From Dehalococcoidia bacterium (GTDB taxonomy: Bacteria > Chloroflexota > Dehalococcoidia > UBA2979): a stretch of DNA of 64,000 nt. Position 1 is the first letter of the stretch. Each line of letters begins with the position of its first letter. A program made the position numbers and the translations under genes. This document shows positions 1 to 64,000 of the stretch, piece after piece. The notes beneath the pieces are model-generated. The model did not search any database, was not told where the DNA came from, and saw nothing but the letters and a program-made list of their open reading frames with translations. The stretch is from NCBI GenBank assembly GCA_965219085.1, contig OZ244720.1, forward strand, positions 2,144,001 to 2,208,000, in the 5' to 3' direction.

Positions 1-306
1 GCCCGAGAGCAGCGCCGCGAGGGGCCCGGCCACCTCGGCGACCACGTCGCCGGCCTCGATCGATGCGCCGTCTGCGGCATGCGCCGTGAGCGCGAGGTCG
101 GCGCTCATCTGCGCGAACGTCTCACGCACGATGTCGAGCCCGCACACCACACCGCGCTGCTTGGCGAGGAAGGTGCCGCGCCCGCGCTGGCCGGGGGCCA
201 CCGTGATGCGCGTCGTCACATCCTGGCGGGCGCGGTCCTCCGCGAGCGCCATCTGCACGACGCGCCGCACAGCGTCCGGGTCGGGGGGTGCGATGTGCAG
301 CTCCAT
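1..306 (-). CDS. nadC: Nicotinate-nucleotide diphosphorylase (quinolinate phosphoribosyltransferase), N-terminal part; runs off the window
   Basis: Manual translation from ATG at 306: MELHIAPPDPDAVRRVVQMALAEDRARQDVTT...AKQRGVVCGL...GDVVAEVAGPLAALLSG, a typical NadC N-terminus; directly downstream of nadB. Confidence 0.9.
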   Translation of the reverse strand, partial: MELHIAPPDPDAVRRVVQMALAEDRARQDVTTRITVAPGQRGRGTFLAKQRGVVCGLDIVRETFAQMSADLALTAHAADGASIEAGDVVAEVAGPLAALLSG

Positions 307-326
307 GTCTCGCCTCGCTACTCGTC

Positions 327-1895
327 CTACTCCCCGGTGCGGAACACGAGGTGGCGACGCCACGCCTCGAGCGGTTCCGGGAAGTCGCGCCGGTAGTGCG
401 CGCCGCGCGACTCCTCGCGCAGCAGCGCGGCCGACGCCGCCAGTCGCCCGCACGTGATGAACGAGCGCAACTCGTGGTCCTCGCGCGTGCGCTCAGCGGG
501 CAGCGCCGCGTCGAACGCCGCGAGCCGCGCCGCGGCGTCGGCGAGCCCTTCGGCGTCGCGCTCGATGCCGACCTGCGCCCACATCAGGCGCTGTACGGCC
601 TCGCGCGTCGGCGGCTCCGTCGACGCCCCCGCGGTGGGGGCCAGCGTGCGCGCATCGGGCGAGGGCGCGGGCGGTCCCTCGCCGCCGTGACCGGCGAACA
701 GCATGTCGGAGAGGCGGCGCGCGAAGACGACGGACTCAAGCAGGGAGTTGCTGGCGAGACGGTTCGCGCCGTGTACGCCCGTCGAGGTCACCTCGCCGAC
801 GGCGTACAGCCCCGGCAGCGTGGTCTCGCCCCACGTGTTCGTGCGCACGCCGCCCATGGTGTAGTGCGCGGCGGGCGAGACGGGGATCGGGTCGCGCGCC
901 ATGTCGATGCCCGACTCCATGCACGTGCGATAGATGTTCGGGAAGCGCGCAGCGAGCCAGTCGGCGTCGTGTGCGGTCGCGTCGAGGTAGACGCAGTCGG
1001 CGGCCGTCGCTCGCATCCGCGCCACCGCCGCGCGCGCAACCACGTTGCGCGGCGCGAGTTCGGCCTGCGGGTGTATCGCGCGCATGAACCGCTCGCCGTT
1101 GGCGTCGAGGAGCAGCGCGCCCTCGCCGCGCACGGCCTCCGAGATGAGGAACACGGGCGCGTCCGGGCGGTGCATCGCCGTCGGGTGGAACTGCGTGAAT
1201 TCCATGTCACGCACCTCGGCCCCCGCGCGGAACGCGAGGGCCACGCCGTCGCCGGTTGCGGACTCGATGTTCGTGGTGAAGCGGTAGAGGCGGCCCGCGC
1301 CGCCCGTGGCGAGCACGACGTTCGGCGACTCGCAGCGCAAGGCTGCGCCGTCACCGAGCATCGCCTCGACGCCCATTGCCCGGCCGTCCTCGACGAGGAT
1401 GCGCTCGACGGGCGCGTGCTCGATCACGGTGATGCCGTGGCGCTGCACGAGCGAGGACAGCGACAGCTCGATCTCGAGGCCCGTCTGGTCGCCGCGCGCG
1501 CGCAGCACGCGGCGGCCGGCGTGTGCCCCCTCGCGGCCGAGCGAGATGCTCCCGCCGTCGGTATCGAAGCGCACGCCGTAGCGCACGAGGTCTGCGACGC
1601 GGCCAGGCGCCTCGGTGCAGAGCACGCGCGCGGCCGCCTCGTCGACGAGGCCGGCGCCAGCCTCGATGGTGTCGCGGAGGTGCTGCTCGGGGGAGTCGTG
1701 CTCGTCGATGGCGGCGGCGATGCCGCCCTGGGCGTAGCGCGTGTTCGCCTCGTCGATCGCGCCCTTGGTGACGATCACCGCGCTCGCGCCGCGCTCGCTC
1801 GCCTGCAGCGCGACGAAGAGCCCGGCGATGCCGGACCCCACGATGAGCACGTCGGCGCTCAGCGTGCGGGCGGCGGGCGTCTCCGGGTCGGGCAC
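327..1895 (-). CDS. nadB: L-aspartate oxidase
   Basis: GSGIAG FAD motif, YAQGGIAA, QFHPT, HYTMGG, GVHGANRLASNSLLE, ESRGAH; located in the nad cluster. Confidence 0.95.
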   Translation of the reverse strand: MPDPETPAARTLSADVLIVGSGIAGLFVALQASERGASAVIVTKGAIDEANTRYAQGGIAAAIDEHDSPEQHLRDTIEAGAGLVDEAAARVLCTEAPGRVADLVRYGVRFDTDGGSISLGREGAHAGRRVLRARGDQTGLEIELSLSSLVQRHGITVIEHAPVERILVEDGRAMGVEAMLGDGAALRCESPNVVLATGGAGRLYRFTTNIESATGDGVALAFRAGAEVRDMEFTQFHPTAMHRPDAPVFLISEAVRGEGALLLDANGERFMRAIHPQAELAPRNVVARAAVARMRATAADCVYLDATAHDADWLAARFPNIYRTCMESGIDMARDPIPVSPAAHYTMGGVRTNTWGETTLPGLYAVGEVTSTGVHGANRLASNSLLESVVFARRLSDMLFAGHGGEGPPAPSPDARTLAPTAGASTEPPTREAVQRLMWAQVGIERDAEGLADAAARLAAFDAALPAERTREDHELRSFITCGRLAASAALLREESRGAHYRRDFPEPLEAWRRHLVFRTGE

Positions 1896-1899
1896 GTCA

Positions 1900-2337
1900 C
1901 TACTCGCCGATCTCGACGGCGGGTTCGTAGGCGCGGATCGCCTCGACGATGGCGGGCCAGTCGGCGGGCGTTTCGGCGCGGCCGCTCTGGGCGTTCACGT
2001 AAGCGTAGCGGTGCGTCATGCGCGCGACGGTCTGCCCGCTGGACGCGGCGGCGACCTCGCACTCGAACGTCAGGCGGCCCGGGCGCAGCTCCGAGCAGCG
2101 CATGCGCACGATCGCGGCGTCGTCCCAGCGCAGCGGCGCGAGGTAGCGCACCTCGCTGCTCGCCTGGAAGCGCAGCACGTCGCGGTGGCTCGGGATGCCG
2201 GCCTCGCGGTCGTACGCCTCGAGGGCGATCTCGGTGAGGGCGAGCAGCACCCCTCCGTGCACGAACGGCGTGCCGCCGAAGCTGTCGGTGTGCCGCAGCG
2301 GGAGGCGTGTCTCGAAGCGGTAGCCGGGCTCAGGCAC
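1900..2337 (-). CDS. Hotdog-fold acyl-CoA thioesterase (4HBT/YbgC-like)
   Basis: 145 aa; LR.TDSFG...H, VRYLAPLRWDD; overlaps the nadA stop. Confidence 0.7.
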   Translation of the reverse strand: MPEPGYRFETRLPLRHTDSFGGTPFVHGGVLLALTEIALEAYDREAGIPSHRDVLRFQASSEVRYLAPLRWDDAAIVRMRCSELRPGRLTFECEVAAASSGQTVARMTHRYAYVNAQSGRAETPADWPAIVEAIRAYEPAVEIGE

Positions 2338-3547
2338 CGGCCCGGCGCAGCGCCAGCATGCGCTCGAGGGCGACCCGCGCCATCGCGCTGTCCTCCTCGG
2401 GCACCACGAGCCGGTTCACGACCCGCCCCTCGGCCAGCGACTCCGTCACCCACGCGAGGTACGCCGGGTGCACGCGGTACATCGTGCTGCACGGGCAGAC
2501 CACGGGGTCGAGGCAGAACACCGTCTTGTCGGGGTGCTCCTTCGCGAGCCGCGAGACGAGGTTGATCTCGGTGCCGATGCCGATCACCGCGCCCGCGGGC
2601 GCCTCGGCGACGTAACGCGCGATGTACGCCGTCGAGCCGGTCGCGTCGGCCGCCTCGACGACCTCGTAGCGGCACTCGGGGTGGACGACGATACGCGCGT
2701 CCGGGTACTGCTCACGCGCGGCGTCGATCTGCGTCGTGCTGAAGCGCTGGTGCACCGAGCAGTGGCCCTGCCAGAGGATGATGCGCGAGCGTTCGAGGGC
2801 CTCCTCGGTGGCGCCGCCGAGGTTGCCGGCGGGCAGCCGCCAGTTCCACAGCGTCATCTCCTCGAGCGGCACGCCCATCGCGTGGCCCGTGTTGCGGCCG
2901 AGGTGCTGGTCGGGGAAGAAGAAGACGCGCTTGCCCTGCGTGAACGCCCACTCGAGCACCTCGACGGCGTTCGACGAGGTGCAGACGACGCCGCCGTGCT
3001 CGCCGCAGAACGCCTTCAGCGAGGCGGCCGAGTTCATGTAGGTGACGGGGATGATGTCGTCGCCGCTGCCGAAGAGGTCCTCGAGCTCGCGCCAGGCGGC
3101 GCGCACGTCGCCGGGCGCGGCCATGTCGGCCATCGAGCAGCCGGCCTCCATGTTGGGCAGCACGACCTGCTGGTGTGGCGCCGAGAGGATGTCGGCGGCC
3201 TCGGCCATGAAGTGCACTCCGCAGAAGATGATGAATTCGGACTCCGGCCGCTCCGCCGCGTACTGCGCGAGCATGAACGAGTCGCCGCGCTCGTCGGCGA
3301 ACCGGATGATGTCCTCGCGCTGGTAGTGGTGCCCGAGCACGACCGCGCGATCGCCGAGGGCCGCACGGGCGGCCTCGATGCGCGCGACGAGCTCCTCGGA
3401 GCCGAGCGCGTGGTACGCGTCGGGGATGTCGAGCTGCCAGGAGCCGAACGAGACCTCGCTGGTCAGCGGGATCGTGTCGATGCCGACGTCGGACTCGCAC
3501 TGGAGCTGCGCGATGAGGGGGGTTCCGGGGGCGATGGTGGTCACCAT
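2330..3547 (-). CDS. nadA: Quinolinate synthase
   Basis: LGHHYQR, FCGVHFMAE, AGCSMADM, TYMNS, CTSSNA, CSVH, HPEC, CPCSTM. Confidence 0.95.
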   Translation of the reverse strand: MVTTIAPGTPLIAQLQCESDVGIDTIPLTSEVSFGSWQLDIPDAYHALGSEELVARIEAARAALGDRAVVLGHHYQREDIIRFADERGDSFMLAQYAAERPESEFIIFCGVHFMAEAADILSAPHQQVVLPNMEAGCSMADMAAPGDVRAAWRELEDLFGSGDDIIPVTYMNSAASLKAFCGEHGGVVCTSSNAVEVLEWAFTQGKRVFFFPDQHLGRNTGHAMGVPLEEMTLWNWRLPAGNLGGATEEALERSRIILWQGHCSVHQRFSTTQIDAAREQYPDARIVVHPECRYEVVEAADATGSTAYIARYVAEAPAGAVIGIGTEINLVSRLAKEHPDKTVFCLDPVVCPCSTMYRVHPAYLAWVTESLAEGRVVNRLVVPEEDSAMARVALERMLALRRAGA

Positions 3548-3608
3548 AACGAGGTCCTATCGCCGGTACGGCGATGGCGCGACCCGGGCGCGGCAGCCAT
3601 CCGGCATA

Positions 3609-3631
3609 CTTAGTGTACTGAGTACGCTAAG
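3609..3631. promoter_or_regulatory. NrtR operator
   Basis: Near-perfect AT-rich palindrome CTTAGTGT-ACTGAGT-ACGCTAAG with the GT-N7-AC NrtR core, about 60 bp upstream of nadA; an nrtR gene lies nearby. Confidence 0.8.
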
Positions 3632-3704
3632 ACTTCGTGTACATCGTACGCCTACACGCGCAGGGGCGTCAACGATCCGGGGAGCGCGACGGGTCGAGCC
3701 AGCG

Positions 3705-3995
3705 CTACGCGCGCGCGGCAGCGGTGGGTAGCTCGCGGACGGCCGCGCCCACCGACCGGTCAGCGGCGGCGAGGTCGAACTGAGTCTGGAGATTCAGCCA
3801 GAACTGGGGATCGACGCCGAACCAGTGCCCGAACCGCAGGGCGGTGTCGCCGGTCACGGTGCGCTTGCCGGCGATGATCTGGCTGATGCGGTTGGGAGGC
3901 ACATCGATCTGGCGGGCGAACTCCGTGGGGGTTACGTCGAACTCCGCGAGTTCGCCCTTGAGTACCTCGCCCGGGTGTACGGCTCTCCTGAACAC
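3705..3995 (-). CDS. higA: HigA family antitoxin (HTH)
   Basis: VHPGEVLK...ISQIIAGKRTVTGDTALRF...PQFWLNLQ. Confidence 0.9.
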   Translation of the reverse strand: MFRRAVHPGEVLKGELAEFDVTPTEFARQIDVPPNRISQIIAGKRTVTGDTALRFGHWFGVDPQFWLNLQTQFDLAAADRSVGAAVRELPTAAARA

Positions 3996-4010
3996 CGATT
4001 CACCTCTTCC

Positions 4011-4295
4011 CTAATGGTAGTCGACGATCTCGACATCCGCCGGACCCGGTTGCCCATCGGGCCACGTGAAGCAGATGCGCCACTGCTGGTTGATCCGAAT
4101 CGAGTACTGCCCTGCCCTTGTGCCCCGCAGCGCCTCAAGGCGATTGCTCGGCAGGCCCCGCAACGTGTCCAACGAGGGTGCGGCATTCAGGATGGAGAGG
4201 CGCCTCGCTGCTTGTTCGTTGAATCCCTGGAATGCCGCGACGAACGCACCACCGGCAAACGATTCGGTCCGCCTGTTCCGGTAGCCGAGAATCAT
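4011..4295 (-). CDS. higB: HigB/RelE family toxin
   Basis: PSNRLEALRG...QYSIRINQQWRICF...VEIVDYH; toxin upstream of antitoxin. Confidence 0.9.
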   Translation of the reverse strand: MILGYRNRRTESFAGGAFVAAFQGFNEQAARRLSILNAAPSLDTLRGLPSNRLEALRGTRAGQYSIRINQQWRICFTWPDGQPGPADVEIVDYH

Positions 4296-4389
4296 GCTGG
4301 GTTAGCGTAGGAGCGACTGACGATGTACGTCAAGCGTACATGAGTCGACTGGAGCCCTTTACCTTTTCTCTGCAGCCTGGGTAGCTTCC

Positions 4390-4415
4390 CGCGCAACGTG
4401 AAGCGTTCGGGCAGC
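4390..4415 (-). repeat. Displaced fragment of nrtR coding sequence (copy of 5225-5250)
   Basis: cgcgcaacgtgaagcgttcgggcagc vs cgcgcagcgtgaagcgctcgggcagc: 24/26 identical, both differences synonymous (LPERFTLR). Confidence 0.7.
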
Positions 4416-4455
4416 GAGTTCGAGTCTGGTAGACTTAGCCCACTGGATCGGACTA

Positions 4456-4710
4456 ATGCAGGAGACGGCCGTGCGCGTAGTCAATATGCATGAAGCCAAG
4501 TCGCAACTCTCCAAGCTCGTACAGGCCGCAGTCGACGGCGAGCCCTTCGTCATCGCGCGCGCCGGCGAGCCGCTCGTCAAGGTCGTCGCACTTGATGCCC
4601 CGACGACCGGCGGACGCCGAACCGGGTTCCTGCGCGGCTTCCTGGTGCCGGACGACTTCGACCGGATGGGCGCCGACGAGATCCAGGCGACGTTCGAGGG
4701 GCGCTCGTGA
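4456..4710 (+). CDS. Phd/YefM family antitoxin (true start may be a few codons downstream)
   Basis: VNMHEAKSQLSKLV...GEPFVIARAGEPLVKV; overlaps the PIN toxin start (GTGA). Confidence 0.85.
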   Translation: MQETAVRVVNMHEAKSQLSKLVQAAVDGEPFVIARAGEPLVKVVALDAPTTGGRRTGFLRGFLVPDDFDRMGADEIQATFEGRS

Positions 4711-5021
4711 GGCTTCTGCTCGACACGCACCTCCTGCTCTGGGCTGCCGCCGCGTCGCTATGGGAGGTCGCCATCAAGTTCGGGCTGACGCGCGACGACT
4801 TCACCGTCGACCCGCGACTGCTGCGCCGGGCGCTGCTGGAGCACGGGTATACCGAATTGGCCGTCACGGGCGCTCACGCCGTGGCCGTCGACCTGCTGCC
4901 GCCCATTCACGGCGACCCGTTCGACCGGCTCCTCGTCGCGCAGGCACAGATCGAGGCGATCACGCTGCTCACTGCGGATGGAATCGTCGGGCGCTATCCG
5001 GGTCCTATCCGAATGGTCTGA
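4707..5021 (+). pseudogene. vapC: VapC/PIN toxin with an apparent in-frame internal deletion
   Basis: LLLDTHLLLWAAA is joined directly to ASLWEVAIK; HGDPFDRLLVAQA and LLTAD present; only 104 aa. Confidence 0.65.
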
Positions 5022-5048
5022 ACGCCGGGCCCCCGGCGGAGCCACTCC

Positions 5049-5720
5049 CTACAGGAAGACCGGCTCGCGCGTGGTGAAGCGGTAGAGCCGCGCCGGCCGG
5101 TGCGCGCCCTCGCGACGCACCTCGTCGGTGGGCTCGATCATGACGTTGCCGAGCATGCGCTTGCGGAAGTTGCGACGGTCGAGGCCCTCCCCGCCGAGGA
5201 TCGCCTCGTACGTCGCCTGCAGCTCGCGCAGCGTGAAGCGCTCGGGCAGCAGCCCGTAGGCGATGTTCGTGTAGTCCAGCTTCGCGCGGACGCGCTCGAC
5301 GGCCTGTTCGATCACGCGGTTGTTCTCGAACGCCAGTCGCGGCAGCTCGCCGACGGGGCGCCAGTCGGGACGCCACGCGTCGCCCGGCTCGGCGCGCAGC
5401 CGCACGGCGCTCGCGTCGACGAGGGCGAAGTAGGCGATCGCCACGCTCGGCTGGGTGGGGTCGAGCCCGGACTGCGTGAAGAGCTGCTCGAGGTACACGT
5501 CGCTTGCGCCGGTCTCCTCGACGAGCTTGGCCGCCGCGGCCGCGTCGAGCGACTGGCTGCCATCCCAGTGCCCGCCGGGGAGCGCCCACGTGCCCGCCTC
5601 GGGATCCGCGTCGCGGTGCACGAGCAGCACCTGCAGGCGACCCTCGATGATCGCGAAGATCACGACGATCGTGGCCACGGCCGGCGTGTCGGGCGGCGTC
5701 GGATGCTGGGGGGCGGGCAC
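5049..5720 (-). CDS. nrtR: NrtR (Nudix + winged-helix) NAD-metabolism regulator
   Basis: WALPGG with degenerate Nudix box, YLEQLFT, FTLRELQ..YE.IL, DRRNFRKR, RPARLY; GTG start at 5720 chosen because the longer ORF overlaps miaB. Confidence 0.9.
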   Translation of the reverse strand: MPAPQHPTPPDTPAVATIVVIFAIIEGRLQVLLVHRDADPEAGTWALPGGHWDGSQSLDAAAAAKLVEETGASDVYLEQLFTQSGLDPTQPSVAIAYFALVDASAVRLRAEPGDAWRPDWRPVGELPRLAFENNRVIEQAVERVRAKLDYTNIAYGLLPERFTLRELQATYEAILGGEGLDRRNFRKRMLGNVMIEPTDEVRREGAHRPARLYRFTTREPVFL

Positions 5721-5734
5721 GGTGCGTCTACCCG

Positions 5735-7081
5735 CTAGAGCACCGTGAGCGGCACGTCGCCGAAGCGGTGCGCCGCCGCGCGGCTGCCGCGCAGCGACCA
5801 CGGCGTGGCCTCGGCGATGGCCACGTCGACGAGCGAGCCGACGAGGTCCTGCCCCGCGAAGTGCACGAGCTGCCCGCCGCGCGCGCGGCCCGTGGCGACC
5901 ATCACGCCGTCGCGGTCCTGCTCGCGCTCCACGAGCACATCGAGGGTGCGGCCGATGAGGCGGTCGTGCTTCGCGGCGGCACTCCGGGCGTGGATCGCCT
6001 CGACGACCTTGAGGCGCTCCTTCTTGACCTCGCGCGGCACGTCGTCCTCGAGCTTGCGGTACGCGTACGTGCCCGGCCGCGGCGAGTAGGCAGCGGCGTG
6101 GATCACGTCGAACTGCAGCCGCTCGAGCAGGTCGACGGTGCTCTGGAACTCGCCCGCGGTCTCGCCGGGGCAGCCGACGATCACGTCCGTGGCGATCGAG
6201 GCCTCCGGCATGCGCGAGCGAATGCGATCAAGGCGCTCCTCGTACTCGGCGACGGTGTAGCCGCGCCGCATCCGCTCGAGCATGCGGTCGTCGCCGGACT
6301 GCACGGGGATGTTGAAGTGCTCGCAGACCTTCGGCAGGTCCGCGACGGCGTCGATGATGCGGTCGGTCATGTCCTTCGGGTACGAGGTCAGGAAGCGCAC
6401 GCGCTCGATGCCGTCGACCTCCTCGATGCCCTCGAACAGCGTGGCGAGGTCGGCGTCGGCGTCGAGGTCGTGGCCGTAGGCCTCGACGGTCTGCCCGAGC
6501 AGGGTCACCTCGCGCACGCCGAGCATGGCAAGGTGCCGCACCTCGGCGAGCACGTCGCCCGGCTCGCGCGACTCCTCGCGGCCCCGGCGCAGCGGGACGA
6601 TGCAGTAGGTGCAGAACTTGTCGCAGCCGTGGATCACGGGCACGAACGCGGTCGGGCCCGTCGGCGCGCCGTAGGTCTCGACCCAGAACTCGCCCTCGGA
6701 GACGTCACGCTCGCCGCCGCCGCGTTCCAGCGCCGCGTCGAGCACGGGCTCGAACTGCTGGGGCCGCGCCCACACGTCGACCCACGGGAAGCGTCGTTCG
6801 AGGGCTGCGCGTTGCGAGTCGCCCTCGGGGCCGACCATGCAGCCCATGACGGCGATCTGCAGCTCCTCGCCGCGGTCGCGGCGCTGCCGGAGGTGGTGGA
6901 GCCGCCCGTAGGCGCGGTCCTCGGCGTGCTGGCGCACGGAGCACGTGTTGACGACGGCGAGGTCGGCGCGGTCGGGGTCGTCGGCGGCGGCGTACCCGAT
7001 CTTCTCGAGCCCGGCGATGAGCTTGAGGGAGTCGGCCTGGTTCATCTGGCAGCCGAGGGTCCACACATGGTAGGTCGGCAC
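5735..7081 (-). CDS. miaB: tRNA-i6A37 methylthiotransferase
   Basis: TLGCQMN, NTCSVR, GCDKFCTYC radical-SAM motif, C-terminal TRAM domain; GTG start at 7081. Confidence 0.92.
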   Translation of the reverse strand: MPTYHVWTLGCQMNQADSLKLIAGLEKIGYAAADDPDRADLAVVNTCSVRQHAEDRAYGRLHHLRQRRDRGEELQIAVMGCMVGPEGDSQRAALERRFPWVDVWARPQQFEPVLDAALERGGGERDVSEGEFWVETYGAPTGPTAFVPVIHGCDKFCTYCIVPLRRGREESREPGDVLAEVRHLAMLGVREVTLLGQTVEAYGHDLDADADLATLFEGIEEVDGIERVRFLTSYPKDMTDRIIDAVADLPKVCEHFNIPVQSGDDRMLERMRRGYTVAEYEERLDRIRSRMPEASIATDVIVGCPGETAGEFQSTVDLLERLQFDVIHAAAYSPRPGTYAYRKLEDDVPREVKKERLKVVEAIHARSAAAKHDRLIGRTLDVLVEREQDRDGVMVATGRARGGQLVHFAGQDLVGSLVDVAIAEATPWSLRGSRAAAHRFGDVPLTVL

Positions 7082-7125
7082 GGGTCGCCCCTCGATTGGC
7101 CCTCGATGGTAGTGCGGGTTGTTGC

Positions 7126-7214
7126 TGGCGGAGGGGGCGGGATTCGAACCCGCGATCCCGAGAAGGGATAAGCGCTTAGCAGGCGCCCGCACTAGGCCAC
7201 TATGCGACCCCTCC
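7126..7214 (-). tRNA. tRNA-Ser(GCT)
   Basis: GGAGGGG acceptor stem, anticodon loop CT-GCT-AA, long variable arm, GGTTCGAATCC T-loop, encoded CCA. Confidence 0.95.
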
Positions 7215-7267
7215 GGAGAGATCGTAGGGGGGTGGGGGTCAGGCGGGCAAGCGGGGCAGTCGTGCGG

Positions 7268-9886
7268 TCACTCCTCCTCCGAAGCGACCTGGTCCCACTC
7301 CAGGCAACCGCGGGTGCTATAGAAGCCTGCGTCCGACGGCAAGATCTCGACGATGACCGGGCTCTCCGAATCATCCGGGTGGTGAGCCCTTCCGGTGGAG
7401 ATGCTCCCAACGTACTCGCCGTAGCGCTCACCGGTGAATGCGCCGATCCGGATCCATTCGCACGAGCGTTCCGGATGCAATGCCGCTCGGTAGTTCCCTG
7501 GTGCAATGTCCACCCCCACGATGTACATGCCCGTACCGAAGGACTGAGCCGGAGTCGCTACCCACGTGAGCTTGCTGGTCCACTCTCCGCACCCGTACGT
7601 CTGGAACCCAGCGTCAGTGGGGTGGATGTCGACGATCGCCAGATAGGGGTTGCTGTACCGGGCGATGTGCGAACCGATGGGGCCGTGGGCGATGATGTCG
7701 AAGGGGATCCCTTCATAGGTGTCACCTCCGCCGAACCCATCGAGGCGCGCCCATCCACAGGTCCGCGACGGGGCGTACGCCCGGTAGCGTCCAGGTTCGA
7801 TATCGATGCCCACGATGTAGACGCCGTCCCCTAACGGTTCGCCCGGCGTAGTGACCGGTGTCAGTTCGTTCGACCACGTACCGCAGCCGCGGCTCGTGAA
7901 GCCCACGTCGGAACGGTCGATGTCAGCGATCGGGTCCCACCCCCTCGACGTGGCGTACAACCCCTCGTAGGCGCCTCTGGTCCCGCCAAAGTCGTAGAGC
8001 CGCAACCAGAAGCATTCCTCGGTCCCATGGGTCGAATCGGTCGCGCGGTAGCGGCCCGGCTCAATGTCGACACCGACGATGTACGTGCCGTCCGGGAAGG
8101 GCTGGCCGGGGGTCACGATGGGCGAGAGGTCGTCGGACCACGTGCCGCAGCCGCTTGAGTAGAACCCGGCGTCCTCAGCGTCGATGTCCACGATCGAGGT
8201 GCGGTCGCTTCTCCGGCCGACCCACCCGTGGCGGGTCTCGCCGTACTCGCCGAGGAAGTCACTGAGCCGGAACCAGTAGCACGAGTCGGACGGCGTTTGC
8301 GCCCGGTAGCGGCCGGGCGCGACCTCGGCGCCCACGATGAAGGTCCCATCGCCGAAGGGCTGACCCGGCGCGACGGTCGGCCCCAGGTCATCGGACCACA
8401 TTCCGCAACCCTCGCTATAGAAGCCAGCATCCCCCGGTTGGATGTCGACGACGGTGCTGATGTCCCCACCGAGCACGGTCGACCCCCAAACGCTGCCCAG
8501 AGTGCTCCTGATGTCACGGGGGCCGTACCTGTTGTACTCCCGGAAGATTCGGAAGTCCGACAGCCGAAGCCAGAGGCAGGAGGCAGATGGATCGCTCGCC
8601 CGGTACCGGCCCGGCGCGATGTCCATTCCGACGATGTACGTTCCGTCTCCGAAAGGTTCGCCGAGGGTTGCAACGGGTGCCAGCTCCTCCGACCACGTGC
8701 CACAACCATCGCTGGTGAAACGCGTTTCGGATGGGTCGATGTCCGCGACCGTGAGCGGCAGCCTGATCGGTACACGGTCGGCGTCGCGCTCCTTCCCCGA
8801 AGCAACCGGCTCGGGTTCGAGCGTACTGACGCTCCACGAGCACTCCGCAGAGGGTGCGCTCGCGCGGTAGCGGCCCGGAAAAACGTCGATGCCGACACGG
8901 TGGTCGCCGTCCCCGAACGACATGAGCGTCCATGGCCGCCACTCGCCGCAACCACTGGAGACGAAGCCAGTGTCGGTTGGCTCGATCTCGACGATGAGCG
9001 TGTGGCTGTCGGTGACGAGATCTTCATAGGCGCCGCTGAAGCCACTCAAGCGGCTCCACTCGCAGCCGTCCGTGTAAGTGGTCGTCCGGTAGCGCCCCGC
9101 CTCGACGTCCAGGCCGACGATGTACGTGCCGTCTCTGAACTCACGCACCGGCGTGGTCTCCGGCGCCAGTTCGCCCGACCAGGTTCCGCATCCAACGCTG
9201 AAGAAAACGGTGTCTGTTGGTAGGATATCCACCACGGTCATTGCCGAACGGCCGGACTCGGAGCCACGGAAATCGCTGAAGCGCGCCCACACACATGACT
9301 CCCACGCCCCCTCAGCCCGATAGCGGCCCGGCGCTATCTCCTCCCCGACCACGAACGTGCCACGACCGAAAGGCTCTCCCGGTGACACGACCGGCGCGTA
9401 GGGCTCCCAGAGCCCGCATGCGCTGCTCCGGAAGTCCTTGTCAGAGGGATCGAGGTCGACGATCGTGACCCCGCTGCCCTCTCTGTAGTTCCACTTGGAG
9501 TCTGTGATTCTCCAACTGCATTCGCCACCGTCCGTCAGCGCGCGATAACGGCCCGGTGCAACATCGGAGCCGATGCCATGCTCACCGTCATCGAAGCGCG
9601 TCAGCGGCCCGGGGATAGCTGTGGGGGTCGGTGCCGGCGTGGCTGTCGGCGACGCGGTAGACGCTGGCGTCGGCGTTGTCGGGATGGGAGTGGTTGTGGG
9701 GTCGGAGGTCGGAGTGGCCGTCTTCGGCGATGGCGTCTCGGCGTCTGCCGGTTCACCTACAGGAGTCGCTGTCGCTGTCGCAACGCTCGGCGGCGGGGTG
9801 GCCAGAGGTTCGTCGTCGTCCCCGCCGCCAAGACAGCTCGCGAGCAGCATGACACCGGCACCGATGGCGAACAGCCGCAGCCACAT
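7268..9886 (-). CDS. Lipoprotein with Pro/Thr linker and nine tandem ~70-100 aa two-cysteine domains
   Basis: Lipobox LLASC; repeat FxDGTYIVGxDIxPGRYRA..C.W.R....IVDI...D.GF.S.GCG.W occurs nine times. Confidence 0.85.
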   Translation of the reverse strand: MWLRLFAIGAGVMLLASCLGGGDDDEPLATPPPSVATATATPVGEPADAETPSPKTATPTSDPTTTPIPTTPTPASTASPTATPAPTPTAIPGPLTRFDDGEHGIGSDVAPGRYRALTDGGECSWRITDSKWNYREGSGVTIVDLDPSDKDFRSSACGLWEPYAPVVSPGEPFGRGTFVVGEEIAPGRYRAEGAWESCVWARFSDFRGSESGRSAMTVVDILPTDTVFFSVGCGTWSGELAPETTPVREFRDGTYIVGLDVEAGRYRTTTYTDGCEWSRLSGFSGAYEDLVTDSHTLIVEIEPTDTGFVSSGCGEWRPWTLMSFGDGDHRVGIDVFPGRYRASAPSAECSWSVSTLEPEPVASGKERDADRVPIRLPLTVADIDPSETRFTSDGCGTWSEELAPVATLGEPFGDGTYIVGMDIAPGRYRASDPSASCLWLRLSDFRIFREYNRYGPRDIRSTLGSVWGSTVLGGDISTVVDIQPGDAGFYSEGCGMWSDDLGPTVAPGQPFGDGTFIVGAEVAPGRYRAQTPSDSCYWFRLSDFLGEYGETRHGWVGRRSDRTSIVDIDAEDAGFYSSGCGTWSDDLSPIVTPGQPFPDGTYIVGVDIEPGRYRATDSTHGTEECFWLRLYDFGGTRGAYEGLYATSRGWDPIADIDRSDVGFTSRGCGTWSNELTPVTTPGEPLGDGVYIVGIDIEPGRYRAYAPSRTCGWARLDGFGGGDTYEGIPFDIIAHGPIGSHIARYSNPYLAIVDIHPTDAGFQTYGCGEWTSKLTWVATPAQSFGTGMYIVGVDIAPGNYRAALHPERSCEWIRIGAFTGERYGEYVGSISTGRAHHPDDSESPVIVEILPSDAGFYSTRGCLEWDQVASEEE

Positions 9887-10071
9887 CGGGGAACCCCTGC
9901 GCTTATGCCAGCCGACGCTGCGTCGCCCTCAACCATGTATACGACGGGAACGGTCGCGTGGATCCCTCGGAGACGGGGCGAGGCAGCGCACGGCGCAGCC
10001 GCGCGCCGCAGAGCACTGGTGTTCGCGGACGGATGTCCGGCCCGTGGTGCCGGGGTGAACGCTGCGGCTAG

Positions 10072-11364
10072 CAGGGTGCTGAAAAAGGCGCGGCCATCTG
10101 GCAGGATAGCGAAGGCGGCGGGGGCGTAGCCTGGGAGGCAGCCCCGTGCGAGGCGACGCCGAGCGCCAGACCAACATGTTGCTGGCGGTGACGCCGGACT
10201 CCTTCATCCCGGACGACCACCCGATCCGACGCATCAAGCCGATCGTCGATGCAGCGCTGCAGCGGCTCTCGCCGCTCTTCGGCACGATGTACGCAACGAG
10301 CGGGCGGCCCTCGATCCCGCCCGAGCACCTGCTCAAGGCGAGCCTGCTGATCGCGCTCTACTCGATCCGCAGCGAGCGCCAGTTCTGCGAGCGGCTGCGC
10401 TACGACCTGCTCTTCAAGTGGTTCTTGGACCTCAACATCTCAGACGCGCCGTTCGACGCCTCGAGCTTCTCGAAGAACCGCGAGCGCCTGCTCGCAGCCG
10501 ATGTCGCGCGCGCCTTCTTCGCCGAGGTGGTGGCCGAGGCAAAGCGCCGCCGGCTGCTCTCCGCCGAGCACTTCACCGTGGACGGGACGCTGCTGGAGGC
10601 CTGGGCCTCGCTCAAGAGCTACCGCCCGCGCGACGGGCAGGAGCCACCCCCGGGCGGACGCAACCCGGACGTGGACTTCCGCGGGCGGCGGCGCAGCCGC
10701 GATACGCATAGCTCCGGCACCGACCCGCAGGCGCAGCTGTACACAAAGGGAGCGGGGCAGACGGCGAAACTGAGCTACATGGGCCATCTGCTCACCGAGA
10801 ACCGTCACGGCCTGGTGCTGGACGTGGAGTTGACCGAGGCGAACGGGTACGCCGAGCGCGAGGCCGCGGTCACGATGCTGGAGCGCAGCGTGAGCGGCTG
10901 CGGGACGCTGGGCGCCGACCGCGGCTACGACACGCGCGACTTCGTGGCGGAACTGCGCGCGCGCGGCGTGACGCCGCACGTGGCGCAAAACGACCGCGGC
11001 CGCCGCAGCGCCGTGGACGGGCGCACCACGCGGCATCGCGGCTACAGGCAGAGTCAGCAGCGGCGCAAGATCGTGGAGCAGGTCTTCGGCTGGATGAAGA
11101 CCGTGGGCGGCGGGCGCAAGCTGCGTTTCGTGGGCCGCGAGCGCAACCGCGGCTGGCTGGAGCTCACCGCCGCCGCCTACAACCTCGTGCGCATGGCCAG
11201 GCTCGAACTCGCCCCTGCGTAGGCGCAGTGCGCCCTCCGGCCGGTCCGGGAGCCCTCAGAGGCCCCCGGGGGCAGGTCAGGAGGCCACCATCACGAAGCC
11301 GGAGGCGGCTTCAAGCCGCCTCTCGCCACTCCGAGACCCCGGAAGGCGCTTCTTCAGCACCCTG
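10072..11364 (+). mobile_element. IS5-family insertion sequence (~1.3 kb)
   Basis: Terminal inverted repeats CAGGGTGCTGAAAAAG / CTTCTTCAGCACCCTG, flanked by a CTAG duplication (10068-10071, 11365-11368). Confidence 0.92.
10146..11222 (+). CDS. IS5-family DDE transposase
   Basis: GRPSIPPE, SIRSERQ, HFTVDGT, TLGADRGYD, RKIVEQVFGW. Confidence 0.93.
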   Translation: MRGDAERQTNMLLAVTPDSFIPDDHPIRRIKPIVDAALQRLSPLFGTMYATSGRPSIPPEHLLKASLLIALYSIRSERQFCERLRYDLLFKWFLDLNISDAPFDASSFSKNRERLLAADVARAFFAEVVAEAKRRRLLSAEHFTVDGTLLEAWASLKSYRPRDGQEPPPGGRNPDVDFRGRRRSRDTHSSGTDPQAQLYTKGAGQTAKLSYMGHLLTENRHGLVLDVELTEANGYAEREAAVTMLERSVSGCGTLGADRGYDTRDFVAELRARGVTPHVAQNDRGRRSAVDGRTTRHRGYRQSQQRRKIVEQVFGWMKTVGGGRKLRFVGRERNRGWLELTAAAYNLVRMARLELAPA

Positions 11365-12246
11365 CTAGAGCAGGCCGGCGTCGCGGAGCTGCTGCTGCAT
11401 CGTCGCGCCGATGGCCGAGGGGGACTCGGCGACGGCGGCGCCGGCGGCGCGCAGCGCCTCCTTCTTCGCGTCGGCCGTCCCCGCACGCCCCGCGATGATC
11501 GCGCCGGCGTGGCCCATGCGGCGGCCGGGAGGGGCCGTCGCGCCGGCGATGAACGCCGTCACCGGCTTCGACATCTGTGTGATGTAGTCCGCGGCCTCCT
11601 GCTCGGCCGTGCCGCCGATCTCGCCGATGAGCACGACGGCCGCCGTGTCCGGGTCGGCCTCGAACAGCGCGAGCGCCTCGGCCTGCGTGGTGCCGATGAT
11701 CGGGTCGCCGCCCACCCCCACGCTCGATGACTGGCCGATGCCGAGCCGGGTGAGCTGGTCGACCGTCTCGTAGACGAGCGTGCCGGAGCGCGAGATCACG
11801 CCGACGTTGCCGGGGAGGTAGACGTCGGTGGGCATGATGCCGGCGCGCGCCAGCGCCATGGGCGTGATGACACCAGGGCAGTTCGGCCCGATGAGCGTGG
11901 TGCCGGAGCCGGCGAGCGCGCGCTTCACCATCACCATGTCGTGCACCGGGATGCCCTCGGTGATGCAGATCGCGACGGGCACGCCCGCGTCGACCGTTTC
12001 GAGGATGGCGTCGGCGGCGAAGGGCGCCGGGACGAAGATCAGCGAGACGTTCGCGCCGAACTCGTCGACGGCCTCGCGCACGGTGTTACGGACGGGGGTG
12101 TCCTCGATGACCTGGCCGCCGCGGCCGGGTGTGACGCCGCAGACGATCCGGGTGCCGTAGGCGCGGCTGTTGCGCGCCTCGCGCTGCCCGGCGCCGCCGA
12201 AGCCCTGGATGACGACTCGCGTGTTCTCGTCCAGCAGTACGCCCAC
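11365..12246 (-). CDS. sucD: Succinyl-CoA synthetase alpha subunit
   Basis: ITEGIP, IGPNCPG, SRSGTL, GGDP, MGHAGAI. Confidence 0.95.
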
Positions 12247-12317
12247 GTTAGCGCTCCCTCGCGTGTTCTGGTGCGTGTATCAGTCGTTCGATGTCTGCGG
12301 CGGACCCAACGTCGCCA

Positions 12318-13481
12318 TCACGAGCCCCCGGCCGCCTCGACGGCCTTCTGTGCCCCGTCGGCGAACCCGTCGGCGCGGATCAGGTCGATGCCCGACTCGT
12401 CGAGGATGCGGTTGCCGTCGTCGACGTTCGTGCCGGCCAGCCGGATGACCGTCGGCTGTGGGATCAGGCCCTGGTTGCGGGCCGAGACCACGCCTTCCGC
12501 GATCACGTCCGTGCGCGCGAGGCCGCCGAAGATGTTGACGAACACCGCCTTCACGTCCGGGTCGGCGCCGATGATGCGCAGCGCGGCCACGATCGCCTCC
12601 GGGTCGTTCGCGGTCCCGATGTCGAGGAAGTTCGCGGGGTCGCCGCCCTCGAACTTGATGGCGTCCATCGTCGCCATCGCGAGCCCGGCGCCGTTGACCA
12701 TGCAGCCGATGTCGCCCTCGAGCTTGATGTAGTTCTGGATGCCCGCCTCGTCGGCCTCGACCTCCAGCGCCTCCTCCTGCGCGCGGTCGCGCAGCTCGGC
12801 GAGGTCGCGGTGGCGGAACTCGGCGTCGTCGTCGATCGAGAACTTCGCGTCGACGGCGAGCAGGCGGCCGTCGTCGGTGACGACCAGCGGGTTGATCTCG
12901 GCGAGCGAGCCGTCGTTCTCCTGGAATGCGCGGGCGAGGCCCTGGATGAGGGCGACGGCCGGGCGGTTGAGGTCGCCGTCGAGGCCGGTCGCGAAGGCGA
13001 GTGCGCGGGCCTGGAAGCCCTGGAAGCCGGTCACGGGGTCGATGGCCTGGCGGTGGATCTGCTCGGGGTGCTCCTCGGCGACCTCCTCGATCTCCATCCC
13101 GCCGGCCGCCGACGCGATCATCACGGGCTTGCCTTCGGAGTTGTCGATGACCGCGCCGAGGTAGAGCTCGCGAGCGATCTCGATCTGCTCCTCGACCAGC
13201 ACCGCGTCGATGGGCTGGCCACCCGGGCTCTGGAACGTGACGAGCCGCGTGCCGAGGAGCTCCTCGGCGGCGGCGCGTGCCTCGTCGGCGGAGTCGGCGA
13301 GCTTGATACCGCCGGCGCGGCCACGGCCGCCGGCGTGAACCTGCGCCTTGACGACGACCTTGCCGCCGAGGGCTTCAGCGGCCTCGGCCGCCTCGTCGGC
13401 GGTGCGGGCGACGCGGCCCTCGGGGGTAGGCACGCCGTAGCGCGCCAGCAGTTCCTTGGCCTGGTACTCGTGCAGTTTCAT
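12318..13481 (-). CDS. sucC: Succinyl-CoA synthetase beta subunit
   Basis: MKLHEYQAK, KAQVHAGGRG, EINPL, NGAGLAMATMD, NIFGG. Confidence 0.95.
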   Translation of the reverse strand: MKLHEYQAKELLARYGVPTPEGRVARTADEAAEAAEALGGKVVVKAQVHAGGRGRAGGIKLADSADEARAAAEELLGTRLVTFQSPGGQPIDAVLVEEQIEIARELYLGAVIDNSEGKPVMIASAAGGMEIEEVAEEHPEQIHRQAIDPVTGFQGFQARALAFATGLDGDLNRPAVALIQGLARAFQENDGSLAEINPLVVTDDGRLLAVDAKFSIDDDAEFRHRDLAELRDRAQEEALEVEADEAGIQNYIKLEGDIGCMVNGAGLAMATMDAIKFEGGDPANFLDIGTANDPEAIVAALRIIGADPDVKAVFVNIFGGLARTDVIAEGVVSARNQGLIPQPTVIRLAGTNVDDGNRILDESGIDLIRADGFADGAQKAVEAAGGS

Positions 13482-13644
13482 GTGGGGCTCCCGATGCGGG
13501 CGTGACAGGTGGGCGCCTCGCGGATCGGAGGCGGCGCGGCGGATGGTAGCACCTCGGGCGGGGTGCTCAAGGCGAGGTTCGACGGATAAAAAGAAGAGGG
13601 GTACACTAATCCAGTAATGCAAAGGAAGGGACAGGTGGGCGGCT

Positions 13645-14004
13645 ATGGCCCGGTACGCGGACCTCGACGCCGTGGCGGACGATGTGTACGAGCGTGGCGT
13701 CGTAACGATTTCCGCGAGGGAGATCCGCAACGCTTACGGCGCCGAACGGCTCGGCGTGAACGTACGTTCGGCCATTCGTCAGGAACTCAGGGCGAGGGGT
13801 CTGACCCTCTACCCGCCACGAATTCCCGATAGTCAAGGTGACATGGTCAGAATTTATCAGAGCGATGGCCCCGTTGGAGATCTGATTCAAGCCGTCATGC
13901 GTCCGGATCCGTCGAACGACTTTCTCCTGCGGGAAGCCGCTCTGGGTGAAGCGCGGGTGCTCTTGGAGACGATCCGGAACCTGCTGGAGGAGCACGATGA
14001 ATAG
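13645..14004 (+). CDS. Hypothetical protein (accessory, lower GC)
   Basis: Globular-looking 119-aa ORF with a purine-rich upstream region; lies in the insert between sucC and the DUF885 gene. Confidence 0.6.
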   Translation: MARYADLDAVADDVYERGVVTISAREIRNAYGAERLGVNVRSAIRQELRARGLTLYPPRIPDSQGDMVRIYQSDGPVGDLIQAVMRPDPSNDFLLREAALGEARVLLETIRNLLEEHDE

Positions 14005-14248
14005 ACATGAGCAGCATCGAAGGGTACGGAGGAAGGACCGCCTCGACGACCTTGGGACCGCTGGCCGCGCTCAGCGGCTGATGTGCCGCGGTGGCCTTGT
14101 GATTGATGCAGGTGTATCGATTTGTGGCGCCTACATCATGCAGTTCGCTATAGGTGTTGCAGCTGTAGTCGTCGGAGGGCTCATTCTCATCCATCTGTCC
14201 GGCTGACTTCATGCGACTGCCTGGCGCGCGCGTGGGCAGGGGTTCGGC

Positions 14249-14464
14249 CTATTGGCTGGCCTCTACCCTGCCGATCGCCGCCCAGAGATCGTTGCCCACG
14301 GCATCCCAGTCAGATGCAATCGCTTCCGCGTCGGAATCCGGGGGCGTGGTGACGCTGACTCGGGGAGCGAAGACCCCAGCGAAGTCGAAGAGGCTGGCGA
14401 CGCCTTCCAGCAGCGAGGGGCGAGTGCGGCGGCTCTGACGAAACAACTGCCGGTAGCGCCGCAT
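14249..14464 (-). CDS. Small hypothetical protein of a type seen in phage/mobile regions
   Basis: SLLEGVASLFDFAG...DAEAIASDWDAVGNDL amphipathic motif; recognised from memory only. Confidence 0.5.
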   Translation of the reverse strand: MRRYRQLFRQSRRTRPSLLEGVASLFDFAGVFAPRVSVTTPPDSDAEAIASDWDAVGNDLWAAIGRVEASQ

Positions 14465-14468
14465 GGCG

Positions 14469-14547
14469 CCCCATCGGCCCGAGGTCGAACGCCCGGGCGT
14501 GGAACGGCTTCAGGTCGAACGAGGCGCCGTCGCGGCGGCGGGCGGCC
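14469..14547 (-). repeat. Displaced copy of the DUF885 gene 3' region (copy of 15294-15372)
   Basis: 79 bp with 6 mismatches, 4 synonymous; encodes AARRRDGASFDLKPFHARAFDLGPMG. Confidence 0.9.
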
Positions 14548-14575
14548 CGCGGGTGCTCACGGGAGCGGGATCGGG

Positions 14576-15007
14576 TTAGCGCAGGCCTGGCTCGTGGGTG
14601 AAGGGGTTCATCACGGTGACGGTGTCAATGCGCTGCCCGTCGTTGAGATCCTCGGTCAGGAGATAGGTGCATCGGGCCCTGCGGGCGGCCGCCACGATCA
14701 GCGCATCCCAGTGGGAGAGTTGGGCGGATTCCGTGATCTCGAACGCCTGCTGAATGAGGGCTGCGTCGATGGGCTGCGGATCCCATGAGATGAGGTCGTC
14801 GATGTCGGCGCGGGCCTCGACGTGCGACAGACCGGGGGTGAGCCGGCGGGTCACCGTGACGTAGTACTCGTTGAGCACCTGGGCGCTGATACGGCCCTCA
14901 CCGGACGCCCACAGATGGCCCATCCATGCCAGCGCACGCTCCTGCTTCTCGGCGTGATCGGGGTCGCGCGCGTACACGAGGACATTGGTGTCGACGAAGA
15001 CGCTCAC
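14576..15007 (-). CDS. vapC: PIN-domain (VapC) toxin
   Basis: VFVDTNVLVY, QVLNE, SHWDALIVAAA, LLTEDL, NPF. Confidence 0.9.
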   Translation of the reverse strand: MSVFVDTNVLVYARDPDHAEKQERALAWMGHLWASGEGRISAQVLNEYYVTVTRRLTPGLSHVEARADIDDLISWDPQPIDAALIQQAFEITESAQLSHWDALIVAAARRARCTYLLTEDLNDGQRIDTVTVMNPFTHEPGLR

Positions 15008-15231
15008 CGCTCGTGCAGTTCATCACGTGATGGGTAGGGTTCGCCACCGCTCAGTGAAGCGGGCCGACGTCCAAGGTAGGAACGACGAGCCTCTTCGTAG
15101 CGGTCGCCGCGCTGCATGTGCTCCCGTAGCAAACGCCCGACGAAGCGTGAGACGCTCGTGTCGTGCCGGGCCGCCTCGATGCGCGCCCAGCGGGCCGTCT
15201 CATCGTCAAGGGTGATGGTTACGTTTCGCAC
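15004..15231 (-). CDS. Ribbon-helix-helix (CopG-like) antitoxin
   Basis: MRNVTITLDDETARWARIEAARHDTSVSRFV...PSRDELHER; overlaps the toxin start. Confidence 0.85.
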   Translation of the reverse strand: MRNVTITLDDETARWARIEAARHDTSVSRFVGRLLREHMQRGDRYEEARRSYLGRRPASLSGGEPYPSRDELHER

Positions 15232-15258
15232 GATCCTAGTGTAGCACGAACTTCGTGG
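15229..15258. promoter_or_regulatory. Paired palindromic operators over the TA promoter
   Basis: CACGATCCTAGTG and CACGAACTTCGTG overlap and flank a minus-strand TGC-TACACT -10 box 6 nt before the antitoxin GTG. Confidence 0.55.
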
Positions 15259-15260
15259 CC

Positions 15261-16934
15261 CTACCCGCCCAGCTCCCGCCGCATCTGATCCAACCCCATC
15301 GGCCCCAGGTCGAACGCCTGCGCGTGGAACGCCTTGAGGTCGAACGAGGCGCCGTCGCGGCGGCGGGCCGCCTCGCGCGCGTCGAGCCAGGCGCGCTCGC
15401 CTACCTTGTAGCTGATCGCCTGCCCCGGCACGCCGAGGTAGCGATCGACCTCGCTCGCCATGAAGTCGGCCGGGAAGTGGGCGCGCTGCAGCACGAACTC
15501 CAGGCCCAGCTCCGGCGTCCACGTCTCCCCCGGGTGGAAGTGGTCGTGCTCCGCGATCGGCAGCTCGAGGTGCATGCCGATGTCCACCACCACGCGGGCG
15601 CAACGCAGCGCCTGCGCGCGCAGCATCCCGAGGTAGTAGTCGGGGTTCTCGAGGTAGCCGAGCTCGCCCATGAGCCGCTCGGCGTAGAGGCCCCAGCCCT
15701 CCGAGTAGCCGGACGAGCCGCCCATCAGCCGCTGCCAGCGCGAGAGCGCCTCGCGCAGGTAGACGGTCATGCCGATCTGCAGGTGGTGGCCGGGGACGCC
15801 CTCGTGGTACGCGATCGAGACCTCGCCCCACAGCGGGAAGCGCGTCTTGCCGCCCGTCGGGTACCACGTGCGGCCCGGCCGGCTGAAGTCCTCCGAGGGG
15901 CCCGTGTAGTACATCGCGAGCGTGCCGCCGGGCGGCGCGATCAGCGCCTCGATGCGCTGCACCTCCGCGGGCAGGTCGAAGTGCGTGCCGTTGAGCTCGG
16001 CGATGGTCGTCTCCTGGAGCGACTGCATCCACTCGCGGAACGCGTCGACGCCGTCGATGGCGCGCTCCGGGTCGGTCTCGAGGAGTTCCTTGGCGCCCTC
16101 AACGCCGACGCCGGGGGCGATGCGCTCCGCGGTCGCCGCCATCTCGGCCTCGATGCGGTGCAGCTCGGACCAGCCCCACGCGTACGTCTCGTCGAGGTCC
16201 GGCGAGGCGCCGGTGTAGACCTGCACGCCCAGCGCGTAGCGGTCGCGCCCGACGGGATCATGCGGCTCGGCAGCGGGCACGTAGGTCTCCTCGAGGTAAC
16301 GGCCGAAGCCGGCGAACGCCTCGTTGGCGGCGGCAGCGCCGGCGCGCAGCTCGGCGGTCAGCCCATCGCTCACCACGTCCGACGCCTCGAAGTCCGCCAC
16401 GAGCCCGTCGAAGAACGAGGGCGCCCCGCTCGCCCCGCTCCACGTCGCCGCCTGCATCGCGCACGCGGCAGCCTGGCGCTGCGTGCCCGGCGTGCCGCGC
16501 TCGATGCTGGCATCGAGGGTGCGGCGGTAGCCCGCCATCGCCGCGGGCATGGCGGCGAGGCGGGCGGCGATGTTGCTCCAGTGCTCCTCGGTCTCGCGCG
16601 GCATGAGGTCGAAGACGCGCCGCAGCGACTGCGACGGGCTCGCGAGCACGTTGATCGAGCGGTAGTGCTGCCCCGCCGCGTCGAGCTCGAGCGAGAGCCG
16701 CAGTCGCTCCGCCATCGCGTCGCGGGCTACACGGTCGCGGTCGTCCTCGACGGTCGCGGCCTCGAGCGCGGCGAGGGTGTCGCGTTCGAGCTGCGTGCGG
16801 GCCTCGTGGCCGTCGGGCGAGAAGTCGGTCAGCTCGTGCTCGTGGCCGGGGATGCCCATGCTGGTGGCGGCGTTGGGCGAGAGCGCGGCGGAGCGCACGA
16901 CGTAGTCATCGGCGAGGTCGTAGATGGCGGACAT
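15261..16934 (-). CDS. DUF885 family protein (putative zinc peptidase fold)
   Basis: YHEGVPGHHLQ, YSEGWGLYAE, RVVVDIGMH, EVDRY...PGQAISYKVGE; ATG at 16934. Confidence 0.9.
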   Translation of the reverse strand: MSAIYDLADDYVVRSAALSPNAATSMGIPGHEHELTDFSPDGHEARTQLERDTLAALEAATVEDDRDRVARDAMAERLRLSLELDAAGQHYRSINVLASPSQSLRRVFDLMPRETEEHWSNIAARLAAMPAAMAGYRRTLDASIERGTPGTQRQAAACAMQAATWSGASGAPSFFDGLVADFEASDVVSDGLTAELRAGAAAANEAFAGFGRYLEETYVPAAEPHDPVGRDRYALGVQVYTGASPDLDETYAWGWSELHRIEAEMAATAERIAPGVGVEGAKELLETDPERAIDGVDAFREWMQSLQETTIAELNGTHFDLPAEVQRIEALIAPPGGTLAMYYTGPSEDFSRPGRTWYPTGGKTRFPLWGEVSIAYHEGVPGHHLQIGMTVYLREALSRWQRLMGGSSGYSEGWGLYAERLMGELGYLENPDYYLGMLRAQALRCARVVVDIGMHLELPIAEHDHFHPGETWTPELGLEFVLQRAHFPADFMASEVDRYLGVPGQAISYKVGERAWLDAREAARRRDGASFDLKAFHAQAFDLGPMGLDQMRRELGG

Positions 16935-16952
16935 GGGCGTGGTGGCCTCCGG

Positions 16953-17087
16953 CCCGCGGGGTATCCCCGCGCTTGTGCTCCCGCGGGGTATCCCCGCGCT
17001 TGTGCTCCCGCGGGGTATCCCCGCGCTTGTGCTCCCGCGGGGTATCCCCGCGCTTGTGCTCCTGCGGGGTATCCCCGTGTCTGTGCT
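16953..17087. repeat. 27-bp tandem repeat x5 with internal palindrome
   Basis: Unit CCCGCGGGGTATCCCCGCGCTTGTGCT, fifth copy degenerate; no spacers. Confidence 0.95.
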
Positions 17088-17131
17088 GCTGCGATGGCGT
17101 CGCGGTGCGTACCGCGTCGGTCGTGGGTGGA

Positions 17132-17221
17132 TGGCGGAGGGGGTGGGATTCGAACCCACGGTGACGCAAGCGCCACGACGGTGTTCAAGACCGCTCCCAT
17201 AAACCGCTCGGGCACCCCTCC
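17132..17221 (-). tRNA. tRNA-Ser(TGA)
   Basis: GGAGGGG acceptor stem, anticodon arm GCGGT-CT-TGA-AC-ACCGT, long variable arm, TTCGAATCC, encoded CCA. Confidence 0.95.
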
Positions 17222-17312
17222 ATGCACCAGTGTGCGGCGAGATCGGGCGCGCTGGCTACCCGGACGATCGGATGCGCTGACGCAACGGCGTTGACGCGTT
17301 AACATCTCCGGG

Positions 17313-18959
17313 ATGGCGGAGTTCAAGCCCAATACTCTCTACTACGGCGACAACCTTGAGGTGCTGCCCGATTTTCCGTCGGAATGCGTCGACCTCGTCT
17401 ACCTCGACCCGCCGTTCAACTCGAACCGCTCATACAATGTGCTCTTCCGCGAATCGGCCGGAACCGAGGCTGAGGCGCAGATCGAAGCGTTCGAGGACAC
17501 TTGGCAGTGGACGACAGTGACCGCTGAGGTCTTCGATGAGGTCGCGTCACGCGGCGATGACGTGGGCCGACTACTCCAGGCCTTCGTGAGCGCCCTCGGC
17601 CACAATGACATGACGGCCTACCTGACGATGATGGCCCCACGCCTCATCGAGCTACGGCGCGTGATGAAGCCGACCGCCTCGATCTACCTCCATTGCGACC
17701 CGACGGCGAGCCACTACCTGAAGACCCTGATGGATTCGGTCTTCGGTGCAAGAAACTACCGTAACGAGATCGTGTGGAGGCGTTCTCTGCCGCATGGGAA
17801 TGTTTCGCGATCCTTCGGCCGGATTCACGACACACTCTTCTTCTACGTGTCGTCGGATCGCGACGCCGTGTGGAACCAACCCGCCGTGCCGTATACGGAA
17901 CCGGACGAGCGTACGCGTCAGCAGTACCGCAACTGGGATCCGAAGCGTGAGGATTGGTGGCAGCCCACCTCGCTGCTCAATCCGAACCCAGACCGGCCGA
18001 ACCTTACATATGAATTCCACGGCCACACTCGTGTGTGGCGGTGGACGCGGGAGCGCATGGAGGAGGAGGACGCTGCGGGTAACATCTACATCCCTCCCGG
18101 TGGCGGCGTCCCGCGTTACAAGCGATACCTCAGCGAGCAGCGCGGTCGTCTGGTGCAGGACATTTGGGATGACATCCCGCTGATGCCTCGAGAGGAACAG
18201 CTCCCCTACCCCACGCAGAAGCCTGAGGCGCTCCTCAAGCGCATCATCGAGGCCTCCTCGAATCCAGGCGACCTCGTCCTCGATCCCTTCTGCGGATGTG
18301 GAACCGCTACCGTCGCCGCCCAACGGCTGGGACGGCGGTGGGTCGGCATCGATATCACTTACCTTGCCGTGGACCTGATGCAGCAGCGGCTCAGCGATAC
18401 CTTCCCCGACGACTTCGCCGATGGCGTGCCCGTCGATGGCGAACCCGCCGACGAAGCCGCCGCTCTCGCGCTCGCTGAGCGCGGCAAGTTCCAGTTCCAG
18501 TTCTGGGCCGTCGCCAGGCTCGGCGGGACCGCGCGCAGCGGCACCCCGCGCATGGGCCCTGATCAGGGCATCGACGGCGTGACTACGTTCCCGGAGCATG
18601 ACCCGAACGACCCCGACAGCCCCACGCTACAGCACAAGCAAGTCATCATCTCCGTGAAGGGCGGCGGCACGGGCGTGCGAGACGTACGCGACCTTCGCGG
18701 CGTCGTCGAGCGCGAAGACGCCGCGATTGGCGTACTCGTTACCGCCCGACAGCCTACGCGCGCGATGATCAACGAGGCCAACGCTGCCGGACTCTACCGA
18801 TCCGCATGGGACGACACCACGTGGCCGCGCATCCAGCTTCTGACCGCAGGAGACATCGTCCGCGGGGCGGGAATCGAGATGCCCTCGCGGCGAGGGATGC
18901 GCCAGTATCCGCGCGCCCCGCGCGCCACCGAGCAGGCTGATCAGGGCGAACTGATCTAA
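17313..18959 (+). CDS. N4/N6 DNA methyltransferase fused to a C-terminal Mrr-like endonuclease domain
   Basis: LYYGDNL, YLDPPFNS, YPTQKP, LDPFCGCGT; C-terminal DQGIDG...IISVKGG PD-(D/E)xK-like segment. Confidence 0.85.
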   Translation: MAEFKPNTLYYGDNLEVLPDFPSECVDLVYLDPPFNSNRSYNVLFRESAGTEAEAQIEAFEDTWQWTTVTAEVFDEVASRGDDVGRLLQAFVSALGHNDMTAYLTMMAPRLIELRRVMKPTASIYLHCDPTASHYLKTLMDSVFGARNYRNEIVWRRSLPHGNVSRSFGRIHDTLFFYVSSDRDAVWNQPAVPYTEPDERTRQQYRNWDPKREDWWQPTSLLNPNPDRPNLTYEFHGHTRVWRWTRERMEEEDAAGNIYIPPGGGVPRYKRYLSEQRGRLVQDIWDDIPLMPREEQLPYPTQKPEALLKRIIEASSNPGDLVLDPFCGCGTATVAAQRLGRRWVGIDITYLAVDLMQQRLSDTFPDDFADGVPVDGEPADEAAALALAERGKFQFQFWAVARLGGTARSGTPRMGPDQGIDGVTTFPEHDPNDPDSPTLQHKQVIISVKGGGTGVRDVRDLRGVVEREDAAIGVLVTARQPTRAMINEANAAGLYRSAWDDTTWPRIQLLTAGDIVRGAGIEMPSRRGMRQYPRAPRATEQADQGELI

Positions 18960-18972
18960 CTCGCCTATCACG

Positions 18973-19024
18973 TCGCGAGATCACCGGGGCCGGGGACGTG
19001 CCCCGGCCTCGTGTGTCTCGCGAC
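18973..19024. terminator. Long GC-rich hairpin between convergent genes
   Basis: Nested inverted repeat GTCGCGAGA..GGCCGGGG-acgtg-CCCCGGCC..TCTCGCGAC. Confidence 0.5.
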
Positions 19025-19037
19025 AGGTGACCCGACG

Positions 19038-20251
19038 CTAGGAGCGAGGCAGCCCCAGCCCGCGGGTGGCGATGATGTTGCGCTGCACCTCGGAGCTGCC
19101 GGCTGCGATCGTGCCGGGGATGTCGAGGACGTAGCGACGCGTGAAGAACGCCCGCGCCGGTGAGCGCTCGTCGTCCTCGTCCCACAGGTTCGCGTACAGC
19201 CCGAAACAGTGGACCGCGGTGCGCGCCACGTCCTCCGTCACCTCCGACAGGAACAGCTTCGTCATCGACGCTTCGTAGTTCGGGATCAGCCCGCGGTCCT
19301 GCATCGAGATGATGCGGAACGAGAGGTTGAACCCCACGTCGGACTCGATGTAGCGGTCGGCGATCTCGGTACGGGTGACGTCCGAGACGCGCGTCGTCGC
19401 CTCGCCCTCTCGCTGTGCAGGAAGTCGGTGAGGATGTCGAGCCGCCGCTTCGCGCTGATCGCGCCGGCGATGTTCGAGCGCTCGAAGTCGAGCAGCGTCG
19501 TGCCGACGTACCAGCCGCGGTTGACCTCGCCGAGCACGTTGTCGGCGGGGATGCGGACATCTTCGAAGAAGGTCTCGTTGAAGCCGTGCTCCCAGCCCAT
19601 GTTGATCAGCGGGCGCACGCTCAGGCCGGGCGTGTGGATGTCCTCGATCAGCACGAACGAGATGCCGCGGTGCTTCGGCGCGTCCGGGTCGGTGCGCACC
19701 AGCGCGAACAGCGAGTCGGCGACGTGCGCGCTCGAGGTCCAGATCTTCTGGCCGTTGATCACCCACTCGTCGCCGTCGCGCGTGGCGCGCGTCTGCAGCG
19801 AGGCGAGGTCGGAGCCGGCGCCCGGCTCGGAGTAGCCCTGCGCCCACAGCTTCTCGCCGTTGAGGATGCCGGGCAGGTACTGCGCCTTCTGCTCCTCGGT
19901 GCCGTGCACGATCAGCGTCGGGGCGAGCAGCGCGAGCCCGTTCGCGCCGACCTGCGGCGCGCCGGCCGCGGCCCGCTCCTGCGTGAAGATGAACTGCTCC
20001 ATGGGGGACATGCCCGCGCCGCCGTATTCCGTCGGGAGGTGCGGCGCGAACCAGCCGTGCGCGAAGAGCGCGTCGGTCCGCGCGTTGGCCGCGCCCTCGC
20101 GCTCCGGGTCACCGGAGCGGCGGTCCTGGCCCCAGTCGGAGTCGAGCCCGCGTGCGGCGCGCTCGCGGTAGTACGCGGGAATGCCATCAGCCTACGCCGA
20201 GCGCACCTCGGCGCGGAATGCCGCCTGTTCGGCGGTGTCTGACCAATCCAT
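19038..20251 (-). pseudogene. Acyl-CoA dehydrogenase, disrupted
   Basis: MDWSDTAEQAAFRAEVR, QGYSEPGAGSDLASL, NGQKIWTS, GSSEVQRNII; in-frame TAG at 20192-20194 and a frameshift near 19405. Confidence 0.85.
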
Positions 20252-20350
20252 GCGTTCCTGCCTTCCGGTCGGCGCCTCGCGCGCCGCGTCTCGCGCCCAT
20301 CATAACGACGCCCGCCGGAGACGCCACGACCTGCCGGGTTGCGCCGAGGG

Positions 20351-21358
20351 CTACCCGGCGGCGAGTGCGGCTTCGCCCTCGAACACGAACCCCGAGGCGT
20401 GCCACCGGCAGTAGCGGCCGTGCTCGGTGACGTGCTGGTAGGCGGCCAGCGCGGCGATCGCGCCCTGCGCCGCCGCCGTTACCGTCTGCTTGAGCGCGCC
20501 CGAGCCGTCGGTCAAGTCGCCCGCCGCGAACAGTCCCGGCACGTTCGTCCGCATCTCGCGGTCGACGTGCACCTCGTCGGTCTCGGCGTTGAGCTCGACG
20601 CCGAGCGCGCGGGCGAGGTCGACGCGTGGGTCGGCGCCCGCCTCGATGAACAGCACGTCGAGGTCGAGCGTGTCGCTGCCGTCGTGCGAGCGGGTGAGCC
20701 GCACGCCCGTGAGGCCTGCGTCGTCGCTGCCGAGCAGCTCGGCCACCTCGGTCTCCATCAGCACGTCGACGTTGTCCGCCTGGCCGAGCAGCTCGACGAG
20801 GACGGGCTCGGGCCGCCACAGCCGGTCGCCACGGTAGATGAGGTAGGTGCGGGCGGCGTGGCGAGCGTTGAGCAGGGCGCCCTCGACGGCGGCGTTGCCG
20901 CCGCCCACGACCGCCGCAACCTTGTCGCGGTAGAGCGGCGCGTCGCACGTCGAGCAGTACGAGACGCCGTGGCCTGTCCACTCCGCCTCGTTCGGGAGGC
21001 CGAGCGTCCGCCGCTCGCGGCCGATGGCGAGGATGACGGCGCTCGACTCGATCTCCGTGTCGTCGGAGAGCGTGGCGCGGAAGTGGTCGCCGTCGCTGGC
21101 GAGGGCGGTGACGTCGGCGTTGCGGATCGGGACGTCGTAGCGCGTGACCTGCTCCTGGAAGCGGAGCATGAGGTCGAAGCCGTCGATCTCCGCGTGGCCG
21201 GGGTAGTTCTCGATGGCGCCGCCGATGGCCGTCTCGCCGCCGAAGCGCTCCCCGGCGACGAGCGTCTTCACGCGGTAACGCGCGGTGTACAGCGCTGCCG
21301 CGTAGGCGGCGGCGCCCTGGCCCGCGATCAGTACATCGAAGTGTTCGGAGTCGGACAT
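20351..21358 (-). CDS. trxB: Thioredoxin-disulfide reductase
   Basis: IENYPG, GVSYCSTCD, VVGGGN, TNVPGLFAAGD. Confidence 0.85.
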   Translation of the reverse strand: MSDSEHFDVLIAGQGAAAYAAALYTARYRVKTLVAGERFGGETAIGGAIENYPGHAEIDGFDLMLRFQEQVTRYDVPIRNADVTALASDGDHFRATLSDDTEIESSAVILAIGRERRTLGLPNEAEWTGHGVSYCSTCDAPLYRDKVAAVVGGGNAAVEGALLNARHAARTYLIYRGDRLWRPEPVLVELLGQADNVDVLMETEVAELLGSDDAGLTGVRLTRSHDGSDTLDLDVLFIEAGADPRVDLARALGVELNAETDEVHVDREMRTNVPGLFAAGDLTDGSGALKQTVTAAAQGAIAALAAYQHVTEHGRYCRWHASGFVFEGEAALAAG

Positions 21359-21434
21359 GGCGCGCCTCCTTCGTGCGGTGCATTCCCCGGATCGAGGATA
21401 TGCCTGCCGGGGAGCCACTCCAAATGCGGCGCTG

Positions 21435-21977
21435 TTACGTCGGCGTGCCGTCCTCCGGCAGCGCACGGATCTCGCGCAGGCCGCGGTACAGCTCGGCGTA
21501 GTCGAGGCCGTAGCCGACGACGAACCCCGGCCCGAGTTGCAGGCCGGCGTAGTCCGGCTCGTCGTCAGCTGCGGGCCCGCCCTCGCGCACGAGCAGCGCG
21601 CAGCGATGCAGCGAGGCCGGCCGGCCGGCGGCGATGCGCGCGCAGATGGTGCGCATCGTGCGGCCCGTGTCGGCGATGTCCTCGACCACGATCACGTCGC
21701 GCCCCGTCACGTCGGTCTCGAGGTCCTTGGTGATCTCGACTGCGCCCGTGGAGCTCGTCCCGGCGCCGTAGGATCGCGCGCGCACGAAGTCGACCTCGGC
21801 GGGGACGGTGAGCTCCCGCAGGAGGTCGGCGAGGAACACGAACGAGCCCTTGAGCACGCCCACGAGCAACAGCGGCTGCGCGCTGCGCCGCCTCACCGCG
21901 TCCGCCTCGATGGCGCGGGCGAGGCGTGCGACGGCCTCGCGAATCTCGTCTTCGGTGAAGCGCGGCTCGAGGTCCAC
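21435..21977 (-). CDS. hpt: Hypoxanthine phosphoribosyltransferase
   Basis: VLKGSFVFLADL, VIVVEDIADTGRT, FVVGYGLDY. Confidence 0.92.
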   Translation of the reverse strand: MDLEPRFTEDEIREAVARLARAIEADAVRRRSAQPLLLVGVLKGSFVFLADLLRELTVPAEVDFVRARSYGAGTSSTGAVEITKDLETDVTGRDVIVVEDIADTGRTMRTICARIAAGRPASLHRCALLVREGGPAADDEPDYAGLQLGPGFVVGYGLDYAELYRGLREIRALPEDGTPT

Positions 21978-22088
21978 GCCCGTCCTCCTCGTGCGCCGGC
22001 GGGCATCGTACCGTGACGGGCGGCTCTGGTACGTTCGCCCCAGCCAGGGACGCCTCGCGACGACCGCGGAACGGGAAGGGCGGTTCGC

Positions 22089-23090
22089 ATGGACGAGTGG
22101 ATCCGGGCGCTGCCCAAGGCCGAGTTGCACATCCACATCGAGGGCTCGCTCGAGCCCGAGATGATGTTCGAACTCGCGGCCCGCAACGGGGTGGAACTCC
22201 GCTACGGCAGCGTCGAGGAGGTGCACGCCGCGTACGCCTTCACCGACCTCCAGTCGTTCCTCGACATCTACTACGAGGGCATGGCCGTGCTGCAGACGGA
22301 GCGCGACTTCCACGACCTCGCGCGCGCGTACTTCGAGCGCGCGCACGCCGACGGAGTCCGGCACGCCGAGCTGTTCTTCGACCCGCAGGCCCACACCGCG
22401 CGTGGCGTGCCGTTCGAGACCGTGGTCAACGGCCTGCACGCGGCGATCGAGGAGGCGCGCCGGGCCCTCGGGATTAGCGCGTCGCTGATCCTGTGCTTCT
22501 TGCGCCACCTCCCCGCGGCCGAGGCGATGACGACACTGGAGGAGGCGCTGCCGTTCCGCGACCGCATCGTGGGGGTCGGCCTCGACTCCTCCGAGGCGGG
22601 GTTTCCGCCCCAGGACTTCGCCGCGGTGTACGAGCGCGCACGCGCCGCAGGCCTGCGTGCGGTCGCGCACGCGGGCGAGGAGGGGCCGCCGGACTACGTC
22701 TGGCAGGCTCTGGACCTGCTCGGCGTCGAGCGCATCGACCACGGTGTGCGCAGCGAGGAGGACCCGGCGCTCCTCGAACGGCTCGTCCGCGACGGCGTGC
22801 CGCTCACGATGTGCCCGCTCTCCAATGTGAAGCTGCGCGTCGTCGACCGCATCGAGGACCACAACCTCGGGCGGCTGCTCGACCGCGGCGTCCGCGTCAC
22901 GATCAACTCGGACGACCCGGCCTACTTCGGCGGTTACATCGGCGACAACTACATCGCCGCCGCGGAAGCGCTCGCACTCAGCCGCGAGGAGGTCGTGGCG
23001 ATCGCCCACAACTCGATCGAGGCGACGTTCCTCGACGACGCGGCGAAGGCGGAGCTGCTGGCCGAGCTGGAGCGGGTCGCCTCGTCGTAG
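22089..23090 (+). CDS. add: Adenine/adenosine deaminase
   Basis: PKAELHIHIEGSL, HAGEEG, RIDHG, TINSDDP. Confidence 0.9.
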   Translation: MDEWIRALPKAELHIHIEGSLEPEMMFELAARNGVELRYGSVEEVHAAYAFTDLQSFLDIYYEGMAVLQTERDFHDLARAYFERAHADGVRHAELFFDPQAHTARGVPFETVVNGLHAAIEEARRALGISASLILCFLRHLPAAEAMTTLEEALPFRDRIVGVGLDSSEAGFPPQDFAAVYERARAAGLRAVAHAGEEGPPDYVWQALDLLGVERIDHGVRSEEDPALLERLVRDGVPLTMCPLSNVKLRVVDRIEDHNLGRLLDRGVRVTINSDDPAYFGGYIGDNYIAAAEALALSREEVVAIAHNSIEATFLDDAAKAELLAELERVASS

Positions 23091-23093
23091 CCT

Positions 23094-23681
23094 CTACACG
23101 CTGAGCACACCGTCGACGATCAGCCCGATCGCCACGACGACGAGCAGCGCGCCGGTGAGGCGCGCGAGCGCCTCGTCGAGTGGCTGGCGGTGTCGCCACC
23201 GCAGCAGCGGGCCTACCACCATCGCGAGCACCGCCACGCCCGACACCGCCACGGCGACGGCGATCGTCGGCGCCGCGCCGGCGCGCTCGCCGTAGGCGAT
23301 CGCGGCGGCCAGCGCCGCGGGGCTCGCCAGCAGGGGCACCGCGAGCGGCACGACGGCCCCCCGTGGGCTCGCGTCGAGGAGCGACGCCGTCGCCTCCTCG
23401 ATCGCGCGGCCGCGCAGGAGCGGGCGGGCAGCGCCGGCGAGCATGACGATGCCCGCGGCGATGTCGAAGCTCGACGCAGAGACGTCGAGCAGGTCGAGGA
23501 ACGGGCCGTGCAGGAGCGCGGCGAGCGCCAGCAGCACCGCGGCTGCCCCCCAGCCGGCAAGCACCAGCCTGACGCGGCGACCGCGCTCGATCGCTCTGAA
23601 CGTCTCGGGCAATGAGGCGACGGACGCGGGCGGGTTGATCGCGGCCCAGAACACGGCGAGCAGCAGTGGTACTTCGCTCAT
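23094..23681 (-). CDS. MarC family membrane protein
   Basis: AINP, VPLAVPLLASP, RLTGALL; about six hydrophobic segments. Confidence 0.8.
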   Translation of the reverse strand: MSEVPLLLAVFWAAINPPASVASLPETFRAIERGRRVRLVLAGWGAAAVLLALAALLHGPFLDLLDVSASSFDIAAGIVMLAGAARPLLRGRAIEEATASLLDASPRGAVVPLAVPLLASPAALAAAIAYGERAGAAPTIAVAVAVSGVAVLAMVVGPLLRWRHRQPLDEALARLTGALLVVVAIGLIVDGVLSV

Positions 23682-23688
23682 GGCGTGC

Positions 23689-24951
23689 TCACGGTAGCGC
23701 GCGCGGGATGGTCAGGGGCTCGGCGGGGGAGCGCAGCGTGCGGCCCTCGAGCGCGTCGGCGGCGAAGAGCAGGCCGGACAGCGCGTGCTGCTGGTCGTCC
23801 ATGCGCGTCTCGCCGCGCGTCACCCACGAGCCCTCGACGAATCCGGGCCGTGGGTAGGCGACGGCCTCGACGGCGTCCGTCTGACGCTTCGCGAGGAGGC
23901 TCGCGCCGGTCGCGAGGCGCTCCTCGATCGCGGGCTTGAGATCGGCCATGCGCGGGTCGGCCGCGGCGATGCGCCACAGCGCGCCCATCGCCTCCACCCA
24001 CGTCCCGAACGCGGCGGCGCGCACGTGCACGCGGATCAGCGAGCCGGGGCCGCCGAACAGCCCGTGCTCGCGCTGCGACTCTGCGCGGATCAGGAACCCG
24101 AACCGGCCCGCGAGGCGGCGCGCGTAGTCGATCTCCTCGTCGCTCAGCCCCCACTCCACCATCTCGGCCATCGAGTACGACGCCCAGTGGTCGGGGAGGG
24201 GGCGGAAGCGCACCTGCTCGACCTCGTCGCGGCGCGTGGCGAGGAAGATCGAGCCCGCGCGGGCGTGCGCGTCCCAGCCCTCGCCGGGCAGCGCCTCGTG
24301 CAGCAGCGCGAGGCCCCACGTCGCCTCGCCCGGGAAGTAGCGCGACGTCCCCACGTAGTCCGGCTCGCCGGCCCCGACGATCCACGCCACGTGGAAGCCG
24401 CCGTCCGGGCGCTGCATCGCGGCGAGGAAGCGGCCCAACTCGCGCATCACCTCGTCGTGGCGAGTGTCGCCTGTCGCCAGGCGCCGCTCGGCCAGCGCGA
24501 CGAGCATGAGCGCGCTCGCGCCGAGCTTTGCGCGGTGGCCCTCGGGCGTGGTCAGCGCCGCCCAGCCGTCGCGCCGGTGCAGGCGGCCGAGCATCCACTC
24601 GACCGCGACGTCGCCCCTGCGGAACGCCTCGGCGTCCCCGTCGCGCCCGGCGGACTGGAAGAGCGCCATCGTCACACCGGCGTGCCGCACCTCGTTGTAG
24701 TCGTCGGGGACGGTGTCGAGGTCGGCGTCGTAGACGTACGTGTAGCGGCCGTCCGGCTGCAGGTTGCGCTCGATCCACTCGCGCGCGGCCGTCGAGGAGG
24801 CCCGCAGCTCGTCGGGCGGCCGCAGGTCGCGCGACTCGGCCGGCACGACCGCGAGCCGCAGCACGAGGAGCAGCACGGCCCAGCCCGCGAGCCGGATCGC
24901 CACGCGCCGCCAGGCGTGCCCTCGGGTCGTCGCAGCTACTCGATCGGCCAC
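23689..24951 (-). CDS. Membrane-anchored hypothetical protein, probable alpha/alpha-barrel
   Basis: N-terminal transmembrane segment; DGRYTYVY, YNEVRHAG, KLGASAL, YFPGEA, DHW, RMDDQQHALSG; overlaps the capA-like gene. Confidence 0.7.
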   Translation of the reverse strand: MADRVAATTRGHAWRRVAIRLAGWAVLLLVLRLAVVPAESRDLRPPDELRASSTAAREWIERNLQPDGRYTYVYDADLDTVPDDYNEVRHAGVTMALFQSAGRDGDAEAFRRGDVAVEWMLGRLHRRDGWAALTTPEGHRAKLGASALMLVALAERRLATGDTRHDEVMRELGRFLAAMQRPDGGFHVAWIVGAGEPDYVGTSRYFPGEATWGLALLHEALPGEGWDAHARAGSIFLATRRDEVEQVRFRPLPDHWASYSMAEMVEWGLSDEEIDYARRLAGRFGFLIRAESQREHGLFGGPGSLIRVHVRAAAFGTWVEAMGALWRIAAADPRMADLKPAIEERLATGASLLAKRQTDAVEAVAYPRPGFVEGSWVTRGETRMDDQQHALSGLLFAADALEGRTLRSPAEPLTIPRALP

Positions 24952-26024
24952 CGCAGCACCCCCACGCCGTCCTCGATGGCGATGTCAGAATGCACCGTGC
25001 GCAGCACCTCGTCAGCCTGCGCGAGTGTGCAGGGCCGGGGCTGGAAGCCGACCTCGGCGTTATTGGTGCGGATGCAGTGCAGCCGCAGCTCCTCGAGGCC
25101 GTCGGGGCCGAACGCCGCCGTCGCCATCAGGCCGACGCCCGGGGCGTCGGTCGTGAACCGGCCGGGCGTGCCGAACACGAAGTTGCCGAGCGAGTAGACG
25201 GTGGGCATCCCGCCGACGACCTCGACGGGCTGGGCGACGTGCGGCCCGTGCCCGATGGCGAGGTCGTACCCCGCCTCGGCGAGCAGCGCCGCCTGCCTGC
25301 GCTGGGCGTGCACCACGTCGGCGTAGTTCACGCCCCAGTGCACGAACGCGACGACCCACCTCGCGCCGGCCTCGCGGGCGCGTCGTGCGCCCTCGGCGGC
25401 GTTGCAGCGCGTCAGCACGGCGATGCCGGGGCGGCTCGCGCCCGCGTTCCTGCGCACGCCGCCGCCCTGCCCGAACGCCACCACCCCGACGCGCCCGTGC
25501 GGCGTCTCGATGGTGAGCGGGCGCAGCGCAGCGTCGAGGTCCGAGCCCGCGCCGAACGTCGCCACGCCAGCGGCGTCGAGGTGCGCGACGGTGTCGGCGA
25601 GGCCGACCGGGCCGCGGTCGAGCGCGTGGTTGTTCGCGAGGCCAGCCGCCGAGACGCCCTCGGTCGCCAGCGCCTGCGCGGCCTCGGGGCGGGCGGCGTA
25701 GCTCCAGCGTTGTGACGGGTCGTAGACGGTGGTCCCAGTGGTGAGGGGGCCCTCGGCGTTGGCGATCACGTAGTCGGCCTCGGGGAGCGGGCGCAGCCCG
25801 TCGAACGCCCACGCGTAGCCGTTCGTGACGAGGCGCGACTCGGCCGCGTCGGCGAGCAGCGTGTCGCCCAGCCAGAGGACGCGGAACGCGGGCGCGTCCG
25901 AGCGCGGGGCCGGTGACGCCACGGCTGCCTCGAGGCTCCCGCCGCAGACGTGATCTGCTTCGCCCGCGCAGCCCGCCGCGGCGAAGGCAAGCGCGAGCGC
26001 TGCGGCGAGCGCGAGGGGGCGCAC
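24936..26024 (-). CDS. CapA/PgsA-family metallophosphoesterase-like lipoprotein
   Basis: Lipobox AAAGC; LGD, NAEGP, LANNHALD, VHWG, GHGPHV, YSLGNFVF. Confidence 0.88.
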   Translation of the reverse strand: MRPLALAAALALAFAAAGCAGEADHVCGGSLEAAVASPAPRSDAPAFRVLWLGDTLLADAAESRLVTNGYAWAFDGLRPLPEADYVIANAEGPLTTGTTVYDPSQRWSYAARPEAAQALATEGVSAAGLANNHALDRGPVGLADTVAHLDAAGVATFGAGSDLDAALRPLTIETPHGRVGVVAFGQGGGVRRNAGASRPGIAVLTRCNAAEGARRAREAGARWVVAFVHWGVNYADVVHAQRRQAALLAEAGYDLAIGHGPHVAQPVEVVGGMPTVYSLGNFVFGTPGRFTTDAPGVGLMATAAFGPDGLEELRLHCIRTNNAEVGFQPRPCTLAQADEVLRTVHSDIAIEDGVGVLRWPIE

Positions 26025-26035
26025 GACGTTCGCCC

Positions 26036-27349
26036 TCAGGCGCTCGGGGGCGTCGCCGCGTGGGTGCGGATGCGCCGCACTTCGGGCTGCGTGACCGCGA
26101 CGATGAGCGCGACGCAGGCCAACACGCAGGCGCCGACCGCGATCGCCACTCGGACGTCGAATGCGTTGGCGATGGCCCCGCCGACGAGCCCGCCGAGGCT
26201 GATCAGGCTGAACGTGATCGCGTGGATGCCCATCACGCGGCCTCGCAACTCCTCGGGCACGCGCAGCTGCATCACGGTCATCGAGGTGATGAGGAATATC
26301 GAGTTGGTCACCCCGGCGCAGAACGTCAGCGCGACGGAGAGCGGGTACACCGGTGACCAGGCGAACAGGAACACGAACAGGCTCGAGCCGAGGCTGGCGG
26401 CGAGCATCATCGGCCCCAGCCCCGCGACGCGCTGCAGGCGGAACGAGAGCACCGTCCCGCTCACTGCCCCTATCCCGATCGCCGAGAGCATGAAGCCGTA
26501 GCCCGTCGGCCCAATCCCGAGCTCGTCCGCCATCAGCGGCATCAGGAAGATGTACGACATCGCGAAGAACGTCGTCGTGTACGTCAGCAGCATCAGCGCC
26601 GCGAAGAGCCGCTCCCGCGCAATGAACACGACACCCCCGACCAGGTCGCGCACCACGGCGCGGCGCGGCCCCGTCACGGCTCGCTCGACGCGGAGCGCGA
26701 GCAGCACGACGAGCATCACGACGAAGCCGATAGCGGCGGCAGCGAACACGAACGCCGTCCCGAACGCCGCGATCGCAATCCCGGCGATGGCAGGCGACAC
26801 GATCCGCGTCGCCTGCCACATCACGGAGTTGAGCGCGACGGCGCTGATCATGTGCTCCTCGTCGATGAGTTGCGGGAAGAACGCGTTGCGCACCGGCCAG
26901 TCGACCCCGTAGACGAGGCCGAGCGCGGCGGAGATCGCGACGACGTGCCAGATGGCGACCGAGCCGGTCGCGTCGAGGACGGCGAGCATGCCGATCAGCA
27001 CGGCCGTGACGATCGAGGTGCCGATCAGCAGCTTGCGCCGGTCCATGCGGTCGGCGAGTACGCCGCCGAAGAGGTTGACGGCGATCGTCGGTACGGCGGT
27101 TGCGGCGCCGACGTACCCGAGGTCGAGCGGCGAGCCGCCGAGTCCGTCGACGACGAGCCAGCCCGTCGCGAGGATGACGAACTGCGTGCCCCCCACGGCG
27201 CCGAGCGAGCCGAACCAGAACCGCCGGTAGAGCGGATTTCGCAACGCACCGACGTCGTCGAGCATCGCGCGCATGCGCGAGGCGGGACGGGCGTCGTCCG
27301 GCGCGGCGGGTGCGGCCGGGGTCGGTGGAGCGGCGGTCTCTCGGCTCAC
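26036..27349 (-). CDS. MFS transporter
   Basis: GGVLADRMDRRK motif A, RGRVMG; about 12 hydrophobic segments. Confidence 0.88.
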   Translation of the reverse strand: MSRETAAPPTPAAPAAPDDARPASRMRAMLDDVGALRNPLYRRFWFGSLGAVGGTQFVILATGWLVVDGLGGSPLDLGYVGAATAVPTIAVNLFGGVLADRMDRRKLLIGTSIVTAVLIGMLAVLDATGSVAIWHVVAISAALGLVYGVDWPVRNAFFPQLIDEEHMISAVALNSVMWQATRIVSPAIAGIAIAAFGTAFVFAAAAIGFVVMLVVLLALRVERAVTGPRRAVVRDLVGGVVFIARERLFAALMLLTYTTTFFAMSYIFLMPLMADELGIGPTGYGFMLSAIGIGAVSGTVLSFRLQRVAGLGPMMLAASLGSSLFVFLFAWSPVYPLSVALTFCAGVTNSIFLITSMTVMQLRVPEELRGRVMGIHAITFSLISLGGLVGGAIANAFDVRVAIAVGACVLACVALIVAVTQPEVRRIRTHAATPPSA

Positions 27350-27478
27350 GGTGCGGGCGTCCTCCGTGCGGTAGTCGTGCAAGCGTACTGCCGAACCGGC
27401 GCGGACGCGCGCATGCCTGAGCACCGGCGCCGAGGCGCGCCCGTGTGCTTCAGTCGGGTGGCGACTACGCTCGATTGC

Positions 27479-28726
27479 ATGGCCGAGACGGCGATTCCCC
27501 CACCCGGCATCGAGCGCAGCCTGCGGCTGCTGCCGTGGTGGTGGGTGTTGCGCTGGGCCTGGCTCGGTGAGGGGATCTGGGTCATCTACCTGATCGAGGA
27601 CCGTGGCCTCACCCTCGGCCAGATTCTGCTCCTCGAAGCCGTGGTGTTCGGCGTGACGGTGCTCGCCGAGGTGCCCACGGGTATGGTCGCCGACCGCTAC
27701 ACACGACGATTGAGCATGCTCCTCGGTTCGGTCGTCGCCGCGGGGGGGTTCGTGGTGTTCGGACTGGCGAGCTCCATCGCGATGCTGATGGGCGCCTACG
27801 TGCTGTTTGCCGTCGGCGGCGCGCTGATGAGCGGCGCCGACGAGGCGTTCCTCTACGACTCGTTGCGCGCGGTGGGACGATCGAACGAGTTCGCCGGGGT
27901 CTTCGGCCGCTTCAACGCGCGGATGACGGTCGGCATCGCGTTTTTCACGGTGGCCGGTGGCCTCATGGTCATCTGGACGCCACTGTCGTGGCCGATTGTG
28001 GTGAGTGGCGTGCTGTCGTTGTTCGCCGCGGGATTCGCGCTGCTGCTCGTCGAGCCGCCGCGAGAACGGTCGGAGCGCTCGTTCCTGCGCATCGGCCGCA
28101 GCGCGGCCGGGCGCGTGCTGCAGACGCGCGCGCTGCGCTGGATCATCGTCGTCTCGGCGACGGTGCAGGGCATCGAGTTGGTGGCGTTCACGACGTTCCA
28201 GCCGATCCTCGTGGGCGAGGGCGTTCCGGTGTGGGCGCTTGGCTGGGTGGCGGCGGCAATGATGCTGGTCGCAGCGGCCGGCGGGTGGTCGTCGTGGCGG
28301 GTGCGGCAGGGCCTCGGCCTGAGCCGCTCGTTGGGCCTGCTGCCGGCGCTCGCCGCGCTCGGTATCCTCGGCGGCGCGAGCGGACTGCTCTGGCTGTTCC
28401 CCGTGTTCGCGTGCGCGATGTTCGTGCGCGAGGCGCTGCACCCGCTTGTCGTCGAGTACCTCTCGAGGCGCGTGCCGGACGGGGAGCGGGCGACCATGCT
28501 GTCGGTGCACCAGCTCGCGGCGTGGTGCGCGACGATCGGCATCTCACTCGGTCTCGGGCTTGCCGTCGACCGCGTCGGGCTCGGGCTGTCGCTCGGCGCG
28601 GCGAGCGTGGTGCTGCTCGTGATCGTGATCGCCGGCTACGCGCTGTGGCGCGCCGCGGGTGACCGCGAGCCGTTCCCCGCCGGGAGCGAGGAGAGCGCCG
28701 GCGGCGAGGTAGTCGAGGCACCCTAA
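27479..28726 (+). CDS. MFS transporter
   Basis: EVPTGMVADRYTRRLS, SGADEAFLYDSL, RATMLS. Confidence 0.88.
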   Translation: MAETAIPPPGIERSLRLLPWWWVLRWAWLGEGIWVIYLIEDRGLTLGQILLLEAVVFGVTVLAEVPTGMVADRYTRRLSMLLGSVVAAGGFVVFGLASSIAMLMGAYVLFAVGGALMSGADEAFLYDSLRAVGRSNEFAGVFGRFNARMTVGIAFFTVAGGLMVIWTPLSWPIVVSGVLSLFAAGFALLLVEPPRERSERSFLRIGRSAAGRVLQTRALRWIIVVSATVQGIELVAFTTFQPILVGEGVPVWALGWVAAAMMLVAAAGGWSSWRVRQGLGLSRSLGLLPALAALGILGGASGLLWLFPVFACAMFVREALHPLVVEYLSRRVPDGERATMLSVHQLAAWCATIGISLGLGLAVDRVGLGLSLGAASVVLLVIVIAGYALWRAAGDREPFPAGSEESAGGEVVEAP

Positions 28727-29175
28727 AGCTCCAACAACTCACCGCGCTCACTCACCTCTATCTGGCTGACAATTAGCTGACGGACTGTGTGCCGCCCTCC
28801 CTGCGAAACGTGAGCAACAACGACCTTGCCTCGCTGGGGCTGTCCGACTGCGGGACACCGACCGATGTCTCGTACGGCGAGCACACACTCAGCGAGGGTA
28901 GCTATCAGTTCACCCTCGTCGATGCGCCCCTGCACTTTGAGGTGCCCGCAGGCCTCCGGCTTGAAGTCGTGGGCTTCGTGGTCTCCGACGCTGCAGAAGG
29001 GGGTTCATCCAGCGTTGGGCTTATCCTGCGCAACACGGCGGGCAGGTCGTGGATCTGCCTGGACGTGGAGGAAGCGGAGGAGTGCAACCGCTGGGTGTCC
29101 GTCTCGAACGCAGGGACGGTCGAGCCGCTGCTCGACCGCCTCGCCGAATCCGCCTGGATGGGTGAAGCACCATGA
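28726..29175 (+). pseudogene. 5'-truncated LRR-protein fragment (paralogue of the downstream gene)
   Basis: Reads KLQQLTALTHLYLADN*LTDCVPPSLRNVSNNDLASLGLSDC with TAG at 28774, then a C-terminal domain resembling that of 29172-30560. Confidence 0.75.
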
Positions 29176-30560
29176 AGTTGAGCCTCCTGGCCGCGACGCT
29201 CGTGCTGGCCGCCATGCTGCTCGGCGTGTCCGCAGGCGAGGGACTTCCCCGTGCCGACGCTGCCGACGACGCCGGCGGGGAGGTCATCGTCGAGCTCCGT
29301 ATCTGGCAGGACGTGAACGACGAGCAGAACCTGCACGTGAGCGCCCGCCTGCAAGGGGGCAGGTGGGACGCACACGGGACGCGGGCGGTCCAGTTGCAGT
29401 ATGGGCTGGGCGGCCTGGGGAGGTACAACTACGACACGCTATCGATCGGCGGTGTGGAGCTGGGTATCTGGCAGCGGAAGCCGCAGGCTCCGGGTGCGTA
29501 CCGCATTGACGTGGTGCGAGACCCGTACTACGGCTACCGGTTTGTCCAGGTGGAAGATGAGGAGCGGGATTCGGGTCCCCTCCCTGTCTTCGTGCGGGCC
29601 TGCGGCAAGGAGTGTGCCGTGGGTTGGTGGGAGTTTCGCGCGGCTTGGCAGGAGTTGGGGGCCGTGCGGCTCCTGCTCGATGACGGCCACAGCCCGAGCG
29701 GCCGGTACCGCTACGGCGACATGACTATCGCAGTGTTGCCCACTTCCGGACTCCTCGCGGATCGCGAGTACCTGCTGGCGCTGCGCGACCCGCTCGCGGG
29801 TACCGGCGCGCTGAATTGGAGCGCGGGAACCCCGGTTGCGCAGTGGGAAGGGGTCGTGGTCGAGGGGGCTCCGCCGCGCGTTACGGCGTTGCGGCTGACA
29901 GGCCTCGGGCTGGCCGGCGAGATGTGGGGCTGGCTGGCCGACCTTACCGAGCTGCGAGAGCTCTGGCTGGACGACAACCCCCTCCTCAGGGGCGGGATTC
30001 CATCGAAGCTGATGAACCTGGAAAAGCTCACGCATCTGTACCTCGGTGGTGACCGCCTGTCGGGGTGCGTCCCGCCGCCACTGCTGGCCGTGCCCAACAA
30101 CAACCTCGACCGGGTGGACTTGCGGCCGTGCCCTCCTGTGGCACAGGTGAGCAGAGCGTGGGGTCGCGACGGGTTCGTGTTCAGAGGGGGCAACTACGAC
30201 GGTGGCGGAGTGGGCGGCTTTGACGTTGGTGGGGCGGGCACCTACTTGTTCAGGACCCGGGGTATGGTCTTCGACATGCCCGTGCGCGCCTGGCTGACGG
30301 TGGCCTGGTCGGAAGCCCTGGCTACCCCGACGATGGGTGACATCGACCCAGGGCCTCCAGGCGAGTCCTACAACTGCCTCCAGGTCTACGGGGGCTTAGG
30401 CGGGCCATTTCTGGTCGACTATGTCACCGGGGCCTGGATCGCCTATTACGACACCGGCGAGGAGTGTGAGCGGCACGTTCCACCGCAACTCCCGCAGTAC
30501 GAGGCAATCTTCGATCAACTCAGCGCGTCGCTCTGGGTACCCCGGAGGGCTCCATGGTGA
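29172..30560 (+). CDS. Secreted protein with a short leucine-rich-repeat block
   Basis: Signal peptide; LNWS..PV..WEGV cap; LTELRELWLDDN, LEKLTHLYL, GCVP. Confidence 0.8.
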   Translation: MKLSLLAATLVLAAMLLGVSAGEGLPRADAADDAGGEVIVELRIWQDVNDEQNLHVSARLQGGRWDAHGTRAVQLQYGLGGLGRYNYDTLSIGGVELGIWQRKPQAPGAYRIDVVRDPYYGYRFVQVEDEERDSGPLPVFVRACGKECAVGWWEFRAAWQELGAVRLLLDDGHSPSGRYRYGDMTIAVLPTSGLLADREYLLALRDPLAGTGALNWSAGTPVAQWEGVVVEGAPPRVTALRLTGLGLAGEMWGWLADLTELRELWLDDNPLLRGGIPSKLMNLEKLTHLYLGGDRLSGCVPPPLLAVPNNNLDRVDLRPCPPVAQVSRAWGRDGFVFRGGNYDGGGVGGFDVGGAGTYLFRTRGMVFDMPVRAWLTVAWSEALATPTMGDIDPGPPGESYNCLQVYGGLGGPFLVDYVTGAWIAYYDTGEECERHVPPQLPQYEAIFDQLSASLWVPRRAPW

Positions 30561-30656
30561 GTACCCCGGAGGGCTCCATGGTGAGTACCCCGGAGGGCTC
30601 CATGGTGAGTACCCCGGAGGGCTCCATGGTGAGTACCCCGGAGGGCTCCATGGTGA
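30537..30656. repeat. 24-bp perfect tandem repeat x5
   Basis: Unit GTACCCCGGAGGGCTCCATGGTGA; the first unit supplies the last codons and stop of the LRR gene. Confidence 0.95.
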
Positions 30657-30671
30657 TGAAGCGCTTGCCCT

Positions 30672-30821
30672 GGTGGTCGGTCGGGAACGAACGAGTCCGG
30701 CGTGAGCGCGAGCATGATGTCGGCCTGACGCTCGGCGTCGCCTCGCATGGGGCAGCCTCCAGGCTACGCTCCCGCCGCCCCCACCCTCCTGCCAGACGGC
30801 CTCGCCTTTTTCAGCAGCCTG
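30672..30821 (-). mobile_element. Left-end remnant of an IS5-family element related to 10072-11364
   Basis: CAGGCTGCTGAAAAAG end flanked by CTAA; MRGDAERQADIMLALTPDSFVPD matches the transposase N-terminus, then breaks off. Confidence 0.9.
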
Positions 30822-30825
30822 TTAG

Positions 30826-30870
30826 GTGCCCTCAAATGCCCTGAAGTGCCCTGAAGTGCCCTTAAGTGCC
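30826..30870. repeat. 10-bp tandem repeat x4.5
   Basis: gtgccctcaa atgccctgaa gtgccctgaa gtgcccttaa gtgcc. Confidence 0.8.
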
Positions 30871-30871
30871 G

Positions 30872-30899
30872 AGCCCCGGGGCGGGGGATCCCCGGGGCT
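30872..30899. terminator. GC-rich hairpin downstream of hsp20
   Basis: AGCCCCGGGG-N8-CCCCGGGGCT. Confidence 0.55.
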
Positions 30900-30921
30900 G
30901 GCGAGTCGATCGTCCGCGCCG

Positions 30922-31359
30922 TTAGCTGGTGCGGATCTCGATCTGGCGGGGCTGCGGCTGCTCCTGCAGCGGCAGGCTCAGCGTCAGCACGCCGTCGGTG
31001 AGCTCCGCGTCCACCTCGGCGTCCTGCACGACGTCCGGCAGGGCGATGCGACGGCTCACGGAGCTGATGTGACGCTCACGCCGGTACCAGCGCCCCTCGC
31101 TGGTCTCGTCCGCGGCGGCGTGCTTCGCGTTGATCGAGAGCACGCCCTCGTGGACCTGGATGTCGATGTCGTCCTTGTCGAAGCCGGGCAGCGACGCCCG
31201 CACCTGGAGCTTGCCGTCGCGCTCGTAGATGTCGACGGGCAGGGCGCCCTCGTCCCACGAGTGGGTGTGGATGGGCTTGAAGAACGACTCGTCGAAGAGC
31301 CGGTCCATCACCTGGCGCATCCCCACGAACGGGTCGCGACGAACCATGATGTCTGCCAT
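30922..31359 (-). CDS. Hsp20/alpha-crystallin small heat-shock protein
   Basis: LPVDIYE, ASLPG, YRRER, DAELTDGVLTL, IEI tail; GGAAAGGA Shine-Dalgarno. Confidence 0.92.
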   Translation of the reverse strand: MADIMVRRDPFVGMRQVMDRLFDESFFKPIHTHSWDEGALPVDIYERDGKLQVRASLPGFDKDDIDIQVHEGVLSINAKHAAADETSEGRWYRRERHISSVSRRIALPDVVQDAEVDAELTDGVLTLSLPLQEQPQPRQIEIRTS

Positions 31360-31502
31360 TGCTGTGTCCTTTCCTTCGTTCCTGTCCCGTGGCCGGCTCC
31401 GCCGGCCGAGCGTCCGATGTGTCCTCGGAACGCCGCTTGCTGAGGATTGCCGGGGCACAGCGCGCGGTCGGATCAGCGCGCTTGACCCGGTGACGTGCGG
31501 GC

Positions 31503-31643
31503 CTAGTTGAAGCCGAACGGCGGGCTCTGCACCGCCGCGCCCACGCGCACGAGCGCTACCTGCAGGTCGGCGGGCGAAAGCTGGCTGGGCTGTGCCGAGC
31601 CGTCCGCGCGCCGTACTGCCTCGATGTAGCTGGTCAGGTTCAA
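31503..31643 (-). CDS. Putative 46-aa small protein upstream of hsp20
   Basis: AGGAGG 6 nt before a TTG start; MNLTSYIEAVRRADGSAQPSQLSPADLQVALVRVGAAVQSPPFGFN; below the ORF-track size cut-off. Confidence 0.45.
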   Translation of the reverse strand: MNLTSYIEAVRRADGSAQPSQLSPADLQVALVRVGAAVQSPPFGFN

Positions 31644-31792
31644 ACGGTTCCTCCTGTGCGTGCCCGACTGGGGTGTCGGGCGGCCACTCGCTCACTTCCG
31701 GTGTGCTCTTCGGTCCGCGTGTTCGTTACCTGATCGTGTCCTTCTTGTGCATGAACAGGATGATATGTGCTGGCTCTTGCGATGTCAATACT

Positions 31793-31813
31793 CCTGAGTG
31801 GGAGACGCTCAAG
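31793..31813. promoter_or_regulatory. HAIR (HspR-associated inverted repeat)
   Basis: CCTGAGT-N7-GCTCAAG vs consensus CTTGAGT-N7-ACTCAAG; lies between divergent hsp20 and dnaJ-hspR-clp. Confidence 0.8.
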
Positions 31814-31854
31814 TAATCTAGTGACCGCACGGCCCCTTCTGCTATAGTACAGCC

Positions 31855-32964
31855 ATGGCACGAGACTTCTACGAGGTCCTCGGGGTGCCGCGTGGCGCCA
31901 GCGACAAGGAGATCCGCTCCGCGTTCCGCAAGCTCGCGCGCCAGTACCACCCCGACGTCAATCCCGGCGACACCGACGCCGAGGAGCGCTTCAAGGCAAT
32001 CTCGGAGGCCAACTCGGTGCTCTCCAACCCCGAGACGCGCGCCGCCTACGACCGCTACGGCGATCGCTGGCGCGACGCCGGGCAGATCGAGGAGATGCGA
32101 CGCCGCGGCGCGGGCGGCCCCTTCGGCGGCAGCCCGTTCGGGTTTGGCGGCGAGGGCGCCCGGACCTTCGAGTTCAACGTCGGCGACCTCGGCGGCGACG
32201 GGCCAGGTGGGCCGGGTGGCTTCGGCGGGATCTTCGACGGCCTCTTCGGCCGCGGCGCCGACGCCCCACGCGCCCCTCGCGCGCCGCGGCGAGGCCGCGA
32301 CATCGACCACCCCGTCGAGGTCTCGCTCCAGGAGGCATACGAGGGCACGAAGCGCACGATCGAGCTGGTCGACGGCGCCGCCCCGTGCACCATCTGCGGC
32401 GGCTCCGGCAGCCTTGCCGGAGCGACCTGCCACAGTTGCCGCGGCAGCGGGAGCGCCGGCGCCACCCGGCGACTCGAGGTGACGATCCCCGCCGGCATCC
32501 GCAGCGACCAGCGCGTGCGCGTGCGCGGCAAGGGCGAGCCGAGCCCGCGCGGCGCGGAACCGGGTGACCTGTTCCTCGTGGTCACCGTGCGCCGCGATCC
32601 GCGCTTCGAGCGCCGCGGCGACGACCTGCACGTCGACGTCGATGTCCCCGTGACGGTCGCCGCGCTCGGCGGCGAGGTGCGGGTGCCGACGCTCAAGGGG
32701 CGGGCGCTCGCGCTCACGATCCCCGCCGGCACACGCAGCGGCCGCACGTTCCGCCTCGCCGGGCAGGGCATGCCGCGGCGCGACGGCGCCGGCTTCGGCG
32801 ACCTGCACGCCCGCGCGCTGCTCCAGCTCCCCGAGCGCCTCAGCGCGGAGCAACTCGAACTGCTTGAGCGCCTGCGCGCGACCGAGGGCGCCACCGAGGC
32901 ACCGATGGAGGACGGCGACGCGGACGCCCCCACGCCCGACGAGGAGGCCGGGGTCGCGTCGTAA
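31855..32964 (+). CDS. dnaJ: DnaJ-family co-chaperone
   Basis: HPD J-domain, G/F-rich region, two CxxCxGxG motifs, DnaJ C-terminal domain. Confidence 0.9.
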
Positions 32965-33011
32965 GGCGGGCCAGGGCCTCCCGTATCGAACGGAACGAAT
33001 GAAGGCGAACG

Positions 33012-33368
33012 ATGACGAACTTCCCGCAGGACGAGCCGGTCTTCCAGATCTCGATCGTGGCGCGCATGGTCGGCGTCCACCAGCAGACGCTGCGCACCTA
33101 CGAGCGCATGGGGCTCGTCGCGCCGGCGCGCAGCCGCGGCAACCGGCGGCTCTACTCGCAGCGCGACGTCGAGGTGCTGCTGCGTTTGCGCCAGTACGTC
33201 GAGGACCTCGGCGTGAACCTAGCGGGCGCCGAGGTGCTGCTGCGGCTCAACCGCCGCGTCGAAGAGCTGCAGCAGGAGCTCGACGCGACGCGCAGGGAGC
33301 TCGCGCGGGTACACGCGCTGCTGGAAGAGCGCACCGCGAGCCGGACTGATGACGCGACACCGACATAA
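33012..33368 (+). CDS. hspR: HspR (MerR-family) heat-shock repressor
   Basis: ISIVARMVGVHQQTLRTYERMGL..P.RS.G..RLYS, LGVNLAG; located between dnaJ and clp. Confidence 0.88.
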   Translation: MTNFPQDEPVFQISIVARMVGVHQQTLRTYERMGLVAPARSRGNRRLYSQRDVEVLLRLRQYVEDLGVNLAGAEVLLRLNRRVEELQQELDATRRELARVHALLEERTASRTDDATPT

Positions 33369-33410
33369 CCATGGCCAGGACGAGACGAAGCACGCAGAGG
33401 CGGTGCAGCG

Positions 33411-35852
33411 ATGATGAGACAGGACCGGTTCACGGAGCAGGCGCAGGCGGTACTCCAGTCCTCGCAGCAGCTCGTGCGCGACCAGCGCCACGCACAGTGG
33501 GACGTCGAGCACGTCTTCCTCGCGATCGCGACGATGCCGGACGGCGTCGCGCGCGACGTGCTGGACGACCTCGGCGTCAACGCCGCGGCGCTCGTGGCGC
33601 GCATCCAGCGCCACCTCGACCAGTCGCCCAGGCTCAGCCACGACGTGGTGCAGATCTACACGACGCCGCGCATCGTGCGGCTGCTCGAGGCCGCCAACAC
33701 CGAGGCCGACCGGCTCAAGGATCAGTTCGTCGGCGTCGAGCACCTGCTCATCGCCATCGCCGACATCCGCGACGGCGAGGCGGCGGCGATCTTCGAGGAG
33801 TACCAGGTCTCCAGGGAGCGCATCTACGCGTCTCTCCAGAAGATCCGCGGCAGCGCGCGCGTCGACTCCCCGACGGCCGACTCGCAGTACCAGGCGCTCA
33901 GCCGCTACTCGACGGACCTCACGCAGCTCGCCCGCGACGACGAGCTCGACCCCGTGATCGGCCGCGAGGTGGAGTGCGAGCGCGTGATGCAGGTGCTCAA
34001 CCGCCGCACGAAGAACAACCCCGTGCTGATCGGCGAGGCCGGCGTCGGCAAGACGGCCATCGTCGAGGGCCTCGCGCAGCGCATCGCCGCCGGCGAGGCG
34101 CCCGAGCGGCTGCGCGACAAGTCCGTGCTCGCCCTCGACATGGGCGCGCTGGTGGCCGGCTCGAAGTTCCGCGGCGAGTTCGAGGAGCGCCTACAGTCCG
34201 TGATGCGCGAGGTGCGCGAGTCGAAGGGCGAGATCATCCTCTTCCTCGACGAGATCCACCAGCTCGTCGGGGCCGGCGGCGCCGAGGGCGCCATCGACGC
34301 CTCGAACATGATGAAGCCCGCGCTCGCGCGCGGTGAGCTGCACGTGATCGGCGCGACCACGCTCGACGAGTACCGCAAGATCGAGGCCGACCCGGCGCTC
34401 GAGCGGCGCTTCTCGCCCGTCTACGTCGACGAGCCGAGCGTCGAGGAGGCCGTCGAGATCCTGCGCGGGCTGCGCGCTCGCTACGAGGAGCACCACGGCC
34501 TGCGCATCACCGACGAGGCGCTCGACGCCGCAGTGCAACTGAGCGCGCGCTACCTGACCGAGCGCCAGCTCCCCGACAAGGCGATCGACCTCATCGACGA
34601 GGCGGCCTCGCGCCATGTGATCCTCGCCGAGTCGCTGCCCGGCGACGTGCGCGACCTCAAGCAGCGGCTGCAGGAGGCGTCGGACCGCCTCGACGCGGCA
34701 GCGGCGCGCGAGGACTTCGAGGAGGCGGCGCGTATCAAGCAGGAGGTCCTGCACATCCAGGACGAGTACCGCTCCAGCGAGACGGAGTGGCGCTCCGAGG
34801 CGGGCGTCTCCGACGAGGTGACCGAGTCCGACATCGCCGCGCTGATCGCGCAGATGACCGGCATCCCCGTCGACCGCATGCTCGAGGGCGAGGCCGAGAA
34901 GCTGCTGCACATGGAGGAGGCGCTGCACGGCCGCGTCGTGGGCCAGGACCAGGCGATCGTGACCCTCGCCGACGCGATCCGGCGGGCGCGCTCCGGCCTC
35001 AAGGACCCGCGGCGGCCGATCGGCTCCTTCATCTTCCTCGGGCCCACCGGGGTGGGGAAGACGGAGCTGGCGAAGGCGCTGGCCGAGTACATGTTCAACG
35101 ACGAGGACGCGCTGCTGCGCCTCGATATGTCCGAGTACCAGGAGCGCCACACCGTCTCGCGGCTCGTCGGCGCCCCTCCGGGCTACATCGGCTTCGACCA
35201 GGCCGGCGGCCTCACCGAGGCCGTGCGGCGTCGGCCGTACCAGGTGGTGCTGTTCGACGAGATCGAGAAGGCCCACCCCGACGTATTCAACGCGCTGCTC
35301 CAGATCCTCGAGGACGGCAGGCTCACGGATACCCACGGCCGCACGGTCGACTTCCGCAACACGGTGGTCATCCTCACCTCGAACCTCGGTACGACGGGGC
35401 CGAGGGGGACGATCGGGTTCGGGCGGACGCGCAGCGACGACGAGCGTGAGACGCGCCGCCGCAACGTCGACGAGGCGCTCAAGCAGGCGTTCCGGCCCGA
35501 GTTCCTCAACCGCCTCGACGAGATCATCGTGTTCGAGGCGCTGACGGCAGCGGAGATCGCGCAGGTCGCCGACCTGCTGCTCGCCGAGGTGAGCGAGCGG
35601 CTGGCCGAGCGGCGCATCGACTTCCGGGTGACCGAGGCGGCGAAGGCGGCGCTGGTGGAAGAGGGCTTCGACCCCGACTTCGGGGCGCGGCCGCTGCGCC
35701 GCACGATCCAGCGCCGGATCGAGAACGAGCTGGCGCGGCGTGTCCTCGCCGGCGAGTTCGCCGAGGGCGACGTGGTCGTCGTCGGCCGCGACGAGGGCGG
35801 CGCGGAGTACACGTTCAGCGCGGAGCGGGCGCGCGCGGAGGTGGCCGTATAA
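33411..35852 (+). CDS. clpC: Class I Clp ATPase, ClpC-type
   Basis: Clp_N repeats, GEAGVGKT and GPTGVGKT, short middle domain, IGF loop (GTIGFG); 813 aa. Confidence 0.75.
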
Positions 35853-35878
35853 CACGTCGGCGCGGCGCCAGGTTCGGC

Positions 35879-35907
35879 TTGACAGCCTGCCGGACACGTA
35901 GCATGAT
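35879..35907 (+). promoter_or_regulatory. Sigma70-like promoter of the NYN gene
   Basis: TTGACA-N17-CATGAT. Confidence 0.55.
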
Positions 35908-35993
35908 TTGGTCAATCTTCCCCGCCCTGCTCCGAAAGGCGCCGTGGCGGGGTTGTTGCGTTAAGGGGAGAGTGCGGAAAGGGGACAGAGCAC

Positions 35994-36590
35994 ATCCAGC
36001 GTGTAATCGTTCTCTTTGACGCCCAGAACTTCTACCGGGGCGCACGTCGTGCTTTCTTCGACGACCGTTTAGATCCTGCGCGGCTCGGCCAGTTCTGGCC
36101 TCGGGCGGCGGCTGACCTGATCGTGACACGGGACGAAGGTCGTTCACTGAGAGAAGTTCGGGCCTACACCGGTCGCCCGGACCGCGCCAGGGATGCCCGT
36201 GGTAACGCTGCGCACATGCGCCAGTCCGCGGCATGGGCGCACTCAGGCGTCGACGTGCGCTGGCGACTGTTGAGCTACCCGCGCGACTGGCCCAGGTCCC
36301 CACCGCGAGAGAAGGGTGTCGATGTCGCCATCGCGACTGACATCGTGGCGCTGTCCTTGCGACGCGTGTGTGACGTCATCGTTGTGGCGTCCGCTGACAC
36401 TGACTTGCGGCCAGCTATTGAAGAGGCGCGACTCCGCACGGACGTCACAATCGAGGTCGCCGCGTGGTGGGGTGAGCGCTCGAGGCAGCGGCTCGCCGTG
36501 CCTGGCTCCAACCTCTGGTGTCACTGGTTGAGGCGCGACGACTACGACCGGGTGCGGGACGACACGCCCTACAGGGTCGGCCGCAGATAA
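35994..36590 (+). CDS. NYN-domain (PIN-like) ribonuclease; start codon non-canonical (ATC) or mutated
   Basis: The frame extends upstream of the track's 36123 start: QRVIVLFDAQNFY...EKGVDVAIATD...ASADTDLRPAI. Confidence 0.75.
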   Translation: MQRVIVLFDAQNFYRGARRAFFDDRLDPARLGQFWPRAAADLIVTRDEGRSLREVRAYTGRPDRARDARGNAAHMRQSAAWAHSGVDVRWRLLSYPRDWPRSPPREKGVDVAIATDIVALSLRRVCDVIVVASADTDLRPAIEEARLRTDVTIEVAAWWGERSRQRLAVPGSNLWCHWLRRDDYDRVRDDTPYRVGRR

Positions 36591-36699
36591 CCCGTCGACC
36601 CGCCGGTGTTCGGCGCGAGCCGTTGCCTGCCCCCGCCCGCCCTCCGATAATCGATCCGCACACCACCAACCCGCTCCCGCACACCGCACGGAGACCATC

Positions 36700-38217
36700 G
36701 TGGGCAGTAACCGCCGACGCCGCCGACGCCGCCGAGGCGGGAACAGGGGGCGGCAGGACACCCAACAGGATCAGCAGCAGGCGCAGCCCGACGAGCAGCC
36801 CGCCGAGCGGCCGTCGCAGCCACGCCGTGGCGCCAGTAGTTCGCGGCGACGGGAGCGCTCGAGCACCTCGCGCTCGCCGGGGGTGCAGCGCATCCGCGCC
36901 TCCGTGGACTCGTTCGGGGGCTTCCTCACCATCGGGGCCGTGGTCATCGCCGTCGGCGCCGTCATCGTGCTCATCATCCTCAACCGGCCAGGCGGCGGCG
37001 CCGAGGTCGGTGAAGGCGAGTTCGTCGCCCCCGCGACGGAGGCGCCGGTGGACGGGCGGCTCCTCGGGAACCCCGACGCGCCGGTGCGCATCGTCGCGTT
37101 CGAGGATTTCAGTTGCTCGCACTGCGGCACGTTCTCGCGCGAGACCAAGCCGCTGATCGAGGAGGAGTACATCAACGCCGGGCTCGTCTCGATCGAGTAC
37201 CGGCACCTGGCGCTCCTCGGCCCGGACTCCGAGCGGGCGGGCGCGGCGTCGGAGTGCGCTGCCGACCAGAACCTGTTCTGGCCGTACCACGACATCCTGT
37301 TCGCACGGCAGGGCGGCCCGGGCTGGGCCTCCAACGGCAACCTCAAGAACTTCGCTCGCGAGATGAACGACGCGCTGGGAGGCGGCGGGCTCGACCTCGA
37401 TGCGTTCGATGACTGCGTCGACGCGGGCGTGAAAGAGTTCACGGTGCAGGTCGCCACCGAGGAGGCCGTCGACCTGATCATCGGCATCGGCGATCAGCCT
37501 TCGACGCCGAAGTTCTTCATCAACGGCGCGCTCCGCATCCGTGGCGCACAGCCGATCGAGGCCTTCCGCGCCGAGATCGACCGCGTGCTGGCCGCCGCCG
37601 GCGTGGCGGGGGACGAGGAGTCCGCCGCTCCCGAGAGCGGGCCGCCCGTCGACGGCCGCCTGCTCGGCAACCCGGACGCTCCAGTGCGGCTCGTCGCGTT
37701 CGAGGACTTCAGTTGCTCGCACTGCGCTGACTTCTCGGGCGACACGAAGTCACTGATCGAGGAGGAGTACATCAACGATGGACTCGTTTCGATCGAGTTC
37801 AGGCACTTCGCCATCCTCGGCGCGGACTCGGAGCGGGCCGCCGCGGCGTCCGAGTGCGCCGCGGACCAGAACCTGTTCTGGCCGTACCACGACGTGCTCT
37901 TCGCCCGCCAGGGCGGCCAGGGCTGGGCGTCCGATGACAACCTCAGGGGCTTCGCGCGCGAGATGAACGAGGCGCTCGGCGGTGAGGGGCTCGAGCTCGA
38001 TGCATTCGACGCGTGCGTGGACTCGGGCGCGAAGGTGCAAACGGTGCGCGACGCGACCGACGAGGCGGGGCAGTCGATCGTCGGTGCGGGCGGGCAGCCC
38101 TCGACGCCGACGTTCTTCATCAACGACGCGCCCGCCGTCCAGGGCGCCAGGCCGATCGAGGTCTTCCGCGAGGCGATCGAGGCCGCGCTGGACGCCGCGG
38201 GCGCAGGCGGCGGGTAG
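36700..38217 (+). CDS. Membrane-anchored DsbA-family oxidoreductase with two tandem thioredoxin domains
   Basis: Arg-rich N-terminus, one transmembrane segment, FEDFSCSHC and STP.FFIN each present twice. Confidence 0.88.
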   Translation: MGSNRRRRRRRRGGNRGRQDTQQDQQQAQPDEQPAERPSQPRRGASSSRRRERSSTSRSPGVQRIRASVDSFGGFLTIGAVVIAVGAVIVLIILNRPGGGAEVGEGEFVAPATEAPVDGRLLGNPDAPVRIVAFEDFSCSHCGTFSRETKPLIEEEYINAGLVSIEYRHLALLGPDSERAGAASECAADQNLFWPYHDILFARQGGPGWASNGNLKNFAREMNDALGGGGLDLDAFDDCVDAGVKEFTVQVATEEAVDLIIGIGDQPSTPKFFINGALRIRGAQPIEAFRAEIDRVLAAAGVAGDEESAAPESGPPVDGRLLGNPDAPVRLVAFEDFSCSHCADFSGDTKSLIEEEYINDGLVSIEFRHFAILGADSERAAAASECAADQNLFWPYHDVLFARQGGQGWASDDNLRGFAREMNEALGGEGLELDAFDACVDSGAKVQTVRDATDEAGQSIVGAGGQPSTPTFFINDAPAVQGARPIEVFREAIEAALDAAGAGGG

Positions 38218-38227
38218 ACGCACGACC

Positions 38228-38701
38228 GTGGGAGCACTGCTCGCGCGCCGACGTGACGCGCTGTTCGCCCTCGTCGTGCTCGGGACTGGCGTCGCCGCGT
38301 ACCTCAGCTGGGTCGCCCTCGATAGCGAGCAGGAGCCCTTCTGCTCCGGTGTGGGCGACTGCCACACGGTGCAGAGCTCCGAGTTCGCCGAGATCGGTGG
38401 TGTGCCGATCGCGCTGCTCGGCCTCGGCATGTACGTCACGCTGCTCGTGCTGGTGGCGGCGCGCCGCTTCTGGTCCCGGGCCGCCGAGGCGGGACTCGAT
38501 CGCCCGCTGGCGAGCGCGACCTTCGGGATCGCGTTGAGCGGTGCGCTCTACTCGGCGTACCTGACGTACCTCGAGCTGTTCGAGATCGACGCGATCTGCG
38601 CGTGGTGTGTGACCTCGGCGGTGATCGTGACGCTGATCACCGTGCTCAGCGCGCCGGACCTGCGCGTCGCGGGTGGCTCCGGGGCGCGACCGCCACTATG
38701 A
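38228..38701 (+). CDS. Vitamin K epoxide reductase (VKOR) family protein
   Basis: FCSGVGDCHTVQSS, ICAWC; four hydrophobic segments; follows DsbA. Confidence 0.88.
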   Translation: MGALLARRRDALFALVVLGTGVAAYLSWVALDSEQEPFCSGVGDCHTVQSSEFAEIGGVPIALLGLGMYVTLLVLVAARRFWSRAAEAGLDRPLASATFGIALSGALYSAYLTYLELFEIDAICAWCVTSAVIVTLITVLSAPDLRVAGGSGARPPL

Positions 38702-38758
38702 TCCGACACAGCATGATCCGGCATAACGTCGCCGCGTGGAGACTCTCGAGGGGGCTGT

Positions 38759-39061
38759 GTGTCCGAGCTTGACGTCACATTCGATGACATGACCGTACTC
38801 ACCGAGGGCGGCGCCGACGTGTTCGTCGTCAACCTCAACGACTCGGACGAGCCGCCGCCGTACTACGTCGCCGTCTCCGGGCGGCGCTTTAGCTTCGAGG
38901 GCGCGACATTCCTCATCCACGGCCACAGCGCCCTGATGCCCGAGTGGGTGCGCGAGCACGCGGCCGAGGGCCGGCTCGTCCTCCTCGGCGAGCGCGAGGA
39001 CCGCTACCTGCGCTACGTCCACGATCCCGCCGAGGAGATGGAGGACGACGAAGAGGAGTAG
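38759..39061 (+). CDS. Hypothetical acidic protein
   Basis: 100-aa ORF with host-like codon usage and a GAGGGGG Shine-Dalgarno-like sequence. Confidence 0.65.
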   Translation: MSELDVTFDDMTVLTEGGADVFVVNLNDSDEPPPYYVAVSGRRFSFEGATFLIHGHSALMPEWVREHAAEGRLVLLGEREDRYLRYVHDPAEEMEDDEEE

Positions 39062-39125
39062 TCCTCGCTTCGTCCCGCGCTCCGCGCAGACTCGAACGCC
39101 CCGCTGATGCGGGACGTTGTGCCGC

Positions 39126-39788
39126 TTACCGCAGGAACACGATCCCCGAGCCGACGAAGTACGCGCCCAGTCCCACCAGGAACACGCCGCACACCGCGAG
39201 CAGCCCTCGGTAGGCGCGGCGGCCGAACCAGCGCCGCCCGGAGTGGACGAGCCACGCCATGAGCGTGAGCCAGGCCAGGTCGGACACGATGTGTCCGGCG
39301 AAGACCGCGCCCGGCCCGGCGATGCCCGCGTCGAGCGAGTCGGCGGTGAGCTTCGTGCCGACACTCGCCCACCAGATCACCCAGTACGGGTTGCCGACCG
39401 AGACGAGGATGCCGAGCAGCACCACGCGCCGCGCGGAGGCGGCCGACGGCGCGCCCGCGGTGACGAAAGCGGGCGTGAGTTCCGCCCGCGGCAGGCTGCG
39501 CACGAGGTCGATGCCGAGGTAGACGAGGATGCCCCCACCCACGAGCGCGATCGCCGCCGCCAGCGGGCTCTCGTCGTCGAGAGCGGCGCTCAGGCCGAGG
39601 GCGAGCACCACCACCGTCACCGCCTCGGCGATCGCGTGCCCGAGGGTGGCGAGCGGCCCCGCGCGCACCCCGAACACCGTCGCCTCGCGGATCGCCAGCA
39701 CGGTCAGCGGCCCGGGCGTGAGCGCGCCCGACAGTCCGACCGTGAACGCGACGCCGGCGATGGTGGCCAGCTCGAACGCGGTGTCCAT
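39126..39788 (-). CDS. LysE family transporter
   Basis: SGALTPGPL, LGHAIAE, NPYWVIWW. Confidence 0.88.
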   Translation of the reverse strand: MDTAFELATIAGVAFTVGLSGALTPGPLTVLAIREATVFGVRAGPLATLGHAIAEAVTVVVLALGLSAALDDESPLAAAIALVGGGILVYLGIDLVRSLPRAELTPAFVTAGAPSAASARRVVLLGILVSVGNPYWVIWWASVGTKLTADSLDAGIAGPGAVFAGHIVSDLAWLTLMAWLVHSGRRWFGRRAYRGLLAVCGVFLVGLGAYFVGSGIVFLR

Positions 39789-39802
39789 GCGCGCAGCGTG
39801 GG

Positions 39803-40999
39803 CTACTCCGCCGTGAGCCGCCAGATCGCGCCGCCGTGGTCGACAACCAGCACTTCGCCGTCCGCGTCGAGGCCGAACGACACGAGGCTGCCCGCGCCTC
39901 CGACGAGCACGACCGGCTCCGTGCGCTCACCCGCCGGCTCGGCGTCAGCGGCCGGCGGGCGGAGCGCGAACACCTCGCCGCTGCAGAAGTCGCCGAACAG
40001 GTAGACGCCTCGCAGCGCGGGGATCGCGTCGCCGCGGTACACGACGCCGCCAGTCACCGAGCAGCGCCCGGCGTCGTGACCGTAGACCAGGACCGGCGGC
40101 GCCATGCCCTCGGCGTCGCAAGCCTGGGCCGGTGTGAGGCACCCGAACCCTTCGAGGACGTTCCAGCCGTGGTTCGCGCCGCGCCCGACCCGGTTGACCT
40201 CCTCGTTGTCGATGAAGCCGACGTCGCCCGCCCACAGCGTGCCGTCCTCGGGGTCGAACGCCATGCGCCACGGGTTGCGGAAGCCGTACGCCCAGATCTC
40301 GTCACGCGCGCCCGCGACGCCGGCGAACGGGTTGTCGGACGGGATGGCGTAGGGCTGCGCCGCCGAGGACGCGCGCACGTCGATGCGGATCACGGCGCCG
40401 AGCAGCGTGCCGAGGTCCTGCCCGTTCTCGAACGGGTCGGTCGAGGCGCTGCCGTCGCCGAGGCTGAGGTAGAGCATGCCGTCCGCCCCGAAGCGGATCG
40501 CGCCGCCGTTCTGGTTGTAGCCGGGCTGCGGCAGCACGAGCACCTCGACGCCACTTGCGGCGTCGGCCGTGTCACCGGCGACCTCGAAGCGCGCGAGCAC
40601 GCTGCGCGGCGGCTCACCGGTGGCGAAGTAGTACGCCCAGAGGCGTCCGTTGCTGCCGAAGTCCGGGTCGAGCGCGACGGAGAGCAGGCCCTCGCCGAGC
40701 TGCACGTCGACGTGCTCGCGCAGGTCGAGGAGCATACGGCGCTCGCTGCCGTCATCGCGGAGCACGAAGACGCGCCCGCCCTGCTCGGCGACCAAGACTC
40801 GACCGCCCGGGTAGACGCCGATCTCGAGCGGCCGCTCGAAGCGCGCCCCGCCGAGCGCGGGCTCAAGCGTGACGGTCGGCAACTCCGGCGGGTCGTAGTC
40901 GCCGCAGGCCACGAGGAGCGCGAGCGTGGCAACGAGCGACGCGAGGCTGGCGTGGCGGAGCAGCCGACTGACGCGGTTCCGGGTCGGGTTGCTGGTCAC
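39803..40999 (-). CDS. PQQ-dependent sugar dehydrogenase (GSDH family) lipoprotein
   Basis: LVAC lipobox, EGLLSVALDP, NGG.I.FG.DG.LY.S.GDG, AYGFRNPWR, SVTGG.VYRG. Confidence 0.85.
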   Translation of the reverse strand: MTSNPTRNRVSRLLRHASLASLVATLALLVACGDYDPPELPTVTLEPALGGARFERPLEIGVYPGGRVLVAEQGGRVFVLRDDGSERRMLLDLREHVDVQLGEGLLSVALDPDFGSNGRLWAYYFATGEPPRSVLARFEVAGDTADAASGVEVLVLPQPGYNQNGGAIRFGADGMLYLSLGDGSASTDPFENGQDLGTLLGAVIRIDVRASSAAQPYAIPSDNPFAGVAGARDEIWAYGFRNPWRMAFDPEDGTLWAGDVGFIDNEEVNRVGRGANHGWNVLEGFGCLTPAQACDAEGMAPPVLVYGHDAGRCSVTGGVVYRGDAIPALRGVYLFGDFCSGEVFALRPPAADAEPAGERTEPVVLVGGAGSLVSFGLDADGEVLVVDHGGAIWRLTAE

Positions 41000-41098
41000 A
41001 CCGGGCGCCCCTCGGTCGATCGTGGACGGGTGGACGGTACAGGGAGTGTAGCGGCGGCCCCGCCAGGGGCCGTCGCGGCGCGTACGATAGCCGTCGCG

Positions 41099-42553
41099 AT
41101 GGCGTTACCCCCCCAGTTCGACGAGCCCCCGTTCCGCTCCCTGGAGCGCATCGACGACGCCATCGATCGTGGGCAGGAGCGCGCGTTCCGCGTGCTGTGG
41201 TTCTGGACGCCGCCCGGATCTGTGGCGCGCAACCCGCAGTTCCAGGCGCTGCTCGCCTCGCGCTTCCTCGCCGACATGGCGCAGCAGGCGCTGCTCTTCG
41301 GTGCGCTGATCGCGATCGCCCGTGGCGGCGGCGGCGCGTTCGAGGCGGGCCTGCTCGGCTGTGCCTTCCTGCTCCCGGGCGTCGCGCTTGGGATGTACGG
41401 CGGCGCCGTCGCCGACGCGCTCCCGAAGCGCGTCGCCCTCGCCGGCGCCTACGTCGGGATGGGCGCACTCACGCTCGCGATCCCGCTGGCGCTCGGGACC
41501 GAGTTCGGCGCGCTGCTGCTCGTGCTGTTCCTGGTCCGCGTGCTGTTCCAGGTCTCGCAGCCGAGCGAGGCCTCGACGGTGCCGCTCGTCGCGACCACCG
41601 ACGAGCTCGCCGGCGCCACCTCGATGCTCGGGCTGGTCTCGTCGGCGGGCGAGCTGATCGGCAAGGCGCTGCTGGCGCCGGTGATCGTGCGCGCGTTCGG
41701 GGTGAACCCCGTGACGATCATGGCGGGGCTGCTGTTCCTGCTCTCCGCCACCCGCGTCTTCGACCTCCGCCCCCCGGCGCCCGCAGGCGCGGACCCCAAC
41801 GCCCCGCCCGTGCCCCCGCCCTCGACGCGCGAGGCGCTGCAGTGGCTGCTCGACGAACGAAGCGTGCTGATCATGCTCGTGCTCGCCGGTCTCGCGAGCA
41901 CGGTCAACGTCGTGCTCGGCATCCTCGGGCCGCAGTACGTGAGCGAGGTGCTCGACGTCGATCCGGCGAACGCGCTCTACGTGTTCGCGCCCGCGCCTAT
42001 TGGGCTGCTGCTCGCGCTCGCGATCACCCCGTTGCTCATCGGGCGCGCCGGCGAGCGGCCGGTGGCGGTCACGGGATTCGCGCTGGTCGCCGCCGTCATG
42101 ACGGCGCTTGGTCTCGTCGCGCCGCTGAGCGAGGCCGTGGCTTTCCTGTTCGTGGTGGACATCCCCGGTGTCGGGCCGAGGGTCGAAACCGCGGCGGTGC
42201 TCTCGATCTTCCTCGGCTTCGGCGTCACCCTCGCGGCCGTCGCGACACAGACCTACGTCAGCCGCACGGTGCCGCTGCGGATCCAGGGGCGGGCGTTCGC
42301 GCTGCTCGGGGTGCTCAAGGACGGACTCGCGATCTTCCCGCTGCTCGTGCTGGGCGCGATCGCCAGCAAGGTCGGCGTCGACGTGGTGATCACCGTCTCA
42401 CCGGTGTTCCTGCTCGCCATCGCCGTCGGCCTCGACCGCCTCGTGTCGCGCTGGCGCACGCCGGTGCCTGACGCCGGTGGCGGGTCCGGCGAGGGGCCAA
42501 CGGACGAGCCCTCCTCGGGAGCGCCGCCGGCGACTTCGGACGCTGCTCAGTAG
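41099..42553 (+). CDS. MFS transporter
   Basis: GGAVADALPKR, QGRAFA; about 12 hydrophobic segments. Confidence 0.82.
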   Translation: MALPPQFDEPPFRSLERIDDAIDRGQERAFRVLWFWTPPGSVARNPQFQALLASRFLADMAQQALLFGALIAIARGGGGAFEAGLLGCAFLLPGVALGMYGGAVADALPKRVALAGAYVGMGALTLAIPLALGTEFGALLLVLFLVRVLFQVSQPSEASTVPLVATTDELAGATSMLGLVSSAGELIGKALLAPVIVRAFGVNPVTIMAGLLFLLSATRVFDLRPPAPAGADPNAPPVPPPSTREALQWLLDERSVLIMLVLAGLASTVNVVLGILGPQYVSEVLDVDPANALYVFAPAPIGLLLALAITPLLIGRAGERPVAVTGFALVAAVMTALGLVAPLSEAVAFLFVVDIPGVGPRVETAAVLSIFLGFGVTLAAVATQTYVSRTVPLRIQGRAFALLGVLKDGLAIFPLLVLGAIASKVGVDVVITVSPVFLLAIAVGLDRLVSRWRTPVPDAGGGSGEGPTDEPSSGAPPATSDAAQ

Positions 42554-42559
42554 CCCGCG

Positions 42560-43615
42560 CTACGGGTAGAGCGGCGTCCGTTCGAGGCCGAGTCTCTGGT
42601 CGTAGCCGAACATCAGGTTGAGGTTCTGTAGCGCGTTCCCGCTCTGCCCCTTGAGCAGGTTGTCGATCGACGACATCACCACCACGCGGCTCTCATCGGG
42701 CGAGGTCACGAGCGAGATGTCGCAGAAGTTCGACCCGGCCGTGCCCTTGAGCGTCGGCGGCGTGTCGAGCACGCGCACGAACGGCGCGTCGTCGTAGTAC
42801 TCGCGGTAGCGCTCGAGCAGCGCCTCGCGCGACGCGGAGCGCGTGAGCGACATGTGCATCGTGCTGAGGATGCCGCGCGTCATGCCGAGCAGGTGCGGGA
42901 CGAAATGCACGCTCGCGTCACCGCCAGCGAGCCCTCCGAGCGTGTGCTGGGCCTCGACGACGTGCTGGTGGCTGAAGACGCGGTACGGGACGACATTGTC
43001 GTTGAGGTGCGAGAAGTGCTGCGCGGCCGCCGGCTTCTTGCCCGCGCCCGAGGAGCCCGTGAGCCCGTCGACCGTCACCGTGTTGCCCTCGACGAGTCCG
43101 TCGGCGAAGAGCGGCGCGAGGCCGAGGATGATGCCGACGGCGAAGCAGCCGGGGTTGCCGACGATCGGCGACGCGGCGACTGCGTCGCCGGTCAGCTCCG
43201 GCACGCCGTAGCTCGCGCGCTCCAGCAGCGCCTCGGCGCCGTGCCCGTCACTGCCGATCGAGGGGTGCGCGGCGGCGTAGCGCGCGTAGGAGGCGGCGTC
43301 GGGGAAGCGGAAGTCGCCGGAGTAGTCGAGGAAGCGCACGCCGGCGTCGGCGAGCGCGGGCGCGTAGCCCATCGACACGCGGTCGGGCGTGGCGAAGACG
43401 ACGACGTCGCAGTCGCTGCCGATCGAGGCCTCGTCGGGCCCTTGCACGACGAGGTCGGTGCGGCCGTGGAGGTGCGGGTAGACATCGGCGATGCGTCGGC
43501 CTGCGTCGTCACGCGCGACGAGGGCGGTCGCTTCGAGTTCGGGATGCTGCAGCAACATCTCGATCATGCCGAGACCGCCGTAGCCGGTTGCCCCGACGAG
43601 TTGCACGCGCGGCAT
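42560..43615 (-). CDS. argC: N-acetyl-gamma-glutamyl-phosphate reductase
   Basis: VGATGYGG, YGVPE, NPGCF, SGAG, HQH..E, IDNLLKG, QNLNLM. Confidence 0.93.
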   Translation of the reverse strand: MPRVQLVGATGYGGLGMIEMLLQHPELEATALVARDDAGRRIADVYPHLHGRTDLVVQGPDEASIGSDCDVVVFATPDRVSMGYAPALADAGVRFLDYSGDFRFPDAASYARYAAAHPSIGSDGHGAEALLERASYGVPELTGDAVAASPIVGNPGCFAVGIILGLAPLFADGLVEGNTVTVDGLTGSSGAGKKPAAAQHFSHLNDNVVPYRVFSHQHVVEAQHTLGGLAGGDASVHFVPHLLGMTRGILSTMHMSLTRSASREALLERYREYYDDAPFVRVLDTPPTLKGTAGSNFCDISLVTSPDESRVVVMSSIDNLLKGQSGNALQNLNLMFGYDQRLGLERTPLYP

Positions 43616-43751
43616 GGTGTCTTCCTCCGGTCCGCATCGAGTGGCGGCGTGTGCCGTAGACAGCATAGGGGGCGCGCCGAAGTGCCGGAAGATCGGCGCG
43701 CCGGGCGATCAGTGCCCCGCCTGGTCGCCTCACAGCGCGCACGGGAACTCC

Positions 43752-44645
43752 TCAGCCGGCAGGGGACCAGCCGTCGTCCAGAATCGGACGGTAGCCGAGC
43801 ATGAACATCGCGGACTGGAGGGCGAGCAGGCGTCGGGGCTGGGGCAGTTCCCCGAACGGCCCGTATGCGGCGAGGTCCCCGAGCAGCCACGCGGCGATCA
43901 CGTTTGAACTCGCATACTGCTTGGCGTCGCGCCACCGCATGTGCCTGAAGCGCAGGCTGCCACACGACGGATTCCGCTTGGTTCGTCCTTGGGACGGCGG
44001 AATGCTGAAGGCGAGTTGCCACGGGACGGTGCCGCGGCCGTTCTCCTCGCAGTAGCGCCTCACCATGCTCGCGAGCGCGCAGGCGACTCTGCTGTCGTAG
44101 ATGGGGAAGCCGTCGAGGAGGAGCGCGTGGATCTTGCTGAAGCCGGAGTTCAAATGGTTGATCTCGTTCAACCGGTCCAGGTCTGCGCGCGCCGGATCGA
44201 GTCGAGCGGCATCCTCGCAAACGACCCTGAGCGTGTCCGTCCCCAGCTGCTCCAACGTGACGCGGTTCCGCCGCACCCCCGCGCCTCCCCACTCGACCAC
44301 GGCGGTGGCCGCTGTCAGGAACGCCTGCGCTTCCCTATCCTTGGCCGCCTGCCGAAGCCCCCTGGACAGGCGATCGAGTGCGGCGAAGTTGTCCTCACGC
44401 GACCGCCTGCGGGTCGGAGTCGACTCACCGGGGAGCTGCTCGCTGAATGGCCAATCGAACTTGAGGTATGCCTCGAACACGGACTCACAGCGAAACGAGC
44501 CCAGGCGGTGGCTATCCCACTCGTGCCTGACCGCGCGCTCGCCGGTGACGTACGGGCGAGCCCAACCCAGGAATGCACACACTTCGGCGTCGGCGAGATA
44601 GGTGTCACGGTTCACCGGCAGCTCCCATCGAGAACCAGCGCTCAT
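43752..44645 (-). CDS. Hypothetical accessory protein, possibly OGG/HhH glycosylase-like fold
   Basis: 297-aa ORF with atypical codon usage; VVEWGG, SGFSKI, IYDSRV motifs; fold call is an inference. Confidence 0.6.
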   Translation of the reverse strand: MSAGSRWELPVNRDTYLADAEVCAFLGWARPYVTGERAVRHEWDSHRLGSFRCESVFEAYLKFDWPFSEQLPGESTPTRRRSREDNFAALDRLSRGLRQAAKDREAQAFLTAATAVVEWGGAGVRRNRVTLEQLGTDTLRVVCEDAARLDPARADLDRLNEINHLNSGFSKIHALLLDGFPIYDSRVACALASMVRRYCEENGRGTVPWQLAFSIPPSQGRTKRNPSCGSLRFRHMRWRDAKQYASSNVIAAWLLGDLAAYGPFGELPQPRRLLALQSAMFMLGYRPILDDGWSPAG

Positions 44646-44824
44646 CGACGATGGTAGTCAAGCACAGAACCTCGTTCTTGAATCGGCGCGTTCCCCGCGC
44701 CCCTACTAAAGGCAATGCGCGAGAACTTGAATAAGGATGCGGCGTGGTATACCGCGCTTGAATAGCGTGAGCTGATGCGCAGTTCCGGGATCACACCCCG
44801 GCCGCCCGTGCTACGGTCAGAGGT

Positions 44825-45361
44825 GTGACCACCGACCAGCCCACCTGGCGCGACTTCCTCACCCTCGATGACCCTGCGCTGTTCGCGCAGTGCAACTTCG
44901 ACCGCTTCCGCGCGAGCGGGCCCGGCGGGCAGAAACGCAACGTCACCGACTCGGCAGTGCGGCTGCGGCACCGCCCCTCCGGCGTCAGCGCCGAGTCCAA
45001 CGAGTCGCGGTCGCAGCACGAGAACCGCGCGCGGGCCCTGCGTCGGCTGCGGCGCGCGATGGCCGTCGGCCTGCGCGCGCCCGCGACTCTCGACGGCTAC
45101 AAGCGGCCGCCGGAGTTGGAGGCGGTGCGCACGACGAACGGCCGCCTCTCGGTCGGCCGGCGCGACGCGCGCTTCCTGCCCGCCGTTGCAGCGGTCTTCG
45201 ACCTGCTTGAGGCGGCCGGTTGGCGGCTCGGCGACGCCGCACGGGCGGCGGGTGTCTCGACGGCGTCCCTCGGGCGGGTGCTGGCGCAGGATCCGGCCGT
45301 GTGGCGGGCGGCGAACGAGCGCCGCCGCGCGCACGGGCTGTCGGGGCTGCGCGCAAGGTAG
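44825..45361 (+). CDS. RF-1 domain (GGQ) release-factor-like protein
   Basis: [29 protein letters not shown]; HTH-like C-terminus. Confidence 0.85.
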
Positions 45362-45368
45362 CGCGCGG

Positions 45369-46619
45369 CTAACGCAGGTCGAACGGGCGCGACTCGATCG
45401 GCACGATCTTGCCGCCGCGGTACTCCCAGATCTCGACGAACCCTGTCGCGAGGTCGCCGGTCGCGTTCCAGTCGAGAGGCGAGGCCGCCCCGTCGTAGTC
45501 GATCTCCTCGCCGTTGCGGACGGCCTCGAGGGCCTCAGCGACGCCTTCGGGTCCCGCGATAACGGTGCGGCCCGGCGGCTGCACGACGTTGCGCAACTGG
45601 TCGCGGATCGCCGCGCTGTCCGTGGAGCCGGCGGCCTCGGCGGCGAGGGCGATCGCGATCACCGCGTCGTAGCCCTCGCGCACGTACGCGCGGGCGGGCT
45701 CCTCGCCGAACTGCGCGACGTAGGCGCGGTTCCACGCCGCCGTCGAGGGCTCGTCGTCGCTGTTGCCGGGCGCAGTGCCCTTCGTGCCGTCGAGGTGTTC
45801 GGGGCCGATCTTCGCGGCGAGGTCCTCGCTGCGGGTGGCGTCGGCGAAGACGAACTTCGTGAAGACGCCGTTCTCGATCGACTCGCGCAGGAAGACCTCG
45901 GCCTCGCCGGGGAAGGCGATCACCACGAGCAACTCGGCGCCGCCGCTCGCCGCCTGCTGCAGCTCCGCGAGGTACGAGGTCTGCCCGAGCGCCGAGTACG
46001 AGGCGGCAGTGACCGTGCCGGAGAAGTGGTCCGTGAACACCTCGGCCGACCCCTGGCCGTACGCGTCGTCGCGGTACAGCAGCCCGACGTTGTCGAGCCC
46101 CTCCTCCTCGGCGAGCGCGGCGAGCACTACGCCCTTCGCGACGTCGGAGGGGGCGCTGCGGAACAGGAAGTCGTTGTCGTTCGACGTCGACAGCGCGGGC
46201 GAGGACGCCGACGGCGTGATCATCACCACACCTGACGGGCCGATCACGCTCTCGGTGACGGCGAGCGTCACCGTGCTGGAGATCGCTCCGACGATCGCCT
46301 GCACGCCCGCGATCTCGACCAGCCGACGGGCCTCCTCGACGCCCTGCGTCGGGTTCACCTTCGTGTCCCCGAAGAACAGTTCGACGTCGCGGCCGTTGAC
46401 GCCGCCGGCCTCGTTGACGTGCTGCACGGCCAGCTCGACGCCGACGCTGACGACATCGCCGAGCTCGGCGATAGAGCCGGAGCGGTCGGCGAGGTAGCCG
46501 ATGCGCAGCGGCTCACCCTCGAAGTCCCCGCCGTCCCCGCCGTCGTCGCCCTCGCAGGCGACGAGGAGGGCAAGGGCAGCGAGCAGCGGGGCGAGCCTTC
46601 GGCGAATCACGTTGCGCAT
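45369..46619 (-). CDS. ABC transporter substrate-binding lipoprotein (LivJ/LivK-like)
   Basis: LVAC lipobox, VNEAGGVNGR, GAISS, FLFR, YDAV. Confidence 0.88.
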   Translation of the reverse strand: MRNVIRRRLAPLLAALALLVACEGDDGGDGGDFEGEPLRIGYLADRSGSIAELGDVVSVGVELAVQHVNEAGGVNGRDVELFFGDTKVNPTQGVEEARRLVEIAGVQAIVGAISSTVTLAVTESVIGPSGVVMITPSASSPALSTSNDNDFLFRSAPSDVAKGVVLAALAEEEGLDNVGLLYRDDAYGQGSAEVFTDHFSGTVTAASYSALGQTSYLAELQQAASGGAELLVVIAFPGEAEVFLRESIENGVFTKFVFADATRSEDLAAKIGPEHLDGTKGTAPGNSDDEPSTAAWNRAYVAQFGEEPARAYVREGYDAVIAIALAAEAAGSTDSAAIRDQLRNVVQPPGRTVIAGPEGVAEALEAVRNGEEIDYDGAASPLDWNATGDLATGFVEIWEYRGGKIVPIESRPFDLR

Positions 46620-46647
46620 ACGCGGAGCCTACCAGCGCGACGGCGTA

Positions 46648-46959
46648 TCAGACACGCTCGATGGTGGCTGTCAGCCCGAACGATTCGAGGCGGTCGCGGT
46701 ACAGCTCGGCGCGTTCGAGCGGACAGGCGATGACCTCGGCGCGGCCGCGCAGGTGCGTCTCGATCATGATCTCCATCGCGCGTTCCGTGCTGAGTTCCGG
46801 CACCGAGGCGAGCAGGGCCCGCACAACGTGGCCCATCTCGTTGACGTCGTCGTTGTGCAGCAACACGCGGTAGGGCGGCAGCGTCTCGCTCAGCGAGCGC
46901 TCACGCACCTCGGGGTCGCGCGTGGGCGCGGACGGCGTCGGGGTGGGCGGCGAGGTCAC
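46648..46959 (-). CDS. clpS: Clp protease adaptor ClpS
   Basis: PPYRVLLHNDDVN, IMIETH..G.A, AELY. Confidence 0.92.
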   Translation of the reverse strand: MTSPPTPTPSAPTRDPEVRERSLSETLPPYRVLLHNDDVNEMGHVVRALLASVPELSTERAMEIMIETHLRGRAEVIACPLERAELYRDRLESFGLTATIERV

Positions 46960-46972
46960 CGGCGGACGGGCG

Positions 46973-47401
46973 TCAGTTGTAGCGCCAGGTGGTCGTGCGC
47001 TTCGGGTGCAGGCGCAGGATCACCTCGCCGGGGCGGGGCTCCGAGGGCAAGTCGTCCTCGGGGGCGCCGCGCTGGCGCCGTCCCTCGCGCTCCAGCGCCA
47101 GGCGCTCGTCCGCATCGCGCACGACCTCGAGGTCGCCCTGCAGCAGCACGCCGCTCCAGTCGCCACTCGCCTTCGAGCCGGTGACGACGATCGAGGCGCG
47201 CGGGTCGCGCTCGGCGTTGCGGACCTTGCGCGTGCCGTCCGGCGTGCCGACGCAGATGTCGTCCCCGACGCGGTAGTAGCCGAGCGGGACCACGTGCGGG
47301 TAGCCGTCCTCGTCGACCGTGGCGAGTAGCGCCCACTCCTCGCGCGCGTCGAAGTAGTCGTGGAGTTCGTCGCCTTCGATCCGGCGTTGTCCGGTCGTCA
47401 T
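46973..47401 (-). CDS. Pyridoxamine 5'-phosphate oxidase-like (split barrel) protein
   Basis: LATVDEDGYPHVVP, KVRN..RDPR. Confidence 0.82.
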   Translation of the reverse strand: MTTGQRRIEGDELHDYFDAREEWALLATVDEDGYPHVVPLGYYRVGDDICVGTPDGTRKVRNAERDPRASIVVTGSKASGDWSGVLLQGDLEVVRDADERLALEREGRRQRGAPEDDLPSEPRPGEVILRLHPKRTTTWRYN

Positions 47402-48429
47402 GTCGTGCCTCCGTCCCCGCCGTCGAACACGAGGTCCATCCAGCGGTGCTCGATGCCGGCGTCGAGGAATACGTCGCCGCGCGCGACGTAGCCGAGCTTC
47501 GCGTAGAACCCGACGGCGTACTCCTGCGCGGCGAGCGTCACGCCGGCGTAGCCGCGCCGTCGCGCCTCGTCGTGCAGCGCCTCCATCACGCCGACGCCCC
47601 AGTAGCGCCCTCGCTCCGCTCTGAGCACGGCGACGCGGCCGATGTGTGGGTACTCCCCTGAGGCCCCGCGGGGTATCCCCGCGTCGGGATGAGCCATGTC
47701 CAGCAATAGCCGGGCCGTGGCCACGGGCCGGCCGTCGAGGCGGCCGAGGACGTGGACGGCGTCGGTCACGGTCGCGGGGTCGCCGTCGTAGCGGTCGATC
47801 TCCTCGTCCTCGTCGATGCGCTGCTCCTCGATGAAGACGGCGCGCCGCACGCTCAGCGCCGCCCGCATCTCCCCGGGCGTCGTGACGACGGAGACGCGGT
47901 AGCCCGGCGCGACGCGCGCCTCGAACTCCACGGCGGACTGCAGCGTGAGCTGCATCTCGATGATGTCGACCCAGCGCCCGAACTTGTAGCCGAACTCACG
48001 CCGCAGCGCCGTGCGCTCGAAGCCGAGCGACTCGAAGAGCGCGATGCTGGCCGCGTTCCCCGAGGTGATGCGCGCGATGAGCACGTGCAGGTCGCGCTCG
48101 TGCGCGCCCGCGATCAGCGCCTCGATGAGCTGCCGGCCGACGCCGCCGCGATGGTGGCGAGGGTCGACGTAGACGGTGACCTCGCGCGTGAAACGGAAGC
48201 CGAACTTCTGCATCGGCGTGAAGTGCGCGAAACCGATTACCGTCCCCTCACCCTGCGCGACGATCACCATCTCGTCGCGGTACGTCTCCAGCCACCTACG
48301 ACGCCGCGCGTCGGTCCACGGCCACTCGTCGAGCGTGGCGACGCCTTCGAGGATCTCGCGGTTGTAGATGCGCTGGATCGCGGGCACATCGTGTGCGCCG
48401 GCGGGTCGGATCGTGATGGGCTGCCCCAC
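47398..48429 (-). CDS. Tandem GNAT acetyltransferase (Pat/YncA-like plus ElaA-like)
   Basis: VYVDP..RGGVG, NAASIALFESLGF; VFIEEQ, HIGRVAV, AQEYAVGFY, DAGIEH. Confidence 0.85.
   Translation of the reverse strand: MGQPITIRPAGAHDVPAIQRIYNREILEGVATLDEWPWTDARRRRWLETYRDEMVIVAQGEGTVIGFAHFTPMQKFGFRFTREVTVYVDPRHHRGGVGRQLIEALIAGAHERDLHVLIARITSGNAASIALFESLGFERTALRREFGYKFGRWVDIIEMQLTLQSAVEFEARVAPGYRVSVVTTPGEMRAALSVRRAVFIEEQRIDEDEEIDRYDGDPATVTDAVHVLGRLDGRPVATARLLLDMAHPDAGIPRGASGEYPHIGRVAVLRAERGRYWGVGVMEALHDEARRRGYAGVTLAAQEYAVGFYAKLGYVARGDVFLDAGIEHRWMDLVFDGGDGGTT
47665..47683. repeat. Single copy of the CCGCGGGGTATCCCCGCG palindrome inside the GNAT gene
   Basis: cccgcggggtatccccgcg is identical to the first 19 bp of the 27-bp repeat unit at 16953. 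Confidence 0.7.
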
Positions 48430-48528
48430 GCGCTACTCGCTTTCGCTGATCTGTGGCGGGTGGCCGCGATTCTACCGGCCCGCTCCGCGGCATCGCGTAT
48501 CCTGCCCTGAGTCCGAGGGGAGGGCGAG

Positions 48529-49458
48529 ATGGCGACGACCGACACAACGACCGCGGCGCAACTCGACGGGTGGTTCGAGTCGCTCTCCAACTGGGGGCGC
48601 TGGGGCGACGACGACCAGCGAGGCGCGCTCAACCTCATCACCGACGCCAAGCGCGCCGAGGCAGCCTCGCTGGTGCGCGAGGGCGCCATCGTGAGTTGCG
48701 CCCAGGAGCTCCCGAAGCGCCCCGCCCCCGACAACCCGACGCCCGTCGTACACGCGATGCAGGGCGGGGGTGACGTGACCAGGGGCGGGATGGGCGGCGC
48801 GAGCGACTTCTTCGCGATCAACCCGCACGGCTACGCGACCACGCACCTCGACGCGCTCTGCCATATCTTCCACAAGGACCAGATGTACAACGGCTACCCC
48901 GCTTCGATGGTCACGAGCCTCGGCGCGCGCCTCAACAGCATCATGGCCGGCCAGGACGGCATCGTGAGCCGTGGCGTGCTGCTCGACATCCCCGCCTTGC
49001 GGGGCGTCGACTACCTCGAACCCGGCGAGCGCATCCTCGTCTCCGACCTCGAGGCCGCGGAGGAGCGCGAGGGCGTGCGCGTCACGCCCGGCGACATCCT
49101 GCTCGTGCGCACCGGCCGCGACGAGCGCAACGCCGCCGAGGGCCGTTGGGATCCCATGACGGGCGGCCTCGCGGGGCTCTCGGGCGAGACGGCGCCATGG
49201 CTGCGCGAACGCGACATCGCGGTGCTGGGGGGCGACGGCGTCTCGGACGCGCTGCCGACGCTGACGCCGGAGTGGGCGATGCCGATTCACACGCTCGCCC
49301 TCGTCGCGCTGGGCGTGCATCTCATCGACAACATGCAGCTCTCCCGCCTCGCCGAGGCGTGCGGGGCGCTCGGGCGGTGGGAGTTCCAGCTGATGCTGGC
49401 GCCGCTGCGGCTGGCGCAGGGCACCGGGTCGCCGGTGAACCCGATCGCCCTGTTCTGA
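48529..49458 (+). CDS. Cyclase (kynurenine formamidase-like) family hydrolase
   Basis: NWGRWG.DD..G.LN, TTHLDALCH, RGVLLD, GDILLVRTG, GSPVNP. Confidence 0.88.
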   Translation: MATTDTTTAAQLDGWFESLSNWGRWGDDDQRGALNLITDAKRAEAASLVREGAIVSCAQELPKRPAPDNPTPVVHAMQGGGDVTRGGMGGASDFFAINPHGYATTHLDALCHIFHKDQMYNGYPASMVTSLGARLNSIMAGQDGIVSRGVLLDIPALRGVDYLEPGERILVSDLEAAEEREGVRVTPGDILLVRTGRDERNAAEGRWDPMTGGLAGLSGETAPWLRERDIAVLGGDGVSDALPTLTPEWAMPIHTLALVALGVHLIDNMQLSRLAEACGALGRWEFQLMLAPLRLAQGTGSPVNPIALF

Positions 49459-49537
49459 CCTCGACCCGTCGAGGCGGCGTGATGCGATACGCTGCCGCCT
49501 CGACACCAGCGACGACTCGCGAAGGGCGGAGGGCCTG

Positions 49538-49864
49538 ATGATCTACGAACTGCGGACGTACGAGGCGGCGCCGGGCAAAATGGCCGCACTGAATGCGCGC
49601 TTCCGCGACCACACGATGCGCATCTTCGGCAACCACGGTCTGGAGGTCGTCGGGTTCTGGACGTACGCCCACGGCGGCTGGTCCGACCAGCTCGTCTACC
49701 TCATGCGCTTCGACGACATGGACGACCGCGCGGCCAAGTGGGCCGCCTTCGCGGCCGACGAGGAGTGGCGCCAGGTCGCCGCGGAGTCGCAGCGCGACGG
49801 CACCCTGACGACGCGCATCCGTTCCGACATCCTCGCCGCCACCGACTACTCGCCGATGCAGTAG
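49538..49864 (+). CDS. NIPSNAP family protein
   Basis: MIYELRTY, W.AF.AD.EW, TDYSP. Confidence 0.9.
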   Translation: MIYELRTYEAAPGKMAALNARFRDHTMRIFGNHGLEVVGFWTYAHGGWSDQLVYLMRFDDMDDRAAKWAAFAADEEWRQVAAESQRDGTLTTRIRSDILAATDYSPMQ

Positions 49865-49985
49865 CCTCCCGGGCGCCCTTGGCGGCACACACTCCTCGAC
49901 GGCCCGCGCCGGGTCCGGGCCGCGCTGTGCGCGGCGATATGATGCCCGCACCCGCGGACGATTCGACACGAGGAGGGAAGCGACC

Positions 49986-50318
49986 ATGACGCAGCCACGA
50001 GACGGCGCACCGCAGGCGCGGAGCGCACTGGCGGAGATCACACCAAGGCTCGCCGAGATCACGAACGACCTCGTCTTTGGCGAGATCTGGGAGCGCCCGG
50101 GGCTGTCGAAGCGCGACCGCAGCCTGATCGTGGTTGCCGCGCTCACGGCGCTCTACCGCACCGACCAGCTGCGCGGGCATGTCGGGCGCGCGCTCGACAA
50201 TGGCGTCACGCGCGACGAGATCTCGGAGATCATCACGCACATGGCGTTCTACACCGGCTGGCCGTGCGCCGTGAACGCCGCTGCCGTGACGAAGCAGGTC
50301 TACGACGAGCGCGACTAG
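49986..50318 (+). CDS. Carboxymuconolactone decarboxylase family protein, copy 1
   Basis: FGEIWERPGLSKRDRSLI, ALDNG, AFYTGWP. Confidence 0.9.
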   Translation: MTQPRDGAPQARSALAEITPRLAEITNDLVFGEIWERPGLSKRDRSLIVVAALTALYRTDQLRGHVGRALDNGVTRDEISEIITHMAFYTGWPCAVNAAAVTKQVYDERD

Positions 50319-50481
50319 CCGACCTCGGCGCGACCGGTCGGGACCGGCCGCGCGGTAGCCGACGGCACCGTCGGCTGCGCTCGCCGCCAGCCTGCTGCCC
50401 CGACACTCCAGCCTCGGACCGGACTGGCGCGGACTATCATGCCCGTGCGACACGATTCGACACGAGGAGCAGGAGGCGGCC

Positions 50482-50820
50482 ATGACACAGCCACAAGACG
50501 ACGGATCCCAGGTGAGGGACATGCTGGGGGAAGTCGCGCCGAGGCTCGCCGAGATCACGAATAGCGTGGTACTCGACCAGCTCTGGGACTACCCCGACGG
50601 CCTCTCGCCGCGCGACCGCAGCATGATCACGGTCGCCACGCTCACGGCGCTGTACCGCACCGACCAGCTGCGGGCGCACATCGGGCGTGCGCTCGACAAC
50701 GGCGTGACGCGCGACGAGATCGCCGAGATCATCACGCACCTGGCCGCCTACGCCGGCTGGCCCACGGCGGTGAACGCGGTCACCGTCGCGAAAGAGGTCT
50801 ACGACGAACGCGACGGCTAG
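50482..50820 (+). CDS. Carboxymuconolactone decarboxylase family protein, copy 2
   Basis: GLSPRDRSMI, ALDNG, AAYAGWP; tandem paralogue of the previous gene. Confidence 0.9.
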   Translation: MTQPQDDGSQVRDMLGEVAPRLAEITNSVVLDQLWDYPDGLSPRDRSMITVATLTALYRTDQLRAHIGRALDNGVTRDEIAEIITHLAAYAGWPTAVNAVTVAKEVYDERDG

Positions 50821-50902
50821 GCGATCCCGTCGCGATGGATCGGGACCGGCCTGACCAGCCGGAGTGACAACGCGCCCTCCGCGGCGCGGCGAGGAGGCAA
50901 CG

Positions 50903-51862
50903 ATGCGCGCTGCATTCCATGAGACCGAGGGCGGACTCGATGTGCTCCAGTACGGCGAGCTGCCGGACCCTGAGCCGGGACCGAACGACGTGCTGCTGCG
51001 CGTCCACGCCACCTCGATGGACCGGCTCGACGTGTTTACCCGCGAGGGTTCGCACGGCCAGGGCGTGGTCGGTGACCGCTACATCGGCGGCCGCGACTTC
51101 GCCGGCGTGGTCGAGGGCCTCGGGAGCGAGGTCCGGGGCTTCGAGGTGGGGCAGCGAGTCTTCGGATCGGCCTCGGCGACGCACGCCGAGCTGGCTCTCG
51201 CATCCACAGCGGGCACGTTCCCCATCCCCGACAACCTCTCGTTCGACGAGGCCGGCTCGGCGCCGACGTCGGGCCGCAGCGCGCACGGTGCGCTCATCCA
51301 GAAGGCGCGCATCGAGGCCGGTGAGACGGTGCTCGTGATCGCGGCGGGGAGCGGCGTCGGCAGCTTCGCGCTGCAGATCGCGAAGGCGTCGGGCTGCCAG
51401 GTCATCGCCACGGCGGGCTCCGCCGAGAAGTGCCAGCAGGCGCTCGACCTCGGCGCCGACGCGGCCATCAACCACTACGACGAGGACATCGCCGCGCGCG
51501 TCCGCGAGCTGACGGGCGGCCGTGGTGTCGAGGTGGTGTGCGATTCGGTCGGCACGCCCGTCTGGCGTGCGTCGACGGACTCGATGGCCCCCGAGGGGCG
51601 CTTCGTGACGTGCGGGGTGACGGCGGGCCACCTGGCGAGCATCCACCTCGGACGGCTGTTCACGATGGGGCATGCCTACATGGGCATCGGGCGGCCGGGG
51701 CCGTCCGAGACCCGCCGCACGCTGACGGGCCTGCTGCACATGCTCGAGCAGGGCTCGATCCGCTCGATCGTCCACGCGCGGTTCCCGCTGAGCGAGATCG
51801 CGCAGGCACACGAGCTGATGGAGGCGTCCACCTTCTTCGGCAAGATCGTCCTCAACCCGTAA
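50903..51862 (+). CDS. MDR-family (quinone reductase-like) oxidoreductase
   Basis: GRDFAGVVE, AAGSGVG, GKIVL. Confidence 0.88.
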   Translation: MRAAFHETEGGLDVLQYGELPDPEPGPNDVLLRVHATSMDRLDVFTREGSHGQGVVGDRYIGGRDFAGVVEGLGSEVRGFEVGQRVFGSASATHAELALASTAGTFPIPDNLSFDEAGSAPTSGRSAHGALIQKARIEAGETVLVIAAGSGVGSFALQIAKASGCQVIATAGSAEKCQQALDLGADAAINHYDEDIAARVRELTGGRGVEVVCDSVGTPVWRASTDSMAPEGRFVTCGVTAGHLASIHLGRLFTMGHAYMGIGRPGPSETRRTLTGLLHMLEQGSIRSIVHARFPLSEIAQAHELMEASTFFGKIVLNP

Positions 51863-51898
51863 AGAGACGCGGGGGCGCCAGGCATGTAGTCAGTACAG

Positions 51899-52240
51899 CT
51901 AGGCCTGGTCGTTAAGTGCTTCGACGTCCCGGCGGAGGTCGGGGAGACCGTCCTGGACCACGCCCGAGACGGTCGTGTCACGGATCCGCTGGTACTCGTG
52001 GATGAGAACGTTACGGAAGTCGATGATCGCCCGGTTGTCTCTGATCCGTGCAGCCAGGTCGGGGTCGCGCCTCCGCACTTGCGCCAGCGCCTCGCCAATG
52101 ATCCCGAACTGGCGCTCGACCGCGCTGCGCAACATGAGGTCTTCCTCGTACTCCGCGAACGAGCGGCCCGGCGTGAACTCTTCAATTGCCGAGATGGCGG
52201 CCTCGATGTCGTAGAGGTACATGCGAACCTCATCCTGCAT
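51899..52240 (-). CDS. HEPN/DUF86 (HepT-like) toxin
   Basis: SAVERQFGIIGEA, RNVLIHEY (Rx4HxY). Confidence 0.9.
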   Translation of the reverse strand: MQDEVRMYLYDIEAAISAIEEFTPGRSFAEYEEDLMLRSAVERQFGIIGEALAQVRRRDPDLAARIRDNRAIIDFRNVLIHEYQRIRDTTVSGVVQDGLPDLRRDVEALNDQA

Positions 52241-52538
52241 AGAACAGCTCGCGGGTCTCATCTACGCTCTCGCGGAAGTATGGATTCTTGATCGCCGAGT
52301 CCTCGACGAGGTCGATAGGTCGGCCGAACAGGTCCTGGAGCCTGTGGAGGAGGTCGAAGTACCTCTTCCAGGAATCACCCTGGGCCGGGGGGTGGAACTC
52401 GACGAGGAAGTCGAGGTCGCTCTCGTCGGGACGGAAGTTTCCGCGCACGGCCGAGCCGAACACGTCGAGCCGCCTCACCCGGTACTCCCGGCAGAGTTGT
52501 TCGACCTCAGACCGATGCTCCTCGACGATCGCGTGCAT
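52230..52538 (-). CDS. Minimal nucleotidyltransferase (MntA-like) antitoxin
   Basis: VFGSAVRG...SDLDFLVEF, RPIDLV; overlaps the HEPN gene. Confidence 0.9.
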   Translation of the reverse strand: MHAIVEEHRSEVEQLCREYRVRRLDVFGSAVRGNFRPDESDLDFLVEFHPPAQGDSWKRYFDLLHRLQDLFGRPIDLVEDSAIKNPYFRESVDETRELFYAG

Positions 52539-52630
52539 CGGAGCGCCTCCCCATACACGATACCCCGAGGAGCCTGACACGTCCGCCGATGCGATGATAG
52601 GCAGCGCCCCACCCCGAGAAAGGTCACCCC

Positions 52631-53098
52631 ATGCCCGAAGCACCGACGAAGATTGAGCCGCAGGGCCTCGGCGATTACCTGGACGTGATGAGCAAGGCCG
52701 TGTTCCAGAGCGGCATGTCATGGAAGGTCGTCGAGGGCAAGTGGGACACGACCCGCGAGGCGTTCCACGACTTCGACGCCGAGCGCGTCGCCTCGATGAG
52801 CGAACCGGAGATCGACGCCCTCGCCAACGACACGCGCGTCATTCGCAACCGCCGCAAGCTCAACGCCATCGTCAGCAACGCAGGCCGCATGTTGGAGCTC
52901 GAGGACGAGCACGGCTCGTTCGAGGGCTACCTGCGATCTCGGGACGACTTCTGGGACACGCTCAAGATGGTGCGCAAGGACTTCAAGTTCCTCGGCGACT
53001 TCGGGGCGTACTACTTCCTCTTCGTCGTCGGCGAGGACGTGCCGCCGCACGATGAGTTCCGCGCGCAGATCCCCGAGGCGGCCCGCAGCCGGCGCTAA
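52631..53098 (+). CDS. DNA-3-methyladenine glycosylase I family protein
   Basis: FQSGMSW, AFHDFD, IRNRRKLNAIVSNA, FKFLG. Confidence 0.8.
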   Translation: MPEAPTKIEPQGLGDYLDVMSKAVFQSGMSWKVVEGKWDTTREAFHDFDAERVASMSEPEIDALANDTRVIRNRRKLNAIVSNAGRMLELEDEHGSFEGYLRSRDDFWDTLKMVRKDFKFLGDFGAYYFLFVVGEDVPPHDEFRAQIPEAARSRR

Positions 53099-53102
53099 CC
53101 GG

Positions 53103-54323
53103 CTACCCGCGTCCCGAGGCGACTGCGGCGCACGCCTCGCCGAGGCGTGCAATGGCCTCGCGCAGCACGTCGGGCGTGAGGGTTGGGTAGGCGAGGCGGA
53201 TGTGGCGCTCGTCGGCGCCTTCGGGCGCGTAGAGCGTGCCCGTCGTGACCGCCACGTCGCGCTCGGCGGCGGCCGCCTGCAACGCGCTCGCGTCGATACC
53301 GTCGGCGAGGCGAATCCACAGGTAGAAGCCACCCGAGGGCGTCACGAACGTCGCGAGTTCGCCGAACGCGGCGCGCACCGCCTCGGCGGCTGCGTCGCGG
53401 CGCTCGCGGTACAGGTCCTGAATGCGTTCGAGGTGCGCCGCGTGTGTGCCGCCCTCGTAGTAGGCGAGCAGCGTGCGCAGCACGAGCGGCGAGCTGCCGT
53501 TGTCGAGGCGTGTGAACACCACCTGCCGGATCGCCTCGGCCGCGCCGACGACCCAGCCGACGCGCAGCCCGGTCGCGACCGTCTTCGACGCCGTGCCGAC
53601 ATGCAGCACGCCGCGCCCGCGCGCGACCGAGAACAGCGAGTCCGGCGCCGGCCCGTCGAAGTCGAGCCCGGCGTATGCGTCGTCCTCGACGATGAGCACG
53701 CCGTGGCGGGCCGCGATCTCGACCAGCGCCTCGCGGCGTTCGAGGGTCACCGTCGCGCCGCTCGGGTTGTCGTAGGTGGCGACGAGGTAGATGAGCTTGA
53801 CCACGGCGCCCTGGGCGGCGAGGCGGCCGAGCACCGCTTCGAGCGCGTCGGCGCGCATGCCGGCGTCGTCCTGCGGGACGGCGGCGATGCGCGCGCCGCG
53901 CGCGCGGAACGAGCGGATCGCGCCGGGGTAGGCGGGCGCGCTGATCACGGCGATGTCGCCGGGCCCGAGGAACGTAGCGGCGATGTTGTCGATCGCGTGC
54001 GCGCTACCGGAGCAGAGCGTGACGTTGCCCGGGGCGAGCGCGAGGCCGCTCGCCTCCGACTCGCGGCCGGCGATCCACGCGCGCAGCGGCTCGTAGCCCT
54101 GCGCCCCGCCGTAGGTGAGCGCGCCGGCGGGGTCGTCGCGCAGTGCGCGATGGATCGCGTCGGCGACGGCGTCGACGGGCAACGAGGTCGGGTCGGGCAC
54201 GCCGGCGTTGAGGTCGTAGGCGAGGGGGGAAAGCGAAGTCGGCTGCGCGAGGCCCGCCACGAACGGCCCAAGCAGCCGTTCGTAGTCGGCCCCGCTGGCA
54301 AATGCAGGCTCGTCGGTACTCAC
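53103..54323 (-). CDS. PLP-dependent aminotransferase class I/II
   Basis: NPSG, IVEDDAY, SKTVATGLRVGW. Confidence 0.9.
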   Translation of the reverse strand: MSTDEPAFASGADYERLLGPFVAGLAQPTSLSPLAYDLNAGVPDPTSLPVDAVADAIHRALRDDPAGALTYGGAQGYEPLRAWIAGRESEASGLALAPGNVTLCSGSAHAIDNIAATFLGPGDIAVISAPAYPGAIRSFRARGARIAAVPQDDAGMRADALEAVLGRLAAQGAVVKLIYLVATYDNPSGATVTLERREALVEIAARHGVLIVEDDAYAGLDFDGPAPDSLFSVARGRGVLHVGTASKTVATGLRVGWVVGAAEAIRQVVFTRLDNGSSPLVLRTLLAYYEGGTHAAHLERIQDLYRERRDAAAEAVRAAFGELATFVTPSGGFYLWIRLADGIDASALQAAAAERDVAVTTGTLYAPEGADERHIRLAYPTLTPDVLREAIARLGEACAAVASGRG

Positions 54324-54499
54324 GGTCGCGCAGCGTACGGGCCCGCGCGTGAGACGACAATGCACTGGCCGTGATGGGCCCGCACACGCGGCGCTGTGAC
54401 CCCTCGTGGCAGGCGGTACACTTGCCCGGTGACGAGCCCGCGAGGCTGCTCGTGGGCCATCCGAAGCGGCGGTCCCCTACCCCACAGCGAGGAGACGCG

Positions 54500-55519
54500 A
54501 TGACCACCGGACCTGCGCAGCAACCACAGCAACCACAGGTCGTCGACGCCCCCAACTTCGACGGCGGGGAATGGCTGCAGGGCGGCCCGGTCAACGTCCG
54601 GGGTCTCGGCAAGCCGCTGCTCGTCGAGTTCTGGGACTACACCTCCGTCAACTGCCTGCGCACCATCCCGTACCTCGCTGAGTGGCACCGGCGCTACGAG
54701 CAGCACGGGCTCACCATCGTTGGCGTGCACACGCCTGAGTTCGACTTCGCGCGCAACCCCGAGCGCGTGCGCCAGGCGATCGCTGACCTCGAGGTGCCGT
54801 ACCCGGTGGTGCTCGACTCGCAGTTCGAGATCTGGCGGGCGTACGCGAACCGCTTCTGGCCCTCCAAGTACTTCGTCGACGGGCAGGGCAAGGTCCGCGC
54901 ACAGCACGCCGGCGAGGGCGCCTACGACGAGTCGGAGCAGGTGATCCAGGCGCTGCTGCGCGAGCAGGAGGGGTTCGACGCCGAGCTGCCGGACCTCATG
55001 GAGCCGCTGCGCCCCGAGGACGGCCCCGGCGCGGTCTCCTACCGCGTTACGCCGGAGCTGTACTGCGGCTACTCGCGCGGCGTCATCGGCAACCTCGGCG
55101 GACCGCAGCCGGACCGCCCGCACCGCTACGCCGACCCCGGCAAGCACGTCGAGGGCACGCTGTACCTCGACGGCCACTGGATGGTCTCCGGAGAGAACGC
55201 GGCGCGGCCATTCGGAGCACAGGGCGCGAGCCGTATGACGCTCACCTACATGGCCGCCGACGTGAACCTCGTGCTGCACCCGCCGATCATGGGCGGCGTG
55301 GGCGAGGCGCGCGTGCTGCTCGACGGCGAGCCCGTCGCGGGTGACGCGGCCGGCGAGGACGTCGAGGGCGGCGCGATCAACGTCGACAGGCCCCGCATGT
55401 ACCGCCTCGTGCGAGGCATCGACGTGGAGCGGCACACGGTCACGGTGGAGACCGAGTCGGACGGGCTCGCCGCGTTCGCCTTCACGTTCACGTCGTGCGT
55501 CGCGCCCCCGCCGGAGTAG
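54500..55519 (+). CDS. Redoxin (DipZ C-terminal-like) with SxxC in place of CxxC
   Basis: EFWDYTSVNCLRT, GVHTPEF, WP..Y, GEG.Y, TPELY, AFTF. Confidence 0.85.
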   Translation: MTTGPAQQPQQPQVVDAPNFDGGEWLQGGPVNVRGLGKPLLVEFWDYTSVNCLRTIPYLAEWHRRYEQHGLTIVGVHTPEFDFARNPERVRQAIADLEVPYPVVLDSQFEIWRAYANRFWPSKYFVDGQGKVRAQHAGEGAYDESEQVIQALLREQEGFDAELPDLMEPLRPEDGPGAVSYRVTPELYCGYSRGVIGNLGGPQPDRPHRYADPGKHVEGTLYLDGHWMVSGENAARPFGAQGASRMTLTYMAADVNLVLHPPIMGGVGEARVLLDGEPVAGDAAGEDVEGGAINVDRPRMYRLVRGIDVERHTVTVETESDGLAAFAFTFTSCVAPPPE

Positions 55520-55551
55520 CGCGGGGCACGGGGCGATCCAGGCTGCGCCAC

Positions 55552-55783
55552 ATGGGTGAGATAACCATCCCTTTGGACGACCAGACCGCCCGCTGGGCGC
55601 CGGGCCGAGGCGGCCCGGCGGCGTATCAGCGTGTCGCGATTCGTGGCCGGTCTGCTCCGCGACGAGATGGCTCGTGACGACCGTTACGAGCAGGCTCAAC
55701 AGTCATACCTCACACAGTCGCCCGGGGATCTGAGCTCTGGATCGAGGGCATACCCATCCCGCGATGAGTTGCACCATTGGTGA
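55552..55783 (+). pseudogene. Frameshifted RHH antitoxin homologous to 15004-15231
   Basis: MGEITIPLDDQTARWA / AEAARRRISVSRFVAGLLR...YPSRDELH with a frameshift. Confidence 0.85.
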
Positions 55784-55784
55784 C

Positions 55785-55915
55785 GTGAAGGTCTCGTTTA
55801 GACCGCCCAGCGCGCAGGCTGCACCTTCCTGCTGACAGAAGACCTCAGTGACGGCCAGCGTGTGAGCGCCGTCACCGTGATCAACCCCTTCACCCACGAT
55901 CCACCCTCCAGCTGA
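55785..55915 (+). pseudogene. PIN toxin remnant with a large internal deletion (homologous to 14576-15007)
   Basis: VKV.. joined to TAQRAGCTFLLTEDLSDGQRVSAVTVINPFTHD. Confidence 0.85.
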
Positions 55916-55929
55916 GAGCGGCTTGTCGA

Positions 55930-55967
55930 ACGTTCACATCGTGCGTCGCGCCGCCGCCGCGGTAGCG
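55930..55967 (+). repeat. Displaced copy of the redoxin gene 3' end (copy of 55484-55521)
   Basis: 38 bp with 4 mismatches; TFTSCVAPPPR* vs TFTSCVAPPPE*. Confidence 0.85.
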
Positions 55968-56100
55968 GTGGGGACGAGCGGCGAGGCGCCAACTGGTACG
56001 TCATAACCTCGCGCGCTGCTACGCTGCCTGCCGTCCGGCCTGCGTGGCCGGTTCGCAACGCCCGCCGGGCACGGCGCCGCGGGCGCCCGAGGGTGCGATC

Positions 56101-56535
56101 GTGGTCGAGCAGCGTCGCCTCAACGTCTTTTTCGACGTCGACTACACGCTGATCATGGCCGACGGGCGGCTGCGCAATCACACCGAGGAGGTGTTCCAGC
56201 GCCTCAAGGATGCCGGCCACTCCATCTACATCTGGTCCGGTGTTGGCATTCGCCGCTTCGACATGCGCCTCCACGGCCTCGACGGCTACGTCGACGACTA
56301 CTTCGTGAAGCCGCTCTACCGCTACCGCGAACGGCTCGATGAGATGGACGTCACGGTCGTCCCGGACTACGTGATCGACGACCACCCGCAGGTCGTGCGC
56401 GCCTTTGACGCCGGCTACCACATCCCCGACATCGCCCGCCGCGACGACCGCGAGCTGCTCAACGTGCTCGAGGAGATCGAGGCGCTCGCCGACGGCCGCG
56501 CGGCCGGCGGCGACGGGGCGAGCGAGGACGCATAG
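56101..56535 (+). CDS. Small HAD-superfamily-like protein (start uncertain, 56044 or 56101)
   Basis: FFDVDYTL (DxD), IWSG, K, VIDD motifs. Confidence 0.7.
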   Translation: MVEQRRLNVFFDVDYTLIMADGRLRNHTEEVFQRLKDAGHSIYIWSGVGIRRFDMRLHGLDGYVDDYFVKPLYRYRERLDEMDVTVVPDYVIDDHPQVVRAFDAGYHIPDIARRDDRELLNVLEEIEALADGRAAGGDGASEDA

Positions 56536-56545
56536 CGAGGCCGCC

Positions 56546-56962
56546 GTGGAACTCACCGACGAACAGTGCGCGTACCTCGACCGCAACCTCCTCGCCATCC
56601 TCGCCACGTCGAGGCGCGACGGGACGCCGCAGGTGTCGACCGTCCACTACTCGGTGCAGGACGACGGCATCTACGTCGGCGTTGGGCGCGGTAGCGCGAA
56701 GTGGTTCAACGCCGGGCGGCAGCCGCGCGTCGCGCTGCTCGTCAACGAGGGCCGCGCGCAGGTCGTCATCTACGGCGCCGCCGAGCAGGTCGGCGACGAC
56801 CCGGAGCGTGTCGACCGCTACCGCGCGCACCGCACGCAGACGCACGGCAAGGGCGGCGAACTCGGCCTGCCGCCCGAAGGCGACGCCTTCCGCGAGCTGC
56901 TCGACGCGGGCAACCGCGCGCTGCTGCGCATCACCCCGGACCGCGTGCTCAAGAACGACTAG
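56546..56962 (+). CDS. PPOX-class (F420/FMN split barrel) protein
   Basis: LATSRRDGTPQVS, KWFN..RQPRVAL. Confidence 0.82.
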   Translation: MELTDEQCAYLDRNLLAILATSRRDGTPQVSTVHYSVQDDGIYVGVGRGSAKWFNAGRQPRVALLVNEGRAQVVIYGAAEQVGDDPERVDRYRAHRTQTHGKGGELGLPPEGDAFRELLDAGNRALLRITPDRVLKND

Positions 56963-56991
56963 CCCGCGAGGTATCGAGCACGCCTCGGCCG

Positions 56992-57792
56992 CTACGCCTC
57001 CGGCGCGGGACGCGCGCCGCCCTGGCCACCCGCCTCCGTCATCTGCACGTGCGCTTGCACGAGCGCCGCGATGCGGCCCCGCTCCAGGCTCGCCGTCGCT
57101 CGTAGCGGCTCGGCGTCCGCGGCCTGCGCGCCCGTGGCGAGCATCGGCAGGGCGATGCCCGTTCGTGAGTCGTCACCGAGCCGCAGCAGCGGCTCGGCGA
57201 TCGTCCAGCCCGAGCACCCCGAGTGCCGCGAGGGTTCGCGCGACACGCGTGCTGCCCAGTCGAGCGCTCGCTCGAGCACGTCGTAGTGCGAGAACAGGCG
57301 GTAGTCCGGGTCCCACCAATCGCGCTCGAAGCAGCCTGGTGACCAGTCGATGGGCAATGGCCGGTCGTCGTCCGCGAGCGGGTCGAGCGCGACGAGCCAG
57401 AGCGAGGCGCCGAGGGCGAGCGGCGTCGTGTGGTAGTTGTCGCCGCCCTCGGTGGTCCACGTCAGGGCGTGCGTCGTGGCCATCGCCTGCGAGACGCGCG
57501 CGTCGACGCCGAGCCCTGCGGCCATCAGCGTGCGCGTGACGATGATGTGCCCGATCAGCCGCGCCTCCTCGTCTGAGGCGGTGACCTCGCCGGTGGGGAG
57601 GGTCAGCGACGCCTCGCCATCCCGCGGGAAGCACGCGAAGGTCGAGGTGATGCCGCAGCCGTGACCGAGCGCGCCCGGCTGCCCGAAGGCATCGAGGAGC
57701 GCGTCGAGCTCGTTGGGGTCGTCGACGGCGCCGCGGTCGCGGGCGGCCGGCCAGAGCCTGAGGGCGATATCGAGGACTGGACTGTCTGACAC
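56992..57792 (-). CDS. Hypothetical protein
   Basis: 267-codon ORF with host-like codon usage; TAGCGT -10-like box 7 nt before the GTG. Confidence 0.65.
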   Translation of the reverse strand: MSDSPVLDIALRLWPAARDRGAVDDPNELDALLDAFGQPGALGHGCGITSTFACFPRDGEASLTLPTGEVTASDEEARLIGHIIVTRTLMAAGLGVDARVSQAMATTHALTWTTEGGDNYHTTPLALGASLWLVALDPLADDDRPLPIDWSPGCFERDWWDPDYRLFSHYDVLERALDWAARVSREPSRHSGCSGWTIAEPLLRLGDDSRTGIALPMLATGAQAADAEPLRATASLERGRIAALVQAHVQMTEAGGQGGARPAPEA

Positions 57793-58036
57793 CCTCGCGA
57801 CGCTACGAACGGCCCCCGGCAGTGTCAACGTGGCAGTGACTCCAGGGGAGCTCGACGATCTCGCATTCCGGCACACGCGAGCGTTGTTGGGCAGGCGGTC
57901 GAGATCAACGGCGGCAGCCACGGGCGGTTGACGGGCGACACGCCTTGCTCGCGTTCGACTCGCTAACCGCGACACTGTAGCGTCCACCCCTGCGGTCGAC
58001 TAGAACAGTCGCCGCTGTGGCAGGGCCGGGAGTTAC

Positions 58037-60040
58037 GTGATGCGCGCACGTCTGGCGGTCCTGGTGGTCGCGGGGTTGATCGCGGTCCTGGGCGTGACGG
58101 CCATCACCGCCTCCGGTGCGGGCCACGAGACCGAGGTGCGCGTCACCGCGCAGCGCCTCGCCGACGGCCGGACCGAGTTCGCGCTGCAGCAGCGCGAGGC
58201 GGACGGGGAGTGGGGTGAGCGGCTGCTGACGCGGGCACGGTTCTTCCCCGCCACGGCCACGGTCGGGCGCTGGCTGTCGAGCACGCCGCTCACGGTGCGC
58301 GCGCCGGGCGCCGGCGACGATGCCGAAGGCGCCGAGGTGCGCATCACGGCGCAACGCCTCGCCGACGATCGCATCGAGTTCGCGCTGCAAGAGCGCGAGG
58401 CGGACGGGGAGTGGGGTGAGCGGCTGCTGACGCGGGCGCGGTTCTTCCCCGCCACGGTCACGGTCGGGCGCTGGCTGTCGAGCACGCCGTTGACGGTGAG
58501 TCTGCCGGAGCCAGCGGCATCGCCGGACACGGCCGAAGACGGGGGGAGCGTGGCGTCGGACCGGGCGGCGCTGGTCGCGCTCTACAACGCCACGGAAGGC
58601 GCAAGCTGGTGGACCAGCACGAACTGGCTGAGTGACAGGCCCCTCGATGAGTGGCACGGCGTCACCACGAACAGCGACGGCCGTGTCGCTGGGCTGGACC
58701 TCTCGCTCAACCTGTTGACGGGGCCGATCCCGGCCGAGTTGGGTGGCCTTAGCAAGCTCGTATCGCTGTACCTCGACAACAACGAGTTGACGGGGCCGAT
58801 CCCGGCCTGGCTGGGCGACCTCACCAATCTGCAAGTGCTGTGGCTGTCCGGCAACGAGCTGACAGGGTGCGTGCCCTTCGGTTTGCAAGATGCATGGCCG
58901 AATGCCCTTTTGGCACTCGACCTGCCTGACTGCGGCGAGGACCGGGCGGCGCTAGTCGCGTTCTACGAGGCCACAGACGGCACAAACTGGACCCACGACT
59001 GGAACTGGCTGAGCGACAGGCCCCTCGATGAGTGGCACGGCGTCACCACGAACAGCGACGGCCGTGTCGCTGAGTTGTGGCTGTTGAGCAACGAGTTGAC
59101 AGGTCCGATCCCGGCCGCGCTGGGCGACCTCACCAACCTGGAGTTGCTGGATCTCTGGGGCAACGAGTTGACGGGGCCGATCCCGGCCGAGTTGGGTGAT
59201 CTCTCCAACCTGCACACGCTGTCCCTCGCGTTCAACGAGTTGACGGGGCCGATCCCGGCCGAGCTGGGCGACCTGAGCAATCTGGAACGGCTGGACCTCC
59301 GGTTCAACGAGTTGACGGGTCCGATCCCGGCCGCGCTGGGCGACCTCACCAACCTGGAACGGCTGATCCTCTGGGACAACCGGTTGACGGGGCCGATCCC
59401 GGCTGAGCTGGGCGACCTCTTCAACCTGGAGGCACTGGTCCTCCGGTCCAACGAGTTGACGGGGCCGATCCCGGCCGAGCTGGGTGACCTCACCAACCTG
59501 GAATCGCTGGACCTCCAGTCCAACCAGTTGACGGGGCCGATCCCGGCCGAGTTGCGTGGCCTCAGCAACCTGGTACGGCTGTACCTCGAGAACAACGAGT
59601 TGACGGGGCCGATCCCGGCCGAGCTTGGCGACCTCGCCAACCTGGCAAGGCTGGACCTCTCAGGCAACCAGTTGACGGGGCCGATCCCGGCCGAGCTGGG
59701 TAACCTCACCAACCTGATTCGGCTGATCCTCGGGTTGAACGAGTTGACGGGGCTGATTCCGGCCTGGCTGGGCGACCTCACCAACCTGACTCGGCTGAGC
59801 CTCTCGGGCAACGGCTTGAGGGGGCCGATCCCCGCCGAGCTTGGTGGCCTTACGAACCTGTCTTGGCTGTCCCTCAGCGACAACCAGTTGACGGGGCCGG
59901 TCCCGGCCGAGCTGGGCGCCCTCACCGACCTGCAAGCGCTGTGGCTGTCGGGCAACGAGTTGACAGGGTGTGTGCCCGTCGGCTTGCGGGATGTAGCGTC
60001 GAACGATCTCGGGGCCCTCGACCTGCCCGACTGCGGCTAG
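58037..60040 (+). CDS. Secreted plant-type leucine-rich-repeat protein
   Basis: Signal peptide, duplicated ~65-aa N-domain, two capped LRR blocks (3 and 13 repeats of 24 aa, LxLxxNxLTGPIPAELGxLxNL). Confidence 0.93.
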   Translation: MMRARLAVLVVAGLIAVLGVTAITASGAGHETEVRVTAQRLADGRTEFALQQREADGEWGERLLTRARFFPATATVGRWLSSTPLTVRAPGAGDDAEGAEVRITAQRLADDRIEFALQEREADGEWGERLLTRARFFPATVTVGRWLSSTPLTVSLPEPAASPDTAEDGGSVASDRAALVALYNATEGASWWTSTNWLSDRPLDEWHGVTTNSDGRVAGLDLSLNLLTGPIPAELGGLSKLVSLYLDNNELTGPIPAWLGDLTNLQVLWLSGNELTGCVPFGLQDAWPNALLALDLPDCGEDRAALVAFYEATDGTNWTHDWNWLSDRPLDEWHGVTTNSDGRVAELWLLSNELTGPIPAALGDLTNLELLDLWGNELTGPIPAELGDLSNLHTLSLAFNELTGPIPAELGDLSNLERLDLRFNELTGPIPAALGDLTNLERLILWDNRLTGPIPAELGDLFNLEALVLRSNELTGPIPAELGDLTNLESLDLQSNQLTGPIPAELRGLSNLVRLYLENNELTGPIPAELGDLANLARLDLSGNQLTGPIPAELGNLTNLIRLILGLNELTGLIPAWLGDLTNLTRLSLSGNGLRGPIPAELGGLTNLSWLSLSDNQLTGPVPAELGALTDLQALWLSGNELTGCVPVGLRDVASNDLGALDLPDCG

Positions 60041-60230
60041 ACCGTATGAGCCCGTCTCAGCAGGCCACCGGGGAGTGCCGGTGAATGCGCTGCCCGGTCT
60101 GAACGGAGGGCATTGAGGCCGGGCGGAAGGGTGCAGGCCGAGGGGCAGAGACAGTAGCTGGGTACACCCCCTCTTGATGCACTATGCGCGGCCCGTGGCC
60201 CGGTCGCCCACCGCCGCCTACGATCGCCGC

Positions 60231-61100
60231 ATGCGCCAGGTCTCGAGGATCGCCGCCGGCTGGTCGTCGCGAAGAGCCCTCGCGAGGGTTGTCGTGTTCG
60301 CGCTGTTGGCGGCTGCGTGTGGTGGGGGCTCCTCCGATTCCGGCGATGTCGTCATCGAGCTCATCACGCCGACCGCCACACCGTCCGCCCTGCCAACCGT
60401 GCCAGTCAGCGAAACGGCGGCGGTCGTGCCCTCCGCCGCGGCGACCGTCACCCCGACGGCGACGCCCACCTCTCAGCCGACCACCACCCCGACCCCGGTC
60501 GTCGTCGAGGTCACCGCGCCCGCGTCGCCGACGCCGGTGGCAACGGCGATGGCGACCGACACCGCAGTCGCGACGCCGACGCCCGCTCCCACGCCCACCG
60601 CGACCGCACCGCCGCCGCCCGTTCCCGCCCCGGCCCCCACTCCGACGCCGACTCCGCCCCCAACACCCACACCACCCCCGGTCGAGCCGACGGCGACGAC
60701 CGGCGCCCTCGCGGTCGAGGAACTGCCGGTGATCGAGTTCGTGCGCGCCGACGGGTCCGTGGTGGCGTTGCCGGTGGAGGCGCCGCCGCTCTCCGAGTAC
60801 GGCATCGGGCTGTCGGGCCGCTACGAGCTCGGCGAGCGCGGCATGCTGTTCTACTACGCGAACGACGACCGCTCGCGCCCGTTCTGGATGCGCAACACGC
60901 ACATCGACCTCGATATCGCCTTCGCCACGTCGGACTTCGTGATCATCGCGATCCTTCGCATGACGGCGGATACCGAGAACCTCCACCGGCCTGACCGCGG
61001 CTACATGTACGCTGTCGAAGCCGCTGCCGGCTGGTACGCCGAGCACGGCATCGCAGCCGGAGACACCATGCGGCTGACGTTCGAGTTGCCCGAGGAGTGA
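60231..61100 (+). CDS. DUF192-domain lipoprotein with long Pro/Thr linker
   Basis: LAAAC lipobox; GMLF, FWMRNTHIDLDIAF, AVE..AGW. Confidence 0.85.
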   Translation: MRQVSRIAAGWSSRRALARVVVFALLAAACGGGSSDSGDVVIELITPTATPSALPTVPVSETAAVVPSAAATVTPTATPTSQPTTTPTPVVVEVTAPASPTPVATAMATDTAVATPTPAPTPTATAPPPPVPAPAPTPTPTPPPTPTPPPVEPTATTGALAVEELPVIEFVRADGSVVALPVEAPPLSEYGIGLSGRYELGERGMLFYYANDDRSRPFWMRNTHIDLDIAFATSDFVIIAILRMTADTENLHRPDRGYMYAVEAAAGWYAEHGIAAGDTMRLTFELPEE

Positions 61101-61168
61101 GCGGCGTTCATCGTGCCTGCAACGGGGCGTCGTATACTGCCGTCCGCGCATCAGGATGAGGAGCAGCG

Positions 61169-61837
61169 ATGACCGGCGATCTGACCTTCGACCACAACGG
61201 CCAGCACGTGGAGGGCTACCTGTCCGAACCCGAGGGCACACCGCGCGCGGGCGTGGTCGTGATCCAGGAGTGGTGGGGCCTCAACGATGACATCAAGGGC
61301 ATCGCGGACCGCTTCGCCGCCCAGGGCTACCTCGCGTTCGCGCCCGACCTCTACGACGGCGTGGTCTCGACCGAGCCCGACGAGGCGCTGAAGCTGGCGA
61401 TGGCGCTGGAGCAGGACATCGCGAGCCAGCTCGTCGACGCCGCCCTGAACTGGCTCAAGGCCGAGCACGGCGTCGAGAAGACGGGCTGCATCGGGTTCTG
61501 CATGGGCGGCGGCCTGACACTCGCCGCGGCGATGCGCCCGACGTCGAACGTGGACGCGGTGCACGTCTTCTACGGCGGCGGGATGCCCTCGGTGGAGGAG
61601 CTCTCGACGATCACGGCCCCCGTCATGGGGTCGTACGGCGCGGAGGACGAGAGCATTCCGGCCGCCGACGTCGACATGCTGCGCAGCACCCTTGAGGGCC
61701 GCGGCCTGGCGACGGACGTGAAGCTCTACGACGGCGCGGGCCACTCGTTCTTCAACGCGGGCGAGGCGCACCACGCCTCCTCGGCGGCGGACGCCTGGGA
61801 GCGCACGCTCCAGTGGTTCGGCGAGCACCTGGGGTAG
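61169..61837 (+). CDS. Dienelactone hydrolase family protein
   Basis: IQEWWGL, APDLY, GFCMGG, AGHSFFN. Confidence 0.92.
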   Translation: MTGDLTFDHNGQHVEGYLSEPEGTPRAGVVVIQEWWGLNDDIKGIADRFAAQGYLAFAPDLYDGVVSTEPDEALKLAMALEQDIASQLVDAALNWLKAEHGVEKTGCIGFCMGGGLTLAAAMRPTSNVDAVHVFYGGGMPSVEELSTITAPVMGSYGAEDESIPAADVDMLRSTLEGRGLATDVKLYDGAGHSFFNAGEAHHASSAADAWERTLQWFGEHLG

Positions 61838-61872
61838 CGCGGGCCTGAACGCCGCCGGCGGGGCGTCGTAGC

Positions 61873-61924
61873 ACGGCGTCCCGCTAGTACCACTCGCGCT
61901 CGATCACCGTCGAGGCGTGGCGTG
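61873..61924 (-). repeat. Displaced copy of the GAF gene 3' end (copy of 62910-62961)
   Basis: 52 bp with 2 mismatches, both synonymous; RHASTVIEREWY* plus downstream bases. Confidence 0.92.
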
Positions 61925-61993
61925 TGCCCACGCGCCACACGTCCCGTGCTTATTACAAATGAGAACTAGCCATAGCAGTATGGCCGAGGTAGT

Positions 61994-62305
61994 GTGCGGG
62001 TGGCAGATGGTCGCGTTGGACGGAAGCAGGTCACGACGCGCACGAAGGCAACATTCCGGCTGCGGGGCCGAGTCACGCCCGGGATGTTCTCGCACGAGCG
62101 CGTGTTCAGCGTCGAAGGCGCCGACGGGCAGACGATCTACATGATCGTCCCTGACGCCGACATCGAGGAACGGGATGGAGAGCCAACGACACAGGTCGTG
62201 GTTGTGGGGCGCTCCGGGGAGTTCTCACTCGTGAGTGTCCCAGGCGAACCAGTGGAGACGGGCCAGACGGTGTGGGTGCCCGAGCGGGATCTCATCCCCG
62301 CGTGA
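61994..62305 (+). CDS. Hypothetical protein overlapping the dcd start (start uncertain)
   Basis: VTPGMFSHER...VSVPGEP; its stop overlaps the GTG of the dcd pseudogene. Confidence 0.6.
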   Translation: MRVADGRVGRKQVTTRTKATFRLRGRVTPGMFSHERVFSVEGADGQTIYMIVPDADIEERDGEPTTQVVVVGRSGEFSLVSVPGEPVETGQTVWVPERDLIPA

Positions 62306-62910
62306 TTCTGAGCAACAACGCGATCTTCGCCGCGCTCGACGGCCGCCTCATCATGTAACCGGAGCCCGAACCCCGGTCGGACGTGGGGTCGCCGTTCGGC
62401 ACGTCGGCTATCGATCTGCGCCTCGGGCCCGTGATCGCGAGGCCGAGGGGCGCACCCCACGCCGTGGTAGACCTTGGGCGGTCAGGGAAGCGTTACCGAC
62501 ACACTCGCTGCCTTCACCGACGAGTTCGAGATCGGCGACGGCGGCTACGTGCTGGAGCCTGGGCCTGAGAACCTCGTGCTTGGTCACACCCTGGAAACGG
62601 TGCGACTGCCGCTGCCCGAGCATCTGGATGAGCGCGCGGAGGGGAAGCCGGTGCTCGCCGCCCGTGTCGAGGGGAAGAGCGCGCGCGCTTCGGCCTGCTG
62701 GTGCACTTCACTGCGCCGACCATCCATGCTGGTTGGGCAGGGCGTCACGATCGAGATGATGTGCCTCGGACGGTATCCGCTGCGGCTCTACTCGGGCCTC
62801 CCGATCTGCCAGTTGATCCTCGAGGAAGTCCGGGGGCGGCCCACGGCTGCCGCAAGCCAATTCCAGGGTCCCAATTCCAGGGTCAGAGTCGACCCACCGG
62901 CGCCTCGTGA
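62302..62910 (+). pseudogene. dcd: dCTP deaminase (trimeric dUTPase fold), disrupted
   Basis: MILSN, SAIDLRL, VLGHTLE, ARVEGKS, VHFTAPTIHAG, ICQLI, SQFQGQ across frames; early TAA and several frameshifts. Confidence 0.85.
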
Positions 62911-62920
62911 CGGCGTCCCG

Positions 62921-63445
62921 CTAGTACCACTCTCGCTCGATCACCGTCGACGCGTGGCGTGCGAGGGTGATGAGGATCCGTTCGTCGTTGTCGCCGAACG
63001 GCTTGCCGTCCTCGCGGTCGGTGACGTAGAGCGAGCCGCGGACGTGTCCCGCGCTCCAGATCGGCACGCCGATCAGCGCCCGCATCTCCGGGTGGTGCGG
63101 CGGGAAGCCGAACGCGCGCGGCGCGGTCTGGACGTTGTCGAAGCGCACAGGACGCCCGTCGGCGCGCAGCGAGCTGAGCGGGCCGTGGGCCTGGGGCGGC
63201 GTCCTGAGCCCCCGCAGGTCCTCCTTCGACAGCCCCGAGGTGACGAAGCCCTGGGTCATGTCGTGCTCGTCGGTGACGGCGAGGGCGCCGTACTTCGCGT
63301 GCGTCATCTGGCGCGCGAGGTCGACCACGAGCTGCAGCGACTCATCGGGGCGGCGGCGTTCCGGGAGCCGCCGCACGCCGCGCGCGAGGGCGCGCAGGGC
63401 TCGCCGTTCCGGGTCGCGTCGCAGTAGCCGGTCGGTCAGCTTCAT
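62921..63445 (-). CDS. Stand-alone GAF-domain protein
   Basis: AKYGALAV, FVTSGL, GFPPHHPEMR.LIGVPI, LYVTDR..F...DE. Confidence 0.85.
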   Translation of the reverse strand: MKLTDRLLRRDPERRALRALARGVRRLPERRRPDESLQLVVDLARQMTHAKYGALAVTDEHDMTQGFVTSGLSKEDLRGLRTPPQAHGPLSSLRADGRPVRFDNVQTAPRAFGFPPHHPEMRALIGVPIWSAGHVRGSLYVTDREDGKPFGDNDERILITLARHASTVIEREWY

Positions 63446-63509
63446 GGCGCCTCGGCGGCAGCGTACCGCGCGCTCGTGGTGGCGTGCCAGCGCGACGGCA
63501 CCGGCGCGC

Positions 63510-64000
63510 TCACCGCTCGTAGTAACGCAAGGTCGCGGGATCGACTGCGATCGCAACGCGGTCCCCGGGCGCGGGCGGCTCGGTCGGGTCGTCCCAGCGT
63601 ACGTCGACATAACGCGTCTCAGGGCCTGTGCCGAGAGCTACCTCAAGGACGCGCAGGGGCCCGTCCGGCCGCGCGCCCACAACGGCGCCGTGCGCACCCG
63701 AATCCCGGCCGTCACCCGGCGGCACGGCCGCTATTGCTGCGGGATGCGCCATGACGAGCACCGGCCCGTCGCCGGGCTCGGGCACGGCGATCGAGCCGAC
63801 ACCGTCCTCGGTGGCGCGGCCATCCGCCGCTTCGCCGTCGACGAGTCGCACCCAACCGACCATCGAGGCGACCTCGGGGCTCGCCGGCTCGGCCAGCACG
63901 GTGTGCAGCGGTGCGGCCTGCAGGACGCGGCCGGCGTCCATCACGATCAGGTCGTCGGCCAGCGCCTGCGCGTCGCGCAGGTCGTGGCTGACCAGCAGGG
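63510..64000 (-). CDS. ABC transporter ATP-binding protein, C-terminal part with TOBE-like domain; runs off the window
   Basis: LLVSHDLRDAQALADDLIVMDAGRV (H-loop). Confidence 0.8.
   Translation of the reverse strand, partial: LLVSHDLRDAQALADDLIVMDAGRVLQAAPLHTVLAEPASPEVASMVGWVRLVDGEAADGRATEDGVGSIAVPEPGDGPVLVMAHPAAIAAVPPGDGRDSGAHGAVVGARPDGPLRVLEVALGTGPETRYVDVRWDDPTEPPAPGDRVAIAVDPATLRYYER

What the first reader, a model, noticed from the sequence alone, without database searches (positions are those of the whole stretch)
4390..62961. Recurrent integrase-free cassettes inserted by gene-tail replacement (four sites)
Seen: the same layout occurs four times, namely intact host gene, then a small cassette right after its stop, then a second copy of that gene's 3' coding sequence. 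The pairs are nrtR (4390-4415/5225-5250), DUF885 (14469-14547/15294-15372), redoxin (55484-55521/55930-55967) and GAF (61873-61924/62910-62961). By manual count 10 of 14 mismatches between copies are synonymous, which indicates the two tails evolved as coding sequence in separate lineages rather than by local duplication and decay. The cargo is TA pairs or a dCTP deaminase pair; no integrase, terminal inverted repeat or shared att motif is visible. Inference: donor DNA carrying a homologous gene tail plus cargo integrates while restoring the gene. This could be homology-facilitated illegitimate recombination after transformation, Campbell-type integration of small circles, or an unknown trans-acting system that uses protein-gene tails as tRNA tails are used by islands.
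Basis: partly seen in the sequence, partly recalled or inferred. Interest (0 to 1): 0.85.

Follow-up and report, generated by a model that had tools for sequence, protein, structure and literature searches.

The report
Gene-tail duplications flanking inserted toxin-antitoxin cassettes
Small toxin-antitoxin and defence gene cassettes were recombined into the ends of ordinary genes, each leaving a spare dead copy of the gene's tail; this scar is already known from restriction-modification genes but is unusually frequent in this genome.

Summary
All four repeat pairs exist at the stated coordinates (24/26, 73/79, 34/38, 50/52). Three (DUF885, redoxin, GAF) are secure tail duplications bracketing 0.4-1 kb cassettes. 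The nrtR pair is weak: 26 nt, 176 nt from the stop. Relatives show empty sites, and public contigs from two studies carry the duplications, so this is not an assembly artefact.

The pattern is genome-wide. About 23 tail-type and 10 head-type cassettes remain after my hand screening. At 35 nt or more, 30 genes have such a tail pair in direct orientation and 0 in inverted orientation. Cargo is mostly TA or defence-like. No integrase, terminal inverted repeat or shared motif was found.

In 20 pairs, 37 of 51 coding mismatches are synonymous. At 11 sites with relatives, 26 of 55 mismatches set two alleles against each other that both occur in relatives' functional genes. Orphan copies are no more degraded than functional ones (15 versus 13 unique states).

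This matches "insertion with long target duplication" (Nobusato 2000; Furuta 2010), known for restriction-modification systems and of unknown mechanism. Most likely host recombination inserted cargo next to an allelic gene end, and later recombination shuffled it. Earlier notes of this scan report the same kind of scar in at least seven other genomes. It is a new member of a known kind.

The parts
15261..16934 (-). Host gene DUF885, intact (site 2)
   Evidence: Pfam DUF885 E=7.7e-146. 92.7-94.2% identical over its last 740 nt to six relatives.
15294..15372 (.). Site 2 proximal (functional) tail copy
   Evidence: 73/79 identical to 14469-14547. 4 synonymous and 2 non-synonymous mismatches.
14576..15231 (-). 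Site 2 cargo: VapC-type PIN toxin (14576-15007) and small antitoxin (15004-15231)
   Evidence: PIN E=2.4e-11; antitoxin only a weak DUF6364 hit. Same cassette at this locus in G016, G008 and G003 at 80-82% identity; absent in G018, G007 and G014.
14469..14547 (.). Site 2 orphan tail copy, trimmed at both ends
   Evidence: G016 keeps a 159-nt orphan starting at the stop, in the same downstream context as the empty-site genomes. G008 and G003 have lost the orphan.
54500..55519 (+). Host gene: thioredoxin-like / AhpC-TSA ('redoxin'), intact (site 3)
   Evidence: Thioredoxin_10 E=2.7e-25, AhpC-TSA, Redoxin.
55484..55521 (.). Site 3 proximal tail copy including the stop codon
   Evidence: 34/38 identical to 55930-55967.
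55522..55929 (+). Site 3 cargo: decayed VapBC remnant (frameshifted antitoxin, last ~35 codons of a PIN toxin)
   Evidence: Three-frame reading. 69-80% DNA similarity to the site-2 cassette. The stretches tested gave no Pfam hit.
55930..55967 (.). Site 3 orphan tail copy, joined to the native downstream flank
   Evidence: Six relatives (G014, G018, G007, G003, G016, G008) have one tail followed directly by this flank, i.e. an empty site.
62921..63610 (-). Host gene with GAF domain, intact (site 4)
   Evidence: GAF_2 E=1e-17.
62910..62961 (.). Site 4 proximal tail copy (stop codon plus 11 nt downstream)
   Evidence: 50/52 identical to 61873-61924.
61925..62909 (+). Site 4 cargo: small ORF 61994-62305 and a dCTP-deaminase-like pseudogene (about 62330-62900)
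   Evidence: DCD family E=2.4e-8 on one open stretch; frameshifts and an in-frame stop. The same cargo is in G018, G003 and G008. G014, G007 and G016 hold different DNA of about 770 nt between the same repeats; read in G014, it is an antitoxin-plus-toxin pair that I call VapBC-type from the ORF translations.
61873..61924 (.). Site 4 orphan tail copy
   Evidence: Present in all six close relatives, well kept in G003 and G018, decayed in G007, G014, G016 and G008.
5049..5801 (-). Host gene nrtR (Nudix plus NrtR winged helix), intact (site 1)
   Evidence: NrtR_WHD E=6.7e-25, NUDIX E=1.6e-11.
5225..5250 (.). Site 1 internal nrtR segment (176-201 nt from the stop) that matches 4390-4415
   Evidence: 24/26 identical; encodes the same 8 residues.
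4456..5021 (+). Site 1 cargo: Phd/YefM antitoxin (4456-4710) and N-terminally short PIN (4707-5021)
   Evidence: PhdYeFM E=5e-8; PIN E=4.7e-4 over profile positions 34-114 only. G018 has this pair with 72 extra nt.
4390..4415 (.). Site 1 possible relic of an orphan nrtR tail (weak)
   Evidence: Only 26 nt; the flanks do not match nrtR. Both mismatches are orphan-unique. In the 24-29 nt bin there are 20 direct and 6 inverted matches.
3705..4295 (-). Neighbouring HigA (HTH) / HigB cassette without flanking repeats, part of the same variable spot
   Evidence: HTH_3 and HigB-like_toxin hits. Its presence and its order relative to the Phd-PIN pair differ among relatives.

Best explanation
[quoted passage not shown] The gene keeps a complete end, and a second, now useless copy of that end is stranded beyond the cassette.

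No element-encoded recombinase is involved. I infer that the host's own recombination did it. Incoming DNA carried the cassette next to an allelic copy of the same gene end. It paired with the chromosome at that conserved coding stretch. It then entered either by a single crossover of a circularised fragment (Campbell-type) or by one homologous plus one illegitimate joint (homology-facilitated illegitimate recombination).

Afterwards three processes act:
- Homologous recombination with relatives shuffles alleles and cargo at these hot spots.
- Recombination between the two copies can delete the cassette cleanly, giving empty sites.
- Orphans and cargo decay by deletion and frameshift.

Addictive (TA) or useful (defence) cargo is what survives between such unstable repeats.

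Shown here: the duplications, the empty sites, the genome-wide excess, the cargo types, the lack of recombinase, inverted repeats and motif, and the allele-like differences.

Inferred: the route of entry, and the retention bias.
For: - The repeats are real and in the expected geometry.
- Empty sites in relatives:
  - Site 3: 6 of 6 close relatives.
  - Site 2: 3 of 6.
  - L096: G007 and G008 checked by alignment, four more by overlapping matches.
  - L080: 3 of 5.
  - L065 and L071: 4 of 5 each.
  - L057: 2 of 5.
  - L092: 1 of 5.
- The orphan sits in the native downstream context.
- Genome-wide, at 35 nt or more: 30 tail-outward direct pairs and 26 head-outward direct pairs, against 1 inverted pair in all four classes together.
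- At 5-300 kb only short (30-40 nt) background matches occur, direct and inverted about equally.
- Cargo: PIN, MazE, Phd, MNT/HepT, DUF433/DUF5615, Fic, NYN, DUF3800, SMC/AAA, DCD.
- Only 2 Phage_integrase and 8 Resolvase hits in 3.3 Mb, none inside a cassette.
- No terminal inverted repeats (mean best score 6.08 versus 6.48 in controls) and no shared 9-mer (at most 4 of 25 repeats).
- Allele-like mismatches: 37 of 51 synonymous and a symmetric GC/AT direction.
- At 39 of 55 mismatches the orphan's base occurs in a relative's functional tail, against 6.2 +/- 2.3 expected for random decay (0 of 2000 simulations reach 39). 26 of the 55 have both states natural.
- Ku, ComEC and DprA genes are present.
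- Contigs of two studies carry the structures.
- Literature precedent with the same anatomy and no mobility genes: PMC2853133 (passages).
Against: - No donor configuration, circle junction or excision joint was seen. The contigs laid cannot show rare forms.
- The youngest pairs are (nearly) identical, including non-coding bases unlike any relative (L096). That fits duplication made in place as well as a same-population donor.
- Later homologous recombination alone could produce the allele pattern.
- My null spreads substitutions evenly and so understates parallel change at silent sites.
- The 13 proximal-unique states are also expected under in-place duplication.
- Most TA loci have no flanking repeats: 4 of the 41 PIN hits lie in repeat-flanked cassettes. 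None of 14 homologous cassettes in relatives has a flanking repeat longer than 33 nt, apart from one 77-nt match at 81% identity.
- Other inserts at the same sites lack duplications.
- Gene calls are my own crude ones, and the 'clean' set was picked by hand.
Confidence: 0.5

Rival explanations
1. The target duplication was made in place. A staggered break, or a replication or repair error, during capture of foreign DNA copied 30-200 nt of the resident gene end. The two copies started identical. The allele-like differences came later, when homologous recombination with relatives replaced the functional tail or refreshed the orphan.
For: - The youngest pairs are 76/77, 39/39 and 28/28 identical.
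- Both L096 copies share 22 non-coding nt unlike any relative.
- Both site-3 copies lack a codon that all six relatives have.
- Highly identical pairs extend 6-39 nt past the stop, while diverged pairs end at the stop. That is expected if non-coding parts decay fastest.
- Orphans are trimmed by deletion.
Against: - Orphan copies carry no more unique changes than the constrained functional copies (15 versus 13), and 26 of 55 mismatches are between two natural alleles.
- Mismatches are 37/51 synonymous, with no A/T drift in the orphan.
- At L092 the functional tail is the odd one out.
- These points require frequent later recombination acting on stretches of 40-120 nt.
Confidence: 0.25
2. The cassettes are decayed remnants of ordinary integrase-bearing islands or prophages that integrate into gene 3' ends and restore them (attL/attR relics, CIME-like). 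TA genes are the last survivors because deleting them is lethal.
For: - Repeats that end at the stop codon are typical of elements that rebuild a gene end.
- TA cargo resists deletion (established knowledge, not tested here).
- Cargo at sites 3 and 4 is decayed.
- Deletions do eat into the flanks.
Against: - About 33 different gene ends would need many integrase specificities, yet the genome has 2 tyrosine recombinase genes.
- None of the tail pairs at 5-300 kb brackets a large island, with one candidate at 29 kb in a repeat-rich adhesin region.
- None of the relatives examined at the same sites showed an integrase-sized insert. Inserts seen were 0.7-2 kb and held methylases, a hydrolase and a transposase-like ORF.
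- Repeat lengths vary from 28 to about 190 nt, with no common core.
- Head-of-gene duplications also occur.
Confidence: 0.12
3. An unknown dedicated, trans-acting system recognises protein-gene tails and inserts cassettes there, as island integrases use tRNA gene ends.
For: The pattern is recurrent and enriched at gene ends. Several cassettes lie close together in this window.
Against: - No shared sequence or inverted repeat at cassette ends or in the repeats.
- Junction positions and repeat lengths vary, even for the same cassette at the same site in two genomes.
- Many cassettes are dead.
- In a compact genome any 30-200 nt target near an intergenic spacer overlaps a gene end, and only insertions that leave the gene whole survive. 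This explains the gene-end association without targeting (inference).
Confidence: 0.05
4. The pairs are chance similarities or assembly chimeras.
For: The nrtR pair is short. In the 24-29 nt class there are 6 inverted matches against 20 direct.
Against: - For 35 nt or more: 30 direct versus 0 inverted.
- Logan contigs of runs X3 and X4 match 54400-56284 and 60031-63110 without a difference. A second study's run X7 covers 55626-56148 and 61837-62932.
- Relatives carry the same duplications at sites 2 and 4.
Confidence: 0.03

Closest known systems
Insertion with long target duplication (Nobusato, Uchiyama, Ohashi, Kobayashi 2000, Gene 259:99, seen only as a cited reference; Furuta, Abe, Kobayashi 2010, PMC2853133, passages read; Mruk and Kobayashi 2014, PMC3874152, passage read)
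   Same: - A few kb of accessory genes is inserted with a long, variable direct duplication of the target (30 to about 420 bp in their tables).
- There are no mobility genes.
- Related genomes have empty sites.
- The repeats are not always identical.
- Some of their repeats overlap the 3' end of a gene.
- The cargo is an addiction-type module.
- The mechanism is unknown.
   Different: - Their cases are restriction-modification systems, mostly in naturally competent Proteobacteria, a few per genome.
- Here the cargo is type II TA pairs and assorted defence-like genes in a 70% GC genome.
- Here there are about 33 cassettes in 3.3 Mb.
- The passages I read give identities but no test of whether the two copies are different alleles, which is what searches show here.
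Homology-facilitated illegitimate recombination (de Vries and Wackernagel 2002; Prudhomme et al. 2002; Meier and Wackernagel 2003; seen as references and as described in PMC5361080)
   Same: Foreign DNA enters with one homologous anchor and one illegitimate joint, without any element-encoded enzyme. A conserved coding stretch is the natural anchor.
   Different: As described there, it is rare and usually replaces recipient DNA. A duplication of the anchor is not its usual product, as far as I recall. No donor or microhomology joint could be examined here.
Orphaned 3' regions and immunity genes in Rhs, CDI and T6SS effector loci (Kirchberger et al. 2017, PMC5361080, passages read)
   Same: A new module arrives with its own copy of the conserved gene part and displaces the old end, which stays downstream as an orphan. 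Alleles in one genome trace to different strains.
   Different: There the displaced part is a variable toxin tip with its immunity gene and has a function in competition. Here the displaced part is a short stub of an unrelated housekeeping gene, and the cargo sits between the copies.
Integrative islands and prophages that target and rebuild gene or tRNA 3' ends, and their integrase-less derivatives (CIMEs). Recalled, apart from the tRNA cases discussed in PMC2853133.
   Same: Direct repeats made of the gene's 3' end, with the gene restored by the element's copy.
   Different: Those need a site-specific recombinase and a fixed core. Here there is no integrase in or near the cassettes, no common core, variable junctions, and tens of different target genes.

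Membership tests
Insertion with long target duplication (criteria of Furuta et al. 2010) | A related genome has an empty site with similarity on both sides and a single copy of the repeated stretch | tested here: met
   Site 3: 6 of 6 close relatives. Site 2: G018, G007, G014. Also L096, L080, L065, L071, L057 and L092. Site 4: none of 6 relatives is empty; all carry both copies. Site 1: no relative shows an orphan.
Insertion with long target duplication (criteria of Furuta et al. 2010) | Target duplication longer than 30 bp and insert shorter than 20 kb | tested here: met
   Repeats of 79 (159 in G016), 38 and 52 nt; inserts of 0.4-1.0 kb. Site 1 fails with 26 nt.
Insertion with long target duplication (criteria of Furuta et al. 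2010) | No other mobile element or mobility gene in the insert | tested here: met
   Pfam on the window cargo shows only TA, DCD or no family. No Phage_integrase or Resolvase hit in the window. A few cassettes elsewhere do hold IS copies and were set apart.
Insertion with long target duplication (criteria of Furuta et al. 2010) | Insert holds both R and M genes (their search criterion) | tested here: not met
   Cargo is TA, DCD and other defence-like genes. This is a criterion of their screen rather than of the mechanism.
Site-specific integrative element or its integrase-less relic (CIME) | A tyrosine or serine recombinase in the element or acting on a conserved att core | tested here: not met
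   2 PF00589 and 8 PF00239 hits in the genome, none inside a cassette. No shared core among 25 repeats. Action in trans by an unrecognised enzyme cannot be excluded.
Transposon / IS / MITE | Terminal inverted repeats and a short fixed-length target duplication | tested here: not met
   Best terminal inverted match: mean 6.08, against 6.48 in 100 random intervals. Duplications are 28-190 nt and variable. Most cargo is single-copy in the genome.
Integron gene cassette | IntI integrase, attI and attC sites | tested here: inconclusive
   Only two tyrosine recombinase genes, both far from the window, and no shared end motif. attC models were not run.
Homology-facilitated illegitimate recombination product | One homologous joint and one microhomology joint relative to an identified donor | not testable with these tools
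   No donor sequence was identified. The allele-like difference of the copies is compatible but not specific.

The most novel reading that the evidence does not exclude
The scars mark a general life cycle for small addiction and defence cassettes that needs no recombinase of its own. Recombination between the two gene-end copies loops out a non-replicating circle made of cargo plus one gene end. After transfer, a single RecA crossover at the conserved gene end of a related genome re-inserts it and re-creates the duplication. Conserved ends of core genes would thus serve as portable, sequence-agnostic attachment sites. That would explain 'insertion with long target duplication' in many phyla, and why such cassettes pile up at the same gene ends.
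Probability: 0.2. Interest if true: 0.75.

Novelty: new member of a known kind. Interest (0 to 1): 0.42.

Why it matters
How accessory genes get into chromosomal hot spots that hold no mobile-element genes is still poorly understood. The long-target-duplication scar has had no mechanism since it was described in 2000.

This single closed genome offers about thirty such scars of different ages, with empty sites in relatives. It also shows that the two copies of a gene end are usually different natural alleles rather than a fresh copy and its decayed twin. That points to homology with incoming DNA, or very active recombination afterwards, and away from a transposase-like cut.

It extends the scar from restriction-modification systems to classical toxin-antitoxin and other defence-like genes. 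It also gives a concrete data set for testing the circle-and-crossover model.

For annotation, it warns that short in-frame gene-tail fragments beside TA genes are scars, not genes.

Tried and rejected
1. An AT-rich stretch conserved after the site-4 orphan in all relatives was tested as a possible common cassette end. It occurs once in the genome even with up to 7 substitutions, so it is local, probably a promoter.

2. Large islands: tail or head repeats at 5-300 kb are only short background matches in both orientations.

3. Cassette homologues elsewhere: 14 loci in relatives holding relatives of the site-2 VapBC were scanned for flanking repeats. Only matches of 20-33 nt appeared, plus one of 77 nt at 81% identity. 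So most TA cassettes carry no such scar.

4. Other inserts at the redoxin tail (G006 two methylase-like ORFs, G022 and G023 a hydrolase) have no tail duplication. Inserts at the L096 site in G014 and G016 have none, and G018 has only a 27-nt match.

5. Read laying: no joint that would mark clean excision at sites 3 or 4 is among the 15 joints listed (97 further joints were not shown). All four runs are contigs, which drop rare forms.

6. Polarising single sites by eye (site 3, site 2) was ambiguous. It was replaced by the pooled count.

7. Concerted evolution of the two copies: only single shared derived positions (G016 at site 2, G008 and G003 at site 4). Not enough to conclude.

8. Competence and NHEJ genes (Ku, ComEC, DprA) are present, but ComEC and DprA also ring in most control genomes, so this says little.

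9. Supplementary files of Furuta et al. were not seen. They may list cases with non-RM cargo or allele comparisons.

Full report
WHAT WAS CHECKED

The window is part of a closed 3.31-Mb contig with 69.8% G+C. Earlier notes of this scan call it a sponge-associated Chloroflexota. I did not test that.

Pfam confirms the host genes:
- NrtR (Nudix plus NrtR winged helix).
- DUF885.
- A thioredoxin-like / AhpC-TSA protein.
- A GAF protein.

ANATOMY

At three sites the layout is as described.

- Redoxin site (plus strand). The gene ends at 55519. The repeat covers its last 11 codons, the stop and 2 nt. A 408-nt insert follows, then the second copy, then the native downstream flank.
- GAF site (minus strand). 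The repeat covers 38 coding nt, the stop and 11 nt beyond.
- DUF885 site (minus strand). The present repeat starts 33 nt inside the stop. Relative G016 has the same cassette with a 159-nt orphan that begins at the stop and sits in the same downstream context as the empty-site genomes. So the G000 orphan is a trimmed remnant. G008 and G003 have lost theirs altogether.
- nrtR pair. This one is different and weak. It is 26 nt long and lies 176-201 nt from the stop, with nothing else of the tail duplicated. The spot between the left neighbour and nrtR is nevertheless a variable slot. It holds HigBA and/or Phd-PIN in different orders in different relatives.

CARGO

- Site 2 holds a PIN toxin and a small antitoxin that look intact.
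- Site 1 holds Phd plus a PIN that matches only profile positions 34-114. It is 72 nt shorter than in G018.
- Site 3 is a wreck of a VapBC pair related to that of site 2. The antitoxin is frameshifted and only the toxin's last ~35 codons remain.
- Site 4 holds a 103-codon ORF and a dCTP-deaminase-like gene broken by frameshifts and a stop.
- At site 4 all six close relatives carry both tail copies. Three hold the deaminase cargo. Three hold different DNA of about 770 nt inside the same outermost ~75 and ~40 nt of the old cassette. Read in G014, it is an antitoxin-plus-toxin pair that I call VapBC-type from the ORF translations.

NOT CHANCE, NOT ARTEFACT

I called 2620 genes crudely by codon statistics. 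I then compared every gene end with its surroundings.

Unique, bounded matches within 5 kb, counted as genes:

| Class | Direct | Inverted |
|---|---|---|
| Tail, other copy lying outward, 35 nt or more | 30 | 0 |
| Head, other copy lying outward, 35 nt or more | 26 | 0 |
| All four classes, 35 nt or more | 76 | 1 |
| Tail outward, 24-29 nt | 20 | 6 |

- The 24-29 nt row is why I rate the nrtR pair as uncertain.
- Beyond 5 kb only short background matches occur, in both orientations.
- Public contigs of runs X3 and X4 match 54400-56284 and 60031-63110 without a difference.
- A run of another study (X7) covers 55626-56148 and 61837-62932 with a few differences. The first two runs may be the source sample. 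The third is a slightly different strain.

A GENOME-WIDE HABIT

One search listed 59 candidate cassettes, merged to 56. I screened them by hand. I removed tandem paralogues and set aside IS-bearing ones, using the copy-number check. About 23 tail-type and 10 head-type cassettes remain, mostly single-copy and 0.3-3 kb.

Their cargo includes:
- PIN with MazE, RHH or Phd partners.
- MNT/HepT.
- DUF433/DUF5615.
- Fic, NYN, DUF3800.
- An SMC/AAA ATPase.
- A GNAT protein.
- Several proteins without a family.

Four of the genome's 41 PIN hits lie in such cassettes, so most TA loci carry no scar.

Mobility functions were looked for and not found:
- The genome has 2 Phage_integrase and 8 Resolvase hits, none inside a cassette.
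- Cassette ends have no inverted repeats beyond random intervals (6.08 versus 6.48).
- The 25 repeats share no motif.
- The two tRNA genes of the window are not at the sites.

EMPTY SITES AND HOT SPOTS

Relatives with one tail and no cassette exist for:
- Site 3: 6 of 6 close relatives.
- Site 2: 3 of 6.
- L096, L080, L065, L071, L057 and L092.

The same gene ends also hold other inserts in other lineages, with or without a duplication. At site 2 the cassette is more diverged between genomes (78-86% identity) than the flanking gene (92-96%). It is also absent from G018, the genome whose DUF885 is slightly the closest to G000's. So presence and absence do not follow the gene's relationships.

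ARE THE TWO COPIES ALLELES, OR A COPY AND ITS DECAY?

First test: 20 of the 23 clean tail pairs (three gapped pairs were dropped).
- They give 51 coding mismatches.
- 36 are at third codon positions and 37 are synonymous.
- This is well above what a neutral orphan plus a constrained gene should give. I estimated about 0.49 synonymous (p = 6e-4).
- It is in line with ordinary divergence between orthologues, about 0.77 (p = 0.5). Both reference values are my own rough estimates.
- The orphan shows no drift towards A/T (15 versus 13).

Second test: the 11 sites for which I had relatives' functional tails, 55 mismatches in all.
- In 26 of 55 mismatches both bases occur in relatives.
- 15 are unique to the orphan, 13 are unique to the functional copy, and 1 is unique in both.
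- The orphan's base is seen in a relative at 39 mismatches.
- Evenly spread random substitutions predict 6.2 +/- 2.3, and 0 of 2000 simulations reach 39.
- That null understates parallel silent changes. The 13 proximal-unique cases are also expected under in-place duplication. But the excess of 'both natural' sites and the parity of unique changes are not expected under simple copy-and-decay.

At L092 the functional tail carries 6 unique states in 61 nt, while the orphan is close to G018's allele. That is what a tail brought in from outside would look like.

Against this, the youngest pairs are nearly identical (L096 76/77, L099 39/39). At L096 the two copies share non-coding bases unlike any relative. 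So some events used a donor of the same population, or copied the resident DNA.

WHAT IT IS

The anatomy matches 'insertion with long target duplication', described by the Kobayashi group for restriction-modification systems:
- Inserts without mobility genes.
- Direct target duplications of 30 to about 420 bp.
- Empty sites in related strains.
- Some repeats overlapping gene 3' ends.
- An unknown mechanism, with a proposed virus-like cycle.

Sources: PMC2853133, passages read; PMC3874152, passage read; Nobusato et al. 2000, seen only as a reference.

The 2013 review passage ascribes this mode to RM systems, not to classical TA pairs. My text searches did not turn up a paper applying it to TA cassettes. 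A Microcystis ParDE pair between two 152-bp direct repeats is reported without that reading (PMC7935541).

A related idea is displacement of gene ends by homology-facilitated illegitimate recombination, which leaves orphaned 3' parts. It has been proposed for T6SS, Rhs and CDI loci (PMC5361080).

Earlier notes of this scan report the same kind of scar in at least seven other genomes and name the same literature. Those notes are leads, not evidence.

MOST LIKELY MECHANISM

Host recombination, not an element-encoded enzyme. The conserved coding end of a core gene is the only stretch near an intergenic spacer that stays similar between lineages, so it is where incoming DNA can pair. An insertion there is tolerated only if a whole gene end is kept, which the duplication ensures.

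I favour entry of cargo next to an allelic gene end, either by a single crossover of a circularised fragment or by one homologous and one illegitimate joint. After entry come allele and cargo shuffling by homologous recombination, clean loss by recombination between the copies, and decay. TA and defence cargo would be over-represented because repeats make any insert unstable, and addictive or useful cargo resists loss.

The duplications, empty sites, excess, cargo and allele pattern are shown. The entry route and the retention bias are inferred.

The main rival is duplication in place followed by recombination. It explains the young identical pairs better and the allele pattern worse. Relics of integrase-bearing islands and a dedicated targeting system are poorly supported.

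VERDICT

The kind of event is already described, so this is a new member of a known kind. It is notable for its density, its TA and defence cargo, and the allele evidence, which bears on an unsolved mechanism.

Noticed in passing
window 3705-5048, compared with L108-L115: The spacer between the left neighbour and nrtR is a variable slot. Relatives carry HigBA only, Phd-PIN only, an XRE antitoxin alone, a Phd remnant plus HigBA in the opposite order to G000, or nothing.
   Followed up: partly
window 13578-14468: About 890 nt between the left neighbour and the DUF885 orphan have no match in any of six relatives, which hold about 855 nt of other sequence there. The three ORFs tested gave no Pfam family.
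   Followed up: partly
window 16953-17087: Five tandem copies of a 27-nt unit lie between the DUF885 start and a tRNA-Ser gene at 17132-17221.
   Followed up: no
window 30534-30656: A 24-nt unit is repeated about five to six times in tandem, near-identically, at the end of an ORF called at 29172-30560.
   Followed up: no
window 58037-60040: A 667-codon ORF is built of about a dozen 72-nt (24-residue) repeats. Contig depth in public runs is 10-40 times higher over 58391-59925, so related repeats are common in those samples.
   Followed up: no
window 62485 and 62678 (site 4 cargo): The strain in run X7 differs from the window by a 1-nt deletion and a 2-nt insertion inside the broken dCTP-deaminase-like gene. 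The gene may be broken differently, or be open, in that strain.
   Followed up: no
L104 (G006), positions 623-2127: At the redoxin tail, where G000 has the VapBC remnant, G006 holds two overlapping ORFs whose printed ends look like DNA methyltransferases. That reading is from my own recall, not from a family search. There is no tail duplication.
   Followed up: partly
L143-L145 (G016, G008, G018) at the L092 site: These relatives match the part of G000's cassette that holds the antitoxin gene (77-80% identity) but not the PIN toxin gene. This looks like an orphan antitoxin left after toxin loss.
   Followed up: no
G000:C1:817620-820675 (L058): A 191-nt exact direct repeat at a gene head brackets a 2.7-kb insert with 502- and 249-codon ORFs. 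The pooled Pfam scan found one IstB_IS21 member, and the 502-codon ORF has no family. This is possibly an IS21-type element with an unusually long flanking duplication.
   Followed up: partly
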